From assembly GCA_964563795.1 (NCBI GenBank), contig CAZLYB010000013.1, forward strand, positions 3,107 through 67,106: 64,000 bases of DNA, read 5' to 3'. Positions within the stretch are counted from its first letter, which is position 1, and each line of letters begins with the position of its first letter. The notes under the pieces are model-generated. The model did no database searches and had not been told where the DNA came from. It saw only the letters and a program-made list of their open reading frames with translations. The translations under genes and the position numbers were made by a program. The DNA is from an uncultured Bacteriovoracaceae bacterium. Its GTDB lineage: Bacteria > Bdellovibrionota > UBA1018. This document shows, one piece after another, positions 1 to 64,000 of this stretch.

Positions 1-501
1 ACGCTTCCTCAACCCCGGGAGGCCATCGGGCCGAGTCATGAACTCATGGCTGAAACCCGTCTTGATCTCCGGGACCGTTGAAAGATCGCTGATGCGTCTG
101 AGCTTTTTTCGCTCCGCGTATTCGCGCCGAACAGCCAGCGCGTAAGTGTTATTGAACCCCAAGGGTCGGCTCATCACGAGATCCATCGGCTTCAAGCGGG
201 CTGAAATCTCGTCGAAGCTTCGAATCGTCGGATCCTTTAAAATCGCTTCGGCGATCGTACCGGTGTATTCGGGGTAAAAATCCACCGCTCCGCTCAATAA
301 GGATTGGACTAAAATTCCCGTGGCGCCCATTCCCAGCTTGCGATCCGCTTGAGCTTCTCCAGCCGCATCCACACGCTGCGCAAAAATCTCGGCCAACACG
401 TAACTCTCGGTGAAAATCTTTGAACCCACGATCGCGTGGGGTTTTTCAGCCCGGCATAGAACGCTGAAAATCAATCCAAATCCAATGACTGCCCCCCTCA
501 T
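1..501 (-). CDS. Glycine-betaine/osmoprotectant ABC transporter substrate-binding protein (OpuAC/ProX family); 3' end runs off the window
   Basis: Reverse translation from the ATG at 499-501 gives MRGAVIGFGLIFSVLCRAEKPHAIVGSKIFTESYVLAEI...DFYPEYTGTIAEAILKDPT. It has a signal-peptide-like N-terminus and the YPEYTG motif of OpuAC-type binding proteins. The start overlaps the upstream ATPase stop (ATGA). The product is not in the ORF track because it is truncated by the window edge. Confidence 0.6.
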   Translation of the reverse strand, partial: MRGAVIGFGLIFSVLCRAEKPHAIVGSKIFTESYVLAEIFAQRVDAAGEAQADRKLGMGATGILVQSLLSGAVDFYPEYTGTIAEAILKDPTIRSFDEISARLKPMDLVMSRPLGFNNTYALAVRREYAERKKLRRISDLSTVPEIKTGFSHEFMTRPDGLPGLRKR

Positions 502-1277
502 AAAAAAGCCTCGATCAACCACTGAGAAGGTTTTTGAGCATTGAGGAATTCAGTGATGAACGGAGTCGCTGGATTTCTCGCTAAATCCGAAAAATCCCCA
601 TGCTGCTCGATTTTTCCACGATGAATCAACGTTACCGTATGCCCAAAGAAAGCGGCCTCATTGATGTTGTGAGTCACCAAAACCACGGTTTTTCCCAAAA
701 TGCCGAAAATGCGCTTGAGCTCCCCCTGCAAATTTGAACGGGCAATCGGGTCCAAGGCTTCCAAAGGTTCATCCAAAAGCAAATAAGCGGGATCCAGCAT
801 GAGGGCTCGCATGACTCCCACTCGCTGACGTTGCCCACCGCTCAGCTGTTTGGGATAACGCATTAATAGACTTGGCTCCAAACCAATGAGGCTCGAAAGC
901 TCGCTGAGCCGGCTCATCACTCGGGCGCTCTCCCATTTCGCGACCCGCGCCGCCAAGGTCACGTTCTCTCCCGCTGTTAAATGCGGAAAAAGCCCGCCAT
1001 CCTGAATGACATAACCCACTTGCTGGGCGAGCTCAAGCTGATGAGACCGATCCATCTGCGTCTCCCCTAGGAAAATGCTCCCTGAATCAGGCTGGACGAG
1101 ACCCAATATCAAGCGAAGCAAAGTGGATTTCCCACACCCGCTTTCACCCAGTAGGACATGAGTTTTTCCTCGATCCAACTTCAGGGAAAACTGATCAAGG
1201 ACTTTTCTCCGCCCAAAACTTTTTGAGATTTTTTCTAGTTTGATCATGGAGCGAGCCGCGACCATAGCGTGTTCCAT
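498..1277 (-). CDS. ABC transporter ATP-binding protein (osmoprotectant/glycine-betaine type)
   Basis: Walker A GESGCGKST, ABC signature LSGGQRQRVGVMRAL and Walker B LLLDEPLEALD are all present. It is translationally coupled to the downstream substrate-binding-protein gene. The true start may instead be the internal Met at MIKLEKISKSF (around 1247). Confidence 0.85.
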   Translation of the reverse strand: MEHAMVAARSMIKLEKISKSFGRRKVLDQFSLKLDRGKTHVLLGESGCGKSTLLRLILGLVQPDSGSIFLGETQMDRSHQLELAQQVGYVIQDGGLFPHLTAGENVTLAARVAKWESARVMSRLSELSSLIGLEPSLLMRYPKQLSGGQRQRVGVMRALMLDPAYLLLDEPLEALDPIARSNLQGELKRIFGILGKTVVLVTHNINEAAFFGHTVTLIHRGKIEQHGDFSDLARNPATPFITEFLNAQKPSQWLIEAFL

Positions 1278-1410
1278 TTAATTTTTCCAGGGAAGGATGG
1301 AAGCGGCGGGAAATCCACGAATCCGGTCAAAATCTTTATTAAGAGAAAGCGATTAAATTTTTTTAAATAAATACTATAAAATAACTTAATTTCGTGCGAT
1401 AGACTTCATC

Positions 1411-1797
1411 ATGGAACATTCTTGCACCGTTGTCACTGTGGCGACTTTCAATACGGTCATGGAAGCGGAATTGGCGAAAACGATGCTCCAGGCCGAAGGC
1501 ATTGAGGCGTTTGTGGCGGATGCGCACACGATCTCGGTGAACCCGCTCTACTCCAATGCGCTGGGCGGTGTGAAGATTCAAGTCGCGGCACGGGATCTCG
1601 AGCAAGCGCGGATTCTTCTCATTAGGGAGCCGACAGCGGAATCTTTAAATGAGGATCTCTCAACTTGCCCCCGGTGCGGCGATCCACTTCAAGTAAAGGA
1701 AAAGGGTCGCTGGGGGGTACTCCTGGCAACCTTCTTGGCGGGAATTCCCCTGGCGATTCGAAAGAAAACTCGGACCTGCCCTCGCTGCAACAAGTGA
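1411..1797 (+). CDS. Small DUF2007-like protein with a C-terminal CxxC...CxxC zinc ribbon
   Basis: 128-aa ORF. The N-terminal ~70 aa resemble the DUF2007/putative signal-transducing fold, and two CPRC motifs are spaced 35 aa apart. The upstream region is AT-rich and shared with the divergent ABC operon. Confidence 0.5.
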   Translation: MEHSCTVVTVATFNTVMEAELAKTMLQAEGIEAFVADAHTISVNPLYSNALGGVKIQVAARDLEQARILLIREPTAESLNEDLSTCPRCGDPLQVKEKGRWGVLLATFLAGIPLAIRKKTRTCPRCNK

Positions 1798-1885
1798 GCA
1801 GCGCGAAGCGCCAGCCGAACGGCGCCGTTGCCTTGGCAACGGGAGAACCTCTCGCTCGGAATTTTTTCGCGTGACGCAAAAAATT

Positions 1886-1963
1886 TGGTCGGGGCAGCAG
1901 GATTCGAACCTGCGACCCCCTGCTCCCAAAGCAGGTGCGCTAGCCAGGCTGCGCTATGCCCCG
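1886..1963 (-). tRNA. tRNA-Pro (anticodon TGG)
   Basis: The reverse complement is CGGGGCATAGCGCAGCCTGGCTAGCGCACCTGCTTTGGGAGCAGGGGGTCGCAGGTTCGAATCCTGCTGCCCCGACCA. It folds as a cloverleaf with a 7-bp acceptor stem, anticodon loop TTTGGGA (TGG), T-loop TTCGAAT and an encoded CCA. Confidence 0.85.
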
Positions 1964-2084
1964 ACGAAAAAGAGGTTGCACTGTAGCCAATCTCCTCCTG
2001 AAGCACAAGCCCGACGCCGAGTCGCCTAAAAATAAATCCTGCTTGCCGCTCCAGCCCGCTTCAAGATAGGCTCAATTCAGCATC

Positions 2085-2309
2085 ATGTCCCACATTGACC
2101 AGCAAAAATACCTGCAAATCCTCAAAGACCGTGGCGTGGAGCCCGCCTTGACCGCTCTCCACCGAGACTTGAATTTATTGGAAATTGAAGCTTTTGAAGG
2201 CCCAGGAGGGTACGACCCCGATCTACTCCGCCAAATTGATGAGCTCAGGGTCTTTTCGAGGGATTTGTGGAAGTCGGCATTGAATCAGGGATCTTCTTCG
2301 TCCGGATAA
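2085..2309 (+). CDS. Hypothetical small protein (74 aa); doubtful
   Basis: The ORF overlaps the convergent 2245-2715 gene by 65 nt and has no recognisable motifs. It may be spurious. Confidence 0.2.
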   Translation: MSHIDQQKYLQILKDRGVEPALTALHRDLNLLEIEAFEGPGGYDPDLLRQIDELRVFSRDLWKSALNQGSSSSG

Positions 2310-2715
2310 GCCCTTTTTTCTCAAGCTGACGAGTAGCTTCAATCAGCTTCAGCTGGGCGCCGCCCACCTCGGCAAGACCTACATTCATATTCCAAAGATC
2401 TTTGACTTCAGCCGCGATTCTCGCGGGCGCGCACCGAAGCCAGGATGTCTTAACCGCATCATCCGCATTTTTAGTGGCCAGCGCGATCACTCGGGCAGGA
2501 GCTTTGCTGAGGAGCTCAGCGAGTTCCATCTCCGGAAGACTCAAAATCGTTTCAAACGTGATCACATATTCAAGAACGAGAGAGGTAAATTCGGGGTCTT
2601 CCTGCTGCCCCACCTCAATCATTTTTTTTCTTCTCGCCGAGGGCGTGGTCTCCACTAACTCCACCAGCGATCGGAACCCCTCAGGACTGCGCTTAAAGCG
2701 GCTATAGACACCCAT
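2245..2715 (-). CDS. FliG C-terminal-domain-like protein (single-domain, orphan)
   Basis: 156 aa. The segment EMELAELLSKAPARVIALATKNADDAVKTSWL followed by AEVKDLWNMNVGLAEVGGAQLKLIEATRQLEKKGLI follows the FliG_C/MgtE_N helical pattern (…RLSDVEEAQ..IV…LEE.GEI). There are no flagellar genes nearby. Confidence 0.45.
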   Translation of the reverse strand: MGVYSRFKRSPEGFRSLVELVETTPSARRKKMIEVGQQEDPEFTSLVLEYVITFETILSLPEMELAELLSKAPARVIALATKNADDAVKTSWLRCAPARIAAEVKDLWNMNVGLAEVGGAQLKLIEATRQLEKKGLIRTKKIPDSMPTSTNPSKRP

Positions 2716-2736
2716 ATGATGGATTTCAAGTATGCT

Positions 2737-3234
2737 TCAGTTTTCAGAGTTTGTCATCTGATCACGTTCTTTTTGAAACACTCCGGACCCGGAAATTAAA
2801 TCATGAAGCGCCCGTTTATCAGGATGAATCAAGGCCATGAGATATCCCGTTGCGAACGGAAGAGCTGAGATTCCATAACCGACGTATCGAAGGGTGGATT
2901 GCTTGAGCGTGATGGGCGCGAAGGTCTTGAGATCCAAAACCTCAAGTTTAAAAAGGGATTTGCCAAAAGTCGTCTGATAATGGGCGTGACCGTAAACATA
3001 ATAAAAAGTCGCTGAAACCGTATATAAAATGAGATTGATGATTTGAAACAGGAGGGAATCAACCGCCACCCCCGCCTCGCCCGCACCCCGAAGGATACCC
3101 ACCCAGAATAGAATCCCCAGAATCATCCACTCCAGGAGCAGACTGACGAGGGTCAGTAAGATCGTATCGATGAGGCATGCGAAAAATCGAACCCAAAAAC
3201 CGGCATTTTTCCTGTTCTTCATGAATTCACCCAT
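2737..3234 (-). CDS. RDD-family membrane protein
   Basis: 165 aa with 3 predicted TM segments, an N-terminal WVRFFACLIDTIL stretch and a C-terminal HPDKRALHDLISGS segment, all typical of RDD-domain proteins. Confidence 0.65.
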   Translation of the reverse strand: MGEFMKNRKNAGFWVRFFACLIDTILLTLVSLLLEWMILGILFWVGILRGAGEAGVAVDSLLFQIINLILYTVSATFYYVYGHAHYQTTFGKSLFKLEVLDLKTFAPITLKQSTLRYVGYGISALPFATGYLMALIHPDKRALHDLISGSGVFQKERDQMTNSEN

Positions 3235-4360
3235 TTGCGATCTGGCTGATCACAGCCACAACGATGATATAGGACCAAAGCGGAAACTCACGGATCCGAA
3301 TTGAAAATAAAAGCAAACCGAACCCAACCCAGGCTACCCACACGGGCCAACCTGGAGCAAAGGGAGCATTCAATACTGGGCCCGCCAATCTCAGAAGACT
3401 CCCCAAGATTCCTCCGATCACCGCGGGAATGGCGGCCTCGATGAAAGAGCGGAATCGAGGACTTTTCCCCAAGCGCTCCCAAAGCCGAGGGAGCAGAATA
3501 AGCACATTGATGAAAGAGGGGATGAAAACCCCTAAAGTAGCCAAGATCGCGCCTCCCCACCCCATCACTAAGTATCCAATGAAAGTCACCGTCATCACGA
3601 CGGGACCCGGCGTCACTTGCCCTAGAGCAAGCCCATCCATGAATTGAGCATGAGTCAACCAATGCCTGCGACTCACCACCTCCCCCTCAAGGAGTGGAAT
3701 AATCGCCAAGCCACTCCCAAAAATTACAGCACCCGCCTTGAAACAAAGCCAAAATAAAGCGAGAGCGGGCTGCTCGAGGCCCGTTCCCCAAAACCCCACG
3801 CTGCGAAGCTTTCTTTGCGAGAGGCGTCCCTGAATCCACTGATAAAGGGAAAAACGATAAGCGTAAACTACTCCCCAACCGATGATCAACGCCGGCTCCA
3901 AGGCGGGATTCCAAATCACGGCCCCTGCGCTGCTCAACATTGCCATCCAAAAGATCGCGCGCTTCGGCTGGCCTTGCGCGAAACGCAGCAAAGAAATCAC
4001 CATCACGACCAATGCACCGATCTGCATCCCATGAAACCAAGCCGAAAAAGACTGTGCCCATCCCCAGGCCTGATAAGCATGGGCAAAAATCAACAAAAGG
4101 GCGAAGCACGGAAGAATGAATGCGATCCCTGCCACGGCCCCTCCTTTGATTCCCCGGCGTTCACGGCCGATCGCCAAAGCGAGTTGAGTGGCCACGGGGC
4201 CGGGCAAGATTTTGCAAATCGCGTAGAGCTCTTGAAATCGCCCGGGGCTCACCCAACGCCTTCGAGCGCAAAACTCCCGCTCCATCATCGCCATGGTCGC
4301 CACTGGCCCCCCGAATCCAGTGCAGCCTAATATGAAAAAAGACTTAAAAATCTCGAGCAT
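3227..4360 (-). CDS. chrA: Chromate transporter ChrA (CHR family, two-domain long form)
   Basis: 377 aa and polytopic. The GFGGPVATMAMMEREF motif is present near the N-terminus and is repeated in the second half (the FIPS...GG.LG region). Confidence 0.8.
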   Translation of the reverse strand: MLEIFKSFFILGCTGFGGPVATMAMMEREFCARRRWVSPGRFQELYAICKILPGPVATQLALAIGRERRGIKGGAVAGIAFILPCFALLLIFAHAYQAWGWAQSFSAWFHGMQIGALVVMVISLLRFAQGQPKRAIFWMAMLSSAGAVIWNPALEPALIIGWGVVYAYRFSLYQWIQGRLSQRKLRSVGFWGTGLEQPALALFWLCFKAGAVIFGSGLAIIPLLEGEVVSRRHWLTHAQFMDGLALGQVTPGPVVMTVTFIGYLVMGWGGAILATLGVFIPSFINVLILLPRLWERLGKSPRFRSFIEAAIPAVIGGILGSLLRLAGPVLNAPFAPGWPVWVAWVGFGLLLFSIRIREFPLWSYIIVVAVISQIANG

Positions 4361-4378
4361 TCCCCATTTCCTGGTGAA

Positions 4379-4407
4379 TTGACAGGTCGACCCTCTTCAC
4401 AGTATAT
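4379..4407 (+). promoter_or_regulatory. Candidate sigma70 promoter for tatA
   Basis: TTGACA at 4379-4384, a 17-nt spacer, then GTATAT at 4402-4407. The ATG lies 9 nt downstream, so the leader is very short. Confidence 0.35.
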
Positions 4408-4416
4408 CGTAAGACT

Positions 4417-4680
4417 ATGTTTGGAATATCAGGTGAGCATCTTTTAGTCCTGGGGATAATTCTCGTCATTTTTGGTCCCCGCAGGCTTCCTGAGCTGGGA
4501 AATACTCTGGGGAAAGCCATCCGCAACTTCAAGGATTCCTTAGCTGGAGTTGAAGACGCTCAATTTAGAAGGATTGATGAAGCAGCTGCAGAGAAGAAAA
4601 AAGCGCAGGCGGCGCAAACCGCCGCAGCTTCCTCCGCCGCGAACCCCGCTTCTTCTGAAACACCTTCCCCCTCCGCATGA
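4417..4680 (+). CDS. tatA: Twin-arginine translocase subunit TatA/E
   Basis: MFGISGEHLLVLGIILVIFGPRRLPELGNTLGKAIRNFK matches the TatA TM helix, hinge and amphipathic helix. The C-terminal tail is rich in Ala, Pro and Ser. Confidence 0.85.
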   Translation: MFGISGEHLLVLGIILVIFGPRRLPELGNTLGKAIRNFKDSLAGVEDAQFRRIDEAAAEKKKAQAAQTAAASSAANPASSETPSPSA

Positions 4681-5222
4681 GCACGCTTTCATTCGATAAT
4701 AAAAACTTCACGAAGTACCTCAATCGCTACGAAATCGACGCCGCAGTCCAATCTGTCGCAAATCGACTGAATGCCGACTATGAGGGGAAGAAAGTCCTCC
4801 TGGTCTGCGTTTTGAAGGGAGCGATCGTTTTTCTCGCGGATTTGGTCAGGCACCTCAAGATTGAGAATGAAGTGGAATTTGTTCGGCTCTCGAGTTACGG
4901 CAAGGCGCGAACTTCAAGCGGGACCGTGACCATCCTCAAGGACATTCAAGCGGATATCCGCGATCAGCATGTTCTCATCATCGAGGAAATCATCGATAGC
5001 GGCCGAACGCTGCGCTTTCTCTATGATCGGCTGAAGGCCTCAAAACCCGCCTCCGTCGAAATCGTGACCCTGCTTGATAAGTCTGCGAAACGCGTCGTGG
5101 AGGTCCCGGTGAAATACATCGGCCGCACCATCGAGGATCAGTTTCTCGTGGGTTACGGGCTTGACCTCGAAGAGCGCTGCCGCAATATGCCGGATATCTA
5201 TTATCTGAAGTATCCGAATTGA
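4677..5222 (+). CDS. hpt: Hypoxanthine-guanine phosphoribosyltransferase
   Basis: The PRPP-binding motif VLIIEEIIDSGRTL is present, and the KVLLVCVLKGAIVFLADLVRHL stretch is typical of HPRT. The start overlaps the tatA stop (ATGA). Confidence 0.9.
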   Translation: MSTLSFDNKNFTKYLNRYEIDAAVQSVANRLNADYEGKKVLLVCVLKGAIVFLADLVRHLKIENEVEFVRLSSYGKARTSSGTVTILKDIQADIRDQHVLIIEEIIDSGRTLRFLYDRLKASKPASVEIVTLLDKSAKRVVEVPVKYIGRTIEDQFLVGYGLDLEERCRNMPDIYYLKYPN

Positions 5223-5342
5223 TTCATCTCCTCTTAATCACCCCTTTGGGTTGGCGGGTGGTGAGCATCCCTGCTCCTTGAGCTTGCCGTCGTGGCAAGC
5301 TCTTTCAACCCGCACCAAAGGGGTGATTAAGAGGAGATGAAT
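5222..5342. repeat. 121-bp element bounded by 28-bp perfect inverted repeats (ATTCATCTCCTCTTAATCACCCCTTTGG), with an internal hairpin
   Basis: Arm 5222-5249 is the exact reverse complement of arm 5315-5342. The 65-nt interior contains a second hairpin, GCTTGCC-GTCGT-GGCAAGC, at 5283-5301. The element lies between the convergent hpt and gpsA stops. Confidence 0.6.
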
Positions 5343-5379
5343 GAGTAGATTGAATGACTCCTTAGAAAAGGCGCTGCTC

Positions 5380-6399
5380 TTATCCCTCGACGATCATGTC
5401 GCTCACCATGAGCTGCTTGAGCACTTCGGATGCGGGTTGCTCACCCCGCAGCATGCGATGAACGCCTTGCGTGATGGGCATCGGAATGCCGTGCGCTTCC
5501 GCGTACTCCCAGACGATTTCGGTCGTGCGCACTCCTTCGGCCGTGCTTCCCAATGTAGCGAGCACTTGCTCCAGCCTCTGCCCTTGGGCGATTTGAAATC
5601 CCACGCGGTAATTTCTACTCTGCGAACTCCCGCACGTGGCGAGCAGATCCCCCACCCCCGCCAGGCTCAAAAATGTCTCCACATCGGCGCCGAGCGCCTT
5701 ACCGAAGCGCACCATCTCGGCAAGACCGCGCGTGATCAACATCGCTCGGGCGTTCCATCCGAGCTTCAACGCATCCAACGCTCCTGAAGCGATGGCCAGA
5801 ATGTTTTTCAACGTTCCCGCCCACTCCACGCCAATCACATCAGGGGAGGGGTAAGCCCGAAAAAGGGGGGAAGTCAAAAGCGCGCTCCCCGCTTCAATCA
5901 CTTCTTCGAAGTTCGACGCGACGACCGTCGCGGCGGGCTCTCCGCGCGAGATCTCGTGGGCGAGGTTGGGGCCGCTCAAGACGCCGATCCGGCGCACTGG
6001 AAGCTCCTCCAATAAGACCTCCGAAATGCGTTTCATCGACTTTTGCTCAATCCCCTTCGTGGCATGAATGACGATTTCATCGCCCTGGAAGAATGAGCTG
6101 AATTTCCGGGCAGCCTCCCGGGTAGCGGCCGAGGGAAGCACCCAAAACACCAGGCGAACCCCTCCTTCGAAGACCCGCGACGGATCGCTGGAGGCGATGA
6201 TCTGGGAATGGAGCTTCATCTCAGGCAGGTAGCGCGAATGAATGCGAGTCGCATTGATCGAGCGGGCCGCCTCATCATCCCGCAGCCATAGACGCACATC
6301 CCGGCAATGGGGCGCTGCCAACTGCGCGACGCACGTCCCCCAACTCCCCGCTCCGATGACCGCGATGCTCGCGTTAGGCCAAAAATCCTTTTTCGTCAT
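5380..6399 (-). CDS. gpsA: NAD(P)H-dependent glycerol-3-phosphate dehydrogenase
   Basis: N-terminal Rossmann motif IAVIGAGSWGT. The protein is 339 aa, and the typical GpsA core (…LSGPNLAHEI…) is conserved. Confidence 0.9.
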   Translation of the reverse strand: MTKKDFWPNASIAVIGAGSWGTCVAQLAAPHCRDVRLWLRDDEAARSINATRIHSRYLPEMKLHSQIIASSDPSRVFEGGVRLVFWVLPSAATREAARKFSSFFQGDEIVIHATKGIEQKSMKRISEVLLEELPVRRIGVLSGPNLAHEISRGEPAATVVASNFEEVIEAGSALLTSPLFRAYPSPDVIGVEWAGTLKNILAIASGALDALKLGWNARAMLITRGLAEMVRFGKALGADVETFLSLAGVGDLLATCGSSQSRNYRVGFQIAQGQRLEQVLATLGSTAEGVRTTEIVWEYAEAHGIPMPITQGVHRMLRGEQPASEVLKQLMVSDMIVEG

Positions 6400-8110
6400 A
6401 CTTGCCTGGCCCTTTCCACGGCCCTTCCCGCTCGGCTAAAAGCGAGAGGCCATAACCGCTTAACCGGTTGCGGTAGTAATAGAGGAGCGGGAGATCCTCG
6501 GTCCAGACCTCACCTTCCTTAATTTTCAAAACCGCCGCTTCATGGAAAAGACCCAGTTGCTCCGCGCCTTCCATGAGCCACTGCTCCACCGTTTTTCCGT
6601 GAAACTCGCGCGAAAGCCTGAAATCTCCACCCGCCGCCCGCTCTTGGATCAGCTCGTAAAGTTGCTCGGTGAAAGCGAGGAACTCGGGCAGCGGGACTGA
6701 GCGCTGAGCCATGGAGAGCCTGAGAAAGCGGTAAAGATCCAAGTCGGGGTATTTGCGCCTCAGGAATTCAAAAAATGCGAACGCCGCGAGATGGGACGTG
6801 AGCAAGGTATTTTCATGATAAAATCGGCTTACGAGACGGTCCCCCAGCTCCCGCGTGTACTCCTGATCCCTCAGCGACTCCGCCTTCAGCTCCCCATCGG
6901 TCGTCAACCACCGGATGGGATCGATCACTCGTCCATGCGGACCCACGGAACGGCCCTCATCGTCCACGAAATTGCCAAAGACATCTAAGGGACGCCCGAT
7001 GCGCACGGTAATCCCGCTGCGCGAGGAGAACAGCTTCCAAAAAAAATGCAGGACTTTGCGGTACTGCCATGAGTCATCCTCGACGGCGAGGAATCGATGC
7101 TTTCCCGCTTCGGCGAGGTGATCTTCGATGAGCGAGCTCGCTTCCAGAACGAAGTGATAACTCGTCACCATGGGCACCACGTAAATATTGGGCTTCGCCA
7201 CGCCCTGCATGTGATTCCTCAGCTGAGCCTCGAGTCCAGTGCCGAGAAGGCCCAATTTGAGTTTGGATTCAATCGCCCCGCTGCGCGAACGGCCCCCGCC
7301 CGGGAAAAAAATGGAATGGATCCCTTCGCTCAAAATCCGGACGCTATAGTTCTTTAAGGTTTGTTTATAAAGCTTCGCGGATTTGGCGCGGTCCACCGTG
7401 TAAGCCCCCAGTCTGCCCATGAAAAAACTGAGAACCGGGTTTGAAAACAAGTTCAAACCGGCCCCATAGGCGAATGGGGGCAGCCCCATGAGGTAGATCA
7501 CGTAGCCGATGAGGATGCTGTCGATGTTGCTCTGGTGCGTGGGGACGAGGAGGACGGTCCCGCGCTCGGCGAGTTTCCTCAGAAGAGCGACTTCACCCTG
7601 AATCTCCAGCCGAGACTGCAGGGACTGGGTCATTTTCCATGGCATGAAATGCCTGACGCTCGCCGCGTTCAAGAGCCAATTGAATCCCCAGGGAACGGCG
7701 TTCGTGGCGAACCGATAAATTTTGGGGTCAAAAGAACCGCAAATTTCCTCGGCGTAATGATTCAGAACGGAGTCCAAAAGGGGATTTCGATCGACTTCAA
7801 CCGCGGTTTTGACGAGGCCGCGGTGAATCTGGCCCCATAACATTTGATCGCGCTTGAAACGCCCCTTAGTGAAAAACCCAGGATGCTCACGACGTAAACG
7901 CTGCTTCTCGAGATAGAGCGCTTCCGTCAAAAGCGGCTCAACCGCGGCCCCCTCGAAATCCGCGCGGGTCTGCTCCAGGACATCCCGAATGATCCGGGAG
8001 CGATCCCGCTCGAGCAAGGCGAGAGGATAAGGCACCTCCCCGGCTTCGACGCTCGTCAGAGCGGCCTTGGGATAATCAGGACTAAGTTCCCGGTTTCGAC
8101 TTTTACCCAT
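6374..8110 (-). CDS. Glycerol-3-phosphate acyltransferase, PlsB-like (GPAT family)
   Basis: Acyltransferase block I VPTHQSNIDSIL (H-x4-D) and block III FFPGGGRSRSG are present. The gene overlaps and sits immediately upstream of gpsA, giving a G3P-synthesis/acylation pair. Confidence 0.6.
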   Translation of the reverse strand: MGKSRNRELSPDYPKAALTSVEAGEVPYPLALLERDRSRIIRDVLEQTRADFEGAAVEPLLTEALYLEKQRLRREHPGFFTKGRFKRDQMLWGQIHRGLVKTAVEVDRNPLLDSVLNHYAEEICGSFDPKIYRFATNAVPWGFNWLLNAASVRHFMPWKMTQSLQSRLEIQGEVALLRKLAERGTVLLVPTHQSNIDSILIGYVIYLMGLPPFAYGAGLNLFSNPVLSFFMGRLGAYTVDRAKSAKLYKQTLKNYSVRILSEGIHSIFFPGGGRSRSGAIESKLKLGLLGTGLEAQLRNHMQGVAKPNIYVVPMVTSYHFVLEASSLIEDHLAEAGKHRFLAVEDDSWQYRKVLHFFWKLFSSRSGITVRIGRPLDVFGNFVDDEGRSVGPHGRVIDPIRWLTTDGELKAESLRDQEYTRELGDRLVSRFYHENTLLTSHLAAFAFFEFLRRKYPDLDLYRFLRLSMAQRSVPLPEFLAFTEQLYELIQERAAGGDFRLSREFHGKTVEQWLMEGAEQLGLFHEAAVLKIKEGEVWTEDLPLLYYYRNRLSGYGLSLLAEREGPWKGPGKYDEKGFLA

Positions 8111-8718
8111 ACCCTCTTTGCCTGACTGACATTGCTCAACCCTCTCGAGTCACAGCGAATCCGACCCTTTTTCAAAGGATAGCGCGCTCCTCGAAGATGA
8201 AGCTTTGCGCTTCCACCGATGGGGAAAAGTGAAAAAACCCTTCCCGCACCGAGTTCCCCTGACCAACGGGGGAGTCCCGAGGAGAGAAAATGGTAATCAG
8301 CATCCTCGCCGCGGCTCATCAATGAATGCAGCGAATCCCCGCTTTTACGGGCCGCTTCAGAGCACTCATAAATCATCGCAAGATGCTGATCCGCGCGGCC
8401 CCCCGTGAATCCCCAGGCCTCGATCGACTCGGGACTCATCGCAAGCGCGAACCGGAGAGCCGCGCCCAAATCGCTGATGTTTTTCTCCGGAACTAGGCTC
8501 ACATGTTCTACGCGCTTAAGCAAGCTCCGGGAAGCCAAACTGTCCCAGTCGCCGATGGCGAAATGAATGTTGACTCCCGCTTGATCCGCTCGATCCACTC
8601 CCCCATCCACGGCAACTACGAAATCATCCTCACGAAGCTCCCGGGAGAATGCCCTGGAACGGTAATTCCAAAGGGGACCGATTAAAAGAATGCGCCTCCT
8701 ACCACGCCTCCGTTTCAT
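8056..8718 (-). CDS. Thiamine pyrophosphokinase
   Basis: The motifs VVAVDGG and AIGDWDSL (the GDxDS catalytic motif of the TPK catalytic domain) are present, and the size is about 220 aa. Confidence 0.6.
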   Translation of the reverse strand: MKRRRGRRRILLIGPLWNYRSRAFSRELREDDFVVAVDGGVDRADQAGVNIHFAIGDWDSLASRSLLKRVEHVSLVPEKNISDLGAALRFALAMSPESIEAWGFTGGRADQHLAMIYECSEAARKSGDSLHSLMSRGEDADYHFLSSGLPRWSGELGAGRVFSLFPIGGSAKLHLRGARYPLKKGRIRCDSRGLSNVSQAKRVWVKVETGNLVLIIPRPL

Positions 8719-11423
8719 GAACTGAATTGAGTGAGGGTTCCTTGCAACTGACGCTCTTTGCTTCGCAGCTCTTCAAGGCGCGCTTTCTCCTTGGCCACCA
8801 AAGCCTCCGGCGCCTTGGCGATAAAATCCTGGTTTGAAAGCTTCCTCGAAATGAACTCGATGTCAGCTGCGATCTTCTCCATTTCCTTTTTCAGCCGTTT
8901 CTTCTCCTCATCGAGGTTCAGCCACTGCCCGATCGGGATCCGAAGTTCCAAGCCCTGTCCCGTGATGGGAATCGCCACTTCGCCCTTTTTCACGGGATCG
9001 GCGCCGGCGCGCTTGATCTCAAGCCCGGAAATCCTGGCCAAATTCAAGATTAGGGGGCGTTCAGCTTCAAACAGCTTCAGGGACTCCTCGGAGGAGCAAA
9101 AAAGCTGCACTGGGAATTCCTGTTTCGGACTGATGTTGTTCTCCCCTTTGAAATTTCGAACCGCATCCACGGCCGCTTGAAGCGCCGCAATCTCTGACTC
9201 CACACGGGACGCGATCCACTGGGCGTTTCTTTTCGGGAAGGATTGCAGCATGAGCGTTTCGCCCTGCTGGCCGGGAACCCTTTGCCATAGCTCCTCGGTA
9301 ACGAAGGGCATCACGGGATGAGCGAGTTTGAGCAGAGACTCCAAAACATGCGTCATCACCCCCAAAGTGAGGAAAGAAGCCTCATTCTGCTCCTTGAGAT
9401 TCAACTTTGAAAACTCCAAGTACCAATCACAGTACTCGTTCCATGCGAAGCGCTGAATGCCTTGGGTCGCTCGGTTCAATTCAAAGTTCTCAAAGCCGCC
9501 TTCCACTTCCTCCACCGCCACTTGCAAGCGGGATAAGATCCATCGGTCCGGCAGCGAAAGCCGGTCCGCGTTCTTGGAAATAAAACGCTCCCATCCTTCG
9601 GCGGGAATCTTAAATCCGGGTTCTTGAAAATTCTCCCAATGCATGAGGCAGAATTTTGTGGCGTTCCAAATTTTGTTGCAAAAAGCCTTGGTGCCCTCGA
9701 CTCGCTCCACGGAGAGCTTGATGTCACGGCCTTGCCCCGCCATGGAGGCCAGGTGAAAACGGAGCGGATCAGCTCCCAGGCGATCGATGACCTCGAGGGG
9801 ATCGATCACGTTCCCCTTGGTCTTTGACATCTTCTCGCCTTTCTCATCGCGAACCATGGCGTGAAGGTAGACCCGCCTAAAAGGCACCTCGCCCATGAAA
9901 TGCAATCCCATCATGATCATCCGGGCGACCCAGAAAAATAAGATATCGAAACCCGTTTCCAATATGGCGGTCGGATAAAACGTCTGAAGCGCCGCGGTCC
10001 GCTCCGGCCAGCCTAAGGTTGAAAAAGGCCAAAGCGCAGAACTAAACCACGTATCCAGCACATCCTCGTCCTGAACCACCCGGACGCTCGAGCACTGCGA
10101 GCACCGCTGGGGAGTCTCCCTCGAAACGGTGATCCCAGCGCACTCCTCGCAATGCCAGGCGGGAATTTGATGTCCCCACCAAAGCTGCCTTGAAATGCAC
10201 CAATCCCGAATATTCAGCATCCATTCGAAATAGGTTTTGCTCCACGCCTCGGGATGAAAGGTAATCCGGCGTTCGCGTACCGCTTCGATGGCCGGTTTCG
10301 CAAGCGGCTCCATTTGCACGAACCACTGCTTTGAAACCAGGGGTTCCACGATGGAATCGCACCGCTGGCAGAGCCCCACTTGATGGGTATAATCCTCGGA
10401 GCCGATGAGCTCACCGCTCGCCTGAAGCTCGGATAAAATTTTCTCGCGGGCCTCCGAGAATTTCAGGCCGGCGTAAGGCCCTCCTTCTGCCGTGATCTTC
10501 CCATCCTTGCCCATCACGCTGAGGGAAGGGAGTCGGTGCTTTCTGCCAAGCTCATAGTCGTTGAAGTCGTGAGCTGGCGTCACTTTCAGGGCGCCGGTCC
10601 CAAACTCCCGGTCGACGTACGAATCGGCGATGACTGGGATCGGCCGACGGATCACCGGAAGCACGACCTTCTTTCCGACAGCGAATTGATAGCGCTCATC
10701 CTCCGGGTGCACGGCCACCGCCGTATCGCCAAGCAGCGTCTCCGGCCGAGTCGTGGCGATGATCACTTTTTTTTCGGGGTTTTCCTCAAGGGAATAAGCG
10801 ATCTTCCAAAGGGTCGCCTTGCGTTCCGTGGGAATGACTTCCAAATCGGAGAGGGCGGTTTGACAACGGGTGCACCAGTGAATGATCCTCTCGCCCCGAT
10901 AAATGAGGCCCTCCTCATAAAGGCGGACGAATACTTCCCTGACCGCATGAGAAAGCCCCTCATCGAGGGTAAAGCGCTCCCTTTTCCAATCCAGCGAAGA
11001 ACCCAGGCGCTTGAGCTGGGATTGAATGATGCCGCCATGCTTCTCTTTCCATTCCCAAACTTTCTCCACGAAAGCGGATCGTCCCAGCGAATGGCGGGAT
11101 TTTTTCTCCCGCGCGAGCGATTTTTCGACCTGGGCCTGAGTCGCGATTCCCGCATGGTCGGTTCCAGGCAGCCAGAGCGTGTTGTCGCCTTTCATCCTGC
11201 GCCATCGAATAAGGATGTCTTGGATCGTATTCGTGAGCGCGTGACCCATGTGCAAAGCGCCCGTGACGTTGGGAGGGGGAATGACCATGCAGAAGGCGTT
11301 CTGGCCGGGCTGATTGGCGTCATTCGCCTCAAAATACCCGTTTTTCTCCCAATAGGAGTACAGGAGGGATTCAAAAGCTGCGGGCTCATAAGTTTTAGTA
11401 AGGGGATTTGGATTTGGCTTCAT
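8715..11423 (-). CDS. valS: Valyl-tRNA synthetase
   Basis: HIGH-region PPPNVTGALHMGHA, KMSKS motif KMSKTKGN, a length of 902 aa and a C-terminal coiled-coil domain. Confidence 0.95.
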   Translation of the reverse strand: MKPNPNPLTKTYEPAAFESLLYSYWEKNGYFEANDANQPGQNAFCMVIPPPNVTGALHMGHALTNTIQDILIRWRRMKGDNTLWLPGTDHAGIATQAQVEKSLAREKKSRHSLGRSAFVEKVWEWKEKHGGIIQSQLKRLGSSLDWKRERFTLDEGLSHAVREVFVRLYEEGLIYRGERIIHWCTRCQTALSDLEVIPTERKATLWKIAYSLEENPEKKVIIATTRPETLLGDTAVAVHPEDERYQFAVGKKVVLPVIRRPIPVIADSYVDREFGTGALKVTPAHDFNDYELGRKHRLPSLSVMGKDGKITAEGGPYAGLKFSEAREKILSELQASGELIGSEDYTHQVGLCQRCDSIVEPLVSKQWFVQMEPLAKPAIEAVRERRITFHPEAWSKTYFEWMLNIRDWCISRQLWWGHQIPAWHCEECAGITVSRETPQRCSQCSSVRVVQDEDVLDTWFSSALWPFSTLGWPERTAALQTFYPTAILETGFDILFFWVARMIMMGLHFMGEVPFRRVYLHAMVRDEKGEKMSKTKGNVIDPLEVIDRLGADPLRFHLASMAGQGRDIKLSVERVEGTKAFCNKIWNATKFCLMHWENFQEPGFKIPAEGWERFISKNADRLSLPDRWILSRLQVAVEEVEGGFENFELNRATQGIQRFAWNEYCDWYLEFSKLNLKEQNEASFLTLGVMTHVLESLLKLAHPVMPFVTEELWQRVPGQQGETLMLQSFPKRNAQWIASRVESEIAALQAAVDAVRNFKGENNISPKQEFPVQLFCSSEESLKLFEAERPLILNLARISGLEIKRAGADPVKKGEVAIPITGQGLELRIPIGQWLNLDEEKKRLKKEMEKIAADIEFISRKLSNQDFIAKAPEALVAKEKARLEELRSKERQLQGTLTQFSS

Positions 11424-11433
11424 GAGTTCTTCT

Positions 11434-12435
11434 CTAAGCTTTCTTTTCTTCGCGGAGTCTTTTTTCCCAGTTCAACGCGCTTTCGCAGATCAATTTGAGG
11501 TCCGCGTAACGAGGTTCCCATCCCAGCAAATCCCGAATTTTCCTGTTATCAGCGATCAACTGGGCGGAATCGCCCGGACGGCGGGGCGCTTCCCGAACCG
11601 GAAATGAAACTCCGCTCACTTCTTGAACCGTTCGGATCACTTGCCGGACGCTAAATCCCTCGCCATAGCCGCAATTGAAAATCCCGGGATTCCCTCCCCG
11701 ATCGAGATAATTCAAAGCATCCAAATGGGCTCGAGCCAAATCTTCAACGTGAATGTAATCCCGAATCCCCGTCCCATCCGGGGTGGGATAATCAGTCCCG
11801 TAAATCTCCACGCGCGGCCGCAATCCGAGCGCTGCCTGGCAGGCGACTCGAATCAAATGAGTCGCGACCTCCCCCGACTGCCCCAATCTCCCGTCAAAAC
11901 TCGCTCCTGCCACGTTGAAATACCTCAAACTCAATCCCTTGAAATGACTTCCCTGGATGCTTTCGGTGACCGAGCGAAGCATCCATTCCGTCATGAGCTT
12001 TGAGGCGCCATAGGGATTGAGGGGCTGCACCGGGGCGGATTCAGGGATCAGAACCGACTGAGGATGCCCATACACCGCGGCGGTCGATGAAAAAACGAAC
12101 GAACGCACTTTTTTTGCCCGTGCGCACTCGGCGATCAAAGTTTGAGAGGCCACGGTGTTGTTCTTGAAATACTTCAAGGGATCAACGACCGACTCATCCA
12201 CCCGGATGGATCCGGCGAAGTGAATCACGCTTTCAATCTCATGGTCTTCCAGCGCCTGACGAACCAGGGCGGCATTCCCTACGTCACCCTCGATCCACTG
12301 CGTTCTCGGATCAATCGACGCGCGCCTCCCCGTGCTCAGGTCATCCATCACGAGCACGGAATAACCGGCATCCAAGAGCTGTCGGGAAGTATGGGAGCCA
12401 ATGTAGCCCGCGCCCCCGGTCACTAAAATCTTCAT
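11434..12435 (-). CDS. galE: UDP-glucose 4-epimerase
   Basis: N-terminal MKILVTGGAGYIGSHT, a YxxxK active-site region (YGASK) and a length of 333 aa. Confidence 0.85.
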   Translation of the reverse strand: MKILVTGGAGYIGSHTSRQLLDAGYSVLVMDDLSTGRRASIDPRTQWIEGDVGNAALVRQALEDHEIESVIHFAGSIRVDESVVDPLKYFKNNTVASQTLIAECARAKKVRSFVFSSTAAVYGHPQSVLIPESAPVQPLNPYGASKLMTEWMLRSVTESIQGSHFKGLSLRYFNVAGASFDGRLGQSGEVATHLIRVACQAALGLRPRVEIYGTDYPTPDGTGIRDYIHVEDLARAHLDALNYLDRGGNPGIFNCGYGEGFSVRQVIRTVQEVSGVSFPVREAPRRPGDSAQLIADNRKIRDLLGWEPRYADLKLICESALNWEKRLREEKKA

Positions 12436-12489
12436 GCCACCGTTCTACACTCCATTGAACTCTGGGGTCAAATCAAGTACTTCCAAGGC

Positions 12490-13377
12490 ATGAAGGGCAT
12501 TCTTCTCGCAGGCGGAAGTGGAAGCAGGCTTCACCCCTTGACTCAAACCGTGAGCAAGCAATTGCTCCCGGTCTACGACAAGCCCGTTCTCTACTATCCC
12601 CTGTCGGCTCTAATGCAAGCGGGGATTCGGGAAATTTTGATCATCAGCACCCCCCGCGATTTGCCGAAAATTCAGGAATTGCTCGGTGATGGGTCGAACT
12701 TGGGCGTGAACCTCTCTTATCTCCCGCAGCCCAAACCCAATGGGATTGCACAGGCCTTGATCTTAGGGGAGGCGTTCCTCAATCATCAGCCCAGCTGCCT
12801 GATCTTGGGAGATAACATCTTTTACGGCCAGAACCTCCCTGCGCAATTGGAGCGCTCGGCTCAATTGACCAATGGCGCTCAAATCTACGCTTACCAAGTG
12901 CAGGATCCCGAGCGCTATGGAGTGCTCGTTTTTTCCGCGGAGGGCAAGCCCTCGAGCATCATCGAAAAGCCCAATCCCGCGCCTTCTCCGTGGGCGGTGA
13001 CCGGACTTTACTTTTACGACCAAAACGCCCCCCGTTACGCAAAAACCCTCGCCCCTTCCGCCCGGGGTGAGCTTGAGATTTCGGACCTGAATCGGATCTA
13101 TCTTGAGAAAGGCCAGCTCGAGGCGCACCGGCTCAGCGTAGGGACGGCCTGGCTGGACTGCGGAACTTTTGACTCCCTTCTCAGCGCATCCCTCTTCGTT
13201 CAAACGCTTGAGCAAAGGCAAGGATTGAAAGTCGCTTGCCTCGAAGAAATCGCATGGACCCGGGGCTGGATTTCCTCTCATCAGCTGGGAAAGACCGCTG
13301 AATCCTATGGCAACAGCCCTTACGGGCTCTATTTGCAAAAACTGCTTCGCTCCCATCTCGCCGCGGAGAAAAAGTGA
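12490..13377 (+). CDS. rfbA: Glucose-1-phosphate thymidylyltransferase
   Basis: MKGILLAGGSGSRLHPLT...KQLLPVYDKPVLYYPLS matches RmlA. The protein is 295 aa. Confidence 0.9.
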   Translation: MKGILLAGGSGSRLHPLTQTVSKQLLPVYDKPVLYYPLSALMQAGIREILIISTPRDLPKIQELLGDGSNLGVNLSYLPQPKPNGIAQALILGEAFLNHQPSCLILGDNIFYGQNLPAQLERSAQLTNGAQIYAYQVQDPERYGVLVFSAEGKPSSIIEKPNPAPSPWAVTGLYFYDQNAPRYAKTLAPSARGELEISDLNRIYLEKGQLEAHRLSVGTAWLDCGTFDSLLSASLFVQTLEQRQGLKVACLEEIAWTRGWISSHQLGKTAESYGNSPYGLYLQKLLRSHLAAEKK

Positions 13378-14264
13378 TCCTCATTTTTGGTTCGACGGGG
13401 CAGGTCGGCCACGAATTGAAAAAGCAGCTCGGTTCAAAAGCCATTTGCCCGGACCGGCATGAAAGCGACTTTTCAAAGCCCGATCAGATCCACTCCCTTT
13501 TAAAACAGATCCGCCCGACCCAAATCTACAACGCGTCCGCTTACACGGATGTTGACGGCGCGGAGCGGGATGCCCTCGCGGCTCAAACGATCAACGCGGA
13601 AACCCCACGTCTCATCGCCCGATGGTGCAGCGAGAATGAGGTTCCTTGGATCCATTATTCGACGGATTACGTATTTTCTGGAACCCCTCCCTCGTCCCGA
13701 GGCTGGAGCGAGGACGATGCGCCCGCTCCTCTCGGAGTTTACGGAGCGACCAAGCTCGAAGGCGAGCGGGCGATTCAGGCGATCCCCTCCTCCAAGGCCC
13801 TCATTTTTCGGACTTCCTGGGTTTATTCCGACATTCGGAAAAACTTCATCAAAACGCTGCTCCATTTAGCTCAACAAAAAAAAACGATCCCCATCGTTAC
13901 GGACCAAAAGGGGGCTCCCACTTACGCTGAGGACTTGGCGCGCTGCTCAATTCAGGCCATGGAGCAAGCGGCTCAAATGCCCGCCTTCCCTTCCGGGATT
14001 TATCACCTCTGCCATGGCGGCGCGGTCAGCCGATTCGAATGGGCGGCCTTTTTTTTTGAGTCTCTTCAAGCCGCTCAACCCAGCTTCATCAAACCCGAAC
14101 TCAAACCCATTCTCACCGCTCAGTTCCGGGAGCAGTTTCCCCTCGCGGCACAACGCCCGCTGGATAGCCGACTCTCCATGGATAAAATTCAAAGGACTTT
14201 GGGAGTGCAAATGCCCCCGTGGGAGGAAGGAATGAAAAAATTGCTGAGGAAACTCGTATCATGA
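13374..14264 (+). CDS. rfbD: dTDP-4-dehydrorhamnose reductase
   Basis: MILIFGSTGQVGHEL gives the Rossmann start typical of RmlD, and the YSTDYVF segment is present. The gene overlaps the rmlA stop. Confidence 0.8.
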   Translation: MILIFGSTGQVGHELKKQLGSKAICPDRHESDFSKPDQIHSLLKQIRPTQIYNASAYTDVDGAERDALAAQTINAETPRLIARWCSENEVPWIHYSTDYVFSGTPPSSRGWSEDDAPAPLGVYGATKLEGERAIQAIPSSKALIFRTSWVYSDIRKNFIKTLLHLAQQKKTIPIVTDQKGAPTYAEDLARCSIQAMEQAAQMPAFPSGIYHLCHGGAVSRFEWAAFFFESLQAAQPSFIKPELKPILTAQFREQFPLAAQRPLDSRLSMDKIQRTLGVQMPPWEEGMKKLLRKLVS

Positions 14265-14851
14265 AGCTCGTGAGCACCGGATTTGAGGGATTATCCGTCG
14301 TGGAATTGGATCGCTATGAGGACGAGCGCGGATCCTTCATGGAGCGATTCCAGGAGAAGCATTTTCAAGCGATGGGGCTTCCCTCGCATTTTCCCCAGGA
14401 CAACCATTCACGCTCGATGCCGGGAGTCCTTCGAGGGTTGCACTTTCAGCATACCCCGCCCCAGCAAAAACTGGTGGGAGTGATTCAGGGGCGCATTCTC
14501 GATGTCGTGGTTGACCTCAGACCCTCTTCCTCGACCTTCCTCAAATCTTTTCAGATTGAACTGGGGGATCAGCGGCCGCAGCTGCTCTGGGTCCCTCAAG
14601 GTTTCGCGCATGGATTCGCAGTTCTAGGGGATCAGCCCGCCGATGTTTATTACAAAGTGGATAAAATTTATCATCCGCAAGGTGAAACGGGGGTATTTTG
14701 GGCTGATCCGGGCCTCGAAATTCCGTGGAAGAAGTGGGGGATCACTTCGCCCCGAGTTTCCGACAGGGACTCCAAGCTCCCCCGGCTGAGTGAAGTCCTG
14801 AAATGGGTGGAAAAAAACCCAAAACTTTGGGACATCTCTCCTCAGTCATGA
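14261..14851 (+). CDS. rfbC: dTDP-4-dehydrorhamnose 3,5-epimerase
   Basis: An RGLHFQ motif and cupin fold. I place the start at the ATG at 14261, which overlaps the rmlD stop; the tracked ORF starts 42 nt earlier inside rmlD. Confidence 0.8.
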   Translation: MKLVSTGFEGLSVVELDRYEDERGSFMERFQEKHFQAMGLPSHFPQDNHSRSMPGVLRGLHFQHTPPQQKLVGVIQGRILDVVVDLRPSSSTFLKSFQIELGDQRPQLLWVPQGFAHGFAVLGDQPADVYYKVDKIYHPQGETGVFWADPGLEIPWKKWGITSPRVSDRDSKLPRLSEVLKWVEKNPKLWDISPQS

Positions 14852-15588
14852 AGCGACTTTCCCTCATCGTCCCCGTTTACAACGAAGAAGCCCAGCTCGC
14901 TCGCGTCATCGAGCGTCTCATGCAAGTGGATTTACCGGTCGAGCGCGAATGGATTTTCGTCGATGATTGCTCGAAAGACCGAAGCCTTGAAATTCTGAAG
15001 GAATGCGCCAAGCGATGGCCCTTTCAGATCATCGAGCAAACCAAGAATCAAGGCAAAGGCGCGGCGATCATCAGGGGCATTGGCCAAGCCCGGGGCGATT
15101 ATATCCTCATTCAGGACGCTGATTTCGAATACAGCCCGGAGGATATCCCGCAATTGCTGGAGCCTCTTTTGTCCGGAAAAGCGGATGTCGTCTATGGGAG
15201 CCGATTCAAGAAGAACGCGGCCCAGGTTCATCGAACCTATCATTACTTCGTCAATCGGTTTCTCACGATGCTCAGCAATCTTTTCTCCGGAATTTATCTG
15301 ACGGATATGGAAACTTGTTACAAAGTTTTCGATGCGCGGCTCCTGAAATCCATGAAGCTTCGCTCCAGGCGCTTTGGGATCGAAGTGGAACTCACCGCCT
15401 ACCTCGCGAAAAGCCGGGCGCGTATTTATGAATTGCCCATCAGCTACTTCCCGCGCACCCGCCTTCAGGGCAAGAAGATCAATTGGAAAGACGGCGTAGC
15501 CGCGCTTTTTCATCTCGTTTACTTCAATTACTTCGTCTCCGACGAAAAGGCTTTCCACGATCTGAAGAAAGACGCCCCGCATGCCTAA
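14848..15588 (+). CDS. Family-2 glycosyltransferase (DPM1-like)
   Basis: LSLIVPVYNEE, DDCSKD and QDADFEY (DxD) motifs. The start is moved to the ATG at 14848, which overlaps the rmlC stop. Confidence 0.75.
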   Translation: MKRLSLIVPVYNEEAQLARVIERLMQVDLPVEREWIFVDDCSKDRSLEILKECAKRWPFQIIEQTKNQGKGAAIIRGIGQARGDYILIQDADFEYSPEDIPQLLEPLLSGKADVVYGSRFKKNAAQVHRTYHYFVNRFLTMLSNLFSGIYLTDMETCYKVFDARLLKSMKLRSRRFGIEVELTAYLAKSRARIYELPISYFPRTRLQGKKINWKDGVAALFHLVYFNYFVSDEKAFHDLKKDAPHA

Positions 15589-16609
15589 CGTGCTCTTGAC
15601 GGGAGGAGCGGGCTTCATCGGAAGCAGCTTGCTCCGCCGCTTAGTCGGGCGCGGGGACCGCGTGATCATTCTCGATGCGCTGACCTACGCAGGTCACCGC
15701 GAAAATCTGGAAAATATCTCGGGACCAGGGACTTGGGAGCTCGTTGAGGGCGATATCCGCCAAGGGGAGCTGACCTCGCGCCTTCTGCGGGAGCATCGCA
15801 TCGAAAGCGTCATCCATTGCGCCGCGGAATCCCATGTGGACCGATCCATTGGATCGCCCGTGAATTTTTTGGAAACCAACGTGATGGGCACTTACCAGAT
15901 GCTCCAATCCGCTCTCACGCATTGGAAATCGCTTCCCGCCTCTTCGCGAGGAGCATTCCGTTATTTGCAGATCTCAACGGACGAAGTTTTTGGCTCACTC
16001 GGCGAGGATGGCTTCTTCAATGAAGAAAGTCCCTATCGCCCTAATTCCCCCTACTCCGCCACGAAGGCCGCGGCGGATCACTTGGCTCGAGCCTGGCACT
16101 CCACTTATGGCCTCCCGGTCATCACCACTTACTGCACGAATAACTACGGCCCTCGGCAAAATCCCGAAAAACTGATCCCCCATATGATCACCCAAGCCCT
16201 CTCCCATCGCGAACTTCCCGTCTATGGCGATGGCAGGCAAGTCCGTGATTGGATTCACGTGGAGGATCACTGCGACGGCATTCTGCTGGCGTTGGATCGC
16301 GGAGCCATCGGGGGCACTTATGGCTTCGGGGGGCGGGCGGAGATGGATAATCTCTCGCTCGTTCAGCGCATTTGCCGAAGCCTTGATCGGCAAAAGGCCC
16401 GCGCTGACTCCAAGCCGCATGAATCCTCCATCCGCATGGTGGAAGACCGCCTGGGGCACGACCGAAGATACGCCATTGATGACTCCAAGGCCGAAAAAGA
16501 ACTCGGCTTCAAAAGAAACTACGATTTTGAGTCGGGTCTCGAAAAAACGATCCAATGGTACCTTGAAAATCAGCAGTGGTGCCGTATGATCTTAAATAAG
16601 AGAAAATGA
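15581..16609 (+). CDS. rfbB: dTDP-glucose 4,6-dehydratase
   Basis: MPNVLLTGGAGFIGSSL, YSATKAA (YxxxK) and a length of 342 aa. Confidence 0.9.
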   Translation: MPNVLLTGGAGFIGSSLLRRLVGRGDRVIILDALTYAGHRENLENISGPGTWELVEGDIRQGELTSRLLREHRIESVIHCAAESHVDRSIGSPVNFLETNVMGTYQMLQSALTHWKSLPASSRGAFRYLQISTDEVFGSLGEDGFFNEESPYRPNSPYSATKAAADHLARAWHSTYGLPVITTYCTNNYGPRQNPEKLIPHMITQALSHRELPVYGDGRQVRDWIHVEDHCDGILLALDRGAIGGTYGFGGRAEMDNLSLVQRICRSLDRQKARADSKPHESSIRMVEDRLGHDRRYAIDDSKAEKELGFKRNYDFESGLEKTIQWYLENQQWCRMILNKRK

Positions 16610-17949
16610 TTCGATCTCGCGCGCCTTTGATCTTATTGCTGCTGCTTTTCCTGAATGGTTGTTCGACGGCGCGCAAGCGCGCCCAAGAGGCCCTTGAGAA
16701 CAATCAATACCAACAGGCCATCGATCAATACGAAGTCCTGTTGAAATCCGATCCCAATGACGCTGAATTACGACTGGGTTTGCAGCAAGCCCGTGAAGGA
16801 TGGATTGACCAGCGTCTGATCGAAGTCAGGCGCGCTCGAATGGCGAGCAACTTGGAGCAGGCCCTCGATTTGCTGCTCGAAGCCTTCCAACGCCAAAACG
16901 CCTGGTCTTTGACCGCTGGCGGAAAAGTGGGATTCACGCAAACCGAGGAAGTCGAATTCGCTTGGGCTTTCGCGCGCAAGGCGGCTCAAGAAGCGCTCGC
17001 CCAGCAGCGCCCCCTAAGGGCCGAGTATTTTTTGAAGCATTACCGAATTTTGTTTGAGGAGCGATTCTCGGCGACCTATGCACCCTTGGCCCAGAAAACG
17101 TTTCAACAAGGCAAACAGAGCTGTAAAACCTTTGCGAAGTCGGTTCCTCCCGGAAAGTTTTACCTTTCTCAGTTCGCCTCCCAACATTGCCGTTATTGGG
17201 GTGAAAGCGGCCTTTCGACCGCGCGCGCGGCGGCTGACCCGGACATCGCCCCCTCTTTTCAGCGGATGCAATGGAACGCTTCGATCGTGAGCCTTTCGCC
17301 CGAACGCCTCGGCGGCTTCACGCAAGCGCTTTTTGATCGATTCAAAAAGACCGCTTGGTACAATCCTCAGTCGCAGGCTGCTCTTCCCGCAAAATTAACG
17401 GGACGCTATTTGGAGCGATTGACGCGCGAACCGCGCCTCCAAAATCATCGTTACTGGGTCAGGGAGCAAGTGAATCAAAAAGAATTCAAGAGCGTCGAAA
17501 AAACGTTCACCTACTGGGCCCAGCAAGTCAATCAAACCCTCGAGCTGGAGCTCCTCTTGGAGCTGGAGCTGGGCTCTCAGCCGCTTTCAATCACTTTAAG
17601 CGAGAAATCCGAAACGGGCGGAATGGAGCATCAAGAAAACCACCCTAAACTGGAGCTTTACCCCTCGCGAGCCCAGCTTCAGGAGATCGGTCCTTGGTTC
17701 AATTCTCAGTCAGAGGGTTTTTCCAAAAAATTCGAGGATCAGCTCATCCAAATCTGGAAGGACCGCTACTGCCGCGACGACGCGTCAAACGCTTCAGGGG
17801 ACCCGAACCTCCCCTCTGCTCAGGGGAACCGGGTTCTGCGCTGCATACAGCAACCGCTGCCTCAATACCCCGCCTTTGTGGAAAACTGGCATCGACAGCA
17901 TTTTGGGCTGAGCTGCCTACAGGCCTTGAGCCTGCTTGACCCCCATTGA
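16606..17949 (+). CDS. Hypothetical lipoprotein (447 aa)
   Basis: Signal peptide with lipobox LLFLNGC and a helical, TPR/coiled-coil-like composition. The start overlaps the rmlB stop (ATGA). Confidence 0.45.
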   Translation: MIRSRAPLILLLLLFLNGCSTARKRAQEALENNQYQQAIDQYEVLLKSDPNDAELRLGLQQAREGWIDQRLIEVRRARMASNLEQALDLLLEAFQRQNAWSLTAGGKVGFTQTEEVEFAWAFARKAAQEALAQQRPLRAEYFLKHYRILFEERFSATYAPLAQKTFQQGKQSCKTFAKSVPPGKFYLSQFASQHCRYWGESGLSTARAAADPDIAPSFQRMQWNASIVSLSPERLGGFTQALFDRFKKTAWYNPQSQAALPAKLTGRYLERLTREPRLQNHRYWVREQVNQKEFKSVEKTFTYWAQQVNQTLELELLLELELGSQPLSITLSEKSETGGMEHQENHPKLELYPSRAQLQEIGPWFNSQSEGFSKKFEDQLIQIWKDRYCRDDASNASGDPNLPSAQGNRVLRCIQQPLPQYPAFVENWHRQHFGLSCLQALSLLDPH

Positions 17950-19692
17950 TCAAAAGGCCTGTCCGAATTGAGCTGAAAAGTAAGCGGGATCGGCCCCCGC
18001 TATTTTTTCAAGCGGCATCGCCACGTCCAAGCGAAGTACTGACGTATTGAATTGAGGGAACACGATCCGAAGTCCCGCGCCCACGGATTGATGCACGCCC
18101 AGATCTGACCAAGAGTTCAGGGCGTCACCCGCGTCGTAGAAAAAGGCGTACCCCAAATGCACCGTCTGAAGGGCCATGGAACGGCTGCGGAGCTCGGCGT
18201 TCGCCCCCCAGCTTTGAGTGCCCGAGAAATAACGAGAAGGGAATCCCCGGAGCGCGTTATCCCCGCCGAGCACGCTAAAACCCCGGTCCAAATCATAAGC
18301 ACGCCTTGAAATGCGCGCGCCCGCGTGCAAACGAAATCCAAAGATCGGAGGAGAGACGTTTTTCACGCTGAACGCGCCGATTCGATTTACCCAATCCGTC
18401 CGGGATTGCACGCCCCGTTGATGGCGCACGGATCCCGTGAGTCCGGCGAAAAAAAGGTTTTCTTCGTAGAATGCGGTCCACCCCAAGCTCAAGGCGAACT
18501 CCTCAAACTGAGATGAAAACCCCAGTCCCGGGCGGGCAGCGCGGACCTCAAATCCAAGGCTCGGTCCTAAGCGGTAATCTTCGGTGAGGGCAAACGTTTG
18601 GACATCCACCTTTCGGTCAAAACTCGTGCTGTAGGTTTGATAAGCCGCGAAGAGCATCCCCGCGCTTTCGGTCCTCGGCAGCGCTTGAGCGCTGAATTCA
18701 GAGCGGGTCGCGGCTGCAGCCACTGCTGCATCGCTCCCCAAAAGCTCGAAAGATTTGATCCATCCTTTCCATCCCCCCGAAAAATCGTGCTTCCAGCCGC
18801 TTCCATAAGAACGCGTGAGCTGGGCGAGGAAATCGGATCGACGGCGACCAAAGCGATAGGGGTAAAACTGACCGCTCGTGGAAGTGAATTGCGCGAGCTT
18901 TGGGCCTGAAAACAACCGATAGATATCTTTGCTCGAAGTAGCGGCGATTCTCCAACCCCAAGGCGCGTCGATTCGATAGAGAGGTTGACCGATGCTCAAG
19001 CCGCCGGATCCACCCTCAAGCTTCCTGGAATCGCGGTTCACGATGAAACGCGCGCTCTGTCCGAACGCAACGCGGCTCCCCAGGACCCGGGGGTCCGTGA
19101 AATTTTCGCCGACGGAGTGAGTGGCGAGATCCAAGGAATAGTCGAGCGCGATATCCTTGGTCCTGCCGGCGACGTTGGCCTCTTCCAGCTGAACTTCCAG
19201 GCTTTCGAGCGTAGAACCCACGTACGAAAAATCCGTGTTGACTCTCAAGCTCCAGAGATCTTTCGTCACCACTAGAACCACCACATGACCGTCGTCCTGG
19301 GATCGGCAAGCCACCACTCGAGCGATTGAGACGAAGAGATTTTTCCTGAGATTCCGTTCGCTTTCCAAAATCAGCCGATCCGACCAAGGTTCCCCTTCGG
19401 CAAAAAGGAGCTCCCGGCGAATCACGTCCTCGCGGGTCGTGGAGTGCACCGCGTTCAGGAACAAGGGCCAGGGATCCCGCTCATCAATCACGTCATGAGA
19501 GGCAATGATGACCTTTTCGATGATTTTTCCCTGCGGCTGGGGATCCATGCTGAGCTGGGAGCGGGATTGAACCTCTTGAATGAGGGTCTGTTGATAAGAC
19601 TCATCGGCGCTCGCGAGCTGAATGAACAAGGCGTAGAGCGCGATGCCCGTTCCCCTCAAGAAGAAAAGCCCGCTGGCTGAACCGCGCCTCAA
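17950..19692 (-). CDS. Outer-membrane beta-barrel protein, possibly Omp85/TpsB-like
   Basis: An N-terminal signal sequence, a C-terminal ...SAQFGQAF with a terminal Phe, and alternating beta-strand patterning in the C-terminal half. It is translationally coupled to the upstream acyl-CoA dehydrogenase. Confidence 0.35.
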   Translation of the reverse strand: MRRGSASGLFFLRGTGIALYALFIQLASADESYQQTLIQEVQSRSQLSMDPQPQGKIIEKVIIASHDVIDERDPWPLFLNAVHSTTREDVIRRELLFAEGEPWSDRLILESERNLRKNLFVSIARVVACRSQDDGHVVVLVVTKDLWSLRVNTDFSYVGSTLESLEVQLEEANVAGRTKDIALDYSLDLATHSVGENFTDPRVLGSRVAFGQSARFIVNRDSRKLEGGSGGLSIGQPLYRIDAPWGWRIAATSSKDIYRLFSGPKLAQFTSTSGQFYPYRFGRRRSDFLAQLTRSYGSGWKHDFSGGWKGWIKSFELLGSDAAVAAAATRSEFSAQALPRTESAGMLFAAYQTYSTSFDRKVDVQTFALTEDYRLGPSLGFEVRAARPGLGFSSQFEEFALSLGWTAFYEENLFFAGLTGSVRHQRGVQSRTDWVNRIGAFSVKNVSPPIFGFRLHAGARISRRAYDLDRGFSVLGGDNALRGFPSRYFSGTQSWGANAELRSRSMALQTVHLGYAFFYDAGDALNSWSDLGVHQSVGAGLRIVFPQFNTSVLRLDVAMPLEKIAGADPAYFSAQFGQAF

Positions 19693-21437
19693 CTCAACGT
19701 ATCCCAGGCGAAATTCTCAAGCTCCAAGGCATGGTCCGCAAGCGACTTGATGAGTTCATCATCATTGTCATCGATCTTGTTCAAGTTCGATTGAGTCCTG
19801 CGTTTTACTTGCCCCGCGAAGACCTCGAGGATCTCGATCTCTTTGGTGCACTTGCCCAGTCCCATTTTTGAGATCGTGGTATGGACTCGGCTGAGCACGC
19901 ACCCCAGGACGAAAAGGTCGATCATGATATCAGCAAGGCGCTTCGTCGCGAATTGCTTCCCAATGATCGCTTTTCCATGCTTTCTCAGGATGCGATCCGC
20001 CGCCGCGGACAAGGACCGAGTGCCTTCCTCAAAAATATTCGCGTAATTCTTGAGCGCGGGATGAAGTTTGGTGAACGAGGTTTTCGTGCCCCCCACGCCC
20101 GTCAATTGCGCCACCCTCTTGATCGTGTACTCTGAGAGGATCCCAAATCCCTTGATCGGGTCATTGAAGATGCCTTCTACGGAGCTCGCCATTTCTTTCA
20201 GTTGTTTTCCCACGTCATTCATCGCGGTGAGCGCGATGAAGAGGCGCAGAATATCGTTGGTGCCCTCGAAAATGCGGTTCACCCGGCAATCCCTGAGGAT
20301 TCGCTCGTAAGGGAACTCGCACATGTACCCATTGCCACCGGCGATCTGAAGCGCCTCATCCGCGGTCCGCCACAGGCATTCCGTGGCGAATACTTTGCTG
20401 ATGGCGGCTTCCACCGCAAAATCCTCGTAGCCTTGATCCGCGAGCCCCGCCACCATCGCCACCACCGATTCGGCCGCGTAGCACTCCACCACCATATGTC
20501 CGATCTTCTGCTTGATGAGCCCGAAGTCTGAGATGGGCTTCCCGAACTGTGAGCGCTCCTTGGATTGCTTCGTCGAAAGCGCGATGCAATGCTTCATCGC
20601 TCCCACGCATCCTCCGCCCAGCCCCGTGCGCCCAGAGTTGAGGATTTTCATCGCGACCTTGAATCCCTTACCGACTTCTCCCAGGACGTTCTCCCCGGGA
20701 ACCCGCACCTGGTCAAAATTCATCGTGGTCGTGGAGCTGGCCCGAAGCCCCATTTTATCCTCATGGGGGCCCGAAGTGACGCCCTTCATGTCACGCGTCA
20801 CGATGAAGGCCGTGATATGCCCTTCAGGCCCATCCGTCCGGGCAAACACCGTGAAGAAATCTGCGATCCCACCGTTGGTGATCCAAATCTTTTGACCGGA
20901 GAGAATCCAGTCCTTGCCATCTCGAACCGCCTTGGTCTTGAGAGCGGCGGCATCAGAACCCGCACCGGGTTCGGTCAAGCAGAACGCGGCGATCAGCTCC
21001 CCCGTCGCGAGTTTTGGGAAGTATTTTTCTTTCTGCGCGTCAGTTCCAAAAAGAACCAAGCCGCGCATCCCGATGGAGTTATGCGCGCCCACCGTCAGTG
21101 CGACCGACCCATCGAATTGCGCCATGCACTGAACGAACCGAGAATAAGCGATGCTCTTGAAGCCCACGCCACCGTACTGCTCGGGGGTCACGAGACCAAA
21201 TAAACCCACACCTTTCATTTCCTGGATGAGCTCCGCGGGAAGCTCCCCTTGGCGATCCCATTTGCGAAACTCCGGCTCTTTCGTTTTGAGCCAACTCTCC
21301 ACCGCGCTGATCATGCCCTTGAGATTGTCTTTCTCGTCTTCCTTGAGCTCCGGGAAAGGGAGGATCACTTCCTCTTCGATCTGACCCATACACAATGACC
21401 GCATGAAGCTCACTGACTTTTGCTCTGCCATGGACAT
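19689..21437 (-). CDS. Acyl-CoA dehydrogenase (VLCAD/ACAD9-like long form)
   Basis: FCLTEPGAGSDAAAL and GG.GYM..FPYER ACAD motifs, and a length of 582 aa with a C-terminal extension. Confidence 0.85.
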   Translation of the reverse strand: MSMAEQKSVSFMRSLCMGQIEEEVILPFPELKEDEKDNLKGMISAVESWLKTKEPEFRKWDRQGELPAELIQEMKGVGLFGLVTPEQYGGVGFKSIAYSRFVQCMAQFDGSVALTVGAHNSIGMRGLVLFGTDAQKEKYFPKLATGELIAAFCLTEPGAGSDAAALKTKAVRDGKDWILSGQKIWITNGGIADFFTVFARTDGPEGHITAFIVTRDMKGVTSGPHEDKMGLRASSTTTMNFDQVRVPGENVLGEVGKGFKVAMKILNSGRTGLGGGCVGAMKHCIALSTKQSKERSQFGKPISDFGLIKQKIGHMVVECYAAESVVAMVAGLADQGYEDFAVEAAISKVFATECLWRTADEALQIAGGNGYMCEFPYERILRDCRVNRIFEGTNDILRLFIALTAMNDVGKQLKEMASSVEGIFNDPIKGFGILSEYTIKRVAQLTGVGGTKTSFTKLHPALKNYANIFEEGTRSLSAAADRILRKHGKAIIGKQFATKRLADIMIDLFVLGCVLSRVHTTISKMGLGKCTKEIEILEVFAGQVKRRTQSNLNKIDDNDDELIKSLADHALELENFAWDTLS

Positions 21438-21458
21438 GCCCCTGCTTTCTTTGATTTC

Positions 21459-21487
21459 AGACTAACCGGATTCGAGGAGCATTTCAA
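21459..21487 (-). promoter_or_regulatory. Candidate sigma70 promoter for the acyl-CoA dehydrogenase gene
   Basis: On the minus strand: TTGAAA, a 17-nt spacer, then TAGTCT. An AGGGG Shine-Dalgarno sits about 8 nt before the ATG at 21437. It lies just downstream of a strong terminator. Confidence 0.3.
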
Positions 21488-21493
21488 TTGAAC

Positions 21494-21543
21494 GAAAAAA
21501 AGAATAAAAAAAACCCGGCCCCCTCGCATGAGAGGGCCGGGTT
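21494..21543 (-). terminator. Rho-independent terminator of the 21572-22573 lipoprotein gene
   Basis: The minus strand reads AACCCGGCCCTCTCATGCGAGGGGGCCGGGTT, followed by TTTTTTTTATTCTTTTTTT. This is a GC-rich 12-bp stem followed by a U-tract. Confidence 0.75.
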
Positions 21544-21571
21544 GAATTCCGATGCAAAGATCGGAGGGAGA

Positions 21572-22573
21572 TCAATCCGAGTTGAGATCTAGGGTCTTGT
21601 TCGCGTTGCAGGCGGGTTGAGCGCTCGCCAACACGGAGGCCAATCCTTGAACTGCGCTCGTGGTGTCTTTTCTCATCACAGTGATGGAGTCGCGATTTTT
21701 GATTTCGAGCTCATAGGAAGTGAAATCCCCGCGATTGAGGCTTTCTCCCTGAATTCGCGTTTGAGTGACGTCAGCGGTTTCAGCGTGGTTCGAAATCTGA
21801 TAGGTGCTCCGAACCGGGACCACGACCGAGATTTCTTCCTGACCCGCTTTGAGGCCGGTCGCTCCGCTGGTTAAAGCCTGGGCCGTCTCAAGAATCACGT
21901 GGGTCCCTTTGACGTAAGTAGGGTTGCGAAGGATCTCATAGCGAACGCTCACGCTGATCCGGGCCTTTTGATTTTTGGAAATGCAGCTGGTTTTGGAGAG
22001 GCTCCAGCCGGACTTCAAGATATCCTGGGCTTGAATCTCGGCTTTGCCCATCGAAAGCCCCTCGGATTTGCAGAAATCCTTCAGCGCGGAACGAGCGGCC
22101 TTTGAAAGCTGCTGAGTCTGCTCGTTCAATTGCTTCTCGAGATTTTTATCGCGATCAGCGACGTTCTTCTTCTCGTTTTCATTGTAACCGATGATGCTGT
22201 CCGAGGTGTCTCGCATTTTATCGCGCATCCGATCCAGGTTTTTTTCAAAACGGGCCGCGATTTTCTGATGCGTCGCCGTCGCGCTGTCCGCTCGGCCGTC
22301 ATTCAAAGGGAGCATGCCTTCGTTCAGGATGGCGAGGGCGGTTTTTTCGGCTTGATCCAAAACAGCAGCTGCAGGCTGCAGGGCTTCTTTCTCGGCCTGA
22401 GCGCAGGCCGGATCAATGTCTTTCGCCGCAATTTTCAAACCCGATGCATTCGCACCAGCAGAGGCGGAAGCGTCGGCCTTCTTGGCGGGGCTTTTGGTTT
22501 GGGCCTTTCCACAGGCCATGAACGAGCAAGCGATCAGTCCGCTCGCCAGAATTAAAGAATAACGCTTTGACAT
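21572..22573 (-). CDS. Hypothetical lipoprotein, coiled-coil rich
   Basis: The start is set at the second Met (MSKRYSLILASGLIACSF, lipobox) because a GGAGG sits 8 nt upstream. The protein is Lys/Glu/Ala-rich. Confidence 0.5.
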   Translation of the reverse strand: MSKRYSLILASGLIACSFMACGKAQTKSPAKKADASASAGANASGLKIAAKDIDPACAQAEKEALQPAAAVLDQAEKTALAILNEGMLPLNDGRADSATATHQKIAARFEKNLDRMRDKMRDTSDSIIGYNENEKKNVADRDKNLEKQLNEQTQQLSKAARSALKDFCKSEGLSMGKAEIQAQDILKSGWSLSKTSCISKNQKARISVSVRYEILRNPTYVKGTHVILETAQALTSGATGLKAGQEEISVVVPVRSTYQISNHAETADVTQTRIQGESLNRGDFTSYELEIKNRDSITVMRKDTTSAVQGLASVLASAQPACNANKTLDLNSD

Positions 22574-22738
22574 AAAATGAGTTCCTCCTTCAAAGAACTG
22601 ACAATTCCAATGAACCGCGTTCGCCAAAGCAAATCCCGCACCACACGACTGGTGCGAATGCGCCCCAAAGCGGAAAAAGAGTTAGTGAGGTACGGGTAGA
22701 AAAAGAAGGACTGGCCTGAGCAAAAAAAAGACAGCTGT

Positions 22739-23929
22739 TTAAGGGATGGACGGCAACAGGGAAGCTTCGGAAGAACTGACTTCCCGGATCGCCTGACCTA
22801 AATTTCGAAAGAGGCCTTCAACATGGGCGAGATAAGCTTCTCGATCGCGGGCCTGGGATTGGAAGCGACTCCCCACTTCCTTCCACCAAGCCGCATCTTG
22901 AGCCTTTTCCGGAATGAGGTCCAAATAGGGCCCGACGATCGGCGGAAAAAAGCGCAGGCTCAGCGAAGCGGCTTCCGACGCTTTTCCCATCGCTTCTTCG
23001 GCGAGCGCGATCACGCGGCTTTGAATTTCGTCGGGGTCTTGCCGCAGGGCTTTTGCCTTCCCGCCCTGAAGGGACTGAATCAAGCTCATCCGAATCGTGG
23101 GCTGGGAAAGCGGATCACCGGCGTCCAGGATCTTCCCAATGCCATCTTCATAGGCGAAATGATAGTAAGTGATGATTCGAGTCACTTTGACTACCCACTC
23201 GCTCGCCGTGCTCCACTCACGGAAGCGAAAAGCCGGCAGCATAAGGAACCACTTCGAAGGCGTTTGGGCGGTATGAAACGGCTGAGTCACATCCTCGAGA
23301 TAATGAAGCGCGTTCGCCAAAAATCGAGTCGCCCAATAGGGATGCCCTTTTTTTGCCGCGCGCCGGGACCAGAGCAACCAAAGCTCCGCTCGATCCGGGG
23401 CATGACCCATGCTCTTGAAAAACTTGCTCAAGGGAAGCTTCATTCCCGTCACGAAAGAGCGGAACTGAAAAGGCCAGAACATGTGGCGGAATGCTTGCGA
23501 GGGTGCGCCGGTTTTTCCGCCCATCATCGAAAGCTCCGGCCCCCAGAGCTCCGGATAGGGATCAAAAAGCTCCTGATCCATTCCCCAATCCGGTTCATCG
23601 GCATAGGTGGAAAGCACTTTCGCCCAGAGAACGGTTTTCCCGACCCTCTCTTGAGCCTGCGGGATTTTAAAAGGAAATGTGAGCGAAGGGGCGATCTTGA
23701 GATTCTTTTTGAGCGCGTCTAAACTTTCAAACCCCAAGTCATGAATCAGCTGATCCAATGAGGTCACTCGGAGCGGGCGATTTTTCAGTGTAACAGGCAG
23801 CGAATTCAGCGCGGCTTGGGTGATTAAGTCATGACGGGACCAAGCCTGGGCTTGGGCGCTGAGTCCGGCGATCCCCAGAACGATCCATCCCCAGTTTTTT
23901 AACCCACACCCTCTTTCGCGGAAGCGCAT
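22739..23929 (-). CDS. Secreted zinc-dependent phospholipase C family protein
   Basis: The signal peptide ends AQA|WS, so the mature N-terminus is Trp, as in Zn-PLCs. HYLEDVTQPFHTAQ matches the HYFGDIDTPYH zinc-ligand motif of Bacillus/Clostridium PLC. Confidence 0.55.
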   Translation of the reverse strand: MRFRERGCGLKNWGWIVLGIAGLSAQAQAWSRHDLITQAALNSLPVTLKNRPLRVTSLDQLIHDLGFESLDALKKNLKIAPSLTFPFKIPQAQERVGKTVLWAKVLSTYADEPDWGMDQELFDPYPELWGPELSMMGGKTGAPSQAFRHMFWPFQFRSFVTGMKLPLSKFFKSMGHAPDRAELWLLWSRRAAKKGHPYWATRFLANALHYLEDVTQPFHTAQTPSKWFLMLPAFRFREWSTASEWVVKVTRIITYYHFAYEDGIGKILDAGDPLSQPTIRMSLIQSLQGGKAKALRQDPDEIQSRVIALAEEAMGKASEAASLSLRFFPPIVGPYLDLIPEKAQDAAWWKEVGSRFQSQARDREAYLAHVEGLFRNLGQAIREVSSSEASLLPSIP

Positions 23930-23957
23930 GGGTGCAGTCTAACTGAAGAAGGACCGA

Positions 23958-24218
23958 CTAGCGATGTCGGTTTTTTTTGTGTTTTTTACCCTTTTTCTTA
24001 TGACTCGCCGTCTTACGATTGGTTTTCGTTTTCGCACGCTTTGATTTTTTGGAGTTCTTTTTTACGTGCTGAGACGAAGAGTGCTTTTTGCCGTGAATCC
24101 CTTTAGACTTCTTGGACTTAGCAAAAGCGTCTCCTCCGCTTGAAAGCAAAAAGAGCAGCGTGATGACGACGGAAAGGGTTTTAAGTGCCCGCTTTTTCAT
24201 ATTCGATCTGATCGGCAA
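23958..24218 (-). CDS. Small polycationic secreted protein (86 aa, Lys/His-rich)
   Basis: A signal peptide MKKRALKTLSVVITLLFLLSSGGDAFA is followed by about 55 aa that are more than 50% Lys, His or Arg. It lies 28 nt upstream of the PLC gene on the same strand. Confidence 0.4.
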   Translation of the reverse strand: MPIRSNMKKRALKTLSVVITLLFLLSSGGDAFAKSKKSKGIHGKKHSSSQHVKKNSKKSKRAKTKTNRKTASHKKKGKKHKKNRHR

Positions 24219-24256
24219 AATGGGAGGGAACCTGAGAAAAACCTTTCCAAACCCAA

Positions 24257-24275
24257 AATGCCCGTGTTACGGGCA
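24257..24275 (+). promoter_or_regulatory. Perfect 8-bp inverted repeat ATGCCCGT-GTT-ACGGGCAT 7 nt upstream of the symporter start
   Basis: Seen directly in the sequence. It could be an operator or a hairpin in the 5' UTR. Confidence 0.3.
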
Positions 24276-24281
24276 TGTCAC

Positions 24282-25616
24282 ATGAAAAAGATTCTGATTT
24301 TATTGAAAAAAACTACGATCACTCAATGGATTTTCGTCGCCCTGGTGGGCGGCTTTTTAGTGGGCGTTTTTGCCCCGAGCCTCATCCCCGTGGTGAAGCC
24401 CTTTCGAGGGCTTTTCTTGAACGGGATCAAGTGCATCATCGCCCCGCTGATTTTTTCCACTATCGTCACGGGGATCGCCTCAGCCGGGAGCTTCAAGCAA
24501 CTGGGTCTCATGGGCGTCCGCGCGCTCCTTTACTTTGAGGTCGTCACCACGCTTGCTCTGGTCGTGGGCTTGGTCATGGTCAACGTCTTTCGACCAGGCG
24601 ATGGATTGCACTTGGCGGCTCATTTGCCCGATGCCGCAGCTAAAGCCGCCGCGACCAAAATGTCCTTCGGAGCATTCATCGAGCACCTGCTCCCCACCAA
24701 CATCGCTGACGCCATCGTTCGCGGGGATGTGCTTCAAATCGTGATCTTCTCCACCCTGTTCGCCATGGCCGTCTTGGCCATCGGAGAGCGAGGCCGCCCC
24801 ATCTTTAGCTTTTGCGAATCTTTGGCTGAAGTCATGTTCAGGTTCACGGGCTACATCATGGTGCTCGCTCCTTTCGGGGTCGGGGCAGCTTTGGCCGTAA
24901 GCGTCGCGGAGCATGGATGGCAGGTGATCTTCCCGCTGCTCAAATTAGTGGGAACCCTTTACTTCGCTCTCGCGGTATTTTTGGTGGCGGTGCTCTACCC
25001 GGTTTGCCGGCTCTTTAAAATCCCCGTCTTTGCGTTCTTGAAACAGATTAAGAGCCCCGTGATTCTGGCGTTCGCAACCACTTCAAGCGAATCCGCATAC
25101 CCAGCCGCCCTTTCGGCAATGGAGCGATTCGGGGTTCCGCGGCGCATTACGAGCTTTGTCCTCCCCATGGGCTACAGCTTCAACTTGGACGGCTCCACCC
25201 TGTATCTCGCATTGGCATCAGTTTTCGTGGCGCAAGCGGCGGGAGTGGAACTTTCCTTGGCCCAGCAAATCCTCATCATGCTTACGCTGATGCTCACCAC
25301 GAAAGGCGTAGCCGCGGTTCCCCGTGCCTCGATCGTGGTGCTCTCAGGGACTCTGACGACCTTTGGGCTTCCATTGGAAGGGATTGCGCTCATTTTGGCC
25401 GTTGATGAATTCATGGACATGGCTCGTACCGGAGTCAATCTGCTCGGCAATTGCTTGGCTACGGCAGTCATTGCGAGAACTGAGGGGATTTCTCTTCCCT
25501 CGCCCGCTGCTGCTTTTGCGGATGCCATTGACCCCACAACCTCCCAGCCTTTAGGTCTCCGAACCGAATCCCAAGGCGCTTCATCAGAGTCTTCCCACTC
25601 CTCGCAAACGAGATGA
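24282..25616 (+). CDS. Dicarboxylate/amino-acid:cation symporter (DAACS, GltP/DctA-like)
   Basis: Polytopic, with the characteristic serine-rich AFATTSSESAYPA re-entrant loop motif. The start is set at the ATG at 24282. Confidence 0.85.
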   Translation: MKKILILLKKTTITQWIFVALVGGFLVGVFAPSLIPVVKPFRGLFLNGIKCIIAPLIFSTIVTGIASAGSFKQLGLMGVRALLYFEVVTTLALVVGLVMVNVFRPGDGLHLAAHLPDAAAKAAATKMSFGAFIEHLLPTNIADAIVRGDVLQIVIFSTLFAMAVLAIGERGRPIFSFCESLAEVMFRFTGYIMVLAPFGVGAALAVSVAEHGWQVIFPLLKLVGTLYFALAVFLVAVLYPVCRLFKIPVFAFLKQIKSPVILAFATTSSESAYPAALSAMERFGVPRRITSFVLPMGYSFNLDGSTLYLALASVFVAQAAGVELSLAQQILIMLTLMLTTKGVAAVPRASIVVLSGTLTTFGLPLEGIALILAVDEFMDMARTGVNLLGNCLATAVIARTEGISLPSPAAAFADAIDPTTSQPLGLRTESQGASSESSHSSQTR

Positions 25617-26101
25617 GCGGGCTCATTTGCCTTCAAGAATATTACTCCCCCCAAAGCCGTTGCTTCGGGTGCGGTCCGGGCAATGAACTGGGCCTGAAAA
25701 TCCAGAGTCTTGCCCCTCAAGACGCGCCTCATTCAAAAGGCGTAAAAATTGCCGCGCATTGGCGCGCTCAACCTCACCATCAAGCCTTTCCAGGAGTCGT
25801 TAACGGCGGGATCATCGGCGCCTTGCTCGATTGCCACTCCAACTGGACCGCGGCATGGGCACTGATGGTGGAGCAAAAACAACCTCGCCCACCGTGCACC
25901 GTCACGGCGAGTTACTCCGTTCAATTGCTGCGCCCCACTCCCAGTGAAACAGAATTGACCCTAGAAGCCTGGGTAAAGGAAATTTCTTCCGACCGAGCGA
26001 CGATTGACGCTACGCTTTCAGCCAAGGGAAAGCTCTGCGCCCGATGCGAAGGGGTTTTTGTCGCCGTGTCACCGGGACACCCTGCTTACCACCGCTGGTA
26101 G
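25613..26101 (+). CDS. Hotdog-fold thioesterase (PaaI/DUF4442-like)
   Basis: 162 aa with the motifs HQAFPGVVNGGIIGALLDCHSNW, typical of the 4HBT/PaaI thioesterase fold. It overlaps the symporter stop. Confidence 0.55.
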   Translation: MSGLICLQEYYSPQSRCFGCGPGNELGLKIQSLAPQDAPHSKGVKIAAHWRAQPHHQAFPGVVNGGIIGALLDCHSNWTAAWALMVEQKQPRPPCTVTASYSVQLLRPTPSETELTLEAWVKEISSDRATIDATLSAKGKLCARCEGVFVAVSPGHPAYHRW

Positions 26102-26175
26102 AGCGCGAAATCAGCGTGCTACTTGCAAAATCAGAAGAGAACAGGTAGTTCCTGCTGGAGTTTGCATTCATCTGT

Positions 26176-26250
26176 TGGAGTGTAGCTCAGCGGGAGAGCA
26201 TCCCCTTCACACGGGGAGGGTCGTAGGTTCAATCCCTATCACTCCAACCA
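26176..26250 (+). tRNA. tRNA-Val (anticodon CAC)
   Basis: TGGAGTGTAGCTCAGCGGGAGAGCATCCCCTTCACACGGGGAGGGTCGTAGGTTCAATCCCTATCACTCCAACCA folds as a cloverleaf with anticodon loop TTCACAC, T-loop TTCAATC and an encoded CCA. Confidence 0.85.
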
Positions 26251-26328
26251 TTTTAGTTTTAATTTCTTTTAAACAAGACACTCCGAAAAGAACCTTTTAT
26301 CGTTAAAGGACAAAAAGGAGAATCAGCG

Positions 26329-26817
26329 ATGGGGCAACTCTTGGATGTCAATTTCATCAAACCCTTTATCGAAGGGGCGATCCATACTCTTAAAGTTCAA
26401 TGCCAAGTGGAGGCTAAAGTAGGAAAACCCTACATGAAAAGCCAGGAGCCTGGGGATTCCCCAAAAATGGATATTGCCGGCATCATCGGCATCACCAGCG
26501 ATTCCTTCAAGGGTTCCATTTCACTTTGCTTTCCTGAGAGAACTTTTTTGGCGATCATGGGCCGAATGTTGGGCGAGACTTACACCGCCATCACGAAAGA
26601 CGTGGAGGACGGCGCCGGAGAGCTCACGAACATCATCTTTGGCGCGGCAAAAAGGGTGCTCAACGAAAAGGGGCACACCATCCAGAAAGCGCTTCCCAGC
26701 GTAGTATGCGGATCCGGGTTGAAAGTCCGTCACTTGACGACGACGCCCACAGTCGTGCTACCGTTTGAAACGGAGCTGGGCGCTTTTGCCATTGAAGTCG
26801 GGATCGAACCCATTTGA
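26329..26817 (+). CDS. CheX-like chemotaxis phosphatase (CheC/CheX family)
   Basis: 162 aa. N-terminal LLDVNFIKPFIEGAIHTL and the CheX family's conserved GELTNIIFG motif. An AAGGAG Shine-Dalgarno precedes the start. Confidence 0.6.
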   Translation: MGQLLDVNFIKPFIEGAIHTLKVQCQVEAKVGKPYMKSQEPGDSPKMDIAGIIGITSDSFKGSISLCFPERTFLAIMGRMLGETYTAITKDVEDGAGELTNIIFGAAKRVLNEKGHTIQKALPSVVCGSGLKVRHLTTTPTVVLPFETELGAFAIEVGIEPI

Positions 26818-26834
26818 ACGACGGAGAAAAACGC

Positions 26835-27227
26835 ATGTTCGACTTGAAAACGCGAATTCTGATCATCGATGACATGAGCACAATGCGAAAGCTGGTGACC
26901 AAAGCCTGCAAAGAGATCGGCTTCACCGAATTTCTTGAAGCTTCGGATGGGGCGCTGGGATGGGAAGCGCTGAACTCAGCGAGTCCCCCGGTCGGCCTCA
27001 TCATTTCGGATTGGAACATGCCCAATTGCACGGGGCTCGACCTCTTGAAGCGGGTTCGCGGGGATCAACGCTTCAAGCAACTGCCTTTTTTGCTGGTAAC
27101 CGCCGAAGCGGAGAAAAGCCAAATCCTCGAAGCGCTCCAAGCTTCAGTGAGCGGATATGTCGTGAAACCCTTTACCGCGGAGACACTCAAGCTCCAGCTT
27201 GAGCAGGCGCATAAAAAGCTCTCTTGA
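26835..27227 (+). CDS. CheY-like single-domain response regulator
   Basis: RILIIDD, the phospho-acceptor context LIISDWNMP and YVVKPF. The start is moved from a TTG to the ATG at 26835, where GGAGA sits 7 nt upstream. Confidence 0.8.
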   Translation: MFDLKTRILIIDDMSTMRKLVTKACKEIGFTEFLEASDGALGWEALNSASPPVGLIISDWNMPNCTGLDLLKRVRGDQRFKQLPFLLVTAEAEKSQILEALQASVSGYVVKPFTAETLKLQLEQAHKKLS

Positions 27228-28624
27228 TGCCAGGAAATCTCCCCGCTCAATCCGTCCCCTGCCTCGCCATCGCTCTCAGCAAGGAACTTGAGGCCCAAAT
27301 TCAAAATTCCTTCCCTGAACTCAAATTAGCTCTTTCCCCCTACGATCTCGAAAAGTTGATGGAGCCCATCCAGCCGCCGCCCAAGCTCATTCTTTGCGGC
27401 TCCCTCCCTCAGAGCGGCACCATCGCGGAGCTCGCCCAGCTCTTGCGCATGAATTACCAAAACACGCCGATCTACCTGATCTTGGAATCAGGAGCTCACA
27501 TCGACCGTAAGGAGTTGATGAAGAACGGGTTGAACGATGTGTTTTTTTTCCCTTTCGACCAGAATCTCTTCACTCAATCCCTGAAGGAATGGCTGCTGAG
27601 CAACTTAGACGGCCAAAAAGCGTATCGTTCGGTGAAGCTCGTGGATTTGCAGCCTAACACCACACTGCAGTTCGATACGTTTCTTTACATGCCGGCGAAC
27701 CACAAGCACATCAAGTATTCCTCGGCCGGCGACCCCATCGAAACCGAGCGCCTCAACCGACTCAAGCAGAACCCGACCTCGAGCATTCACGTGGCCTCCG
27801 AAGACCTCCAGAAAGTTTACGAATACACCGCGGCGACGCTGAAGAAGCTGGGATCTAGCGCGTCGATGGGTGAAACGGAGCGATCCCAAAAACTCCAAAC
27901 CGCCGTCAGGGACCTCATCTCCGATCTTTTCAGCGACGCGGTCACGGGGATGGAGGGAGGAAAAGGCGTGATCGAGGACTGTCAGAACATCGTCCGATCC
28001 TACATCTCCTCCTCCTCCAAGGATGGCTGGTATGAAAAGATCCTCACCCTGAGCGGGAGCAGTGCCGGAAACTACTCACATTCGGCCAACGTCGCGACTT
28101 ACGCGGCGCTCTTCGCGGTGGGATTGGGGAACGAGCACGTCGAGGAAATCGGGATCGCAGGCCTGCTCCATGACATCGGGCTCGCTAAAATCCCCGTGGA
28201 GCTGCAGTCGAAACCCATCTCAGAGATGACCCAGCTCGAAAAACATTCCTATGAAAAGCACCCCGAATATTCGCTTGAAATCATCCGAGAAAGAAAGCTC
28301 ATCATCCCGGAACTTTCCCAAAAAATCATCCTTCAGCATCATGAATGCTTCAATGGTTCGGGGTTCCCCAAAGGCTTGCGTGATAAGCGCTTGCTGGTGG
28401 AGTCCCAAATCCTTGCGTTCGCTGATCGATTCGACGAATTATTGGCGGTGACTCCAGGAAAAAAAGCGAAAACGCCCTTTGAAGCCGCTCAAGAACTCTC
28501 GCTCTTGATGATCAATGACCCCAGCAAGGCGTTCATCGAGCCAGAGCTGATGAAAAAGCTTCTGGCGCTCTTTCCCGCCTCGCAGCCTCCCTCTCCCAGC
28601 GGAGCCGACGGGAGCGCTGCCTAA
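27227..28624 (+). CDS. HD-GYP domain protein with an N-terminal receiver-like domain; degenerate GYP motif
   Basis: The HD motif LLHDIGL is intact. HHECFNGSGFPKGL has NGSGFP in place of the canonical DGSGYP. The N-terminal ~150 aa fold like a receiver domain but have no clear acceptor Asp. Confidence 0.75.
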   Translation: MPGNLPAQSVPCLAIALSKELEAQIQNSFPELKLALSPYDLEKLMEPIQPPPKLILCGSLPQSGTIAELAQLLRMNYQNTPIYLILESGAHIDRKELMKNGLNDVFFFPFDQNLFTQSLKEWLLSNLDGQKAYRSVKLVDLQPNTTLQFDTFLYMPANHKHIKYSSAGDPIETERLNRLKQNPTSSIHVASEDLQKVYEYTAATLKKLGSSASMGETERSQKLQTAVRDLISDLFSDAVTGMEGGKGVIEDCQNIVRSYISSSSKDGWYEKILTLSGSSAGNYSHSANVATYAALFAVGLGNEHVEEIGIAGLLHDIGLAKIPVELQSKPISEMTQLEKHSYEKHPEYSLEIIRERKLIIPELSQKIILQHHECFNGSGFPKGLRDKRLLVESQILAFADRFDELLAVTPGKKAKTPFEAAQELSLLMINDPSKAFIEPELMKKLLALFPASQPPSPSGADGSAA

Positions 28625-29034
28625 ACGCCTGAGGACTTTCTTTTCTTGCGAGTGCTCTCGATTTTTTCGATGTGTTTTTGCGTATGGCCATGAATCTTGC
28701 AGAATTCGCTGTGAAGGAGATCCAGCTCCTCATCCGAGAGATTTTCGAGGTCAATCAGCTGATTGCGCGCGCCCACTTGCGCCCGGATCAATTCATCGAG
28801 CTTGAGGTGAATGGCGCGCGCGTCGCGGTTTTGGGTGTTTTGGATCAGAAACACCATGAGAAAAGTGATGATGGTGGTTGAGGTGTTGATCACCAGTTGC
28901 CACGTGTCGGAGTAGCCAAAAATCGGGCCTAATCCGGCCCAGATCGCGATCCCCAGCAAAGAGAGGCCAAACGCCAGGGGTGAACCCACCCAGTAAGAAA
29001 TGGCGTTGGCCATTTTTCTGAATTTTTCTTTCAT
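28621..29034 (-). CDS. Low-affinity iron permease family protein (PF04120-like)
   Basis: The signature FGYSDTWQLVINTSTTIITFLMVFLIQNTQNRD is present. The start is set at MKEKFRK. It converges on the HD-GYP gene with a 4-nt overlap. Confidence 0.55.
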   Translation of the reverse strand: MKEKFRKMANAISYWVGSPLAFGLSLLGIAIWAGLGPIFGYSDTWQLVINTSTTIITFLMVFLIQNTQNRDARAIHLKLDELIRAQVGARNQLIDLENLSDEELDLLHSEFCKIHGHTQKHIEKIESTRKKRKSSGV

Positions 29035-29055
29035 GAATTTCCTTTCATCGCCGGT

Positions 29056-29084
29056 TTGACAAAAAACAATCGGATCAGTATATG
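29056..29084 (+). promoter_or_regulatory. Candidate sigma70 promoter for the 29135 gene
   Basis: TTGACA, a 17-nt spacer, then TATATG. Confidence 0.3.
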
Positions 29085-29134
29085 GAATCGCAGGTGTGGG
29101 GCTTCTAACGTTTAACAAAAAATAGAGATTCATC

Positions 29135-29905
29135 ATGAAGAAAACAATTTCGATTTTTCTATTCGTCCTATTTTATTTTATTGCAGCTGACGCATCCGCC
29201 CAGCAGCGAGTCGGAAGAACGGTCGGCGCGGATGAGATCTTGAATACATTGCTTTCTCAAACGATCGCGAACAATAAGAAGGAGAGTGTTCTGCTCGCTC
29301 TCAATCGAGCGGACTCCGCGAATCATTTTCAAGTTTTAGAATATTTTAAAGAAGTGATGAAAGGGGTCTGCAAGGGCGTGCCCCAAGAAAGCAGCAAAGT
29401 TATCTCCCTGGAAGGTTCTCTCAGAGCGAGCTTTCAGGAGATGACCCATATTCGCTACAAACTGAATCAGCTTAAAAAAGAGACTGCCCCTTACCTCAAA
29501 AAAATACAACTGGACGAAGCAACTTTGATGGCTCTGTTCAATAACTCGGAACAAGAAGCTTTTAAGCTCCATTACGGAAACTTCAAGGCGACCCAAGACT
29601 CTCAATTCGAGGTCCCTACTACCTTTTCAGGGGCTCATCAACTGATTGACGAGCTTTATAACGATTACAAAATCAAAAACGAGTACAGCGAGACGTTCAG
29701 AAAATCATTTCGTGACATCGCCACTCTGGAGGAACTGGATGAATGGGGCGTGCCGCTCGCTCATCTCTCAGCGATCAACAAACTGGAGCGTTTTTTCGTC
29801 GCGAATGAAATTTTGAGCGAAACTTACCGATGCCACCTCTTGAATCAGCAGAGGATTGCTCAATCCCCTTCGCAGCAGCAGCGTCCGCGCAATGCCGAGG
29901 AGTGA
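29135..29905 (+). CDS. Hypothetical secreted protein (256 aa), AT-rich gene
   Basis: Signal peptide MKKTISIFLFVLFYFIAADASA. The gene's GC content is noticeably lower than that of its neighbours. Confidence 0.45.
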   Translation: MKKTISIFLFVLFYFIAADASAQQRVGRTVGADEILNTLLSQTIANNKKESVLLALNRADSANHFQVLEYFKEVMKGVCKGVPQESSKVISLEGSLRASFQEMTHIRYKLNQLKKETAPYLKKIQLDEATLMALFNNSEQEAFKLHYGNFKATQDSQFEVPTTFSGAHQLIDELYNDYKIKNEYSETFRKSFRDIATLEELDEWGVPLAHLSAINKLERFFVANEILSETYRCHLLNQQRIAQSPSQQQRPRNAEE

Positions 29906-29907
29906 GA

Positions 29908-30192
29908 TTACTTCTTCTTTTGGAAATCCTTGAGGAGATCCATCGCCGCTTTGAGCTGGGGATTATTCATCCCACCGGGCATCCCTCCCATCCCTGCTCC
30001 GGGCCGACGATTGCCGAGCCCTTGCATCATGCTCTGCATCTGAGCGACCGCATCATTCATGTTTTTAGCGGAGGGAAAAGCCATCTTCATCATCTGCTGG
30101 CTCGCTTGCTTGAGCTTCAGAAATAAAACCACGTTCACGCCGGTGAAGGCGGCCACCAAAACCCAACTGAGGATGATCCAAAATGTCATAAT
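29908..30192 (-). CDS. Small membrane protein with a Met/Gly-rich tail
   Basis: One TM helix followed by MQSMMQGLGNRRPGAGMGGMPGGM. Confidence 0.3.
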   Translation of the reverse strand: MMTFWIILSWVLVAAFTGVNVVLFLKLKQASQQMMKMAFPSAKNMNDAVAQMQSMMQGLGNRRPGAGMGGMPGGMNNPQLKAAMDLLKDFQKKK

Positions 30193-30202
30193 GCCCTCAC
30201 TG

Positions 30203-30934
30203 CTAGCGAATCCCGCTGGATTTCGCAAGTCTTTCGTAGGCCTCCAGCATTTTGACTCGGACCTCGTCTAAGAGCCGCTCTTCCTCTCCCAGCGAATACC
30301 CCCGTGTTGAAAAGGGCGGCAAAACTTCCAAAGGAAGAATCCCAGGTCGAATCCGCTTTTCTTTCCAAGAAAACCAAGCCTTCAATGGAGGGGCGACCAA
30401 AATCAAAAGGGGCGCCCCCGTCTCCAACGCCAAGCGAAAGGCGCCTTTTTTGAAAGGCAAAAGCGGTTCACCGGATCGATTGCGGGTTCCCTCCGGGAAA
30501 ATCAAAACGGATTGCCGGTGATCGCGAATTTTTTTCGCCGCCCGTTCCAGGCTTTGAGCGGCCCTGACTCGATTTTTTCGATCGACGAGCACGTTGCCTG
30601 AACCCACGAAAAGAAAACCAAAGACGGGCAGCCAAATGAGCTCTTTTTTTCCGATGATGAAAGTCCGCTCCGGGTAAATCGCGCCGAGCAGAACCGAATC
30701 CCAGTTGCTCTGATGATTGGCCACCACCACGAAAGGCCCGGGAGCGTTCAGGTGCTCCAGCCCCTGAACTTGAAGCTTCAGCCCGAGGATTCTGAGCGCC
30801 ACCCGACCGTAAGCCCGGGCCGTGGTTTGCATGACCCAAGGATCTTTCCAGCGGAACACGCAGAGCAACAGCCCCACGGAGCAGACGATCAAAAGCCAGG
30901 TTCCGGATAAAAGCAGGCGGATCCAAAAGAGCAT
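30203..30934 (-). CDS. plsC: 1-acyl-sn-glycerol-3-phosphate acyltransferase
   Basis: VVANHQSNWDS (H-x4-D) and FPEGTRNRSG motifs. The start is set at the ATG overlapping the upstream stop (TAATG). Confidence 0.8.
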   Translation of the reverse strand: MLFWIRLLLSGTWLLIVCSVGLLLCVFRWKDPWVMQTTARAYGRVALRILGLKLQVQGLEHLNAPGPFVVVANHQSNWDSVLLGAIYPERTFIIGKKELIWLPVFGFLFVGSGNVLVDRKNRVRAAQSLERAAKKIRDHRQSVLIFPEGTRNRSGEPLLPFKKGAFRLALETGAPLLILVAPPLKAWFSWKEKRIRPGILPLEVLPPFSTRGYSLGEEERLLDEVRVKMLEAYERLAKSSGIR

Positions 30935-31860
30935 TATTTCAACCGGGTGGAGATCCACGCCTGAAGCACGCGGCTCGAGACGGGGCGCCGGATCTTTTTG
31001 GAAAACTGGGCGCTCAAGCGGCAAAGCGCATCCAAATTCACGCCGGTCTCGAGCCCCAAGCCATTCAGAAGATACGCCAAATCCTCGGTCGCCAAATTCC
31101 CGCTGGCGCCAGGAGCGAAGGGGCATCCGCCTAATCCTCCTACCGAACTATCGAAGACTCGCACGCCCAGATCCAGCGCTCGCAAAGCATTCGCGAGAGC
31201 CGTTCCCCGCGTATCGTGAAAATGGGCTGCGATATGGGAGGGAGATTGAGCGAGCCTCATCGCCGGATGAAACACGTCGCTCACTTGGTTGGGGGTAGCC
31301 ACTCCGATCGTATCCCCGATCGAAACTTGATCGACTTCAAGCCGCAAAAGACTTTCCAAAACGCGGAGCGTTTCTGAGGGCGCGATTTTGCCCTCAAAAG
31401 GACAGGCAAAAGCCGTCGAAAGATAAGCGCGAAACCGGATTGAATCCCCCTGGGAGGATTTCCCCTCCCGAATGAGGGACTGGAATTCCTGCATGGATTC
31501 CTGAAAAGTCATCCCAATGTTTTTTTTCAGGAAAGTAGCGCTTACGGCCGTGCCGAATGCGATATGACGGCATCCCGCTTGAAGCGCGCGCTTCAGCCCC
31601 GTTCGGTTAAAAACCAATCCCCAGGCCTTGGCGGAGTGGGGAATGGCTTTTTTTGTTCTCTTGAAGACCGCTTCGCTCTCCGCCATCTGAGGGACCCGAT
31701 CCGGGCGCACGAACGCGCCGAGCTCGACTTCCCGGAGCCCCGTCTTGAATAAATCCCGCACCAGCCGCGTCTTTTCAGCGAGCGGAACTTTGCGCTTTTC
31801 ATTTTGGAGCCCGTCCCGCGGCCCCACTTCAAAAATAAAAGCCCGCTCGCGCGAGTTCAC
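30934..31860 (-). CDS. Hydroxymethylglutaryl-CoA lyase
   Basis: N-terminal EVGPRDGLQNE motif, a TIM-barrel HMGL family fold and a length of 308 aa. Confidence 0.85.
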   Translation of the reverse strand: MNSRERAFIFEVGPRDGLQNEKRKVPLAEKTRLVRDLFKTGLREVELGAFVRPDRVPQMAESEAVFKRTKKAIPHSAKAWGLVFNRTGLKRALQAGCRHIAFGTAVSATFLKKNIGMTFQESMQEFQSLIREGKSSQGDSIRFRAYLSTAFACPFEGKIAPSETLRVLESLLRLEVDQVSIGDTIGVATPNQVSDVFHPAMRLAQSPSHIAAHFHDTRGTALANALRALDLGVRVFDSSVGGLGGCPFAPGASGNLATEDLAYLLNGLGLETGVNLDALCRLSAQFSKKIRRPVSSRVLQAWISTRLK

Positions 31861-32348
31861 GATTTTTCCTTTTTGGAGGGTTCGTCCGCCTGAAAATCCA
31901 GAAGCAGCTCGCCGGGGCTCAGGCTCTGCCCCTCTTGAACGCGGATTGCGGTCACCTTTCCGGCGACAGGGGCGGTGATGGCGAATTCCATCTTCATGGC
32001 TTCCACTCGAATCAAGACCTCATTGGATTGAACGCTTTGCCCAGCCTGAACGAGAATTTTCCTGACTTTCCCCGGAAACTGCGCCCGAAAATCCAAATCC
32101 GCATTCGAGCCCGGGCCCCCTGAAGCGGCGGACGGATCCTCGGAGCTCTCCAGTACCCCCTGCCAAAGCTTGCCATTCCAAAGCAAAGTGGTTTTGCCTT
32201 GAGCGCCTTTCAGCAGGAAAAATCTTCGCCGGACCCCGGAAGCATCCTCGAGGATCTGCCAACCTCCTGGCCTAGTCTGTGAAACAAGAGGAGAGCTCGG
32301 ACGCTCCAATGGCCAGCTTTTCCCGGAGACTTTCCACTGGCGCTTCAT
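31857..32348 (-). CDS. Biotin carboxyl carrier protein (separate BCCP/BT-like subunit of an acyl-CoA carboxylase)
   Basis: Biotinylation motif EAMKME near the C-terminus. The ATG overlaps the biotin carboxylase stop (ATGA). Confidence 0.75.
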   Translation of the reverse strand: MKRQWKVSGKSWPLERPSSPLVSQTRPGGWQILEDASGVRRRFFLLKGAQGKTTLLWNGKLWQGVLESSEDPSAASGGPGSNADLDFRAQFPGKVRKILVQAGQSVQSNEVLIRVEAMKMEFAITAPVAGKVTAIRVQEGQSLSPGELLLDFQADEPSKKEKS

Positions 32349-33787
32349 GGTGAAACCCAGGGGGAAGGAAAGTTTTGCGGCGAACCCTGAGCACCGGAAC
32401 CCCCCAGGGACGAAGGCGATGAATGAGCGAGAAGCTCAAGAGACACCGCATCGAACTCGGGCTGAAACGAAGCGAATGCCTCCTCCAAAAATGACGTGGA
32501 CACGCGCCCCGCCTGCACTTGAGGATGTTCGGAGATCGCCAAAAGATAAGGTTGATTCGTGCCTACTCCAGCGATCACGGTCTCCCTCAAAGCCTCTTGA
32601 ACACGGGCGAGCGCGGACGCGCGATCCGATCCGTAAACGCTGAGCTTGGCGAGCATCGCATCGTACTGAGTGTGGATCGTCTGCCCCACTTCGATGCCGC
32701 TATCAACTCGGATTCCCGCGCCCAATGGCCATCGCAAAGCTTCCACTTTTCCGCTCCAGGGCATGAACCCTCGCGCGGGATCTTCCGCGTACAGCCTCAC
32801 CTCAATGGAGTGGCCACGAACGCTGGGCGGCTCAGTCCAAGGGGAGTTTCCATTCAGGCCCAATTCAATCTGGGCTCTCACCAGATCGGTCCCAGTTACC
32901 CACTCGGTCACAGGGTGCTCCACTTGAAGGCGGGTATTCATCTCGAGAAAATAAAAGCCGCCCGCATCATCCACGAGAAACTCCACCGTGCCGGCGCTGC
33001 GGTACTTCACGGCTCGCAGGAGCGAGAGAGCGGCTTCGTGCAAGGCGTTCCGCGTGGTTTCGCTGATCTGCGCGGCGGGCGCCTCTTCCCAAACTTTTTG
33101 ATGGCGCCTTTGGAGGGAGCACTCGCGCTCATGAAGGTGGACGCCGCCCCCCTTTCCATCCCCGAAAACCTGGACTTCGACGTGACGGGGTTGCAACAGG
33201 AGTTTTTCCAGGAAAAGAGTGCCGTCGCCAAAAGCCGCCTGAGCCTCGGCGCTCGCGCTTTCGGCGGCATCCTCAAGCTCTTTGAGCTCGAGCACCTTGC
33301 GCATTCCTTTTCCTCCCCCTCCGGCTGAGGCTTTCAGAAGCAGGGGAAATCCCACTTTCAGCGCGGCGGCCTTGAGATTTTGCCCCGCTTCAACGATCGC
33401 CCAGGGCAGCGTCGGCACGGCAGCTTGCTCGGCCGCGCGCTTAGCGGCGATCTTCTCCCCCAAAAGCGACATGGAGTCAGCGCGAGGGCCTAGGAACGTG
33501 AGTCCCGCCGCTTCTACCGCGGCCGCGAAAGCGGGGCGCTCCGACAAAAAGCCATACCCCGGGTGCACCAGCTTCGCTCCCAGTCGTTTGGCCTGCGCGA
33601 TGATCGCGACTGAATCCAAGTAGGCGGGCACTTCGCAGATTTCATCCGCATAGGTGAGGTGGCGAGCCTCTTCATCACCGGGAGCCAAAATCCCCACGGT
33701 TTTAATCCCCATTTCGCGGCAGGTTTGAAAAACGCGGCAGGCGATCTCCGCGCGATTGGCGACGAGCAGCTTGGTCGGCCGGTTCAC
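32345..33787 (-). CDS. Biotin carboxylase subunit (MCC/PCC alpha, biotin-carboxylase domain only)
   Basis: LLVANRAEIACRV at the N-terminus and an ATP-grasp core. The tracked ORF has no Met before this segment. A GTG at 33785-33787 overlaps the hydratase stop (GTGA) and gives MNRPTKLLVANR. Confidence 0.8.
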   Translation of the reverse strand: MNRPTKLLVANRAEIACRVFQTCREMGIKTVGILAPGDEEARHLTYADEICEVPAYLDSVAIIAQAKRLGAKLVHPGYGFLSERPAFAAAVEAAGLTFLGPRADSMSLLGEKIAAKRAAEQAAVPTLPWAIVEAGQNLKAAALKVGFPLLLKASAGGGGKGMRKVLELKELEDAAESASAEAQAAFGDGTLFLEKLLLQPRHVEVQVFGDGKGGGVHLHERECSLQRRHQKVWEEAPAAQISETTRNALHEAALSLLRAVKYRSAGTVEFLVDDAGGFYFLEMNTRLQVEHPVTEWVTGTDLVRAQIELGLNGNSPWTEPPSVRGHSIEVRLYAEDPARGFMPWSGKVEALRWPLGAGIRVDSGIEVGQTIHTQYDAMLAKLSVYGSDRASALARVQEALRETVIAGVGTNQPYLLAISEHPQVQAGRVSTSFLEEAFASFQPEFDAVSLELLAHSSPSSLGGSGAQGSPQNFPSPWVSP

Positions 33788-34596
33788 TTTGAAAGCCACG
33801 AGGGTTTGCGCTTTTCGAGGAAAGCGCGCACGCCCTCTTGGCCCTCCGGCGAAACACGAAGATCCGCGAGGATCTTGGCGACGTACTCCAGGGGATCTGG
33901 AAACTGCGCCCGACGCTCCGGCCAGGATAAATCCAAGACCAGGCGCTTGGCCGCGGCGACCGCTTGAGGGCCGCACTGCAAAAGCGCTTCTAATTTGAGT
34001 TCAAACGATTTTTGCAGCTCTTCGGGACGCTCCACGACTTCATGAATGAGGCCGATCGCGAGCGCCCGCTCCGCGCTGAAACGCTCCGCGCTGATAAAAA
34101 GCGCGCGCGAATGAGAGGCGCCGATCTTCGCGACGACGAAAGGGCCGATGCACGCCGGGATGATCCCCAAACGCACTTCGCTCAAACTGAACTGAGTCTC
34201 TCGACTGGCCACCACCACGTCGCAAACGCTGACCAAGCCGACTCCTCCCCCTAAAACCGCGCCATGAACCAAGCCGATCAAGGGCCGGGGGCATTCATTG
34301 ATGATCGAAAAAAGATGAGCGAGCTCCCGGGTATCTTGAAGGTTCTGCTCTCGGCTGAGCTCCACCGATTCACGCATCCAATTGAGATCTCCCCCTGCGC
34401 AAAAAGACGCTCCCGCTCCGCAAAGCACCGTGACTTTGACTTGAGGATCCCTCAGCCGCTCGGAAAAAACCTCGGTGAGTTCTTGGATCATTCGACCATT
34501 GAAGGCGTTGCGCACCTGAGGCCGATTCAGCTCCACCCGCAGGACGCCTGCGCCTGACAGAGTGACTTGAAGAGTCTGATCCGTTTTTTGAGCCAT
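33784..34596 (-). CDS. Enoyl-CoA hydratase/isomerase (methylglutaconyl-CoA hydratase-like)
   Basis: Crotonase-fold motifs LNRPQVRNAF and CGAGASFCAGGDL. The start is moved to MAQKT (34596). Confidence 0.75.
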   Translation of the reverse strand: MAQKTDQTLQVTLSGAGVLRVELNRPQVRNAFNGRMIQELTEVFSERLRDPQVKVTVLCGAGASFCAGGDLNWMRESVELSREQNLQDTRELAHLFSIINECPRPLIGLVHGAVLGGGVGLVSVCDVVVASRETQFSLSEVRLGIIPACIGPFVVAKIGASHSRALFISAERFSAERALAIGLIHEVVERPEELQKSFELKLEALLQCGPQAVAAAKRLVLDLSWPERRAQFPDPLEYVAKILADLRVSPEGQEGVRAFLEKRKPSWLSK

Positions 34597-34649
34597 GCAC
34601 CGTTGAAGGTAACGTCCGCCCCGATCGCTTGCAACTGAGAAAAAATTTT

Positions 34650-34666
34650 GATCTCCTAGGGAGATC
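34650..34666 (+). promoter_or_regulatory. 17-bp perfect palindrome GATCTCCTAGGGAGATC abutting the carboxyltransferase ATG
   Basis: Seen directly. It covers the GGGAGA Shine-Dalgarno and lies in the divergent intergenic region between the hydratase and carboxyltransferase genes. Confidence 0.35.
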
Positions 34667-36253
34667 ATGGCTTTGATCAAATCCCAGATTTCAACGAACT
34701 CCGATGAATTTAAATCCAACGCCGCCCATCACCGAAAGCTCGTCGCTGAATTGAAGGAGCGGGTGGAAAAAAACCGCCTCGGCGGCGGAACGGAAGCGCG
34801 CGCTAAACACCAGTCCCGGAATAAACTTTTAGCCCGAGATCGGATTGAAGCGTTATTGGATCCTGGCTCGCATTTTCTCGAGCTCTCGTCCTTAGCCGCA
34901 TGGGACATGTATGAAGGAAGCGCCCCTGGGGCTGGGATCGTGACGGGCATTGGGTCCGTCCATGGACGCGAAGTGATGGTGGTCGCGAATGACGCCACGG
35001 TGAAAGGGGGGACCTACTTCCCCATGACCGTTAAAAAACACCTCCGCGCCCAGGAGATTGCCCTAGAAAATCGGCTCCCCTGCGTCTATCTCGTGGATTC
35101 GGGGGGAGCCTACCTCCCCCTCCAGAGCGAAGTTTTTCCCGATCGAGACCACTTCGGCCGAATCTTCTACAATCAAGCCCGAATGTCCTCGCAGGGAATC
35201 GCTCAAATCGCCGTCGTCCTGGGTTCCTGTACCGCGGGTGGGGCCTACGTCCCAGCGATGTCCGATGAGACCATCATCGTGCGCAATCAAGGCACCATTT
35301 TTCTGGGAGGACCTCCTTTGGTCCAGGCCGCCACCGGGGAGATCGTGACGGCGGAGGAATTGGGCGGAGGCGATGTCCATTGCCGAACTTCAGGGGTCGC
35401 CGATCACTTGGCTGAAAACGACGAGCATGCGCTCTCGCTCGCCCGCGGAATTTTGGGGCGACTCAACCGAGAAGCTCCCCTTTCGATCGATCGGATTGCC
35501 CCCGAAGATCCGATCTACCCCGCAGAAGAGCTCTACGGCGTCATCCCGCCCGATTACCGAAAGCCATTTGATTCGCGAGAGCTCATCGCCCGGCTCGTCG
35601 ATGGATCCCGCTTTGACGAATTCAAGGCGCTGTATGGATCCACCCTGGTTTGCGGATTCGCGCGGCTCTGGGGGATTCCCGTCGGCATCCTCGCCAACAA
35701 CGGCATCCTGCTCAGCGAAAGTTCGCTCAAAGGCGCCCATTTCATCGAACTCTGCTCTCAACGGAGGATCCCCCTGTTCTTCCTGCAGAACATCACGGGA
35801 TTCATGGTGGGAAAAAAATATGAGTCCGGCGGAATCGCGAAAGACGGGGCAAAACTCGTTACCGCGGTTTCCGGAGCGCCAGTTCCCAAGTTTACCCTGA
35901 TCTTCGGGGGCAGCTTCGGGGCTGGAAACTACGGAATGTGCGGCCGAGCCTATCAGCCCCGTTTCTTGTGGATGTGGCCGGGGGCGAGGATCTCCGTGAT
36001 GGGTGGCGAACAGGCGGCTTCGGTGCTCACTCAAGTGAAGGGCAACCAACTTTCATCCCAGGAGATCGAGAAAATCCAAAAGCCCATTCTCGAGAAATAC
36101 CAGCACGAGGGCAGCGCTTATTTCAGCACCGCGCGGCTCTGGGACGACGGGATCATCGACCCTGCGGAGACGCGCCGAACGCTCTGTCTCGCGCTCTGCG
36201 CTTCATTGAACGCCCCGCTCCCGGAGTCCCGCTTCGGCGTTTTCAGGATGTGA
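34667..36253 (+). CDS. Acyl-CoA carboxylase carboxyltransferase subunit (methylcrotonyl-CoA carboxylase beta-like)
   Basis: N-terminal ...[35 protein letters not shown] and two crotonase-like CT domains over 528 aa. Confidence 0.8.
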
Positions 36254-37380
36254 TGAAAAAGCTCAAGCTCGTCATCAGCGACTTTCACCTCTCGTGCGGC
36301 CGGTGGCTCAAGGATGGGCGAAGGAATCCCCTCGAGGACTTTCATCAGGATGAGAGATTTCGGGAGCTGCTCGAGCATTACAGCACGGGATCTTACGCGG
36401 ACTGGGAAGTCGAGCTCGTCATCAATGGCGATTTCTTTGACCCCCTGGCGGTTCTTCCCATGACGGAGAACGGGAAAGTCGTCATCCTCGATTACCCTGA
36501 GGAAGTCGAGGAAGCGAGCGCCGTGACCAAATTCAAGCTGATCGCCTCGGGTCACCCCATCAGCATCAGGGCACTCGAGGCCTTTTTGGCGCGAGGCAAG
36601 AGCATCACTTTTCGATGGGGAAACCATGACGCGGCGATTCTTTGGCCGGCCGTTCAGATATTCCTAAGAGAACTGCTCCATCCGCCGCGGGCTGAGCAAT
36701 TGGCCTTCCAAAAAGACCCGTATCTCTTCGACCGCATCTGCATCGATCACGGGCATCAGCACGAAATCTTCAACCAATTTGACACTCAGCGCATCTTCAT
36801 CGAGAGAAAGATCAAGGGGGCCAAGAAAACGATCTTGAACCTTCCCTTCGGGAGCTTCTTCGTCTTCGGCTTCATCAGCCGCATCAAGCTCGAAAAACCC
36901 TTTATCACTTACGTCCAACCGCTTCGCAGCTACATCAAGCTCTCGATCTTCATGAATCCTTTATTTTTTATAGTAAATGGATTTAAAGTATCCTGGTTCT
37001 TCTTCAAGATGCGCCTGATCAAGCACCCCATGAGGTTCTCCCGGATCAGAAAAACATTCTTACTGCTGCTTGAAGCGCTCCACCGCCCCTCGCTCGAGAA
37101 GGTCGCCGAGGAGATCTTCAGTTCCCCGGAAGCGGACGCGCTGGGTTATGACACGCTCATCATGGGGCACAATCATCAAGCCATGGTCCGCGTTTTCCCG
37201 GGTGGCAAGCAATACATCAATACGGGCACTTGGACGCCGCTCACGAGCCTCGAGATGTCGACGCTGGGCCATCGCGTCCTACGCACTTACGCGCTGATTG
37301 AATACTTGGATTCAGGCGCCCCACGCTGCAGCCTCAAAGTGTGGAACGGGGAGCCCCGTTCCAACGAGGACTTCAATTAG
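36253..37380 (+). CDS. Metallophosphoesterase (calcineurin-like)
   Basis: The GDFFD and GNHD motifs are present. The ATG at 36253 overlaps the carboxyltransferase stop; the tracked 480-aa ORF is an upstream over-extension. Confidence 0.55.
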   Translation: MKKLKLVISDFHLSCGRWLKDGRRNPLEDFHQDERFRELLEHYSTGSYADWEVELVINGDFFDPLAVLPMTENGKVVILDYPEEVEEASAVTKFKLIASGHPISIRALEAFLARGKSITFRWGNHDAAILWPAVQIFLRELLHPPRAEQLAFQKDPYLFDRICIDHGHQHEIFNQFDTQRIFIERKIKGAKKTILNLPFGSFFVFGFISRIKLEKPFITYVQPLRSYIKLSIFMNPLFFIVNGFKVSWFFFKMRLIKHPMRFSRIRKTFLLLLEALHRPSLEKVAEEIFSSPEADALGYDTLIMGHNHQAMVRVFPGGKQYINTGTWTPLTSLEMSTLGHRVLRTYALIEYLDSGAPRCSLKVWNGEPRSNEDFN

Positions 37381-37667
37381 GGCGTTGACTTGATCGGGAC
37401 GGTCGTATCTGTCACGCCGGGCGTCAGATCCAGCGCAGGGGGCTTGATATTCGAGGGATCAATCGGAACCGGTACGGGTTTCAGAGCCCTTTTTTCCGCA
37501 TCCACGACGGGCAGCCCCGCTGGCACTCTTTTGAGGGTCGTGTTCAGGCTCGGGCAATCCGGATTGCCCGAATTCTCAAATCCCGAGGCTCGACCCGCCG
37601 AGAAAGCGAGACCCGCGAAGAGGGTTAAACCTAGCATCAGTTTCTTGTTCTTCAGATTCATAAACAC
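37377..37667 (-). CDS. Small secreted Pro-rich protein (96 aa)
   Basis: Signal peptide MFMNLKNKKLMLGLTLFAGLAFSA. It is the last gene of the minus-strand tad transcript. Confidence 0.35.
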   Translation of the reverse strand: MFMNLKNKKLMLGLTLFAGLAFSAGRASGFENSGNPDCPSLNTTLKRVPAGLPVVDAEKRALKPVPVPIDPSNIKPPALDLTPGVTDTTVPIKSTP

Positions 37668-37686
37668 CTCTTAAGTTAAATCATTC

Positions 37687-39369
37687 TTAAAAAGACAGGC
37701 TGACCCCGGCTGGCCGGACGATCTCCAGGAGATTTTGAAAGGCCGTGAACACTTGCGAGGCGACTTTCCTGCCCGCGGAGCTCTCGATCTTCTTCACTTC
37801 GCCGCTGTTCGTGTAGCTCATGGTGATCGTGCCTAAGTTCTCGTACTTGATCTGGGTCGGTTTGGAATTCTCGTCGTACTTGAAATCCATGCGGCGCTTC
37901 GCATTGTCGACCATGGTCTTGATGAGGCCATTGGGGAAGTAAAGCAACCGGACCGCTTTTTTCTCGGAATTTTCAGCGAAAATCATGTTCCCGCTGCCGT
38001 CATACTGGAAGTTCGACCACTGGGTCTGCCTCTTCGAGGCGCGATCCTGCCGCGTGACTCTCTTCACCTTGCCCACCTTGGCATCGTAGGAAAGCTCGGT
38101 GAGCTCAGTCGGGGTGGTCTTGCGGGTCAAATGGCCCTTCGCATCGTAGTCAAACGTGGTTTCTTCGCCTTCTTTCTTGATCGAAACCGGCAGGCCATGA
38201 CTTTCATTGTAAGTGGTCTCGGTCTTTTCCCCGTCGAGCGTGGCGATCAGCTTGTACTGCCACTCCTCCCCGTCCGCGCGCCTTTTGTTGAAGTACTCGT
38301 ACTGGGCGGAAGAGAGCTTGGCTCCCTCCTTGCTCTTCACGTTGACGGCGACGGTGTAATGATTCTTGTCGGAAGAATCGTACTGATAGGAATACTCGGT
38401 CAAGGTCCCATCCCGCTCCTTCACGGTTTTCACGTTCTCGTTCTTATCCACACCGTAGTAGGAGATTTGCAGGGTCGTTTTGTCCGCGTAGCCGATCTCA
38501 TTCATGTTGCGATTCTTGTCGTATTTGTACGAATAGGCGTTTCCGTCAACGTCCTTGCTGTACGTCAGCTCCCCCACGGCCGAATATTGGAAGGAAGCCA
38601 CTTTTTTGTTCTCTCCCTCGATCCTCTCAAGCAAACCCTGCTTATTGTAGGAAAGGAACATCTTGCGGTTGAAGTTATCCACGATCTTGGCGATACGACC
38701 GTCCTTGGAGTAAGTCAGGTCGATCGCATTCTTGTTCCGATCGGAGACTTTGACCAGTTTTCCCTGCTCATTGAAGCGCTCGACTTTGCCGCTCTCAAAA
38801 ACGCGGATGTACCCGCCCGCGACTTTGGTGATGTACTGGGGGCTGAACCGGATGGATTGGAGCTGAACCCCATTGGCCAAGGCGCGCGGCTTCAGGCGCC
38901 CGCTTTGCACGAGTTTTTCCCATTCCCTGCCCCTGAACGAAGCATCCGCTTTCAACTGAACCTTGTATTTCTTGAATTGGTCCGCCGAACCGCTGATGAG
39001 GTTCGCCGCCCTGGCCCCGTTGGCAATCTCCTCCACGGCGCGATCCAAATCCGCCTGGTTGAAATTTCCGGGGCTGAATCGATTCTCGGCGCCGCCGCCG
39101 TACTCATGGACGGTGACGCTCCCATCGGCCGCCACTTTCAGGAAAACCTCGAATTCATTGCCCCATCCCCACCCGAAGATGCCCTTGAAGGAGGTGGAGG
39201 CCTTGGCGTTGTACACCCGTTCGATCTTGGGGTCGAACCCGCCTGGATACACAATATCCGTATAACCTATGAAAAAATTTCCGTTCTTCAAGCTCACGTT
39301 CGCGCGCGCGGCTTGCGCATATAAACCGATCGTCCCCATCGTCAAAAGAATGACGGCTTTCGTTCTCAT
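37687..39369 (-). CDS. YD/RHS-repeat-containing secreted protein
   Basis: A signal peptide, then about 12 degenerate YD repeats (…LTYSKDGRI…, …YDKNRN…, …YDAKGHL…, …YDGSGNM…). There is no obvious C-terminal toxin domain, and the protein ends with Phe. Confidence 0.5.
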   Translation of the reverse strand: MRTKAVILLTMGTIGLYAQAARANVSLKNGNFFIGYTDIVYPGGFDPKIERVYNAKASTSFKGIFGWGWGNEFEVFLKVAADGSVTVHEYGGGAENRFSPGNFNQADLDRAVEEIANGARAANLISGSADQFKKYKVQLKADASFRGREWEKLVQSGRLKPRALANGVQLQSIRFSPQYITKVAGGYIRVFESGKVERFNEQGKLVKVSDRNKNAIDLTYSKDGRIAKIVDNFNRKMFLSYNKQGLLERIEGENKKVASFQYSAVGELTYSKDVDGNAYSYKYDKNRNMNEIGYADKTTLQISYYGVDKNENVKTVKERDGTLTEYSYQYDSSDKNHYTVAVNVKSKEGAKLSSAQYEYFNKRRADGEEWQYKLIATLDGEKTETTYNESHGLPVSIKKEGEETTFDYDAKGHLTRKTTPTELTELSYDAKVGKVKRVTRQDRASKRQTQWSNFQYDGSGNMIFAENSEKKAVRLLYFPNGLIKTMVDNAKRRMDFKYDENSKPTQIKYENLGTITMSYTNSGEVKKIESSAGRKVASQVFTAFQNLLEIVRPAGVSLSF

Positions 39370-39401
39370 GATTGCTCCCCTCACATGGCCTTCCTATAAG
39401 A

Positions 39402-40268
39402 CTATACGTCAATTTTGATGATTTTCATGATGACAAAAAAACCGACCGCCTCCAAGGCGATGATCAGGAGGATGATGAGCCACCCCAGGAACGTGGTAAA
39501 CAAAGGCTGCATAAACTCCGGATCTGTTTGGTAAAAAATGACTCCCAAGACCGGGGGGATCGCCATCACGAAAACGCCCTGGTAAAAGCCCTGCGCGGTC
39601 AGGGCGGCGATCTTGCTCTCCACCTTGATCCTTTCCCGGATCGTGGTCACGATCGTGTCGAAAGTCTCGGCCAAGTTCCCACCGGTCTCCTTGAGGATGT
39701 TGATCGAAGTCACGAACATCTCGACGTCGTCGGACTTGATCCTCCTCCCCAGGTTGCTGAAAGCCTCCTCGAGGGGAACGCCGAGCTTGTTCTGGTTGAG
39801 GATCAAGTTGAACTCCTGCTGGATGGGATTGCTCATTTCTTGCGTCACCAATCCCAGGGACTGCACGATGGAAAGGCCCGACTTCAGCCCGTTGGACATC
39901 AAGCTCAAGGCATCCACCATTTGCAGGATGAACTTTCGGATTCTCCTCCGATAAAGCCAATCCACGATCGGCTTCGGGGCCTTCCAAAACACGATGACGG
40001 TCAAGCTCGAGAAGACCAAGCCCGGGATCCAATTCGGAAGAAAGGCGATCATCACTAAAAAAGCCGGCCCAAGGCTCAGCGCCAGCATGATCTGCGCGAT
40101 CTTGTGGGCGGGGATATCGACGAACATGAGGCTCAGGCGATCCACCACGTAATCCCGGGTCCCCACCGACTGAAACTTCAGCCAATCCAGGAACCTTTTG
40201 TTGTAGTGGTAGGAAATCCCGAAAACCGCCGCTCCGATACTCAGGATTCCGATCACCTTGAAGAACAT
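39402..40268 (-). CDS. tadB: Tad/Flp pilus assembly inner-membrane protein TadB (T2SS-F domain)
   Basis: The T2SS-F-domain pattern …ALSLMSNGLKSGLSIVQSLGLV…GVPLEEAFSNLGRR…GGNLAETFD…IRER… is present, with three TM helices. Confidence 0.75.
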   Translation of the reverse strand: MFFKVIGILSIGAAVFGISYHYNKRFLDWLKFQSVGTRDYVVDRLSLMFVDIPAHKIAQIMLALSLGPAFLVMIAFLPNWIPGLVFSSLTVIVFWKAPKPIVDWLYRRRIRKFILQMVDALSLMSNGLKSGLSIVQSLGLVTQEMSNPIQQEFNLILNQNKLGVPLEEAFSNLGRRIKSDDVEMFVTSINILKETGGNLAETFDTIVTTIRERIKVESKIAALTAQGFYQGVFVMAIPPVLGVIFYQTDPEFMQPLFTTFLGWLIILLIIALEAVGFFVIMKIIKIDV

Positions 40269-40274
40269 CGCCCG

Positions 40275-42452
40275 TCACCCCGCCTTCGCCGTGAAAAGGC
40301 TTCGCGAGATCTTCATTCCCTTGGCTTCCATCTCTTCCACGAACTTCGGAACGAAACCGGTTGGGATCACGCGCCCGATGACTTTTCGCTTTTTATCGAG
40401 GCCTTCCTGCTTGAATACGAAAATATCTTGAAGGCTCACCACCTCGCCCTGAATCCCCACGACCTCGGTGATGTGGGTGATTTTTCGGCTTCCGTCCGAG
40501 AGGCGGCTTTGCTGAATGATGATCCCCACCGCTGAAGCGATGTTCTCGCGGATCGCTTTGGCCGGTAGGCCCAACCCCGCCATCATCACGAGCGTCTCGA
40601 GACGCGCGATGGCTTCGCGGGGATTGTTCGCGTGAAGCGTGGTGAGCGATCCCGAGTGACCGGTGTTCATCGCTTGCAACATATCGAGGGCTTCCTGGCC
40701 GCGGCACTCCCCAACCACGATTCGGTCGGGACGCATTCTCAGGCAGCTTTTCACCAAATCCCGGATGCTCACTTCGCCCTCGCCCTCGATGTTCTTGGGC
40801 CGCGACTCAAGGCGCACCACATGCTCTTGCCCAAGCTGAAGCTCGGCTGAATCCTCAACCGTGATGATTCGCTCAGTGGCGGGGATGAAATTTGAAAGCA
40901 CGTTGAGCAAGGTCGTTTTCCCGGAGCCCGTTCCTCCGGAGACCAGGACATTCAACTTCGCCTCGACGCAGCATCTCAGGAAATCCGCGATCTCGGGAGT
41001 CATCGAGCCAAAGGAGATCAGATCCTTGGCTTCCATTCTTTTTTTGGGGAACTTTCGGATCGTGATGGTCGGGCCCCGGAGCGACAAGGGGGGGATGATG
41101 ATGTGAACACGCGATCCATCGCGCAAACGCGCGTCGACGTACGGCACTTTTTCATCAACGCGGCGCCCGAGCGGCGTCACGATTCGCTCGATCACCGTCA
41201 TCATCTGCTGCTCGCTGGAGAAGGTGACTTTCGAAAGCTGGGGTTTTCCGAGACGCTCGATGTAGATTTGATCCCGGGAATTGACCATGATTTCAGTCAC
41301 GCTCTCATCCGCAAGCAGATCCTCGAGCGGCCCGAGTCCCAGCGCCTCATCGAGGACTTCCTTCACCATCTGAGATTTGAGCTCTCGGCTATTCAGGAGG
41401 GACTCGGTGTCCTCGGCGCCAAGGACGTCGAGGATCGCTTTCTGCGTTTTCTCGCGCAAAACCGCCCTCTGCTTGGGATCGTTCGTGTCAGTATTGGTCC
41501 GCTTGAGGTCCATCTGCTCGACCAAGGCCTTGTGAACCCTCAGCTTCATCGCCGTCCAAGCGTCCAGCGGCGCGGACATGCTGCGATGGATCGGGTTGCC
41601 GTCGGATCGGGCTTGGCCAGATCCATCGGGGCTGGAGCTCGCGACTGCGGCCTGCGATTGCATCTTGGCGGCCACCCCGGTCGGCTTCTTGAGCTTGGCC
41701 AAACTCTCGAGCAGATTGGATTGCTGCATTTTTCGGACGATATCGTGATAAGCGCGCGCGACGGCGGTGTTCGGCGCGGCGATGCAAAGCGGAATGCTCT
41801 TCGCGAGCGAGCTTTCGCAAGTGGGGCCATCCTCGGGAATGGCGGCAAAAATCGACTTGCCCAAGTTTTTTTGAATCAGCTGGGGATTGATGATCGAGTT
41901 TTGGGAATATCGGTTCATGACCACTTGAACCATCTCGGGGGGGAAAAGCAGCTCCTGAATTTTTCCCAGCAGGCGCTTCGTCTGATTAATCACGATGATG
42001 TCGGCGGAGGTCACCACGTAGATGGCGCTCGCGAACTCGAATGCCTTAAGAGCCCATGGATCCGTCCCGCTCCCGCAATCCACGACGGTCCAGCTGAAGA
42101 CGTTGGTGACGGACTTCAAGAATCGTCCGAGCCCGTCCAAATCCAGGTCGCGCGCCACGATCGCGTCGCGGGGGGCGCCGATGTAACTGTAACCCGCCTG
42201 CGCGTTCACCATGAAGGGGGCGAGCGTCTTGGGATCCACCGGCCCCGGCGGCATCTTGCTCACGTCAATGATGCTCTTGGGGGGATTTTGATTCAAAATG
42301 ACGTTTTGATCGCCGAGGCTATTAAGGTCGAGATCAACGATCAATGGTCTTTGTTTAAATTCTTGGAGATAAGCGATGGCCAGGTTCGCGGCGAACACGC
42401 TTTTTCCGACCCCGCCTTTTCCGCCGACCACTGCGATGATATGCCCAGGCAT
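40275..42452 (-). CDS. Fusion of a CpaE/TadZ-like ParA/MinD ATPase domain and a CpaF/TadA secretion ATPase
   Basis: The N-terminus carries the deviant Walker [15 protein letters not shown] of ParA/MinD/CpaE. The C-terminal half carries the VirB11/CpaF core [15 protein letters not shown]…RLESRP…VGECRG with His- and Asp-boxes. It is one uninterrupted 725-aa ORF. Confidence 0.8.
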
Positions 42453-42469
42453 CGGTTACTTGCTCCCCA

Positions 42470-44206
42470 TCACTTCATCTTGACCCGGAAATTCCGCTTG
42501 AGGTCTTCCGTCCCATCCGAGGCGTTCTCGATGATTTGCGGAGTGATGAAAATCACGAATTGGGATTTCGACTTCCTGTAGTTCTTGGACCGCAGCAGCG
42601 TGAAGAGCGGATCGGTCCCTTCGCTGAACGACCCGGGGCTCGGATCATCCTTATTGAAGTCCGTGCCCACCGTGGTCGCGCTCACTCCGGCGATCGCGGC
42701 GCTTTCCGCTGATTTGACGTAAAGCTTGGTATCCACCCGGTGAGTCGCGGTGATGGGTTGCGTCCCTGACGCCGGAGTCCGACCCACGAGGTTGGTTTGG
42801 TTCACCTTGATATCGACTTGGATGTCCTCGCTTTGCCCCAGGATCGTGGGCGTCACGCCGAGCTCCAGCCCCACGTCCTGCTTGCCCGCCGAGACCTGCC
42901 CATTGGCTCCCTGGATCAAGAAAGGGAATTGGGTTCCCTCAAACAGGCTCGCGGCTTGGCCGCTTCTGACGACCAAGGTCCCGGTTTTCAAAATCCTGGC
43001 ATAGCCCGCGGCCTGGGCGCTTTGAAGCTTCGGCAATAAGCTTGAGATGGTCGCGCTGAACGAAACTCCCCCGCTTCCGGTTGTGGTGGTCGTTGCTCCG
43101 GCCGTCTGGCCGTTGCTGAAAGTGACCTCGGGACCGCTGGAGGTGAACCCCGGTTGCCATTTAAAGCCAAAGAGCCGGTTGTAATCCTTGGAAAGCTCCA
43201 CGAAGTAAGCCGTGATTCGAACCAGCTTATCCTGTTTTTTCGGGGGAGGCGCGTTCACGATGATGAAAGTCTGCACCAGATTCCGCCCGGGAAGCCGCGT
43301 CGCCTGGCCCTCCGCCTCGAACCGGCCCAAGGGATTGGCGGGTTTGATTTCAGGGAGATAGAGCAGCGCGATGTTCTTCGCACGGTTGGCTTGATCAATG
43401 GTATCGACGGTCCCTTCCAAGAAGATCAGTCCATTGACCACTCTCGTCTTCACGCCGGGGGCGAACACATTGATGTCTTCTTGAATTTTTTTGGCCAGGA
43501 ATTGAAGCGCCAGCGGCGAGAGCGTCGTGAGATTCATGATGAAATCCCCGTAGGCCTTGTCCCCCACGACGGTCAGAAGGCGAGCGTAGTCATTGGGGAC
43601 GAGGATCTCCCCTTCCAAAATGACTTTAGGCCCCACGATGCGGATGTCCAAACCTTCCACGTCGCGAAGCAAAGAGCGTACTTCACCAGCCACTCGAAGC
43701 AGATTGGAACCCGTGATCCGGGCGTTGAAAATCAGGCGAATCGTCCCATCCGCGTCACGTACCGTGATGTTTGTGTCCCCCGGTTTCAAGGGCTTGAAAA
43801 CGATCTGGCGCTTTTGACCGATTTTTACGAGCGTAGTCGCGAGCAGGGTGGGATTTCCGATGGTGATCCCGCTGACTTCGGGACTCACGTCAAAATTGAG
43901 ATCGACGGCTTTGTCTTCCCCCGAAGTCAGCAGCAGCCTCCTGCGATCCGCATTCGCCTCCGACTCATCATTGGTCAATCGGGATCGCCCCACGGATCTC
44001 GCACGGCGGGAGAATCGGGGCAGGGATTGAACAGGAACGGATTTAACTTCGGGCAAAGGCTGCGACTGCGGCATGGGAGCGGGCGGGACTTGAGGCGCGG
44101 GCTCCGTCACTAAGGACCCCCCGGATGGCGGATCCTCGGCGTGGAGCTCGCCGCCCGGCGCGGCGATCAGCAGCAAGAAGATCGGGAGAAGATTCCATCG
44201 TTTCAT
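42470..44206 (-). CDS. cpaC: Tad secretin CpaC/RcpA
   Basis: A signal peptide and the secretin C-domain …FVIFITPQII… . The protein is 578 aa. Confidence 0.8.
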   Translation of the reverse strand: MKRWNLLPIFLLLIAAPGGELHAEDPPSGGSLVTEPAPQVPPAPMPQSQPLPEVKSVPVQSLPRFSRRARSVGRSRLTNDESEANADRRRLLLTSGEDKAVDLNFDVSPEVSGITIGNPTLLATTLVKIGQKRQIVFKPLKPGDTNITVRDADGTIRLIFNARITGSNLLRVAGEVRSLLRDVEGLDIRIVGPKVILEGEILVPNDYARLLTVVGDKAYGDFIMNLTTLSPLALQFLAKKIQEDINVFAPGVKTRVVNGLIFLEGTVDTIDQANRAKNIALLYLPEIKPANPLGRFEAEGQATRLPGRNLVQTFIIVNAPPPKKQDKLVRITAYFVELSKDYNRLFGFKWQPGFTSSGPEVTFSNGQTAGATTTTTGSGGVSFSATISSLLPKLQSAQAAGYARILKTGTLVVRSGQAASLFEGTQFPFLIQGANGQVSAGKQDVGLELGVTPTILGQSEDIQVDIKVNQTNLVGRTPASGTQPITATHRVDTKLYVKSAESAAIAGVSATTVGTDFNKDDPSPGSFSEGTDPLFTLLRSKNYRKSKSQFVIFITPQIIENASDGTEDLKRNFRVKMK

Positions 44207-44209
44207 TCT

Positions 44210-45049
44210 TTACCTACGCCCATTGGCGGGAGCCCGCGGCGCGCGCGAGTAATCCGCCCCCAGCACATCGGAAAACAAGCTCGAACCCAAATTGACCCTC
44301 TCGGTGTCATCATTATTGCGCAGTGAAAGCGTAAGCGCGTGATCGCTATTGGCCATCACGAGCGCGAGCGCTTGCGCTTGGTTGGGATCCACTTCAAGAG
44401 TGATGGAGCCGAAAGAGGAATCCTCGTTCAAATTCTTGATCCTCTCCTTGCCGCCGAAAAGATCCGGCTCGATCAAGCGAGGCACGTTGTTGGTGACGTT
44501 TTTTCCCACGGAGAGGACGACCACGTCTTGCAGGAAGGTTTTCGCGATTTTCCCTTCTTTTCCCCCGCCAAGATCCAGGACAGCGATCAGATCGACCCGA
44601 TCGCCGGGCTTCACCAATTTTGAAACGCCGCTGATCTCATCGATGCGGATCGCGAAGGCGCGTTTTCCCGGGGTGATTTGAGGCGCGAGGCCCGTGCGCA
44701 TATTGGGCTCCGTCACTTTGTTCTGGGTGACTTGCTCGCCTTTTTTGATGGGAACCAGGGCGACGGTCCCGGCCATGCTCTTAAGGCCCCGTGTCGTCTC
44801 CTTATCCTCTTCCTTCTTCTCAAAATAAATGGCGTTCGGCTCCAAAAACCGCTTTGGGATTCGCTCGATGCTCAAAACGGTTTCGTTGATCGTTTCAAGC
44901 TCGCGAATGTCCTTCTTCGCCTTGATGACGAGGACTTCGGCGCCGAATTTCCGGCTGGCCTCTTCTTCGATGCTGGAAACGTAACTCATGACGAAGAACA
45001 CCGCCAAAGCGGCCATCAAAAGCGACAGGGTGAGCGCGCGATTATTCAT
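44210..45049 (-). CDS. cpaB: Flp pilus assembly protein CpaB/RcpC
   Basis: A TM anchor MNNRALTLSLLMAALAVFFV, followed by SAF and RcpC domains. The start is placed at Met39 of the tracked ORF; Met25 is also possible. Confidence 0.7.
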   Translation of the reverse strand: MNNRALTLSLLMAALAVFFVMSYVSSIEEEASRKFGAEVLVIKAKKDIRELETINETVLSIERIPKRFLEPNAIYFEKKEEDKETTRGLKSMAGTVALVPIKKGEQVTQNKVTEPNMRTGLAPQITPGKRAFAIRIDEISGVSKLVKPGDRVDLIAVLDLGGGKEGKIAKTFLQDVVVLSVGKNVTNNVPRLIEPDLFGGKERIKNLNEDSSFGSITLEVDPNQAQALALVMANSDHALTLSLRNNDDTERVNLGSSLFSDVLGADYSRAPRAPANGRR

Positions 45050-45617
45050 ATTGGAGCGGGCCTCCGCAAATCTGGAACTGGCTTGCCTCATCGAGGCGGT
45101 AAAGCGCGGTTGCTTTGGAATCCGGGCCGTAAGGGGGACCTGAGAGCGGCAAGATGGCGGCATCCCCGGAACCGTTTCGAACGACGTTCGCCTGCGTGCA
45201 CAGGGTCACCGTGTTCCTCACGCGCACGAGCGCGCGTTCCGCTGGCTCTTGCCCGGTCTCATCCTGCGCGGGCGCGCGCCTTCGAGTGACGTTCTTGGTG
45301 GGGGCTTTCGGGATGTACCGTTCGCCGGGCTCACTGGGGCTGGCGTTCTCCGCAACGCCGATCACCATCTGATTGTAACTTTTTGCAGTCAATTCGGCCT
45401 CCCGCAGGGAGAGATAGGGATACACGGGACTATTGTAGGTGAGCCAGAGCGCCTGGGCGCGGGCGTACTGCTGATTCACGATCCCCACTTGAATCGCCGT
45501 ATTCACGCGGATGAGAATCAAGGCGAGCGTGAGCATCATCGGAAGCATCAAAAGAAATTCGATGACGCTTTGGCCCGATTGATCCAAGATCAATGCTCCA
45601 GACGGGTTAACACCCAT
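45042..45617 (-). CDS. TadE-like pseudopilin
   Basis: The N-terminal prepilin-like segment QSGQSVIEFLLMLPMMLTLAL contains the G/xxxxEF motif. Confidence 0.55.
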   Translation of the reverse strand: MGVNPSGALILDQSGQSVIEFLLMLPMMLTLALILIRVNTAIQVGIVNQQYARAQALWLTYNSPVYPYLSLREAELTAKSYNQMVIGVAENASPSEPGERYIPKAPTKNVTRRRAPAQDETGQEPAERALVRVRNTVTLCTQANVVRNGSGDAAILPLSGPPYGPDSKATALYRLDEASQFQICGGPLQYE

Positions 45618-46161
45618 TATCGATCACTCCCTTCAGGCGATCCATTTCCTGCCGGCATTCCTCGACAGTGGGCTCTCGAAGCAGCCAACTCTCGGAAATG
45701 AGCCGCAGCGTGTTGACTGAATCCTGACCGGAGGACTTCCTTCCCGCGCCGGCCAAAGGGATCAGAAACACCCTGCTCTTAAATGCGTATCGGACTCCCT
45801 GAAGCCAACTGAAGTACTGGTTGTCTTCCTGGTACTGCGAAGGGGGCTTGATGCGCAGCCCCGAAACCTCCTGATCGCTGCCCCACGCCGCATCCCCCTT
45901 CGCGATGAAGGGGAATCGATCCTGGGAAGCCTGGGACTGGCCTCGCTTCAAAGTGCGGCTGATGACGTCAGCGGCGCGCTGGAGCTGATCGTCTTTGCCA
46001 GGGCCAGCTGAAAGATAGGCGCGGGCCGACATGAAAGTGGCGTAATGCGCGTAGTTCCCGAACCCAAAAACTAAAGAAAGTTGATAGAAAAAAAAGACGA
46101 ACCCCATCAGGAACATCAAGGTCAACGCGAATTCCACGGTGGACTGGCCTTTGGAGTTCAT
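45607..46161 (-). CDS. TadE/TadF-like pseudopilin
   Basis: N-terminal MNSKGQSTVEFALTLMFLMGFVFFF. Confidence 0.55.
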   Translation of the reverse strand: MNSKGQSTVEFALTLMFLMGFVFFFYQLSLVFGFGNYAHYATFMSARAYLSAGPGKDDQLQRAADVISRTLKRGQSQASQDRFPFIAKGDAAWGSDQEVSGLRIKPPSQYQEDNQYFSWLQGVRYAFKSRVFLIPLAGAGRKSSGQDSVNTLRLISESWLLREPTVEECRQEMDRLKGVIDNGC

Positions 46162-46469
46162 CGCCCCCCCGTCCGGGTCGGACTGATGAACATGCGAAAA
46201 TTGCCGCTTCCCGCCTGAGGTCTCGCGCGCGGATGATACTGGACGTCCTGGCCGCCCTCTTCCTCATACCCCACCGCCTTCGGATGCCCGTATTGGTAAG
46301 TACGCGCGAAATCGCTCGAGATGGGCTTCATGAGGCGGGCCTCGATATTCATCTTCCTGAGGCTCGCGGCGATCATCGCGAAGAAGCCAGCGATGATCGC
46401 AATGAGCAGGATGTACTCGGTGATCGCCTGCCCGCTTTGATTTTTTACGGCCAAATCCATTTTTCCCAC
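46158..46469 (-). CDS. Pilin-like protein (Flp/TadE-like N-terminus)
   Basis: NQSGQAITEYILLIAIIAGFFAMIA carries the Flp-type G/xxxxEY cleavage motif. At 103 aa it is longer than a typical Flp pilin. Confidence 0.45.
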   Translation of the reverse strand: MGKMDLAVKNQSGQAITEYILLIAIIAGFFAMIAASLRKMNIEARLMKPISSDFARTYQYGHPKAVGYEEEGGQDVQYHPRARPQAGSGNFRMFISPTRTGGR

Positions 46470-47014
46470 CCTAAATGCCCGAATCCTTCCTTGAGCGGAT
46501 GCACGCCCCCCGCAACGAGCAGCGCCGCCGCCCCGATCGCGATTCCAAGGGGTATCTTTAGGGATCGATCAAATTGAAAATTTACTAAAGGGGGCAGGCG
46601 CCATAGGACAGCCTGCATGAGGGCGCGGCATTTAATAAGAAACTGCGAAGCTCTCCCTCGCCAAATCAATGACAGGGCGGCGAGCGCTCCCCCGAACAAA
46701 ACCCCCATCACCGCCACTTCAGCACAGTAAAGAGGACCACCCCACGCTCCGAACGCCATGAGCAGTTTCACGTCGCCCGCTCCCAAGTGCCGGAGGGCGT
46801 AAATCCACCCATACAGAAGAAAACCCGCCAAGATTCCCAATGCTGAAAATCCGGCGCCGCTCCATCCTCCCTGCCCCCAATGGAACAAAAGACCGAGCAT
46901 GAGCGAAGGAATCGTCAACGCATTGACGATTTTACCCCAAAGAAGATCGGTGATCGCGGCGAGAACCGCAGTGAGAATGAGGAAGTAAAACGGGATTTCA
47001 ACTGTCCCAGACAT
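46445..47014 (-). CDS. tadV: Prepilin peptidase (TadV/CpaA, A24 family)
   Basis: Polytopic, with the catalytic LGAGDVKLL motif. The start is placed at MSGTVEIPFYF. Confidence 0.7.
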   Translation of the reverse strand: MSGTVEIPFYFLILTAVLAAITDLLWGKIVNALTIPSLMLGLLFHWGQGGWSGAGFSALGILAGFLLYGWIYALRHLGAGDVKLLMAFGAWGGPLYCAEVAVMGVLFGGALAALSLIWRGRASQFLIKCRALMQAVLWRLPPLVNFQFDRSLKIPLGIAIGAAALLVAGGVHPLKEGFGHLGWEKWIWP

Positions 47015-47222
47015 AGAGCGGCGCTCGTCCGGTTTTGAGGTCCTTTTCAAGCTGGCCCCCGAGCTTCAGCATGCCTTGGTCCAGCGTCTTGATGATCGTT
47101 CGGGAGATGGCGACCGCGCTGACGACCACGGCCGAGAGGATCAATAGATATTCAACGGTGCCCTGACCGTCTTCTTCCAACCAGAATTCACGCCAGAATG
47201 AGCGAGCCGATTCCTTCAGCAA
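46998..47222 (-). CDS. flp: Flp-family pilin
   Basis: The leader is followed by GQGTVEYLLILSAVVVSAVAI (Flp motif). Confidence 0.75.
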   Translation of the reverse strand: MLKESARSFWREFWLEEDGQGTVEYLLILSAVVVSAVAISRTIIKTLDQGMLKLGGQLEKDLKTGRAPLYVWDS

Positions 47223-47236
47223 GATGCTCCCTCGTT

Positions 47237-47470
47237 TTATTGATCCAACGGATTCGTGGCATCAATCATATTTTTTTCGGTTCGATCGAGGATCGTGCTC
47301 AGGGAAGAGCCGAATTTCGCGCGGAACTTCAGCGCGACCATCACGACGATGGCCAAAATCAAGATGTACTCGGTCGTCGTCTGGCCTTCTTCATCAGACC
47401 AAAACGCGGAGAGTCGCTTTTTCCATGCTGCGAGCGCCATAGATACCCCTGAATTCATGCCTCTACCCAA
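47237..47470 (-). CDS. flp: Flp-family pilin (second copy)
   Basis: EEGQTTTEYILILAIVVMVAL carries the Flp motif. It lies 14 nt upstream of the first copy and is preceded by an AT-rich 76-nt intergenic region. Confidence 0.75.
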   Translation of the reverse strand: MGRGMNSGVSMALAAWKKRLSAFWSDEEGQTTTEYILILAIVVMVALKFRAKFGSSLSTILDRTEKNMIDATNPLDQ

Positions 47471-47546
47471 GTATCGGAACCCAAGCCGAAAAACATGATT
47501 TCTTCCTTCATTATATTATATTTATTTTATATAAATAAATCCAACT

Positions 47547-48284
47547 TCAGAAAAAGATCAATGTTGCCCAGAGGTTATCCTCGCGGCCTTGCTCGCCCTG
47601 GAGCTCATTCAAAGCCTCCAAAGCCGCTCCTCGCCCCATGAAGAATGCTTCCCAAAGCTTCTGACGCTCCCCCTCCAAAAGCCCGTCCGTGTGGAGGAAC
47701 AACCCATCCCCGGAATGGATCCGGCACTCCAGGATCTCGGGCTCCAAATCTTCATTGAGGCCCAGGGCCGCCAAAGGGACGCCCTCCTCGCACAGCGTCG
47801 CTTCTTTCTTGAAGGGATCGAGTAATCGCCCATAGCTTCTGGGCGTCGTCAGCTCCGCCATCCCGCTCTGCCTGAAAATCCAAGCCTGGCAGGAGCCGAT
47901 GGAACCCAGGGAGAGCTGATCCCCGTCCAAGAAGCCCGCCACCAAGGATGCGCCCGCCTTTTCATGAACGCTTCGATTCCTGTTCTTCGACAGAAGCTTG
48001 CGGTTGGAGTGAACAAGCGCGTTGAAAAGCACGTTCCCTGCGAGTGAATAATAATGGCGAATCACGAAAGGCAGCGTCGCCTCGCGATCCCCTACCTCCT
48101 TCACAAGAAACGCCTGCACCGCCTCGCACGCCAGCTTGGAAGCGGCCGATCCCGCAGATGGGCCTCCGAATCCATCAGCCACCGCGAAAACTCCTCTTTC
48201 GGCCGAAGCCCATCCGAAATCCTCCTGAGCGGGCCTCTGGCCAACCGCCGAGCAATGGGCGATCTCGGAAATCAATCGGCTCAT
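47547..48284 (-). CDS. PP2C-family Ser/Thr protein phosphatase
   Basis: The motifs QRPAQEDFGW, VADGFGG and LHTDGL follow PP2C metal-binding motifs 1, 2 and 8. Confidence 0.7.
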   Translation of the reverse strand: MSRLISEIAHCSAVGQRPAQEDFGWASAERGVFAVADGFGGPSAGSAASKLACEAVQAFLVKEVGDREATLPFVIRHYYSLAGNVLFNALVHSNRKLLSKNRNRSVHEKAGASLVAGFLDGDQLSLGSIGSCQAWIFRQSGMAELTTPRSYGRLLDPFKKEATLCEEGVPLAALGLNEDLEPEILECRIHSGDGLFLHTDGLLEGERQKLWEAFFMGRGAALEALNELQGEQGREDNLWATLIFF

Positions 48285-50665
48285 TCCGCCTCCCCTTCTT
48301 CAATGACGGCGCTCGCGGGATAGCGCGAGAGCTTGCGCGAGGCGCGCTCATGATAAAGGTCATCCTTGGGGACGAGCGCCAGGATCTCCTTGTATTTTTT
48401 CTGAGCCGTCGAGAAATCACTGTAGCTCTCCGCCAGGACCGCCTCCGTGTAAACCCCCTTGGCCCTCTCATGAAGCGCAGAACGGGTTCGCTCCACGCCC
48501 TGTTGGCTCGCCGAGAAGGAGGGATCGATGATGCTGGCCCGCTGATACAGCTGATAGGCTTGCGGGATGTTTCCCGAGTCCTCATTCTGTTTCGCGGCTT
48601 GCACGATCGGATCCCGCTTGGACTGGATCGCCTGCAAGGAGGCTTGAATCAACGCCTTGGAATGCCTCAGTAGCTTCGCGTCGCTTGCGCCGATTTCCTT
48701 AATTTTATAAAATCTCGAAATCGCGTCGCGGTATCTGCCCCGCCGCCTCAAGCTGAGGCCTTCCTTCAGCAAGGCCCACCCCTTTGCGTTGATTTCTCTT
48801 TGGACTTCCCGCTCTTGCTCGAGCAGTCTTCGCTTGGTCTCATCCGCTTCGATTTCTTGCCGCCATTGAGCGACCAAGGCGTTCTCCGGATCAAGCGCCA
48901 GGATCTGGCCGAAAATCTCCTTGGCGATGTCGTACTGCCGCTTGGACATCTTCAATGAGGCTTCTTCGGTTAATTGCCCCACTTTGACTTTGATGCGCTC
49001 TTCCTCTTCCTTCTTTCGAGCCTCTTCAAGCTGAGCCTCCCTTTTTTGACGGCCTTCCTGGGCGTATCGCTCGATCTCGCGGGAGTCCTTGTAGTCGGGG
49101 ACGAGCTTGAAAATTTTCTCGATCTCATAGAGGGCTCGGTCGAAATCACCGGCCTTGTAATATTCAAACGCCCGATCATGCTGCTCCTGGACGAATTTTT
49201 TTTGCTCTGCGGTCAGCGACTCAAAGGTCGCTTGCTTCGCGGCATCAGCCGCGTTCTCGGCGGACGGCTTCTTTTGAGGCGCATCGATGACATCCTCATC
49301 CCCCGGTCCGAAATACCAGATGAAGGCGCAAGTCAGGGCGATCACCAGATATTGCTTCGGCTTGGAAAGATTCCTGAATTTTTCGATCAATCCCTTGGGT
49401 TTTGCCTGCTCTTGCGGGGCTCCCACTCCGGTGATCCCTGCGATCGAAGAATCACCGACCGCCGCTGAAGAAAAAGGCAGCGCGGACGGCGGCGGCATCA
49501 TCGGCGAATGGTACGCGGCATTGAAATTCTCAAAAGCCGAATCCGCCTGGATTTCCTCCTCCTGAGGCAAAGAGACGAGCGCCGCCTCCTGCTTGAGGTA
49601 ATCCTTGCTATGGGCCTGGAATTCAAACTCGACGTTTCCAATTCGGATGCGGTCGCCGGCCGAGAGCTCCTGCTCCTGAATTTTGACTTGATTCACGTAG
49701 GTTCCGTTGGAGGAACCAAGATCCTTGATCAAAAACCGGTGCTGATTCCTGAGGATGACCGTATTTTTTCGGGAAGCCTTTTTATCGTTCAATACGATAT
49801 CGCACGTCTTCCCACGCCCCAGGCTCACTTCATCCTTGATGATTTCATACTCAGTGACGTTCGCGGTGCCTGGGTCAAAAAGCAGCTTCGAATCGACTCT
49901 CGCCACTGAGACGACTTGGGTATGCTCGCCCGTGGGGGCATCCAGAGCTGGAACTTCAGGCGCCTCCAAATCAATCCCCGTTCCCTCCTCGTGCGCGTCG
50001 GCGGAAGCCTCGGCGAGGAGCGGGGGATCCTCAAGCGTGAGACCCGGGACTTCATTCGTCTTTGAATCTTCTTGGGAATCTTCTTGGGAATCTTCTTGGG
50101 AATTTTCGGGAGAAGCCGTGATCTCCTCCTGAACAGGGGCGTTCTCCAGAGGCGCGGGGGAGTCCTCAAAAAAGGCCACCGGCTGCGTCGCTTCGGGATC
50201 TTCGGATTTCAGCGGTCCTGATTCAAACGGCAACGGCTCGCTGGGCGTCTCCAGCGGGGCTTCGGCGGCGACTTCCTGAAAAGGCGAAGTGATCTCGCCG
50301 GAATCCGGATGATCCGTCGCGGGAGCAGCTGATTCAACGGCGGATTCCGGCGCCGGCTCGGAGAACGGGGAGGCTTCGAGCGAAAGCCTCGCCAAATAGG
50401 GGCCGATCGCGATGACATCGCCTGACTTCAAAATGGCCTTCGTGCACTCCTGCCCATTGATGGTCAGAGGCGCGAATTCGCTCTGGCGCTCCACTTGAAT
50501 TCCGCCAGTGACGCGGCTAAAGCGGGCGTGTTCCCGCGAGATCGCGCGATCATCCAGCCGGATCACGCAGCCTTCGGCCCTGCCCACCAGGACATCGCCT
50601 TCAATCGGCACGCTCTTGATCTGCTCGCCATCCTTTAAGATGGTCAGAATCGCGGCCGCGCCCAT
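48281..50665 (-). CDS. Membrane-anchored protein with two FHA domains, an acidic repeat linker and a C-terminal TPR/coiled-coil region
   Basis: FHA-1 at the N-terminus (…VGRAEGCVIRLDDRAISREHARF…). FHA-2 lies around residues 260-340 (GRGKTCDIVLNDKKASRKNTVI…LGSSNGTYVN). One TM segment (LVIALTCAFIWYF) is followed by TPR-like repeats. Confidence 0.7.
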   Translation of the reverse strand: MGAAAILTILKDGEQIKSVPIEGDVLVGRAEGCVIRLDDRAISREHARFSRVTGGIQVERQSEFAPLTINGQECTKAILKSGDVIAIGPYLARLSLEASPFSEPAPESAVESAAPATDHPDSGEITSPFQEVAAEAPLETPSEPLPFESGPLKSEDPEATQPVAFFEDSPAPLENAPVQEEITASPENSQEDSQEDSQEDSKTNEVPGLTLEDPPLLAEASADAHEEGTGIDLEAPEVPALDAPTGEHTQVVSVARVDSKLLFDPGTANVTEYEIIKDEVSLGRGKTCDIVLNDKKASRKNTVILRNQHRFLIKDLGSSNGTYVNQVKIQEQELSAGDRIRIGNVEFEFQAHSKDYLKQEAALVSLPQEEEIQADSAFENFNAAYHSPMMPPPSALPFSSAAVGDSSIAGITGVGAPQEQAKPKGLIEKFRNLSKPKQYLVIALTCAFIWYFGPGDEDVIDAPQKKPSAENAADAAKQATFESLTAEQKKFVQEQHDRAFEYYKAGDFDRALYEIEKIFKLVPDYKDSREIERYAQEGRQKREAQLEEARKKEEEERIKVKVGQLTEEASLKMSKRQYDIAKEIFGQILALDPENALVAQWRQEIEADETKRRLLEQEREVQREINAKGWALLKEGLSLRRRGRYRDAISRFYKIKEIGASDAKLLRHSKALIQASLQAIQSKRDPIVQAAKQNEDSGNIPQAYQLYQRASIIDPSFSASQQGVERTRSALHERAKGVYTEAVLAESYSDFSTAQKKYKEILALVPKDDLYHERASRKLSRYPASAVIEEGEAE
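50064..50107. repeat. 12-bp tandem repeat (GAATCTTCTTGG x3 plus a partial copy) encoding SQEDSQEDSQED
   Basis: Seen directly. It is in frame within the FHA protein's acidic linker. Confidence 0.7.
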
Positions 50666-51648
50666 CAGCCCGTCCCTTCAGGCGCTTGCATCAGCTCCAC
50701 CGTTTTTTGAAGCTGGTCCTTCGCCTCACGAAAAGGAGTGCTCTCGGGTTCGCGGTAAAGCAGCCTCATCACCGCCTCGTAGTGGCCTTTCGCTTCTTTC
50801 AATTTGCCGCTTTGGAGGCCTTTTTTCCCGCGCTCGAGGTGGAACTTCACTTCGTCCTCGATCATCTTATTGCAGTTTTGAAGATACAAAGTGGCGAGCC
50901 GGTGGCCCGGGGCAACTTGAAGAACCGTTTCAAACTGAGTCTTGGCCCGCAGATAATTTTTTTCCCGAAACTCGCGAAACCCCCCTTTGAAGAACATTTC
51001 AGCGGAACGAGTGGCTTCTGGCGTGGCCACGCTTGGGGGCAAGAAAGAGGCTAAATCCCGGATTGGCGGATTTTCCGGCCGGGAACGCGATTTTTTGGGC
51101 CCTCCCGGGGAGAGGACAAAGTAAAAAACCAAGGCGACTGCGGCCAGACCGCCTAATTTGAAAAGCCGGGAGCGTGAACCCGATGCCCCCGAGTTTTTTC
51201 CCAAGGACTGGACGTGTTTTCGAGCGGTCTCCAGCTGAGCATGCCCCAAAAGAATTTTCGAGACTTCCCTGGAGGGGGCGGTCAAAAGGCTGGTCGCGGA
51301 TTGGTTTGAAACGAGGAATTCGAGCACCGTTTCGCCCAAATGGATCGTATCGCCCAGGTTGAGGACCGCTTCCCGGGCGGATTTCCCATTATGCAAAATT
51401 CCATTCGCGCTCCCCGCATCGCGCACCGACCAGCTTCCCTGAGCCGTTGAAATGAGCTCGGCGTGCTGCCGCGAAGCTTTCAAATCCAAAAGGACGACGT
51501 CATTTTCTTCCCCGCGGCCAATGGTCGCGCGTGGAGACGTCAGGACATAGAGCGCGCCCTGGTCGGGACCTTGGGCGACCTTCAAGCGCGCAAGTTCCCC
51601 GTTTTGCCGAGGAACCTGAGCCGTCCTGAATTTCAAGGCCCCCTTCAT
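50665..51648 (-). CDS. FHA-domain membrane protein with C-terminal TPR repeats
   Basis: FHA segment …ATIGRGEENDVVLLDLKASRQHAEL…GSANGILHNG… and a TM segment LGGLAAVALVFYFVL, followed by TPR-like repeats. The start is placed at MKGALKF (51648), 2 nt after the upstream stop. Confidence 0.65.
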   Translation of the reverse strand: MKGALKFRTAQVPRQNGELARLKVAQGPDQGALYVLTSPRATIGRGEENDVVLLDLKASRQHAELISTAQGSWSVRDAGSANGILHNGKSAREAVLNLGDTIHLGETVLEFLVSNQSATSLLTAPSREVSKILLGHAQLETARKHVQSLGKNSGASGSRSRLFKLGGLAAVALVFYFVLSPGGPKKSRSRPENPPIRDLASFLPPSVATPEATRSAEMFFKGGFREFREKNYLRAKTQFETVLQVAPGHRLATLYLQNCNKMIEDEVKFHLERGKKGLQSGKLKEAKGHYEAVMRLLYREPESTPFREAKDQLQKTVELMQAPEGTG

Positions 51649-51650
51649 CT

Positions 51651-53285
51651 TCAACTCATTTCCGTCCGTTTGGAGGCGGCAAGCAAGTACGCCCTCGCGG
51701 CCCCGCCCCACGGCCCGAAAGCGGCGCAGGACACTCGATAGCTCACCCCGGAAAACTCATAATCCTCGCCAATCGGATCCCCTCCCACCGAGGCGCGCTC
51801 GAAAAGATCTTTCACGAATGAAGCGAACGCCTGGTCACGGGCCACGGAAGAAAGCTCCTGTCCCACCGCTTCATCCGCCCGGATCCCGCTGATCTCCTCC
51901 ATCACTGAATTGGAGTAAAAAACCTTCCTCTCCCCGTCGCAGATCACGAGCGCGAAAAGACCGAGCTCGCCGAGCATTTTTGCGGGCGCAACGATCTCTT
52001 CCAGTGAAGGCTCAGAGTTTCCCGCCGCTGAGCTCAGCTCTCCTGAACCGTTTGAGCGGGGAATCCTTTGAAGGGCGGAATTCACTCGATCGTAAATCGC
52101 GTTCATCTCCTCAAACCGGAACTCCCGCGTCACTTGAGTCAGATCGCCCTTGAGGGCTTTGTCGAGGTCTTCACCCAGCACCGTCATGGGTTTGAGGGTG
52201 AGGCGGTACAAAATCAGCAAAAGCAAGGCCGCAAACAATCCCACCACGATGAATGTCTCGGAGTAAGCGAGCCCCACTTCGCCCATCGAGGGAACGCTCA
52301 AAGCGCTGTCGATCGACACCACGGCCATCGCCACGACGACGTTGCTTCCCGTGATCGCGCTCAGCACTTTGACGGGCTCGATGGCGACGACGGTGTCGGA
52401 ACCCGCGATTTTCACGATGCCGGTTTCACGCCCTGAGCGGAAAAGCTCCCGCGCCTTCACGGCCTCAACCGCCTCGACTCCGGAGGTGAGGTACTGATTG
52501 AACTTCGAGCCCGGCGCCAAGATCCTGTTCTCGAGGTCAACCAAGAGCGACATCCGCACGCCTTCGCCGTAGCCCACACTCCCGATTTCCGTTTTGGTCT
52601 CCATTTGAGCCGACAAGGCCTGCGTGTTGCGTTCAGCGATCTGCTTCGCCATGGCGCGGGCGCGCTTCCCTACTTCACGCAAGATCGCATCTTGATTCGA
52701 CTGAACGAGCGGGTAAACCGAGACGAATAAATTCAGCAAGACGAATATTCCGAAAATCGCGCCCACTAAAAATCGCCATTCTGTCTTGAAATTGAGCTGG
52801 TAAAAAAATGGCATGAATTTTCGGTCAAAAAACCACGTCAGCCGCCCCTTGAGATCTTTGGGGACTTCCTCAGCAGCCGGGACCTCGGACAAAGGCAAGG
52901 AAGACTCCCCTCCGGTCGCAAGAAGCGCGGAGGGATGCTGAATGACCGGAGCGAGGGGAAGCCCCGCCTGAAACCCCTGATTCGAGAAGTTCGGGGCGGA
53001 CGGTCGCACCAGCTGAAGCACGTACTCGCCGACGCTGATACGGTCGCCCGCTTGAATCGGCTTTTTGCGGGTCAACGCGCCGTTGATGAAGGTTCCATTC
53101 GAGCTGTTTTGATCTTGAATCTCGATTTCATCGCCGTTTACGACCAGGACGCAGTGGCGCTTGGAAACTTTAGCGGACGGAAGGACCACGACGTTGTCTG
53201 AGGCCCTGCCGATGGAATTCTCACCCTCGCTGATTTCCCAGCTCGTGCCGCGCTTCGGTCCGGAGATGACTCTTAGTTTATACAC
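51651..53285 (-). CDS. FHA-domain membrane protein with a large extracytoplasmic domain
   Basis: N-terminal FHA segment (GRASDNVVVLPSAKVSKRHCVL…SSNGTFING), a TM segment FLVGAIFGIFVLLNLFV, and a roughly 330-aa C-terminal domain. Confidence 0.65.
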   Translation of the reverse strand: MYKLRVISGPKRGTSWEISEGENSIGRASDNVVVLPSAKVSKRHCVLVVNGDEIEIQDQNSSNGTFINGALTRKKPIQAGDRISVGEYVLQLVRPSAPNFSNQGFQAGLPLAPVIQHPSALLATGGESSLPLSEVPAAEEVPKDLKGRLTWFFDRKFMPFFYQLNFKTEWRFLVGAIFGIFVLLNLFVSVYPLVQSNQDAILREVGKRARAMAKQIAERNTQALSAQMETKTEIGSVGYGEGVRMSLLVDLENRILAPGSKFNQYLTSGVEAVEAVKARELFRSGRETGIVKIAGSDTVVAIEPVKVLSAITGSNVVVAMAVVSIDSALSVPSMGEVGLAYSETFIVVGLFAALLLLILYRLTLKPMTVLGEDLDKALKGDLTQVTREFRFEEMNAIYDRVNSALQRIPRSNGSGELSSAAGNSEPSLEEIVAPAKMLGELGLFALVICDGERKVFYSNSVMEEISGIRADEAVGQELSSVARDQAFASFVKDLFERASVGGDPIGEDYEFSGVSYRVSCAAFGPWGGAARAYLLAASKRTEMS

Positions 53286-53650
53286 AGCTCATCCCCATCC
53301 CGGATCGAGCACCGCTCGAGAGTACCCACCGGGAGCTCGAAAGTATCCGTCGCTTTGCGATCGCGAAGCGGGAGAACTTTCCAAGGGCGCACGTCGGAAT
53401 GCGCGGAAGTCACCACCCACTTCAGCGCGCCGGACGACGAACGTTCACGGCGTGCGAAAACGACGTCGATCGAGACGCTCATGAACCACATGTGAATGTC
53501 GTTGCAGCGAGGAAACCACATTCCCTCACCCTCCCTCAGGCTCGTTCTCCCGATCAGGCCTTTGAGCCGGTCGAAAAAACACTTTGCCACATGACACTTA
53601 TCGGCAATAACCAATTGATTTTTTAGGGAATACAGCTGGATGGTCTTCAT
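53273..53650 (-). CDS. DUF192-domain protein
   Basis: …GLIGRTSLREGEGMWFPRCNDIHMWFMSVSIDVVF… matches the DUF192/COG1430 core. The start is placed at MKTIQLY. Confidence 0.5.
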   Translation of the reverse strand: MKTIQLYSLKNQLVIADKCHVAKCFFDRLKGLIGRTSLREGEGMWFPRCNDIHMWFMSVSIDVVFARRERSSSGALKWVVTSAHSDVRPWKVLPLRDRKATDTFELPVGTLERCSIRDGDELCIN

Positions 53651-53682
53651 ACGGCCCATTCTCCCTTGAATTCCCAAGAAAA

Positions 53683-54600
53683 TCACTGGCCCGGAGAGAT
53701 CATGCTGAGCACAAAAGGCCCAAAAATCATCAACATGACGGCGGGCAGGATGAAAAGCACCAAGGGCAAAATGACCTTTTGGGACGCTGCGGCACCTGCT
53801 TTTTCTGCGCGGAGCATCCTTTGGCTCCGAATTTGATCGGATTGCTGACGCAGGATGCGGCCGATCGAGGCCCCCATCTGATCCGCAGAAATCAGGATCG
53901 CGATGAACGAATTGATCTCGGTCATCCCAATCCGGGTCCCCATTTCACGCAGCGCTTCCTGCCGGGAAGAACCCACCTTGATTTCCTTGAGGAGCTGGGC
54001 GAACTCGTCCACGAGGGGACTGGGATTGGCCTTTTCGACGACCTTCCCGATCGCCCCGATGAAATCAAGGCCCGCTTCCGTGGAAAGCGCCAAAAGATCG
54101 ACGATGAACGGCATGGACTTCAAGATTTGGCGCTGCCGCTTTTGAATCCGGGAGCGCATCCACAAGTCGGGATAGAACCAACCGAGGACCCCGGAGACCA
54201 AGATCAGAAACAGCGAGAGATCGAGGAACCCGCCCGCTTTGAGGATTCCCCCGATGATCGGGAAAAAAACAATATTAAATAATTTAAATGCAATAAAATC
54301 ATCGGGATCGAACTCCTCGCTGAGCCCGGCCGAGACGAGGCGGCGCTGGTAATAAGCGCGGAAGTAATCCCAGAAAGCCTTGCCTCGGACGATCGGCGAA
54401 ACGTACTGGGTGAAGAAAGGGCGTGTGTATTTGACGAGCGGGTTCGAGGCCTTGCGGTCACGTTGATCCCCCAGATTGTCCGCCGCGGCGCGGCTTTCGC
54501 CTTCTTTGAGGAACTCGCGCGCGACGATGTAGACCGCCACGGCGATCAAGCCATAGGCGAACCAGACGACGAATTGACCGCGTTCCAAGATCGCTGACAT
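53683..54600 (-). CDS. tadC: Tad/Flp pilus assembly inner-membrane protein TadC (T2SS-F domain)
   Basis: T2SS-F-domain pattern PFIVDLLALSTEAGLDFIGAIGKV…SSRQEALREMGTRIGMTEI…, with three TM helices. Confidence 0.7.
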   Translation of the reverse strand: MSAILERGQFVVWFAYGLIAVAVYIVAREFLKEGESRAAADNLGDQRDRKASNPLVKYTRPFFTQYVSPIVRGKAFWDYFRAYYQRRLVSAGLSEEFDPDDFIAFKLFNIVFFPIIGGILKAGGFLDLSLFLILVSGVLGWFYPDLWMRSRIQKRQRQILKSMPFIVDLLALSTEAGLDFIGAIGKVVEKANPSPLVDEFAQLLKEIKVGSSRQEALREMGTRIGMTEINSFIAILISADQMGASIGRILRQQSDQIRSQRMLRAEKAGAAASQKVILPLVLFILPAVMLMIFGPFVLSMISPGQ

Positions 54601-54695
54601 TTTTGAGATAGATCCTCTGCAGTCCTATCGGAAAAAAAGAGATCTACTTTTAATTCATGTTCAATTTACGGCGAGCTTCCATTAGAATTAAAATC

Positions 54696-64000: not shown

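Follow-up and report, generated by a model that had tools for sequence, protein, structure and literature searches.

A possible MITE-like palindromic insertion at the hpt stop codon of an uncultured Bacteriovoracaceae bacterium

Correia elements of Neisseria are non-coding sequences of about 100-155 bp with terminal inverted repeats (TIRs) of about 26-28 bp, which lie in intergenic DNA beside gene ends and form a long double-stranded RNA stem if co-transcribed. This stem is cut by RNase III, and the elements are further characterized by hundreds of copies, a TA target duplication, and known end sequences. The ERIC/IRU elements of enterobacteria are imperfect palindromes of about 100-130 bp in transcribed intergenic DNA and can alter mRNA stability. 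REPINs, described in Pseudomonas, and bidirectional intrinsic terminators are both found between convergent genes. BOX, RUP, and SPRITE are pneumococcal families of small interspersed repeats (PMC3049150). The element described here, found in a window of 64,000 nt (the whole stretch of DNA that was analysed), is like the Correia elements in its size, the length of its TIRs, its non-coding sequence, its position beside gene ends, and the long RNA stem that it would form, but it has one known copy, its ends are unrelated in sequence, and its sole candidate duplication is TGA. It is also like ERIC/IRU in its size, palindromic layout, and intergenic location, whereas ERIC/IRU, BOX, RUP, and SPRITE are all multi-copy with a recognizable consensus, and no sequence similarity and no family were found for the element. 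Its architecture is of a well-known kind, and its membership among the miniature inverted-repeat transposable elements (MITEs) is putative.

The element is 121 bp in total (5222-5342) and lies between hpt and gpsA, two genes that converge upon it. The features of the locus are as follows.

4677-5222, plus strand: hpt, hypoxanthine phosphoribosyltransferase (PF00156), intact; the name is given by several sources
5220-5222, plus strand: TGA stop codon of hpt, also the left copy of a candidate target-site duplication
5222-5249, no strand: left arm, ATTCATCTCCTCTTAATCACCCCTTTGG, with pyrimidines at 21 of 28 positions (75%); it starts with the A of the hpt TGA
5250-5314, no strand: core, 65 nt, folded on either strand
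5315-5342, no strand: right arm, purine-rich, with Shine-Dalgarno (SD)-like AAGAGGAG and then ATG codons at 5337 and 5341, pointing outward
5343-5379, no strand: rest of the spacer, from the element to the gpsA stop codon, 37 nt
5380-6399, minus strand: gpsA, NAD(P)H glycerol-3-phosphate dehydrogenase, intact; stop codon at 5380-5382
Sequence expected at the ends of a parent insertion sequence: ATTCATCTCC...
Flanks at the expected empty-site junction: ...CCGAATTGA to GAGTAGATTG or GTAGATTG

A repeat search returned a perfect inverted repeat with two arms of 28 nt (5222-5249 and 5315-5342), 100% complementary and 65 nt apart, and the element reads ATTCATCTCCTCTTAATCACCCCTTTGG, the 65-nt core, then CCAAAGGGGTGATTAAGAGGAGATGAAT. 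An earlier note on this DNA had claimed both the 28-bp perfect terminal inverted repeats and the start of the first arm inside the hpt stop codon, and both claims were borne out. In the right arm, AAAGGGGTGATTAAGAGGAGATGAAT, an SD-like stretch precedes an outward-facing ATG; by the symmetry of the arms, the minus strand of the left end carries the identical outward SD-ATG motif. The element is the longest and the only perfect long inverted repeat in the 64-kb window. By simple arithmetic, chance would yield about 4e-10 perfect inverted repeats of 28 nt per 64 kb with arms a few hundred bases apart at most, which excludes it as an explanation, and matches to the 28-mer with up to three mismatches were absent from all 100 dinucleotide shuffles. 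With regard to the features by which MITEs are recognized, the TIRs are perfect at 28 of 28 nt, the length lies below about 300 bp, and there is no coding capacity, as six-frame translation of the 121 bp yielded no credible ORF with a plausible start. Elsewhere in the window, an imperfect inverted repeat (13875-13894 and 14039-14058; 20 nt, 80%, 144 nt apart) lies in the ORF at 13374-14264, where an A9 run pairs with a T9 run.

As the source is a metagenome-assembled genome and chimeric reads can yield palindromes, the stem might be an assembly or library artefact, such as a fold-back chimera. A separate Logan assembly, of run SRR13208906, contains a sequence identical at every base, continuous with hpt on one side and with 10 nt of flank on the other. 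The sequence is therefore not the artefact of a single assembler, although both assemblies may share reads. The arms are not copied from the flanking genes, and both of these genes are intact. We consider an artefact scarcely credible.

Comparison with related loci shows how much of the spacer is extra. The convergent hpt-gpsA spacer measures 16 nt in two relatives (L002 and L003, Bdellovibrionales GWB1_55_8) and 37 nt in a third (L004), whereas it measures 157 nt in the window, that is, 37 plus about 120. The remainder beyond the element (5343-5379, 37 nt) equals the whole spacer of the relatives (16-37 nt), and the additional ~120 bp fits an insertion. Nothing similar to the element was found in the relatives' loci. 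The Hpt C-terminus, ...YYLKYPN and stop, is common to the window and the loci of seven relatives, and the GpsA C-terminus falls at the same alignment position as in four relatives. On this comparison of sequences, the element represents additional DNA, specific to the lineage and located right at the hpt stop codon, and both genes are unharmed. The relatives that represent the empty site are distant, with GpsA 58-67% identical, and thus offer no alignable empty site; a closer one was not found, the best GpsA being 67% and the best Hpt 88% identical. Given this distance, the extra DNA at the junction may have had a gradual or local origin.

Such a local origin is the main rival to insertion. 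An older structured spacer would have acquired the 28-bp stem, or had it perfected, through a template switch during replication or an inverted duplication, and the palindrome would have been kept because it insulates and stabilizes the 3′ ends of both convergent transcripts, without ever having been mobile. Only one copy was seen in everything that could be searched, and the nearest 6 kb contain no transposase. Already by itself the core is significantly structured (z -4.2), and an older hairpin region could therefore have been extended. Template-switch "quasipalindrome correction" is an established mutational mechanism, and a stem free of mismatches would be its expected product. However, the arms are unlike any flanking sequence and unlike the spacers of the relatives, and no donor template is therefore visible. 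The extra length is a clean 120 bp over the normal 37-nt spacer and starts exactly at the stop codon. Moreover, the other convergent pairs of this compact genome are separated by 0-67 nt with no such hairpin, and a U-tract is lacking. Overall, we regard a local origin as unlikely, while giving it appreciable weight.

At the RNA level, the element is predicted to be very stable. The fold reaches -85.9 kcal/mol (z -10.3) on the plus strand and -87.4 kcal/mol (z -11.2) on the minus strand, and as single-stranded DNA the 121-mer reaches -50.6 kcal/mol (z -14). On both strands, the shape is a Y, in which the perfect 28-bp stem closes a three-way junction. The core alone folds at -33 kcal/mol and consists of a 6-bp closing stem (GGCGGG/CCCGC), a first hairpin of 5 bp (5263-5267/5272-5276, GAGCA-TCCC-TGCTC), and a second hairpin of 9 bp with a loop of 5 (5280-5288/5294-5302), which is followed by TTTC and which the earlier note had described as a 7-bp hairpin. 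Taken singly, the arms are unstructured, as they fold at 0 and -0.4 kcal/mol, which does not surpass shuffled sequences. Among the convergent junctions of the window, that of hpt and gpsA is an outlier in folding energy, at -0.51 kcal/mol per nt.

Its position between convergent genes is that of a bidirectional intrinsic terminator, and the note had offered an unusually long convergent-gene terminator as the alternative to a mobile element. Here, however, a 28-bp stem and a branched core take the place of a simple hairpin, and a U-tract is found on neither strand. An intrinsic terminator has a GC-rich hairpin of 5-20 bp directly followed by a U-tract, whereas only UUUC follows the 9-bp inner hairpin, and no terminator-like site (hairpin plus T-tract) was detected on either strand of 5223-5379. 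The absence of a U-tract, already claimed from the sequence, is thus upheld, and because of it the stem is not a canonical intrinsic terminator; the lack of a U-tract and the spacers of 0-67 nt between the other convergent pairs of the window speak against the terminator alternative.

The very stable Y-shaped fold on both strands would also be accounted for by the gene of a structured small RNA, or by a cis-regulatory RNA, with a function of its own. The left arm masks the SD and ATG of the right arm; the hpt UGA lies at the foot of the stem, and a ribosome that terminates there would unwind precisely this portion. However, no Rfam family reached its gathering threshold. With E values up to 10, the only matches were sub-threshold ones to plant and animal miRNA precursors, as for any generic long hairpin, the best being the MIR2119 precursor, which scored 49 bits where the gathering score is 73; over the whole window, two tRNAs alone reached the threshold. 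No sigma-70-like promoter was found in the spacer, and both neighbours present their 3′ ends, which leaves nothing downstream to regulate. No homolog was found in any relative, and neither conservation nor covariation can therefore be demonstrated. The sole ORF behind the ATG (5341-5787, plus strand, 148 aa, with a good SD in the right arm) is antisense to gpsA. In this genome and in four relatives, stop codons number only 0-4 in the codon-for-codon antisense frame of gpsA, and this ORF is therefore a shadow ORF and not a gene. The Rfam and promoter results give no support to the structured small RNA that the note had suggested, and we consider a functional RNA improbable.

Other RNA and recombination motifs were considered and rejected. 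A SECIS element or read-through at the hpt UGA is not indicated, since Hpt of relatives has the same last residue, whichever of TGA, TAG, or TAA follows, and reading through would lengthen the protein by 5 residues only. The tRNA-like 3′ end (...TTCAACCCGCACCA) was dismissed as ARAGORN finds no tRNA there, and an integron attC site, a hammerhead ribozyme, and a dif site were each discarded on inspection of their motifs.

The claim that the element is a MITE depends in large part on other copies and on a parent. A second copy was not found in the other 63.9 kb of the window, either by searching the 28-mer with up to three mismatches or by blastn-short with a word size of 7. The exact 20-mer of the arm, CATCTCCTCTTAATCACCCC, had no match in 185,579 GTDB species genomes or in 241 million JGI metagenome records. 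The locus of the window itself was also missed, which implies that those collections either lack the host genome or have it masked. A 20-mer across the junction of arm and core matched once in the metagenomes, by chance. Three scans of IMG/VR gave generic matches only, without extension or an inverted-repeat partner, and the outer 17 nt of the element gave isolated chance matches in phage contigs, where both were likewise lacking. No match came from blastn searches of plasmids and phages, and the concatenated six-frame translation had no relative among 5.8 billion protein clusters. No parent insertion sequence or transposase with matching ends was detected with arm 17- to 20-mers and the termini pattern in genomes, JGI, IMG/VR, plasmids, and phages, or in the surrounding 6 kb. 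Scans of the ten neighbouring proteins (ABC ATPase, FliG-like, RDD, chromate transporter, TatA, GpsA, acyltransferase, thiamin pyrophosphokinase, ValRS, and epimerase), which are all housekeeping, identified no transposase, recombinase, or reverse transcriptase within 6 kb.

A pattern made of the 11-nt termini and the gap between them had seven matches in the genomes, all in coding DNA, and the arms were extended in none of them; membrane-protein genes of Chthoniobacter are examples. The termini TTCATCTCCTC ... GAGGAGATGAA, 110 nt apart, recur in four Verrucomicrobiota genomes (L011, L012, L014, and L015; Chthoniobacter/Spartobacteria MAGs). Three of these sequences (L012, L014, and L015) are near-identical, and that of L011 is their reverse complement and matches less closely. 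They apparently represent one conserved coding sequence with a chance palindromic codon pattern, unrelated to the element.

These searches covered the 64-kb window and public collections, with the remainder of the host genome outside them. We roughly estimate that, had any sampled genome contained a multi-copy family diverged by no more than about 10%, a match would very probably have been obtained. As there were no such matches, the family, if it exists, is therefore not widespread. The host lineage is itself almost unsampled, because the best GpsA match among 5.8 billion protein clusters is only 67% identical. The best non-self Hpt matches, 85-88% identical, come from Bdellovibrionales, Oligoflexia, and Bdellovibrionota MAGs, and the exact Hpt was found in one NCBI contig and one SRA run (SRR13208906) only. 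A literature search found no paper relevantly connecting Bdellovibrio with MITEs.

The single copy also bears on the REPIN reading, by which two inverted REP sequences would have been mobilized by a RAYT (REP-associated, IS200-like tyrosine transposase). The geometry is alike, in that a pair of arms (about 25-28 nt) in inverted orientation encloses a spacer of comparable length (here ~65 nt) between convergent genes, and the left flank TTGAT, which we take to be the target pentamer of ISDra2, is a lead in the same direction. However, each REP unit is itself a short imperfect palindrome, whereas the arms of the element are not palindromic and remain unstructured singly. REPIN populations are usually dense, against one copy in these 64 kb, and a scan of ten neighbouring proteins, within 6 kb, revealed neither a RAYT nor any other Y1 transposase. 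The REP-like repeat suggested in the note is thus disfavoured by the lack of self-structure in the arms and by the copy number, and we give a REPIN-type element little credence.

Likewise, perfect inverted repeats around a short segment are the signature used in the detection of invertons, in which the 28-bp repeats would be recombinase sites that flip the 65-bp core. Against this, the surrounding 6 kb contain no recombinase gene, promoter-like sites are absent from the core, the element sits between two 3′ ends, and its orientation is identical in both assemblies. Invertible segments described in the literature are generally longer than this 65-bp core. An inverton is accordingly the kind of explanation that we would accept only with great reluctance.

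The reading that we prefer, tentatively and somewhat short of calling it probable, is that the element is an orphan MITE-like palindromic insertion, co-transcribed as a 3′ hairpin. The MITE claim of the note stands as far as architecture is concerned, with perfect TIRs, small size, non-coding sequence, and about 120 bp of extra length over the relatives; it is not sustained by a second copy or by a parent insertion sequence or transposase in the collections searched, and the candidate duplication is 3 nt long. That duplication, TGA at 5220-5222 and 5342-5344, is the only direct repeat abutting the ends, and an abutting direct repeat of at least 3 nt occurs in 4.7% of random flank pairs. Taken as a target-site duplication, which is suggestive only, it would leave an element proper of 119 bp (5223-5341) with TIRs of 27 bp, and it would explain why the inverted repeat reaches one base further (28 rather than 27).

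The analysis itself shows the sequence, its fold, the added length compared with relatives, the intactness of hpt and gpsA, and the lack of terminator, promoter, and Rfam signals. The mobility of this MITE-like element, its transposase, its transcription, and the processing of its RNA are what we infer, and the events might have been as follows. Most likely, a non-autonomous element with TIRs (a MITE or the relic of one) would have inserted about 120 bp at the hpt stop codon, within a former spacer of about 37 nt between convergent hpt and gpsA. The transposase would have been supplied in trans and would have recognized the 27-28-bp ends, and a possible 3-bp TGA target duplication may have restored the stop codon of hpt. 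Lacking its own promoter, the element would be transcribed solely within longer mRNAs, as the 3′ tail of that of hpt (plus strand), of that of the gpsA operon (minus strand), or of both. On either strand, the tail would adopt the same Y-shape, closed by a perfect 28-bp stem of double-stranded RNA. By analogy with Correia and ERIC elements, this stem may act as a barrier against 3′ exonucleases and as a substrate of RNase III.

A bolder version, which we consider highly improbable, is that the element is the first-seen member of an undescribed MITE/REPIN-like family confined to this almost unsampled lineage of Bdellovibrionota. Its outward SD-ATG motifs would be masked in the 28-bp stem. With a stop codon at the foot of this stem, a ribosome finishing translation there would expose them, and the element would be a mobile "translational coupling" module capable of switching on whatever lies beyond its end.

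If the element is mobile, it would represent a new family of small transposable elements, from a bacterial lineage with one genome and one sequencing run on record, and a tidy case of insertion on a stop codon without damage to either neighbour. If it is single-copy, it is merely an unusual 3′ hairpin. The understanding of such elements would be unchanged either way.

Finally, the surroundings of hpt differ among Bdellovibrionota. The gene directly after hpt varies between relatives and may be gpsA, a DUF4336 gene, a 389-aa ORF, rplT, a 126-aa ORF, or others (downstream genes at 3043-3744 in L005, 3077-4246 in L006, 801-959 in L008, 650-1012 in L009, and 3041-3421 in L010), which marks the 3′ side of hpt as a junction prone to rearrangement in this group. 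In L006, a classic terminator with an A-tract, a GC hairpin, and a T-tract directly follows hpt. On the 5′ side, tatA and hpt overlap by ATGA in the window (4417-5222) and in L006. Four other relatives (L002, L004, L005, and L010; ~1980-2500) carry between tatA and hpt an ORF of 152-163 aa with no Pfam match, which is absent from the window and from L006.

Follow-up and report, generated by a model that had tools for sequence, protein, structure and literature searches.

Among the enzymes of c-di-GMP, the HD-GYP proteins are understood least. Bd1817, their structurally founding member, has no assigned role, and in vitro it shows neither phosphodiesterase activity nor c-di-GMP binding. The N-terminal domain of the Bd1817 type is named DUF3391 in Galperin's scheme, and Bd1817 itself is reported to lie far from the DUF3391 consensus. 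The published consensus for the HD-GYP motif is HHExh(D/N)GxGYP, Asn included. In PmGH, replacement of the HDxGK lysine (K225A) gives an inactive enzyme; the loop mutants G284A, Y285A and P286A stay active, as do alanine mutants of R314 and K317. Tyr285 of PmGH hydrogen-bonds a phosphate oxygen of c-di-GMP.

Chemosensory proteins meet c-di-GMP proteins in several described systems. In P. aeruginosa, the phosphodiesterase Pch (DipA) depends on CheA and its phosphorylation state (PMC3861689). In Shewanella, diguanylate cyclases and a c-di-GMP effector are binding partners of CheY3~P (PMC7666153). In V. cholerae, PlzC inhibits CheX (PMC12799141); in this CheX, the Asn of ExxN is essential. A 2022 review names just two classes of chemosensory system, ACF and TFP, as modulators of c-di-GMP. 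Here, we describe a cheX–cheY–HD-GYP gene trio from an uncultured Bacteriovoracaceae bacterium, found in a 64-kb stretch of DNA that we refer to as “the window”, and we discuss the family to which its HD-GYP protein belongs, its likely partners and possible mechanisms.

Organization of the locus

The trio lies on the forward strand downstream of a tRNA-Val with anticodon CAC (26176–26250; identified by ARAGORN and matching Rfam RF00005 with 63.7 bits). All four genes are where the sequence-only reading had placed them, with a 78-nt spacer (26251–26328) between the tRNA and cheX that includes an AAGGAG Shine-Dalgarno sequence (26315–26320), 8 nt before the cheX ATG. cheX (26329–26817) encodes 162 aa, cheY (26835–27227) 130 aa, and the HD-GYP gene (27227–28624) 465 aa from its ATG at 27227, one fewer than the 466 aa first given; the earlier description of this product as a pseudo-receiver followed by an HD-GYP domain holds. 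An exact 130-aa CheY product is already on record, as is a protein 100% identical to the 465-aa product.

The three genes had also been described as translationally coupled. This applies to the downstream pair, in which the HD-GYP ATG overlaps the cheY stop codon as TGATG. The cheY start is most likely the ATG at 26835 rather than an overlapping TTG at 26814, all orthologues opening with MF(D/N), and cheX and cheY are therefore 17 nt apart, with a GGAG ribosome-binding site in the gap, and do not overlap.

The tRNA was considered as a functional or integration landmark and ruled out: no tRNA was found near any of 14 related loci, and the GC content of the trio (52–54%) is similar to that of the window (55.5%). 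Because none of those loci carries a tRNA, the tRNA-Val is an incidental neighbor that lies outside the module. It was also the sole match in an Rfam E-value scan around the trio, which gave no riboswitch. Consensus scans gave no promoter around the trio and no terminator in the tRNA–cheX spacer or at the 3' end of the operon; three terminator-like sites elsewhere in the region are fewer than the shuffle mean. Searches of the window by tblastn with the relatives' sequences found no cheA, cheW, MCP, PAS-kinase or OprB gene, and a FliG_C fragment was the sole che- or motility-type Pfam match among 37 window ORFs scanned.

CheX and CheY

Both small proteins are what the sequence-only reading had taken them for, a CheX-type phosphatase and a stand-alone CheY. 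The first matches Pfam CheX with an E-value of 6.8e-20 (71.4 bits against a cut-off of 27), and solved CheX structures (3iic, 3h2d, 3hm4 and 6vpw) match it with E-values of 1e-26 to 1e-29. Its active-site motif, D94-x3-E98-x2-N101-x21-P (26608–26697), is intact, reading DGAGELTN, a spacer of 21 residues and P; the E and N are invariant among 12 syntenic CheX proteins. The NCBIfam equivalog for Thermotogales CheX scored under its cut-off, as expected for a protein of another lineage. The cheX product is thus a predicted CheY-P phosphatase of the CheC/CheX/FliY family.

CheY consists of a single receiver domain (Pfam Response_reg, E 9.4e-23). Residues equivalent to all six reference positions of CheY (D12, D13, D57, T87, Y106 and K109) are present, and in an alignment of 14 syntenic CheY proteins the window CheY has D12, D13, the phospho-acceptor Asp, the Thr (in VTAE), the Tyr (in GYVVKPF) and the Lys. 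The phospho-acceptor is D59 here (codon 27009–27011, within SDWNMP). The 50 best matches among solved structures are all CheY proteins, led by Salmonella/E. coli CheY (E 3.9e-34), whereas the score for the NCBIfam CheY model PRK10610 (E 2e-37, 128.2 bits) is below the cut-off of 189. The residues and structure matches show a predicted phosphorylatable, E. coli-like chemotaxis response regulator of the flagellar type.

Architecture of the HD-GYP protein

The 465-aa protein is predicted to consist, in order, of a pseudo-receiver, a Bd1817-like N-terminal domain, a helical linker and an HD-GYP domain (AlphaFold2, mean pLDDT 78.7). The pseudo-receiver (residues ~10–128; 27254–27610) was anticipated from the sequence, and hhalign, AlphaFold2 and Foldseek all support a receiver fold. 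Family residues 8–126 match the CheY profile with a hhalign probability of 82% (E 1e-5), a (beta-alpha)5 fold is predicted with pLDDT of ~88–92, and Foldseek matches include the PhoB receiver 1zes (TM 0.72), Spo0F and the N-terminal domain of CpaE. All five phospho-site positions (the phospho-acceptor Asp, the acidic pair, the Thr and the Lys) are replaced; at the D57-equivalent position, Asp is found in 0 of 160 family members. A family-specific set of residues, E69, Q72, K100, N101, G102 and P110, is instead 89–99% conserved (n=160). Pfam detects no pseudo-receiver domain in family members and recognizes only the HD part of these proteins.

The next domain is a small beta-rich one of the Bd1817 type (27623–27796), identified by phmmer and Foldseek. 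Pfam DUF3391 (PF11871) has no match in the window protein and matches only 1 of 36 members, weakly (E 0.026). The linker that follows (27797–28057), modeled at lower confidence (pLDDT 51–64), corresponds to the helical linker described for Bd1817 (PMC3188283). The HD-GYP domain (28073–28564) is recognized by Pfam HD_5 (E 8e-25) and HD (E 2.2e-16), and by alignments to Bd1817, PmGH, PA4781 and V-cGAP3. From profile comparisons and the structure model, the third protein is predicted to begin with a phospho-dead receiver fold, joined to an N-terminal domain like that of Bd1817 and then to an HD-GYP domain.

The HD-GYP active site

The HD dyad is intact, as first noticed, within LLHDIGL (28163–28183; dyad codons 28169–28174), and is followed by HHE (28337–28345). 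Alignment of metal ligands to characterized HD-GYP proteins, including PmGH and Bd1817, was suggested at the outset, and it recovers all seven ligands of the binuclear center: H286, H316, D317, H346, H372, H373 and D401 are equivalent to H189, H221, D222, H250, H276, H277 and D305 of PmGH. These ligands are 94–100% conserved in 36 close members and 81–97% conserved in 160. The D308 equivalent is also kept, and E374, G378, G380 and P382 are ~96–99% conserved (n=160), which makes GxG(Y/F)P a strongly conserved loop of the family.

The sequence-only reading placed its emphasis on the GYP loop, which indeed reads NGSGFP (28352–28369), and held that Asp had changed to Asn and Tyr to Phe, with possible consequences for specificity or a binding-only role. 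The second substitution is real. The first is not a change, since the consensus allows Asp or Asn at this position; the window motif, HHECFNGSGFP, agrees with the consensus at HHE, N, G, G and P, leaving Phe for Tyr as its deviation. Across the family, this position is Tyr in 89 and Phe in 68 of 160 members, and because the two alternate among close orthologues, the loop hydroxyl does not appear to be under selection. Y285A of PmGH is active as well. The emphasis on the loop is thus not supported, and the Phe is probably a neutral family polymorphism and no functional key.

By the same alignments, the family-wide deviations that bear on catalysis or specificity lie outside the loop: the HDxGK lysine, RxYK, KPG and E185/D183. 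The lysine position is Leu in the window protein (HDIGL, 28181–28183); in the family it is Leu in 87, Met in 25, Ile in 16, Lys in 10 and Glu in 8 of 160 members, and overall 82% of the family and all cheY-linked loci examined have a hydrophobic residue here. The guanine-binding motif RxY[K/R] (R314 and K317 of PmGH) is absent, the window protein having T410-P-G-K413, and the Arg is not conserved in the family. KPG (K235–G237 of PmGH), likewise a guanine-binding motif, is also absent, the sequence being K330-P-I-S. The third-metal ligand E185 is replaced by Gly282 in the window protein, and the D183 equivalent is missing as well; the E185 position is variable in the family, within a loosely aligned loop (D12, G9, S6 and others; n=36). 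The cGAMP signature RxxQ/N is absent. Accordingly, of the earlier suggestion that the operon serves c-di-GMP or cGAMP turnover or sensing, the cGAMP part finds no support here, and a non-canonical HD-GYP domain remains.

Distribution and gene context of the family

The family is large, uniform, unnamed and unstudied. Clustering at 50% identity gives at least 366 clusters, nearly all of 430–470 aa, and the family is seen only in metagenome assemblies of the Bdellovibrionota type, according to the taxonomy of the nearest genome hits. Among 150 representatives, all ≤470 aa, there is no natural (“Rosetta-stone”) fusion to CheY.

A coupling of the trio to a chemotaxis-like phosphorelay, proposed from the window alone, is borne out by the gene context of relatives. 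Of 21 family loci, 16 have cheY beside the HD-GYP gene, usually 0–5 nt away or overlapping; 14 have cheX, and 11 have cheA, cheW, MCP, cheB or cheR genes within 6 kb. A complete cheA-cheW-cheB-cheR operon ends with the pair or trio in several relatives. One locus (L164) reads cheA-cheW-(PAS protein)-cheB-cheR-cheY-cheX-HDGYP on one strand, and another (L165) reads cheA-cheW-cheR-cheB-cheY-HDGYP-cheX. In four loci, the pair is adjoined by a PilZ gene whose RxxxR and DxSxxG motifs are intact. Adjacency by itself could mean no more than shared expression.

The linkage follows the pseudo-receiver. Of relatives with both the N-terminal and the HD-GYP domain but no pseudo-receiver, 0 of 18 among the matches listed have cheY or cheX nearby, against 16 of 21 with cheY for carriers of the pseudo-receiver (Fisher exact p = 1e-6); these 18 come from a metagenome scan whose listed matches are mostly generic HD-GYP genes, and they serve only as a negative control. 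Exceptions exist within the family: four loci (L003, L006, L007 and L166) have no adjacent cheY, in L012 cheY is displaced, and some cheY-bearing loci (L002, L015 and L167) have no cheX. In the orphan locus L003, the Q72/K100/N101 patch is lost and cheY is also absent. Taken over all loci, the gene context supports the prediction that the three genes function as a unit linked to a chemotaxis phosphorelay. Most likely, the window trio is a detached copy of an accessory module of three genes that is conserved in the chemotaxis operons of Bdellovibrionota.

Possible mechanisms

The trio probably connects swimming control to cyclic-di-GMP-type signalling. Information may flow either way, from CheY to the HD-GYP protein or from the HD-GYP protein to CheY or CheX. 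Our preferred reading, which we consider an even bet, is that the pseudo-receiver is a docking site for CheY~P, whose binding gates the output of a non-canonical HD-GYP domain, with CheX resetting the signal. A CheA from elsewhere in the genome, which we assume, would phosphorylate CheY. Besides any action at the flagellar switch, CheY~P would dock in trans on the pseudo-receiver, so that the system would amount to a response regulator split over two polypeptides. Docking would flip the HD-GYP domain between states, and the output would be either a local shift in c-di-GMP or a similar nucleotide, or changed partner binding via the exposed GYP loop. CheX would shorten the lifetime of CheY~P, and both outputs would thereby be reset. 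That the trio is a split response regulator with a second, non-motor output, whose di-metal HD-GYP domain is no longer a canonical c-di-GMP phosphodiesterase and either hydrolyzes or senses another nucleotide or signals to a partner via its invariant GYP loop, is a tentative reading that we regard as unlikely. If true, the split-regulator reading would give the first function for Bd1817-like “inactive” HD-GYP proteins.

The wiring could also be reversed, a possibility that we rate as somewhat unlikely. The HD-GYP protein would then be a chemotaxis input, its metal center or N-terminal domain sensing c-di-GMP, another nucleotide, or a redox, O2 or NO state, and it would modulate the phosphatase activity of CheX or sequester CheY via the pseudo-receiver, the net effect being a tuning of CheY~P at the motor. 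A precedent is V. cholerae PlzC, a c-di-GMP-family protein that inhibits CheX directly (PMC12799141), and cheX accompanies the HD-GYP gene in 14 of 21 loci; but cheX is dispensable in some loci (L002, L015 and L167), whereas cheY is the constant partner. Loss of the Lys and RxYK with retention of the metal center is easier to reconcile with a sensor than with a rapid hydrolase, and Bd1817 is catalytically silent, although the missing guanine-binding residues argue against tight sensing of c-di-GMP.

The protein might also be an ordinary, autonomous c-di-GMP phosphodiesterase like PA4781, with a pseudo-receiver that only dimerizes and a cheY/cheX linkage that reflects co-expression with motility genes. 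Conservation of the seven binuclear ligands, HHE and the D305 and D308 equivalents speaks for this, as do the activity of the PmGH mutants in the GYP loop and at R314/K317, the fact that some HD-GYP proteins without E185 still work, and the PilZ neighbors, which imply that c-di-GMP is the relevant ligand. We nevertheless find it decidedly unlikely: the lysine whose loss inactivates PmGH is hydrophobic in most of the family, neither KPG nor RxYK is present, linkage to cheY is peculiar to pseudo-receiver carriers (16 of 21 against 0 of 18 among the matches listed), and overlapping stop and start codons often couple the genes. Very improbable, finally, is that the NGSGFP loop re-targets the enzyme to 3'3'-cGAMP or a similar nucleotide, or makes it a binding-only protein. 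Phe cannot form the hydrogen bond that Tyr285 makes in PmGH, and HD-GYP proteins that hydrolyze cGAMP exist, including Bd2325 in the same phylum; but the Asn is within the consensus, Tyr and Phe are both common among close orthologues, Y285A is active, and the cGAMP determinant is absent.

Comparison with known systems

The closest solved relative of the window protein is Bd1817 of Bdellovibrio bacteriovorus (PDB 3TM8/3TMB, DUF3391-HD-GYP). It is the best match by sequence (phmmer E 3.2e-13, query residues 134–415 against chain residues 23–299) and the top Foldseek match (E 2.8e-13, 325 columns covering the whole Bd1817 chain, TM 0.66). Both proteins come from the same phylum and have a colinear N-terminal domain, helical linker and HD-GYP domain; in both, the loop opens with N-G-x-G, and neither has the HDxGK lysine or the Arg of the RxYK consensus. 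However, they are only 21–25% identical, and the window protein has an extra pseudo-receiver of 130 aa in front that Bd1817 does not have. The window protein keeps HHE and the Asp ligand, whereas Bd1817 has HEE and N265, and the loop Phe falls at a deletion in Bd1817. The window family is linked to cheY/cheX, in contrast to the 18 short Bd1817-type loci among the matches listed. The fetched loci include no true Bd1817 orthologue, all matches being about 25% identical.

The proven phosphodiesterases PmGH (4MCW), PA4781 (4R8Z), V-cGAP3 (5Z7C) and DvhD (9RBZ) have the same HD-GYP fold as the window protein and share with it the equivalents of H189, H221, D222, H250, H276, H277, D305 and D308. The window protein differs from them in that E185/D183 are gone, K225 is Leu, KPG is KPIS, R314-x-Y-K317 is T-P-G-K, and Tyr285 is Phe. 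Proteins of the RpfG family (REC-HD-GYP) likewise have a receiver fold N-terminal to the HD-GYP domain and are under His-Asp phosphorelay control, as we propose by analogy that the window system may be; in RpfG, the GYP loop binds a partner GGDEF protein. Unlike that of RpfG, the window receiver is without the phospho-acceptor Asp, acidic pair, Thr and Lys, an extra N-terminal domain and linker separate it from the HD-GYP domain, and the phosphorylatable receiver is a separate, co-translated CheY. The CheX protein is an ordinary member of the single-domain CheX fold family that includes V. cholerae CheX, Desulfovibrio 3HM4, Borrelia 3HZH and Thermotoga 1XKO, all with the motif D/S-x3-E-x2-N-x(21-22)-P. 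Its closer affinities are with the proteobacterial group (E 1e-26 to 1e-29), the Thermotoga and Borrelia proteins being more distant (E 1e-5 to 1e-7).

The domains are familiar and chemotaxis is already known to be linked with c-di-GMP, so the surprise to a specialist is moderate. The gene context supplies a testable set of partners (CheY, CheX, the che operon and sometimes PilZ), and this set turns the function of Bd1817-like HD-GYP proteins into a defined experiment. The setting is predatory or Bdellovibrio-like bacteria, in which motility decisions are central. In Pch/DipA with CheA, CheY3~P with diguanylate cyclases and MxdA, PlzC with CheX, and Wsp, where a CheA-like kinase acts on a REC-GGDEF protein, parts of a chemosensory phosphorelay either act on c-di-GMP enzymes or effectors or are themselves acted on. 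The partner in these precedents is an EAL, GGDEF or PilZ protein that is unlinked or is itself a phosphorylated response regulator. Here, by contrast, a che operon itself encodes, beside a flagellar-type CheY and CheX, an HD-GYP protein whose receiver is dead. If our preferred reading is true, the couplings known to join chemotaxis to c-di-GMP would gain a degradative counterpart that is HD-GYP-based and activated in trans.

Organization of the cheX-cheY-HD-GYP genes

Downstream of a tRNA-Val(CAC) gene (26176-26250, +; ARAGORN and Rfam) lie three ORFs, all on the same strand as the tRNA: cheX (26329-26817, +; Pfam CheX, E = 6.8e-20), cheY (26835-27227, +; Pfam Response_reg, E = 9.4e-23) and an HD-GYP gene (27227-28624, +; HD_5, E = 8e-25; HD, E = 2.2e-16). 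An earlier sequence-only reading had described this gene order, and its HD-GYP motifs also read as it gave them: LLHDIGL (28163-28183, +), NGSGFP (28352-28369, +) and HHE, encoded by the same gene. Its proposal that all three genes are coupled holds for cheY and the HD-GYP gene, which overlap in a TGATG motif, but cheX and cheY are separated. The cheY start is most likely the ATG at 26835, preceded by a GGAG site, because the 130-aa protein read from it has an exact database match and all orthologues begin MF(D/N); the cheX-cheY gap is therefore 17 nt, with no overlap. Starting within TGATG, the HD-GYP gene encodes 465 aa rather than the 466 aa reported earlier.

Neither CheX nor CheY stands out within its family. 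CheX carries the active-site pattern D94-x3-E98-x2-N101-x21-P (26608-26697, +) of the CheC/CheX/FliY type. CheY matches the NCBIfam model for E. coli-type CheY at E = 2e-37, with a score under the model's equivalog cut-off, and its best 50 matches among solved structures are CheY proteins, with Salmonella/E. coli CheY at the top (3.9e-34). The phosphorylation site is kept, with the acidic pair, the acceptor Asp (SDWNMP), Thr (VTAE), and Tyr and Lys (GYVVKPF). CheY is of the flagellar type and predicted to be phosphorylatable, and CheX is catalytically equipped.

Genomic surroundings

The trio is detached from any che operon, with no cheA, cheW or MCP gene within the 64-kb window. Given the leucine/propionate-type catabolic genes nearby (30934-36253 and 56640-61825), which belong to ordinary metabolism (HMG-CoA lyase-like, two biotin carboxylase and carboxyltransferase sets, methylmalonyl-CoA mutase), the trio sits amid housekeeping genes. 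Adjacency to tRNA-Val is not conserved among related loci. Rfam and consensus scans detected no riboswitch, promoter or operon-flanking terminator around the trio, and no compositional anomaly of the trio was found.

Several other features of the window can be recorded. A 156-aa ORF at 2245-2715 (-) consists of the FliG C-terminal domain only (Pfam FliG_C, E = 6.2e-12), adjoins genes for an RDD-family membrane protein and tRNA-Pro, and could be a stand-alone FliG_C paralogue; there are no further flagellar genes in the window. A Tad/Flp-like pilus cluster at 40275-45163 (-) and 48281-53285 (-) encodes a 725-aa protein in which a ParA/MinD/CpaE-like P-loop domain is joined to a CpaF-type T2SSE ATPase, together with a secretin, RcpC/CpaB and a pair of FHA/YscD-like proteins, of which one contains TPR repeats. 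Immediately upstream of this cluster, an RHS-repeat and DUF6531 protein (37687-39384, -) is possibly of the polymorphic-toxin type. A putative 86-aa ORF at 23958-24218 (-) has a TTG start, an N-terminus resembling a signal peptide and a basic tail extremely rich in Lys, Ser and His.

Linkage to cheY in related loci

A whole-protein search with the HD-GYP gene product returned, among the matches listed, about 38 full-length homologues that share 31-58% identity with it; all informative source names among them are Bdellovibrionota (Bdellovibrionales, Pseudobdellovibrionaceae, Bacteriovoracaceae, Oligoflexia). When the N-terminal 279 residues alone were used as the query, leaving out the HD-GYP domain, the family comprised at least 366 cluster representatives (clustering at 50% identity) with E up to 1e-3; at least 249 of them reach E up to 1e-10. 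The representatives are colinear and nearly all 430-470 aa long; the family is large and uniform.

We compared gene neighborhoods for the 21 loci with usable flanks among those listed (the window and relatives L001-L013, L015, L081, L083 and L164-L167). A CheY orthologue, 54-76% identical, adjoins the HD-GYP gene in 16 of the 21, usually at a distance of 0-5 nt. cheX is adjacent or close by in 14/21, either upstream or downstream, and cheA, cheW, MCP, cheB or cheR genes lie within 6 kb in 11/21. One relative (L164) has a single-strand operon, cheA(REC)-cheW-PAS protein-cheB-cheR-cheY-cheX-HDGYP; another (L165) has the order cheA-cheW-cheR-cheB-cheY-HDGYP-cheX. In the closest two relatives (58% and 54% identity), cheA-cheW-MCP is divergent from cheX-cheY-HDGYP. 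By contrast, neither cheY nor cheX was found near any of 18 metagenomic relatives that have the N-terminal and HD-GYP domains but no pseudo-receiver (cheY linkage 16/21 versus 0/18; Fisher p = 1e-6). Linkage to cheY within che operons is strong, pseudo-receiver-specific and translationally coupled.

In four loci, a gene for a PilZ protein whose c-di-GMP-binding motifs, RxxxR and DxSxxG, are intact is divergent from the pair (L001, 377-700, -; L002, 5104-5439, -; L015, 4932-5444, -; L166, 5404-5874, -). These loci belong to one subclade, in which PilZ is small with a Lys-rich tail and diverges from cheY-HDGYP or from HDGYP by itself. It adjoins a 2OG-Fe(II) oxygenase gene in L015 and L166, and L002 and L015 lack cheX. 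Two of the loci compared hold further split or paralogous arrangements: in L164 (10577-12056, +), a stand-alone receiver is followed by a 323-aa HD-GYP protein, and in L165 a 459-aa HD-GYP paralogue (8315-9694, -) is convergent on a CheX of unusual length (281 aa). These arrangements suggest that receiver genes have been paired with HD-GYP genes more than once in this phylum.

Architecture of the HD-GYP protein

An AlphaFold2 model built from an alignment of 36 family sequences (mean pLDDT 78.7) comprises a clean beta1-alpha1 to beta5-alpha5 domain (residues 10-128, pLDDT roughly 88-92), then a small beta domain (133-190), a low-confidence helical linker (191-277) and the HD-GYP domain (285-446). 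In a Foldseek search of the PDB, the top match is Bd1817, the Bdellovibrio bacteriovorus HD-GYP protein (E = 2.8e-13, 325 columns), aligned over its entire chain with its N-terminal domain; PmGH, PA4781 and DvhD follow. Bd1817 is also the best solved relative by phmmer (E = 3.2e-13), with the alignment beginning within its N-terminal domain. Separate Foldseek matches pair the N-terminal domain of our protein with the receivers of PhoB and Spo0F and with CpaE's N-terminal domain, and the family's first 131 columns match a CheY profile end to end (probability 82%, E = 1e-5). In the alignment to that profile, the phosphorylation residues are all replaced; an Asp at the D57-equivalent position occurs in 0/160 family members. 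In each of the 36 members tested, the HD part is all that Pfam detects. Because fold model, Foldseek, profile comparison and residue census agree, the earlier call of an N-terminal pseudo-receiver was right, and the protein consists of a pseudo-receiver, a Bd1817-type N-terminal domain, a linker and an HD-GYP domain.

HD-GYP domain residues

The sequence-only reading took NGSGFP to be a degenerate GYP motif that could mean changed substrate specificity or a non-catalytic binding role. The published consensus, HHExh(D/N)GxGYP, allows D or N, so the Asn is canonical, and Tyr and Phe interchange between close orthologues (Y26/F9 in 36 members; Y89/F68 in 160). Tyr285 of PmGH forms a hydrogen bond with a c-di-GMP phosphate oxygen, yet the Y285A mutant, like G284A, P286A, R314A and K317A, shows no substantial drop in activity; K225A, D183A and metal-ligand mutants are substantially reduced. 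The GYP loop therefore appears not to be the important deviation.

We mapped the protein onto PmGH by pairwise alignments and took a residue census over 36 and 160 family sequences. All seven binuclear metal ligands (H286, H316, D317, H346, H372, H373, D401), as well as D404, are kept and are 81-97% conserved (160 sequences). Loop residues E374, G378, G380 and P382 are about 96-99% conserved, among the top positions of the entire protein. The deviations lie in residues that the earlier reading had left uncited. The Lys after HD, essential in PmGH, is Leu (family L87, M25, I16, K10, E8; 160 sequences). The E185 and D183 equivalents are missing in the PmGH mapping, in which the loop before H286 is poorly aligned; residues 279-282 of this loop are modelled at low confidence (pLDDT <50). 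KPIS stands at the KPG position, and TPGK at the RxY[K/R] position, where no Arg is conserved. By these residues, the domain is intermediate between active HD-GYPs and Bd1817. Since the metal centre is conserved and the substrate-recognition and catalytic-Lys residues are missing, the comparison speaks for an activity that is non-canonical, or else for a role in sensing or in binding a partner.

Possible mechanisms

Beyond domain identity and synteny, we infer function throughout. The components are a CheY, a CheX and a phospho-dead receiver fused to a non-canonical, metal-bearing HD-GYP domain. CheA would phosphorylate CheY, and CheY~P would dock in trans on the pseudo-receiver, where the conserved residues E69, Q72, K100 and N101 form a patch at the alpha3/alpha4 side, beside the beta5 "x-P" remnant, that is the candidate site. 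Docking would switch the HD-GYP domain, and CheX would reset the signal. As output, c-di-GMP or a related nucleotide could be turned over locally, with the PilZ neighbors favoring c-di-GMP as the currency; alternatively, the near-invariant GYP loop could bind a partner, as it is described to do in RpfG. Three loci without cheY or cheX offer a weak hint that fits docking, in numbers too few to weigh: L003 has lost the Q72/K100/N101 patch, and L006 and L007 have Lys back at the HDxGK position and a Bd1817-like Asn at the Asp ligand. Every step has precedents in other chemistries. The Pch phosphodiesterase depends on CheA and its phosphorylation state (PMC3861689), and its authors postulated an unidentified receiver adaptor; in Shewanella, diguanylate cyclases and a c-di-GMP effector are bound by CheY3~P (PMC7666153); and V. 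cholerae PlzC inhibits CheX (PMC12799141). We regard docking, switching and reset, taken as a whole, as an even call.

The main rival reverses the wiring, with the HD-GYP protein sensing a nucleotide or redox state and tuning CheX or CheY. We consider this version possible but rather unlikely. An autonomous, ordinary phosphodiesterase would account for the intact ligands, but not for the replaced Lys or the pseudo-receiver-specific linkage to cheY, and is improbable. A loop-driven change of specificity, proposed in the sequence-only reading, can point to the Phe in NGSGFP; with Tyr and Phe exchanged among orthologues and PmGH Y285A active, we think it very improbable.

Comparison with known systems

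A full-text literature search found no published description of a cheX-cheY-HD-GYP module. A census from 2021 names REC-HD-GYP, DUF3391-HD-GYP and GAF-HD-GYP as HD-GYP architectures; the three-part arrangement is absent from it, as are the words "chemotaxis" and "CheX". According to a 2022 review, the chemosensory systems known to modulate c-di-GMP are of the ACF and TFP classes. The module is real, conserved and uncharacterised, although its parts are familiar and chemotaxis is already known to engage in crosstalk with c-di-GMP. The protein described here lacks several features of the catalytically proven c-di-GMP HD-GYPs. Bd1817, which in assays had no phosphodiesterase activity and did not bind c-di-GMP, carries HEE and an Asn ligand where our protein has HHE and the Asp ligand, and our protein adds a domain to the Bd1817 architecture. 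RpfG has a phosphorylatable receiver, which our protein lacks. The protein works like, and is related to, both Bd1817 and RpfG, and is a clean member of neither group.

Follow-up and report, generated by a model that had tools for sequence, protein, structure and literature searches.

A complete Tad-type pilus locus of the Bdellovibrio-like kind with phospho-signalling accessory genes in an uncultured Bdellovibrionota bacterium

What kind of machine is encoded by a Tad/Flp pilus locus that also carries genes for three FHA proteins and a PP2C-type phosphatase, and what might such a module do there? This question is raised by a stretch of 64,000 nucleotides (in the following called the window), in which a run of 18 tightly packed minus-strand ORFs with few gaps extends from position 54600 down to 37377 according to the ORF listing and Pfam scans (Table 1). 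A preliminary description of this DNA had spoken of seventeen genes, although its own list adds up to 18 ORFs. The profile searches that it had named beforehand as the test of its Tad/Flp, FHA and PP2C assignments bore these out: all domain calls between 37377 and 54600 were confirmed, and so was each of the core Tad components. The locus is a complete pilus-building cluster of the kind required by Bdellovibrio-like predators for attacking prey, including phospho-signalling accessory genes.

Table 1. Features of the Tad-type locus in order of transcription (positions refer to the window)
Feature	Position	Strand	Profile match or sequence characteristics
tadC upstream region	54601-54656	-	Candidate sigma-28 (FliA)-type -10 box CCGATA at 54631-54626
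tadC, inner-membrane platform protein	53683-54600	-	Pfam T2SSF, E 9e-17; Bd0470 equivalent by position
DUF192 protein	53273-53686	-	Pfam DUF192, E 2.6e-13; Bd0471 position
FHA3	51651-53285	-	Pfam FHA, E 8e-17; weak PAS match; Bd0472 position
FHA2	50665-51711	-	Pfam FHA, E 6e-14; Bd0473 position
FHA1	48281-50665	-	Pfam two FHA (E 1.6e-29) and TPR; Bd0474 position
PP2C-type Ser/Thr phosphatase	47547-48284	-	Pfam PP2C_2, E 2.7e-11; Bd0475 position
AT-rich gap, PP2C to flp1	47471-47546	-	Sigma-28-type promoter-like element, candidate -10 box CCGATA at 47477-47472
flp1, Flp-type prepilin	47237-47470	-	Pfam Flp1_like, E 1.8e-7 (under cut-off); processing motif G/QTTTEY
flp2, Flp-type prepilin	46998-47222	-	Pfam Class_IIIsignal, Flp1_like; processing motif G/QGTVEY
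tadV-like prepilin peptidase (A24)	46445-47050	-	Pfam Peptidase_A24, E 3.7e-12
Small pilin-like protein	46158-46469	-	No Pfam match; motif G/QAITEY; N-terminal hydrophobic helix
TadE-like minor pilin	45607-46161	-	Pfam TadE, E 2.6e-4 (slightly under cut-off); motif G/QSTVEF
Minor pilin-like protein	45042-45617	-	No Pfam or NCBIfam match; motif G/QSVIEF
cpaB/rcpC	44210-45163	-	Pfam RcpC, E 2.4e-22; SAF
cpaC/rcpA secretin	42470-44206	-	Pfam Secretin, E 2e-17; weak T2SS-T3SS_pil_N, BON
tadZA, ParA/MinD + TadA/CpaF ATPase fusion	40275-42452	-	Pfam CbiA residues 6-214, T2SSE 371-648
tadB, second platform protein	39402-40268	-	Pfam T2SSF, E 3.4e-18; Bd0110 position
YD/RHS-repeat protein	37687-39384	-	Pfam RHS_repeat and DUF6531; signal peptide; Bd0109 position
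Small secreted protein, 96 aa, low-complexity	37377-37667	-	No Pfam match; signal-peptide-like N-terminus, Pro-rich tail

The GC content of the locus equals that of its flanks, and the immediate flanks are of housekeeping character (acyl-CoA carboxylases, methylmalonyl-CoA mutase, GH3 hydrolase). An adjacent secreted phospholipase C had been proposed, but the ORF in question (35938-37380) has only a sub-threshold Metallophos match and no match to a solved structure. The Omp85-like protein mentioned together with it does exist as an ORF (17950-19692), however at a distance of 18 kb and not next to the locus. The argument for predation drawn from these two neighbours therefore fails.

The fibre, conduit and motor genes are those of a Tad system. 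A G/Qxxx-E-[YF] processing motif is present in five pilin-like ORFs, and by reading of its sequence the TadV-like peptidase has both catalytic Asp motifs (ITDL...IVN and GAGDVK). The orthologues of the TadE-like minor pilin are 43-50% identical, and the pilin-like proteins on either side of it are each kept in four loci (for the small one, L001, L002, L004 and L005). Since the mechanical ORF of cpaB overlaps the upstream gene by 122 nt, its start is probably Met39. The ATPase scores 423 bits against solved CpaF structures, matches ParA/MinD proteins over residues 3-242 and has no receiver-like domain in this N-terminal part; the fusion is conserved with 74-79% identity in L001, L002 and L004-L006. 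The RHS protein has at least 120 homologues of about 560 amino acids each with 55-65% identity, which is more than for the FHA, PP2C, pilin and peptidase genes, but not more than for TadZA, TadB and TadC. The last ORF is the positional analogue of Bd0108. Small ORFs with a signal peptide occur at the same position in two other loci (L083, L084), with almost no sequence conservation and without detectable likeness between the positional counterparts.

The closest homologues of the window proteins all belong to Bdellovibrionota. L001 has the 17-gene order from tadC to the RHS gene as a whole, and L002 and L004-L006 follow it up to the ends of these loci; L003 and L007 end after flp1, and L011 ends ahead of the PP2C position. 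Since the same order is found again in independent Bdellovibrionota genomes, the arrangement is not a result of chance. Orthologues of tadC (42-68% identity) stand at the head of the same module in 12 loci, and the DUF192 gene follows tadC in all 14 related loci. Neither a PDB sequence match nor pilus-related literature was found for the DUF192 protein. The six-gene module tadC-DUF192-FHA-FHA-FHA-PP2C occurs alone in five Bacteriovoracaceae/Halobacteriovorax loci (L008-L010, L012, L049), cultured predators of the genus Halobacteriovorax (L009) being among them. The module stays intact even where the other tad genes lie elsewhere.

The position of candidate promoters suggests that the locus probably consists of two transcription units, each preceded by a sigma-28-type box of the attack-phase kind. 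Upstream of tadC, the putative -10 box has a TTAAAAG about 16 nt before it, in agreement with the attack-phase promoter consensus of B. bacteriovorus (TTAAG-N16-CCGATA), and in L001, L005, L006 and L022 a CCGAT[AG] box is likewise found 20-40 nt before tadC. In the gap before flp1 lies the element TTTT-N12-CCGATA, the only one in the window (0.11 expected), and the same promoter-like element precedes flp1 in L001-L004 and L006; in B. bacteriovorus, the flp1/TAD promoter depends on FliA. Since this -10 box overlaps the mechanical TTG start of flp1, translation probably begins further on, at one of the ATG codons at 47456 and 47438. Generic scans for sigma-70 promoters and terminators stayed at chance level. 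The FHA and PP2C genes do not lie inside the tad genes, as was first supposed, but form a 5' unit together with tadC, separated by the promoter-like gap from the unit running from flp to tadB.

All three FHA proteins are predicted to be membrane proteins with cytoplasmic FHA domains, and their transmembrane helices are conserved across orthologues. In FHA3, the FHA domain is followed by a first transmembrane segment, a periplasmic alpha/beta sensor-like domain, a second transmembrane segment, a helical linker and a PAS domain; both segments are kept in most orthologues, as are GR, S-K-H and SSNGT. The AF2 model (pLDDT 82) has the WalK sensor kinase model 9a5d_A as top Foldseek PDB match (E 2.7e-12, 400 columns), so that the modelled FHA3 resembles a WalK-like sensor module without the kinase core. 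Its FHA domain superposes best on the phosphothreonine readers GarA, OdhI, FhaA and Bdellovibrio DgcB, with YscD and PscD behind. FHA2 has one transmembrane helix in 15 of 15 orthologues, a conserved TPR-like C-terminal part and the likewise conserved motifs GR, SRxH and NG. In FHA1, an acidic disordered linker joins two FHA domains (residues 1-97 and 255-360 in the AF2 model), which are followed by a weak transmembrane helix (426-452), present in most orthologues, and a long TPR solenoid (486-792, pLDDT above 90). Its approximately 96 full-length homologues are, as far as they are named, all from Bdellovibrionota, and all 21 sequences compared share a threonine, T249, shortly before the second FHA domain. 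Among 14-15 orthologues, the phosphothreonine-binding residues GR, SxxH and NG of the four FHA domains have a conservation of 93% or more, with the exception of the His of both FHA1 domains.

The phosphatase matches NCBIfam Stp1/IreP with E 2.9e-19, under the curated cut-off. All four metal-binding motifs (QED, DGFGG, TDG, EDN) can be read in its sequence, and its catalytic site is intact. This holds true for the Bacteriovoracaceae branch as well, and all four Asp are kept in 25 of the 46 closest cluster representatives. The other 21 (approximately 46%), among them L001-L007, have lost at least one catalytic Asp, and phosphatase activity is therefore evidently dispensable in many lineages. A Ser/Thr kinase is neither encoded across the 64-kb window nor adjoining the module in Halobacteriovorax; any phospho-relay would thus lack its writer in cis.

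Taken together, we consider it likely that the locus encodes a complete predator-type Tad (type IVc, 'Kil-like') machine of an uncultured Bdellovibrionota bacterium, organized in two units and equipped with an FHA/PP2C control or scaffold module. The flp-to-small-ORF unit would build fibre and conduit from two Flp pilins, three minor pilins, the TadV-type peptidase, CpaB and the secretin, with TadB as platform and the TadZ-TadA fusion as motor, the ParA/MinD part of which would place the machine. Pilus dynamics would probably be modulated by the RHS protein and the small secreted protein, a role that has been proposed for Bd0109 and Bd0108. The tadC-to-PP2C unit would contribute the other platform protein together with a control or scaffold module embedded in the membrane, in which FHA domains on three inner-membrane proteins could read phosphothreonine in the cytoplasm, whereas the WalK-like sensor domain of FHA3 and the TPR arrays of FHA2 and FHA1 would lie in the periplasm. 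An unlinked Hanks-type kinase might phosphorylate one of the components (the conserved segment around Thr249 in FHA1 is a candidate), the cytoplasmic PP2C would erase the marks, and contacts between FHA domains and phosphothreonine could assemble or license the TadB/TadC/TadZA platform upon prey contact until PP2C resets it. This phospho-switch, its target and its kinase are what we infer. The source organism is represented by one contig, and its life as a predator is likewise presumed.

It is possible, if somewhat unlikely, that the FHA proteins are phosphorylation-independent basal-body parts, forming an SctD (YscD/PrgH)-like inner-membrane/periplasmic ring or alignment complex, with the PP2C-like protein as a relic or non-catalytic adaptor. 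In this role they might replace TadD/TadG/RcpB, which are missing, or a PilMNOP-type connector; that TPR-bearing FHA proteins take the place of TadD, as the preliminary description had it, is speculation and unsupported as stated. All three have the SctD topology (cytoplasmic FHA, transmembrane helix, periplasmic domain) and match the Yop-YscD_cpl profile, the FHA-TM architecture is shared by the Kil FHA proteins of Myxococcus, a kinase is not linked, and PP2C genes are retained in spite of the catalytic losses in nearly half of the closest relatives. However, the contact residues Arg, Ser, His and Asn are conserved (at least 93% in nearly every case) even where the PP2C of a lineage has degenerated, FHA3 has an FHA domain nearer to phosphothreonine readers than to YscD and PscD, the phosphatase site is intact in the window and the Bacteriovoracaceae branch, and the sensor-kinase-like input module of FHA3 suggests signalling rather than pure scaffolding.

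It seems improbable that the product of the locus is a common adhesive Tad pilus, with which a non-predatory member of the Bdellovibrionota attaches to surfaces or forms biofilms, and that the FHA/PP2C module couples its assembly to cell cycle or polarity and not to prey. The organism is uncultured, its core genes are standard Tad genes, the ATPase is equally close to Caulobacter CpaF (423 bits) and to the KilF-like proteins of Myxococcus, and none of the window ORFs near the locus encodes a predation-specific enzyme. Many lineages of Bdellovibrionota/Oligoflexia are not known to be predatory. Nevertheless, exactly this module in this gene order is genetically needed for predation in B. bacteriovorus: in published Tn-seq data, all six genes Bd0470-Bd0475 show severe defects (predation fitness 0.002-0.03), and a Bd0474::tn mutant still attaches to prey cells but neither kills nor rounds them. 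The pair of RHS and small-protein genes of the hit-locus type and the FliA-type boxes are also hallmarks of Bdellovibrio and like organisms, and the module occurs in the predatory genus Halobacteriovorax. Highly improbable is a Tad-derived, type II secretion-like device with the RHS protein as cargo or tip and the pilins as a short piston, even if such a role was raised for Kil by Seef et al. (2021), the RHS protein has a signal peptide and its well-conserved gene is invariably the last large one of the operon. The RHS protein has 565 amino acids, by far too few for a closed Rhs cocoon, its matches to Rhs shells in the PDB are only partial, and neither a toxin domain or toxin C-terminus nor a cleavage motif was noticed in its sequence. 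Moreover, Bd0109 is described as a periplasmic regulator of the pilus with Bd0108 as binding partner, and pili of Kil have been visualised in Myxococcus.

The predator-type Tad machine can be set against several known systems. With canonical Tad/Cpa loci (Aggregatibacter tad, Caulobacter cpa) it shares Flp prepilins with GxxxxEY, the TadV-type peptidase, TadE/F-like minor pilins, RcpC/CpaB, the RcpA/CpaC secretin, the TadA/CpaF motor, TadB and TadC. In contrast to them, it lacks a separate TadZ/CpaE with receiver-like domain, the TadD pilotin, TadG and RcpB, and it has the FHA/PP2C module, absent from the canonical loci, together with tadC moved to the locus head. The H1-T6SS of Pseudomonas aeruginosa (PpkA/PppA/Fha1/TagQRST) likewise combines envelope sensing, FHA scaffolds and a PP2C on a contact-dependent envelope machine, and the Kil authors draw the same analogy to its threonine phosphorylation pathway. 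However, the window has no linked Hanks kinase, its FHA proteins span the membrane, its machine is a type IV filament system and the phosphatase is degenerate in many relatives.

The link to Kil and to Bdellovibrio-like predators, which the preliminary description had drawn, proved correct: Kil is a Tad-like, FHA-rich system without TadD, TadG and RcpB in Myxococcales, Bdellovibrionales and Bradymonadales (Seef et al. 2021). Kil of Myxococcus xanthus (MXAN_3102-3108, MXAN_4648-4661; Seef et al. 2021, Herrou et al. 2025) is Tad-derived like the window locus, lacks the same three components (in the case of TadG, TadG-like proteins) and has several FHA genes beside platform genes, with KilH (TadC) adjoining FHA and FHA/TPR genes. 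The FHA-TM-TPR architecture is common to both, and the profiles of FHA1 and FHA2 align past the FHA domain to MXAN_4648-like and KilD-like proteins over 250-475 columns (258 for FHA2 with an MXAN_4648-like protein). On the other hand, Kil is split into two clusters with another gene order, KilF is an FHA-ATPase fusion whereas the window ATPase starts with ParA/MinD, and the Myxococcus-type loci examined have no PP2C, DUF192, RHS protein or WalK-like FHA sensor. The Kil machine is assembled laterally, where the cell touches its prey, and it acts together with a needle-less T3SS.

Among the known systems, the closest is the Tad system of B. bacteriovorus (HD100/109J); a TadZA fusion, a tadC locus of its own and neighbouring genes with FHA, TPR and PAS domains have been described for strain HD100. 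The pairing with Bd0470-Bd0475 and Bd0108-Bd0119 is a positional one, drawn from the order and domain content of the genes and from the published accounts of them. In the annotation of Bd0470-Bd0475, TadC comes first, then a conserved hypothetical protein, then three FHA proteins and last a serine-phosphatase-like protein, which is the order of the tadC module in the window. The fused ATPase noted early on corresponds to the published TadZA, which binds RomR, both fusions being without a receiver-like domain, and the YD-repeat and small secreted proteins follow tadB at the positions of Bd0109 and Bd0108 in the hit locus, where bd0109 is co-transcribed with bd0110, bd0111 and bd0108. A FliA-type box before flp1 is also shared. 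There are differences as well. HD100 separates the tadC operon from tad locus 1 and the hit locus, whereas both parts are contiguous here; its tad loci have no canonical TadV according to a 2026 preprint, in contrast to the A24 peptidase of the window; and its tadG, PilZ and histidine-kinase neighbours are missing from the window. Since B. bacteriovorus is already known to have the same set of genes, the locus is a new example rather than a new system.

The minus strand of the window carries an unbroken series of ORFs from position 54600 down to 37377 of the ORF table. The preliminary description had counted 17 genes in this region, but the ORF table and Pfam together give 18 ORFs. The domains it had assigned, including FHA and PP2C, were each recovered by the Pfam profile scan. 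Neighboring ORFs of the locus overlap or lie at most 19 nt apart, with the sole exception of an AT-rich gap of 76 nt between PP2C and flp (between 47547 and 47470).

Features of the Tad locus in the window, and PP2C-like genes of its relatives that have lost catalytic aspartates
Feature	Position	Strand	Basis
T2SSF (tadC)	53683-54600	-	Pfam
DUF192	53273-53686	-	Pfam
FHA3: FHA, weak PAS match	51651-53285	-	Pfam
FHA2: FHA	50665-51711	-	Pfam
FHA1: two FHA domains and TPR	48281-50665	-	Pfam
PP2C_2	47547-48284	-	Pfam
Two Flp-like pilins, flp1 and flp2		-	Pfam Flp1_like matches below cut-off
Peptidase_A24 (TadV-like)		-	Pfam, E 3.7e-12; motifs ITDL and GAGDVK
TadE-like pilin		-	Weak Pfam TadE match
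RcpC/CpaB		-	Pfam RcpC, E 2.4e-22
RcpA/CpaC secretin		-	Pfam Secretin, E 2e-17
CbiA/ParA and T2SSE fusion (TadZA)	40275-42452	-	Pfam T2SSE, E 9.6e-66
Second T2SSF (TadB)	39402-40268	-	Pfam
DUF6531/RHS-repeat protein	37687-39384	-	Pfam
96-aa ORF		-	Family-less in Pfam
Asp-depleted PP2C-like genes	L001:12316-13065, L002:12262-13029, L003:7433-8185, L004:6086-6841, L005, L006, L007		

The locus possesses the defining features of a Tad system. On sequence reading, the prepilin motif G/Qxxx-E-[YF] is present in all five pilin-like ORFs, namely flp1 (G/QTTTEY), flp2 (G/QGTVEY) and three larger ones, and the two Asp motifs needed for catalysis are both found in the A24 peptidase. The ATPase part of TadZA scores 423 bits to CpaF structures, and its N-terminal domain (residues 3-242) is ParA/MinD-like with the motif KGGVGKS and without a receiver-like domain. 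TadD, TadG and a separate TadZ had initially been regarded as absent. For TadD and TadG this agrees with the Pfam scans, in which no family for these two or for RcpB was found in the locus ORFs or in any window ORF of at least 150 aa; all three are non-core components of Tad systems. TadZ is present as the domain fused to the ATPase.

Horizontal transfer of the locus was considered and rejected, since locus and flanks do not differ in GC content and its upstream neighbors are conserved in relatives: the GH3 gene ahead of the module recurs in the fetched loci L001 and L009, and the methylmalonyl-CoA mutase gene in L001. According to a Pfam scan of the other window ORFs of at least 150 aa, both flanks are of housekeeping character (two acyl-CoA carboxylase sets, HMG-CoA lyase, enoyl-CoA hydratase, methylmalonyl-CoA mutase, GH3 hydrolase, rhamnose biosynthesis genes and ValRS). 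The preliminary description had built an ecological argument on an adjacent secreted phospholipase C and an adjacent Omp85-like protein. This argument fails: a Metallophos match below the threshold is all that Pfam reports for the supposed phospholipase C (35938-37380), which has no PDB match, and the Omp85-like ORF lies 18 kb away.

Some further observations concern the surroundings of the locus. The plus-strand ORF at 35938-37380 converges on the locus end. Counted from the mechanical GTG start, about 300 nt of it lie within the carboxyltransferase gene before it, and the real protein therefore probably comprises about 375 aa. The two acyl-CoA carboxylase gene sets (31857-36253 and 58183-61825) are paralogous, biotin-dependent and flank the pilus locus; each consists of biotin carboxylase, biotinyl carrier and carboxyltransferase. 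One of them, together with HMG-CoA lyase and enoyl-CoA hydratase, looks like leucine catabolism, and the other, with methylmalonyl-CoA mutase, like propionate metabolism. Directly after the tRNA at 26176-26247, a gene for a CheX-type chemotaxis phosphatase is followed about 400 nt on by one for an HD_5 (HD-GYP-like) domain protein (26329-28624). A 156-aa ORF (2245-2715) that contains little besides a FliG C-terminal domain adjoins an RDD-family membrane protein, with no further flagellar genes nearby. Six ORFs of 187-447 aa lack a Pfam family at the thresholds used (16606-17949, 21572-22627, 22739-23929, 54657-55487, 61889-62536 and 62544-63107); among these, 54657-55487 is divergent from tadC, and L001 has a family-less 242-aa gene at the same place. 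An Rfam scan of the window revealed two tRNAs only and no RNA element inside the locus.

The gap between PP2C and flp holds the element TTTT-N12-CCGATA, which occurs once in the window (0.11 occurrences expected) and is conserved in relatives, likewise ahead of flp1. Another CCGATA box is located 26 nt upstream of tadC, with similar boxes in four relatives. These sigma-28-type boxes came to light on visual inspection and in comparison with relatives; a generic scan for sigma-70 promoters and terminators remained at chance level. In B. bacteriovorus, the attack-phase promoter consensus is TTAAG-N16-CCGATA (Karunker et al. 2013), and the flp1/TAD promoter needs FliA (Avidan et al. 2017). The predicted boxes thus fit two FliA-type transcription units. 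With its mechanical TTG start (47470), flp1 would run into the predicted -10 box; the true start is probably the ATG at 47456 or that at 47438, the latter of which gives a 19-residue leader ahead of G/QTTTEY.

The gene order is shared with relatives. Protein searches, including those with FHA1 and the RHS protein, list the best 120 matches, all nearer to the window than distant relatives would be. Among the matches listed, FHA1 with its 2xFHA-TPR architecture has about 96 full-length homologs, the best at 43-47% identity, and the named ones all stem from Bdellovibrionota, Oligoflexia or Bdellovibrionales MAGs. Two contigs around FHA1 homologs show the same order from T2SSF (in L002 from DUF192) through to the RHS protein. 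When all 18 window proteins were compared to the fetched loci by tblastn, L001 showed the entire order, as did L002 and L004-L006 within the extent of these loci; L003 and L007 end after flp1, and L011 breaks off ahead of the PP2C position. The loci L008-L010, L012 and L049 belong to Bacteriovoracaceae MAGs and to Halobacteriovorax sp. CON-3, which is cultured. They retain just the first six genes (tadC, DUF192, FHA3, FHA2, FHA1 and PP2C), and the remaining tad genes are absent within 10 kb of this module. Since the six-gene block persists where the other tad genes lie apart, the block from tadC to PP2C is an evolutionarily stable unit, which in the window is joined to the rest of the Tad machine.

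In lineages with the stand-alone module, a receiver-domain gene follows PP2C; the window has none. In Halobacteriovorax sp. CON-3 (L009:13920-15260) it lies directly after PP2C and encodes a receiver domain, an acidic low-complexity region of about 270 residues and, at the C-terminus, some 55 residues that are conserved. Similar ORFs are found at L010:6707-7912, L012:13778-15007, L049:14185-15753 and L008:~15115-15276. This architecture presumably resembles that of the polarity hub RomR. A 'Proteobacteria bacterium' MAG (L022) shows the order tadC-DUF192-FHA-FHA-FHA and then, at the PP2C position, a 189-aa ORF (L022:7078-7647) with no detectable similarity to the PP2C family. For the DUF192 protein we found neither a PDB sequence match nor relevant literature on its function.

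Hydropathy analysis of 14-15 orthologs revealed two transmembrane (TM) segments in FHA3 and one each in FHA2 and FHA1, the latter being weak in the window. Because these segments are conserved, the three proteins are predicted to reside in the inner membrane, with the FHA domains on the cytoplasmic side and the C-terminal parts in the periplasm. These periplasmic parts comprise TPR arrays for FHA1 and FHA2 and, for FHA3, a PAS/Cache-like domain. In the AF2 model of FHA3 (pLDDT 82), the FHA domain is joined by a disordered linker to a long TM helix, behind which come an alpha/beta domain, another TM helix, a helical linker and finally a PAS domain. Among PDB entries, the sensor module of the histidine kinase WalK matches this model best (9a5d_A, E 2.7e-12, 400 columns), which makes FHA3 a sensor-kinase-like input module without the kinase core. 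No HAMP domain was called by Pfam in FHA3; from sequence reading and the WalK superposition only, the linker after the second TM segment may be termed 'HAMP-like'. In the FHA1 model, an acidic disordered linker of 150 residues lies between the two FHA domains, and a helix (426-452) and a confident TPR solenoid (486-792) are present.

Conservation of the pThr-contacting residues (GR, SxxH and NG) reaches at least 93% in each of the four FHA domains, apart from the His of the two domains of FHA1. In structural superposition, the FHA domain of FHA3 fits best with true pThr readers, Bdellovibrio DgcB among them. In addition, T249 of FHA1, located 13-14 residues ahead of the second FHA domain in the context D-x-x-T-K/R, is invariant in 21 of 21 aligned homologs, and the Bacteriovoracaceae branch has a Thr within one or two positions. 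T249 is a candidate phospho-acceptor.

The PP2C protein of the window and its Bacteriovoracaceae orthologs possess all four metal-binding motifs. In the closest full-cluster relatives (L001-L007), the PP2C-like genes have kept motifs I and II but lost the aspartates of motif VIII (DG) and motif XI (DN). This loss, set against the intact sites of the window and of the distant Bacteriovoracaceae branch, suggests repeated decay into pseudophosphatases. Of the 46 closest full-length cluster representatives (E ≤ 1e-30), all four Asp residues are retained in 25 and not in 21. A Hanks-type Ser/Thr kinase was not found: Pfam detects no Pkinase domain in any window ORF of at least 150 aa, and there is none beside the module in the Halobacteriovorax locus L009. 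Both the frequent decay of PP2C and the missing linked kinase would suit the main rival explanation, namely that the FHA proteins are SctD-like structural parts for which phosphorylation is not needed; it is the conservation of the pThr pockets and the sensor-like character of FHA3 that speak against it.

At the other end of the locus, the RHS/YD protein shares 55-65% identity with at least 120 homologs of nearly constant length (about 560 aa) and surpasses the FHA, PP2C, pilin and peptidase proteins of the locus in conservation among relatives. With about one third of the length of a toxin-carrying Rhs protein it is far below the size of an Rhs cocoon, and no toxin C-terminus was noticed on sequence reading. 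The small ORF that follows is conserved solely in position and character, i.e. a signal peptide and then a low-complexity tail, and the small ORFs of relatives cannot be aligned with one another. Judged by published descriptions, the RHS protein and the small ORF 3' of tadB match Bd0109 and Bd0108 of B. bacteriovorus in position and domain type. Bd0109 is an RHS/YD protein that is co-transcribed with bd0110 (tadB), bd0111 (ATPase) and bd0108 and binds the small protein Bd0108 (Capeness et al. 2013). The protein encoded by the small ORF resembles the intrinsically disordered Bd0108.

Taken together, we consider a mechanism with two units as most likely. The unit from flp to the small ORF would form the pilus and envelope conduit, with the ParA/MinD half of TadZA positioning the motor. 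The other unit would combine TadC with an FHA module embedded in the membrane. By reading the phosphorylation of threonines, this module would license the platform or else scaffold it; PP2C would reset the module, and the kinase would be encoded elsewhere. In B. bacteriovorus, the Bd0474 mutant attaches to prey and is then blocked, which would fit a licensing step downstream of prey contact if Bd0474 is taken as an analog.

A more far-reaching reading, which we regard as rather unlikely in its entirety, sees in the six-gene unit a transmembrane 'licensing' device of the predatory Tad pilus that is ancient and common to the whole phylum. In this view, FHA3 would descend from a sensor kinase of the WalK type, having lost the kinase core and gained an FHA domain, and would report an envelope or prey-contact signal via pThr-dependent docking instead of phosphotransfer. 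Around TadC, FHA1 and FHA2 would build a TPR scaffold that spans the periplasm, with the conserved Thr249 segment of FHA1 as the switch, and PP2C would be the resetting enzyme, repeatedly decayed to a pseudophosphatase. If true, such a device would explain why Bd0474 mutants attach to prey without proceeding. For the step by which predatory bacteria convert prey contact into killing or invasion, the FHA-rich accessory genes of Kil and Tad systems are the favored, yet unstudied candidates.

The Kil system of Myxococcus xanthus is a Tad-like, FHA-rich machinery without TadD, TadG and RcpB; relatives exist in Bdellovibrionales and Bradymonadales, and the Bdellovibrionales fall into the Kil clade of a KilF/KilG/KilH/KilB supermatrix (Seef et al. 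2021). The FHA genes that the preliminary description had named for Kil and its Bdellovibrio-like relatives agree with that study. The FHA proteins of Kil are KilD, MXAN_4648, MXAN_4649 and MXAN_3104, in addition to the FHA-ATPase fusion KilF. Kil thus has multiple FHA proteins like the window (three proteins with four FHA domains), but it is laid out in two clusters, and the N-terminus of KilF is an FHA domain whereas that of the window ATPase is ParA/MinD-like. In our comparison, Kil was represented by Myxococcaceae and Hyalangium MAG loci (L032, L039 and L079). The KilF-like ORFs of Myxococcaceae carry an FHA domain and match TadZA only over residues 296-720, and the Myxococcus-type FHA proteins examined have one strong TM segment. 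In profile-profile comparison (hhalign), FHA1 aligned with an MXAN_4648-like protein over 475 columns and with a KilD-like protein over both FHA domains, and FHA2 with the MXAN_4648-like protein over 258 columns; these matches cover TM and TPR parts, and TPR repeats can align non-specifically and inflate alignments. FHA3 matched Kil proteins in the FHA domain only, and hhalign found no counterpart of it in these stand-in loci. One-to-one orthology between the FHA proteins of the window and those of Kil was rejected, since phmmer detects the FHA domain only.

There are also differences to the FHA-containing secretion systems. The threonine phosphorylation pathway of the T6SS type has a linked PpkA-like kinase; since no kinase is linked in the window, the locus is not such a pathway. 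SctD of the T3SS (YscD/PrgH) carries ring-building periplasmic motifs, whereas the periplasmic parts of FHA1-3 are PAS/Cache-like or TPR. SctD profiles match the FHA domain only, and beyond this domain the FHA proteins of the locus are not SctD homologs.

The closest known system is the Tad machinery of B. bacteriovorus, whose requirement for predation and polar, RomR-dependent assembly are known for strains HD100/109J. According to the supplementary tables of Duncan et al., Bd0471 is a conserved hypothetical protein, Bd0472-Bd0474 are FHA proteins and Bd0475 is serine-phosphatase-like, and all six genes from Bd0470 to Bd0475 have a predation fitness of 0.002-0.03. By order and domain content, this tadC operon equals the window from tadC to PP2C exactly. 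The disruption of the FHA and PP2C genes with scoring of predation has, in effect, already been performed in B. bacteriovorus on the genes at the corresponding positions. Tesseur et al. (July 2026 preprint) describe an atypical TadZ-TadA fusion without a receiver-like domain that interacts with RomR, polar assembly, a separate tadC locus, and neighbor genes that encode TPR, FHA, PAS, PilZ and HK domains; the window ATPase is the same fusion lacking the receiver domain.

As far as gene order and domains can tell, the window matches a predatory Tad system of the B. bacteriovorus type in every feature; orthology to the HD100 and DK1622 proteins rests on synteny, domains and published annotation. 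It is no new system and will not surprise a specialist. Nevertheless, setting it beside its relatives yields sharper hypotheses on Bd0471-Bd0475, which are tractable genes in B. bacteriovorus. Concrete points are the stable tadC-FHA-PP2C module, predicted membrane FHA proteins with intact pThr pockets, a sensor-kinase-like input, a candidate phospho-site Thr in FHA1, and a phosphatase site that appears intact in some lineages and degenerate in others. What distinguishes the window, judged from its sequence, is a contiguous layout that presents the Bdellovibrionota machine as a single locus, the TadV-like peptidase and a PP2C site predicted to be catalytically intact.

Follow-up and report, generated by a model that had tools for sequence, protein, structure and literature searches.

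The 560-aa RHS/YD protein encoded on the minus strand at positions 37687..39369 of the window (the whole 64,000-nucleotide stretch of DNA analyzed here) is an orthologue of Bd0109 of Bdellovibrio bacteriovorus, and it is followed by a Pro-rich small secreted protein that resembles Bd0108 and Bd0103 in position and composition. Bd0109 and its neighbor Bd0108 constitute the published hit (host-interaction) locus of Bdellovibrio (PMC3818213). The pair is thus known in kind: it is a new member of the hit locus, not a new kind of system, and not the unexplained feature for which the earlier note on this DNA, which did not recognize the match, had taken it. The reading that best explains the data, with a probability of roughly 0.6, is that the two proteins are the hit-locus module of a Kil-type Tad/Flp operon and act as a periplasmic, pilus-associated regulatory pair.

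The RHS gene directly follows a tadB-like gene for an inner-membrane platform protein (39402..40268; Pfam T2SSF, E=3.4e-18). Further upstream on the same minus strand are genes encoding a 725-aa fusion of CpaE (ParA/MinD-like) and CpaF (TadA ATPase; 40275..42452; Pfam CbiA/ParA and T2SSE), a CpaC/RcpA-like secretin (42470..44206; Pfam Secretin, E=2e-17), CpaB/RcpC (44210..45163; Pfam RcpC, E=2.4e-22), three minor pilins of 191, 184, and 103 aa whose translations carry G/xxxxE[FY] prepilin leaders (45042..46469), and a prepilin peptidase (A24; Pfam Peptidase_A24) together with two Flp pilins with Flp-type GQxTxEY motifs (46445..47470 in all, with the pilin genes at 46998-47222 and 47237-47470). 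The 184-aa minor pilin scored 21.5 bits against Pfam TadE, slightly under the curated cut-off of 22.9 bits. Downstream of the pair lies a convergent metallophosphoesterase gene, which at its end extends 4 nt into the small gene; in agreement with the earlier note, the pair is not followed by an immunity-like gene, and the genes within ~10 kb included none for PAAR, VgrG, or a T6SS.

This operon matches Kil-type Tad systems known from predatory bacteria (Myxococcus xanthus Kil and Kil-like loci of Bdellovibrionota) in its Flp pilins, minor pilins, CpaB, short secretin, single ATPase, TadB/TadC, and FHA-domain proteins, as well as in the lack of TadG, RcpB, and TadD (PMC8460266; PMC13200544). 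The operon proteins scanned gave no match to the RcpB or TadG family, so that the absence reported from the sequence was borne out. The idea that the two distal proteins are non-orthologous replacements of these factors is nevertheless unnecessary, because Kil-type Tad systems, including that of Myxococcus, generally lack RcpB, TadG, and TadD (PMC8460266) and the three minor pilins are already encoded. Furthermore, the paper that describes Myxococcus Kil contains, in its text as distinct from the gene clusters themselves, no occurrence of "RHS" (PMC8460266), whereas an RHS gene is present in the window. The module of RHS and small protein seems to have been added and to be largely confined to Bdellovibrionota-labelled genomes.

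The open reading frame of the large gene extends from 39384 to 37687 on the minus strand and encodes 565 aa when counted from a GTG at 39384. The likely start is the ATG at 39369, which has a ribosome-binding site, GAGGGGAG (39375..39382, minus strand, read directly from the sequence), 5 nt upstream and gives the 560-aa product. The distance of 17 nt from tadB given earlier holds for the GTG start only; from the tadB stop codon (39402-39404) to the ATG, the gap is 32 nt. A predicted Sec signal peptide occupies aa 1-23 (MRTKAVILLTMGTIGLYAQAARA; 39301..39369, minus strand) and is followed by NVSLKNG. The cleavage register A-x-A/[NL]V..KN.N[FY] was conserved throughout the family and agreed with the published cleavage of Bd0109 (AFA/LV), the mature N-termini being ARA/NVSLKNGNFF in the window protein and AFA/LVDMKNANY in Bd0109. 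This N-terminus reads as a Sec type-I signal, and neither a prepilin G/xxxxE[FY] leader nor a lipobox was found in it. The RHS protein therefore cannot be a pilin subunit, and the adhesin or tip first suggested finds no support as a pilin-built structure, the operon already encoding three minor pilins with that leader besides the two Flp pilins.

Profile searches confirmed the proposed YD repeats, with matches to Pfam RHS_repeat (PF05593; E=2e-19) and NCBIfam YD_repeat_2x (TIGR01643; E=6e-14). A conserved Tyr recurred about every 21 residues (positions 220, 262, 283, 304, 326, 357, 387, 408, 428, 456, 477, 498, and 519), giving ~13 repeats, where about a dozen had been estimated before. DUF6531, a Pfam domain by which the repeat region of Rhs proteins is typically preceded, was matched at aa 30-95 (E=1.5e-9). 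It falls within an Rhs N-terminal, plug-like beta domain at aa 24-100 (39070..39300, minus strand), for which the AF2 model predicts strands at 24-26, 31-40, 48-55, and 76-100 and which is the most conserved segment of the protein in the conservation profile. Residues 42-81 gave only a short, non-significant alignment with residues 262-302 of RhsA 7q97 (conditional E ~1e-3, independent E 170). A three-helix insertion of low conservation follows at aa 105-155 (38905..39057, minus strand; AF2 helices 105-121, 129-141, and 143-155), and then the YD/RHS beta-sheet at aa 169-530 (37780..38865, minus strand), which has ~35 strands and holds the ~13 repeats in the AF2 model (pLDDT 89.8).

Foldseek matched this model to T6SS Rhs cocoons, teneurins, and TcB/TcC at a probability of 1.0, and the top superposition was 8qja_B (TMq 0.56, TMt 0.33). 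The window protein thus shares the YD beta-sheet fold of canonical Rhs/YD cocoons (RhsA 7q97, Advenella VgrG-Rhs 8qja, TcB/TcC, and the teneurin YD shell), but its modelled sheet is about half as long (TMt ~0.33) and would correspond to roughly half an Rhs cocoon, or about a third to a half of the solved ones. In contrast to these cocoons, it lacks an aspartyl-protease closing motif and an encapsulated toxin: inspection of the 560-aa sequence revealed no DPxGL or PxxxxDPxGL motif, the RHS_core model scored 36.7 bits, far under its 2000-bit cut-off, and Pfam and NCBIfam returned RHS and DUF6531 only, with no toxin or enzymatic domain. The absence of a toxin tip claimed earlier is upheld. Where canonical Rhs proteins have their protease/toxin end, there is a near-invariant C-terminal helix and tail (aa 534-560, ending AFQNLLEIVRPAGVSLSF; 37690..37770, minus strand, from the alignment). 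The locus also differs from that of canonical Rhs in having Sec export, a pilus operon as its setting, and no PAAR/VgrG, polymorphic C-terminus, or immunity gene. The RHS protein is not a toxin; its sheet may serve as a binding scaffold or cage.

Orthology to Bd0109 was established by a full-length, collinear BLASTP alignment with P0390 (CAE77783.1; 32% identity, E=6e-93, residues 16-558 of 560). Primer-derived termini and the published site of the signal peptide served to check that P0390 is Bd0109. Both Bd0109 of B. bacteriovorus HD100 and the window protein are Sec-exported proteins of 550-560 aa with DUF6531, ~13 YD repeats, and no protease/toxin end. Both also have the xV..KN.N[FY] mature N-terminus and a tail ending in P-A-x-x-x-L-x-[FL] (PATAELYL in Bd0109), and both genes stand right after tadB in a Flp/Tad operon with a CpaE-CpaF fusion. 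On the other hand, the two are no more than 32% identical, and four Cys are present in Bd0109 but none in the window protein, which belongs to another clade, the members of which are 55-65% identical among MAGs labelled UBA1018 or Oligoflexia. The window operon also has a prepilin peptidase gene and upstream FHA and PP2C genes, which the B. bacteriovorus operon lacks (PMC5430801).

More than 120 homologues were found at 55-65% identity, with lengths of 541-595 aa and one exception of 524 aa; the closest relatives of the window genome are MAGs of class UBA1018. The wider Bd0109 family comprised 454 representatives at 50% clustering (E<=1e-30), among which phmmer gave mostly full-length matches of ~550-570 aa, down to ~30% identity, and some shorter fragments. 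Length is nearly constant in this family (~550-570 aa), the mature N-terminus and the C-terminal tail are invariant, and the last 30 residues are nearly invariant in the alignment; given these termini, the C-terminus of the Bd0109 family is not polymorphic. Gene order is likewise preserved. The series secretin, CpaE-CpaF fusion (738-739 aa in B. bacteriovorus), TadB, RHS, and small secreted gene is alike in the window and in B. bacteriovorus and was found in more than 60 Bdellovibrionota loci. One Bryobacterales outlier aside, no Bdellovibrionota locus whose upstream flank was long enough departed from it. The RHS gene came directly after tadB in all related loci with enough upstream flank except one (L058), a homologue outside any tad context. 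This arrangement and the co-transcription of bd0108, bd0109, and bd0110 in B. bacteriovorus (PMC3818213) support the earlier view of the pair as a functional part of the tad operon.

The small gene is the first after the RHS gene, on the same strand and at a gap of <=25 nt. Its likely start is the ATG at 37661, with an AAGAGG ribosome-binding site, which gives 94 aa (37377..37661, minus strand), and an identical product is the gene called in the public record; the 96 aa reported earlier would be obtained only from the GTG at 37667. The description of the protein as Pro-rich and exported was correct, as it contains 13 Pro in 94 residues (19% of the mature part) and a predicted Sec-type signal peptide at about aa 1-23/27. 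It has a single Cys (Cys36, within NPDCPS) and a low-complexity composition of the type seen in disordered proteins. No homologue was found among 5.8 billion proteins, and the protein is in this respect an orphan. A small secreted gene nevertheless occupied this position in 59 of the 65 related loci, as compared to a background of 9.3% (p=7e-54). The encoded counterparts consist to 74% of A/G/S/T/P/D/E/K and to 12% of bulky hydrophobic residues. At least one mature Cys was present in 58 of 59 and exactly one in 48 of 59, and relative to this Cys, position -1 was enriched in D, +1 in P, and +5 in D (p down to 2e-8). These small proteins, which are otherwise unalignable, thus seem to share one Cys in a short, weak D-C-P...D motif.

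Both Bd0108 (hit_Bd0108, "predatory lifecycle switch protein") and the small secreted Bd0103 resemble the window protein in position, length (~95-100 aa), Sec signal, and low-complexity, disorder-type composition, and Asp precedes Cys in both the window protein (PDC) and Bd0108 (GDC). In contrast, BLASTP detected no significant similarity to Bd0108 (E=0.11), the window protein is much richer in Pro, and it contains a single Cys where Bd0108 has a CXXC motif (C56/C59). It was unmatched by NCBIfam NF053838 (hit_Bd0108; 40-bit cut-off) at E<=1, whereas true Bd0108 proteins score 102-131 bits; among the positional counterparts, 1 of 58 gave a weak match (E=0.0032), which was not significant after multiple testing. 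With neither sequence similarity nor a model match, and with one Cys and not CXXC, the equivalence to Bd0108 is one of position and composition; on these grounds the small protein is nevertheless a probable counterpart of Bd0108/Bd0103.

Published work on the hit locus indicates what such a pair may do. Bd0108 binds Bd0109, and both, as tagged proteins, were periplasmic, the localization having been carried out in E. coli only (PMC3818213). Mutants of bd0108 showed altered piliation and prey-free growth, and a bd0109 deletion was not obtained (PMC3818213); bd0109 appears essential even in prey-independent growth, in which the flp pilin genes are dispensable (PMC3818213, PMC5430801). The genes bd0109-bd0113 are syntenic attack-phase core genes (PMC5430801). 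Bd0108 is disordered and binds Bd0109 with a Kd of 45 uM and a stoichiometry of 3, for which encapsulation has been hypothesized (PMC4267844). The two proteins have been put forward, as a hypothesis, as interacting regulators of the extrusion and retraction of a pilus of type IVa or Tad, and the published data do not present them as a surface adhesin or cargo. By extension from B. bacteriovorus, both window proteins would be exported to the periplasm, where the disordered small protein would bind the RHS half-shell weakly and dynamically, with up to 3 copies per shell, possibly inside it, at the published Kd of ~45 uM. How far the shell is occupied would set what the RHS protein does to the pilus machine, at the secretin or the cell wall, so that pilus extrusion and retraction would be tuned and a contact or growth signal relayed into the cell. 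According to reviews, bd0108 occurs in a subgroup of Bdellovibrio only. In the UBA1018 lineage, some members of which are magnetotactic (PMC13200544), the role of "host-independence switch" may not apply.

Export beyond the periplasm, as cargo or a surface adhesin, was also among the earlier suggestions: the folded RHS half-shell, perhaps with the small protein, would be pushed out by way of the Tad/Kil secretin, much as in a T2SS, or sit at the pilus tip and contact prey or substrate. We consider this unlikely. It accords with the distal place of the RHS gene in the pilus operon across related loci, with predicted Sec export into the compartment that supplies T2SS-like machines, and with the very fast divergence of the small partner, as expected of a prey-facing molecule; characterized RHS shells (Tc toxins, T6SS Rhs, and teneurins) all work at or past the cell surface. 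However, Tad systems are not known to secrete folded cargo, and the RHS protein has neither a prepilin leader nor a toxin or enzymatic domain. The three minor pilins already encoded are able to form a tip complex (PMC12075869), and the E. coli localization and the apparent essentiality of bd0109 where flp genes are dispensable count against this reading as well.

A purely structural role has about the same low probability. As a scaffold in the periplasm or at the outer membrane, the RHS protein would then dock on the wall or on the short secretin of the Kil type and stand in for the missing pilotin or accessory factors TadD and RcpB, with the small protein as a minor modulator. The invariant N-terminus and tail are consistent with such docking, since the tail alternates hydrophobic residues, ends in F or L (P-A-G-V-S-L-S-F), and looks like a peptide for docking or beta-augmentation. 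In Kil-type systems the secretin is without an N0 domain, and TadD, RcpB, and TadG are absent (PMC8460266); moreover, as an alternative, Capeness et al. proposed that the role is a structural one at the wall/PilQ site, which the essentiality of bd0109 fits (PMC3818213). On the other hand, the text of the Myxococcus Kil paper never mentions RHS, although TadD-, RcpB-, and TadG-type factors are reported to be lacking there too (PMC8460266), the RHS protein showed no lipobox, TPR, or similarity to TadD or RcpB (Pfam and NCBIfam), and the homologue outside any tad context does not fit an assembly factor.

Still more doubtful is a use of the half-cocoon as a carrier. In the periplasm it would cage the disordered, Cys-bearing, fast-evolving peptide, and shell or released peptide would then be passed by the Kil-type Tad piston via the secretin onto or into a contacted cell. 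The grounds for it are the place of the genes in the operon, export by Sec, the fact that all known RHS shells serve delivery, and how rapidly the small partner diverges. If true, a Tad-type machine would have its first cargo, and the Rhs delivery fold a use that involves no toxin. A degenerate polymorphic toxin, that is, a truncated Rhs/WapA-type remnant with a former immunity or orphan gene, beside tad by chance, can be regarded as essentially refuted, given conservation and synteny: Rhs toxins typically have YD repeats and DUF6531, and some homologue records in databases bear the WapA name, but length and C-terminus are conserved over hundreds of lineages, the DPxGL motif and a toxin domain are missing, PAAR, VgrG, and T6SS genes did not turn up within ~10 kb, synteny with tadB is strict, and the downstream protein is secreted and disorder-like.

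For the hit-locus reading, the practical gain is in annotation: the large gene should be called "Bd0109-like hit-locus RHS protein" rather than "RHS toxin/WapA", and the small one "Bd0108/Bd0103-like small secreted protein" rather than "hypothetical". Kil-type Tad operons far outside the genus Bdellovibrio, including those of class UBA1018, carry the hit module as a conserved part of their distal end, and the Cys motif, the C-terminal tail, and the N-terminal plug offer handles on Bd0109 function.

The RHS gene and the small secreted gene at the distal end of the tad operon are a new example, ordinary for its phylum, of the already-known host-interaction (hit) locus of Bdellovibrio bacteriovorus, with genetic work going back to 1992 and biochemical work to 2013-14. 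The earlier note had described a YD/RHS protein with a Pro-rich small secreted protein at this position, and this observation was confirmed. In the hit locus, Bd0109 is a 62.5-kDa Sec-exported protein, and Bd0108, encoded just downstream of bd0109, is a Sec-exported and intrinsically disordered protein of 101 aa; both genes are co-transcribed with bd0110 (tadB) and bd0111 (tadA) (PMC3818213; PMC4267844). Published cloning primers place the mature N-terminus of Bd0109 at LVDMKNANYS and its C-terminus at PATAELYL (Capeness et al., 2013, PMC3818213; Prehna et al., 2014, PMC4267844). These primer-derived termini led to a 50%-cluster representative, and a further homology search followed by looking up its cluster led on to a 550-aa protein (P0390, CAE77783.1) with cleavage between AFA and LV, which was identified as Bd0109. 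The window RHS protein aligned with it over residues 16-558 (32% identity, E=6e-93), and the two have in common an N-terminal xV..KN.N[FY] and a C-terminal P-A-x-x-x-L-x-[FL]. Two B. bacteriovorus loci (L077 and L079) contained genes for RcpC, a secretin, a 738/739-aa CpaE-CpaF fusion, TadB, Bd0109, Bd0108, and a second small secreted protein, with the same gene order around the RHS gene as in the window; their 101-aa product fits all published details of Bd0108 (cleavage between ASA and DE, N32, D36, C56, and C59). Owing to the collinear alignment, the common terminal motifs, and the same gene order, the large protein is almost certainly a Bd0109 orthologue. Among 76 related loci, the RHS gene was located directly after tadB wherever the upstream flank was available, with one exception, and the order FHA, PP2C, Flp, A24, three minor pilins, CpaB, secretin, CpaE-CpaF, TadB, and RHS was kept. 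Scanning contigs for exact peptide patterns reached the window's own clade alone and missed Bdellovibrio proper.

The large ORF (39384-37687, minus strand) encodes 565 aa from a GTG, and its likely start is the ATG at 39369 (minus strand), which is preceded by GAGGGGAG and yields the 560-aa product present in public data. The T2SSF/TadB gene (39402-40268, minus strand; Pfam E=3.4e-18) stops 32 nt ahead of this ATG; the spacing of 17 nt proposed earlier holds only when counted from the GTG. The small ORF follows after 25 nt, with its best start at the ATG at 37661 (minus strand), behind an AAGAGG ribosome-binding site, and gives the 94-aa product called in the public record. A metallophosphoesterase gene converges on this ORF and overlaps its stop by 4 nt, and the operon therefore ends there. 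Promoter and terminator scans around the two genes found nothing above shuffle expectation, and an Rfam scan found no RNA family near them. The sole Rfam matches in the window were two tRNA genes (1889-1963, minus strand; 26176-26247, plus strand).

Upstream of tadB, a single 725-aa protein (40275-42452, minus strand) joins a CpaE/ParA-like NTPase to the CpaF/TadA T2SSE ATPase of the Tad system, whereas Myxococcus KilF is fused to an FHA domain. B. bacteriovorus and all related loci have CpaE-CpaF fusions of 714-739 aa. A secretin gene and a CpaB/RcpC gene come next, also on the minus strand; the longest CpaB ORF (44210-45163, minus strand) overlaps the preceding minor-pilin gene (45042-45617, minus strand) by approximately 120 nt, and the true start is probably an internal Met (MNNRALTLSLL...), which would provide a normal N-terminal transmembrane anchor. 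The minus strand upstream also carries genes for three minor pilins (191, 184, and 103 aa) with G/xxxxE[FY] leaders, an A24 prepilin peptidase, and two Flp pilins. The stretch upstream of the pilin genes (47547-54600, minus strand) encodes a PP2C phosphatase, three FHA-domain proteins (794, 348, and 544 aa), a DUF192 protein, and a second T2SSF (TadC-like) protein, and is a Kil-type signalling signature; the FHA and PP2C matches were kept in related loci. Kil-type Tad systems, including those of Bdellovibrionota, characteristically do without TadG, RcpB, and TadD, and FHA proteins accompany them (PMC8460266; PMC12075869). Since these absences are characteristic and the operon encodes three minor pilins, the earlier idea that the pair is a non-orthologous replacement of RcpB and TadG is not needed.

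Profile HMMs bore out the YD repeats previously read in the large protein (Pfam RHS_repeat, E=2e-19; NCBIfam YD_repeat_2x, E=6e-14) and also detected DUF6531 (Pfam, E=1.5e-9). A conserved Tyr every ~21 residues gives approximately 13 repeats. As had been anticipated, the conserved RHS core was absent: the protein contained no DPxGL or PxxxxDPxGL motif, and the full RHS_core model scored 36.7 bits, below its cut-off of 2000. More than 120 relatives from Bdellovibrionota/Oligoflexia MAGs turned up among 5.8 billion proteins at 55-65% identity, with lengths of 541-595 aa and one exception of 524 aa. An exhaustive search of 50%-cluster representatives yielded 454 with E<=1e-30; most of the best 150 of these align end to end (~550-570 aa, identity down to ~30%), and some are shorter fragments. 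Conservation peaks in residues 21-100, which comprise the mature N-terminus and DUF6531, and in the last 20-30 residues (...AFQNLLEIVRPAGVSLSF). An AlphaFold2 model from a 72-sequence alignment spanning both clades (pLDDT 89.8, pTM 0.83) consists of a signal helix, a beta-rich DUF6531 domain (24-100), three helices (105-155), approximately 35 strands (169-530), and a C-terminal helix (534-554) with a short tail. It supersedes an earlier run with 34 sequences (pLDDT 78), in which the conserved N-terminus was unmodelled and superpositions were poor. Foldseek matched the model to T6SS Rhs cocoons, teneurins, and TcB/TcC at probability 1.0. The top superposition, on the Advenella VgrG-Rhs core, had a TMq of 0.56 and a TMt of 0.33, and the predicted RHS protein would thus be about half of an Rhs cocoon. 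DUF6531 residues 42-81 gave only a short, non-significant local alignment to RhsA residues 262-302, and searching PDB sequences for an experimental structure of Bd0109 returned only generic Rhs and teneurin matches.

In the small protein, a Sec-type signal peptide precedes a mature part with 19% Pro, in agreement with its earlier description as a Pro-rich exported protein. It matched only itself, both among 5.8 billion proteins and in a phmmer search of all ORFs of the related loci. BLASTP against Bd0108 gave E=0.11, and the NCBIfam equivalog model hit_Bd0108, which scores true Bd0108 proteins at 1e-29 to 1e-38, did not match it; one positional counterpart gave a weak, non-significant match to this model, and was not one of the 10 candidates scanned to identify it. 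All-against-all BLASTP of 59 mature small-protein regions produced three edges. A positional counterpart (an ORF of 45-140 aa with a signal peptide within 700 nt) was present in 59 of the 65 loci with enough downstream sequence, against a background of 9.3% in random windows (p=7e-54). The mature regions of these counterparts have a disorder-like composition (74% A/G/S/T/P/D/E/K, 12% bulky hydrophobic). As position and composition are kept while no sequence relative was detected in these searches, the window small protein is a positional and compositional analogue of Bd0108 and of Bd0103, a second small secreted protein encoded beside it, and not a demonstrated family member. At least one Cys occurs in 58/59 counterparts and exactly one in 48/59, typically ~12 residues past the signal peptide, within a weak motif of Asp at -1 (p=4e-4), Pro at +1 (p=3e-4), Ala/Asn at +4, and Asp at +5 (p=2e-8; 18/57 small partners). 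The surroundings of the Cys are NPDCPS in the window and GDCREC in Bd0108. In partners that are otherwise unalignable, this is a candidate binding or redox motif. A lipoprotein (lipobox) reading was ruled out, because most members have their Cys 5-25 residues beyond the predicted cleavage site. A disulfide between the small-protein Cys and the RHS protein was likewise ruled out in this organism, because the window RHS protein contains no Cys. Most window-clade orthologues in the Bd0109 alignment carry an adjacent Cys pair (YNECCGLP) where the window protein has SH (residues 390-391, ~38202-38197); the presence of this pair does not covary with Cys in the small partner.

Many loci (L002, L010, L016, L029, L038, L043, L045, and L065) have another small secreted ORF behind the first, as well as the B. 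bacteriovorus loci (L077 12166-12366 and L079 12164-12364), where it is Bd0103-like. These ORFs likewise have a single Cys soon past the signal peptide, which suggests that the small partner was duplicated in tandem. Only one copy is present in the window, because the convergent gene comes next. Bdellovibrionales MAGs were already reported to have two or three small secreted genes arrayed beside Bd0109 homologues (PMC10469934), and the present analysis adds only the Cys motif and the occurrence in further classes.

The best overall explanation, with a probability of about 0.6, is a hit-locus pair with a periplasmic regulatory mechanism. Bd0109 orthology, operon membership, Sec signals, a truncated and toxin-less shell, and conserved termini were established in this analysis; the regulatory mechanism itself, drawn by analogy with B. 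bacteriovorus experiments, stands at about even odds. Both proteins would act in the periplasm, where the disordered partner may bind the half-shell weakly, possibly inside the shell; Bd0108 binds Bd0109 with a Kd of 45 uM and a stoichiometry of up to 3 (PMC4267844). The bound or unbound state would then tune pilus extrusion and retraction, and may pass on a signal of contact or growth. Cells that have lost bd0108 grow independently of prey, and a bd0109 deletion was unobtainable (PMC3818213). A T2SS-like cargo or surface adhesin is unlikely, and a scaffold or pilotin-like assembly factor, for which the invariant tail would be a docking peptide, is equally so. A degenerate toxin is highly improbable, the Bd0109-type family, with near-constant length and conserved ends, being the opposite of a polymorphic toxin. 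None of the post-2014 papers searched settles what Bd0109 does. The closest relatives are FG-1, FG-2, JAMPXJ01, and CAIRTR01, which belong to GTDB class UBA1018 (proposed Bdellonasia), a class with a Kil-like system; some members of this class are magnetotactic (PMC13200544). The reading as a "host-independence switch" may therefore not transfer literally.

The sole exception to the tad context is the Bryobacterales homologue (L058 9881-11644, on a 2.8-Mb contig), a 42%-identical member with DUF6531 and RHS that directly follows genes for a WD40-repeat protein (1237 aa) and a caspase-domain protein (680 aa). This homologue may have been acquired horizontally, or it may put the fold to another use. 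Other loci bear non-Bdellovibrionota labels, namely candidate division WWE3 (L043), Deltaproteobacteria (L046 and L049), and Pseudomonadota (L053), which probably reflect misbinning or outdated taxonomy and not a real spread of the module. The L043, L046, and L049 contigs carry tad genes together with the RHS gene, and L053 shows the RHS gene alone.
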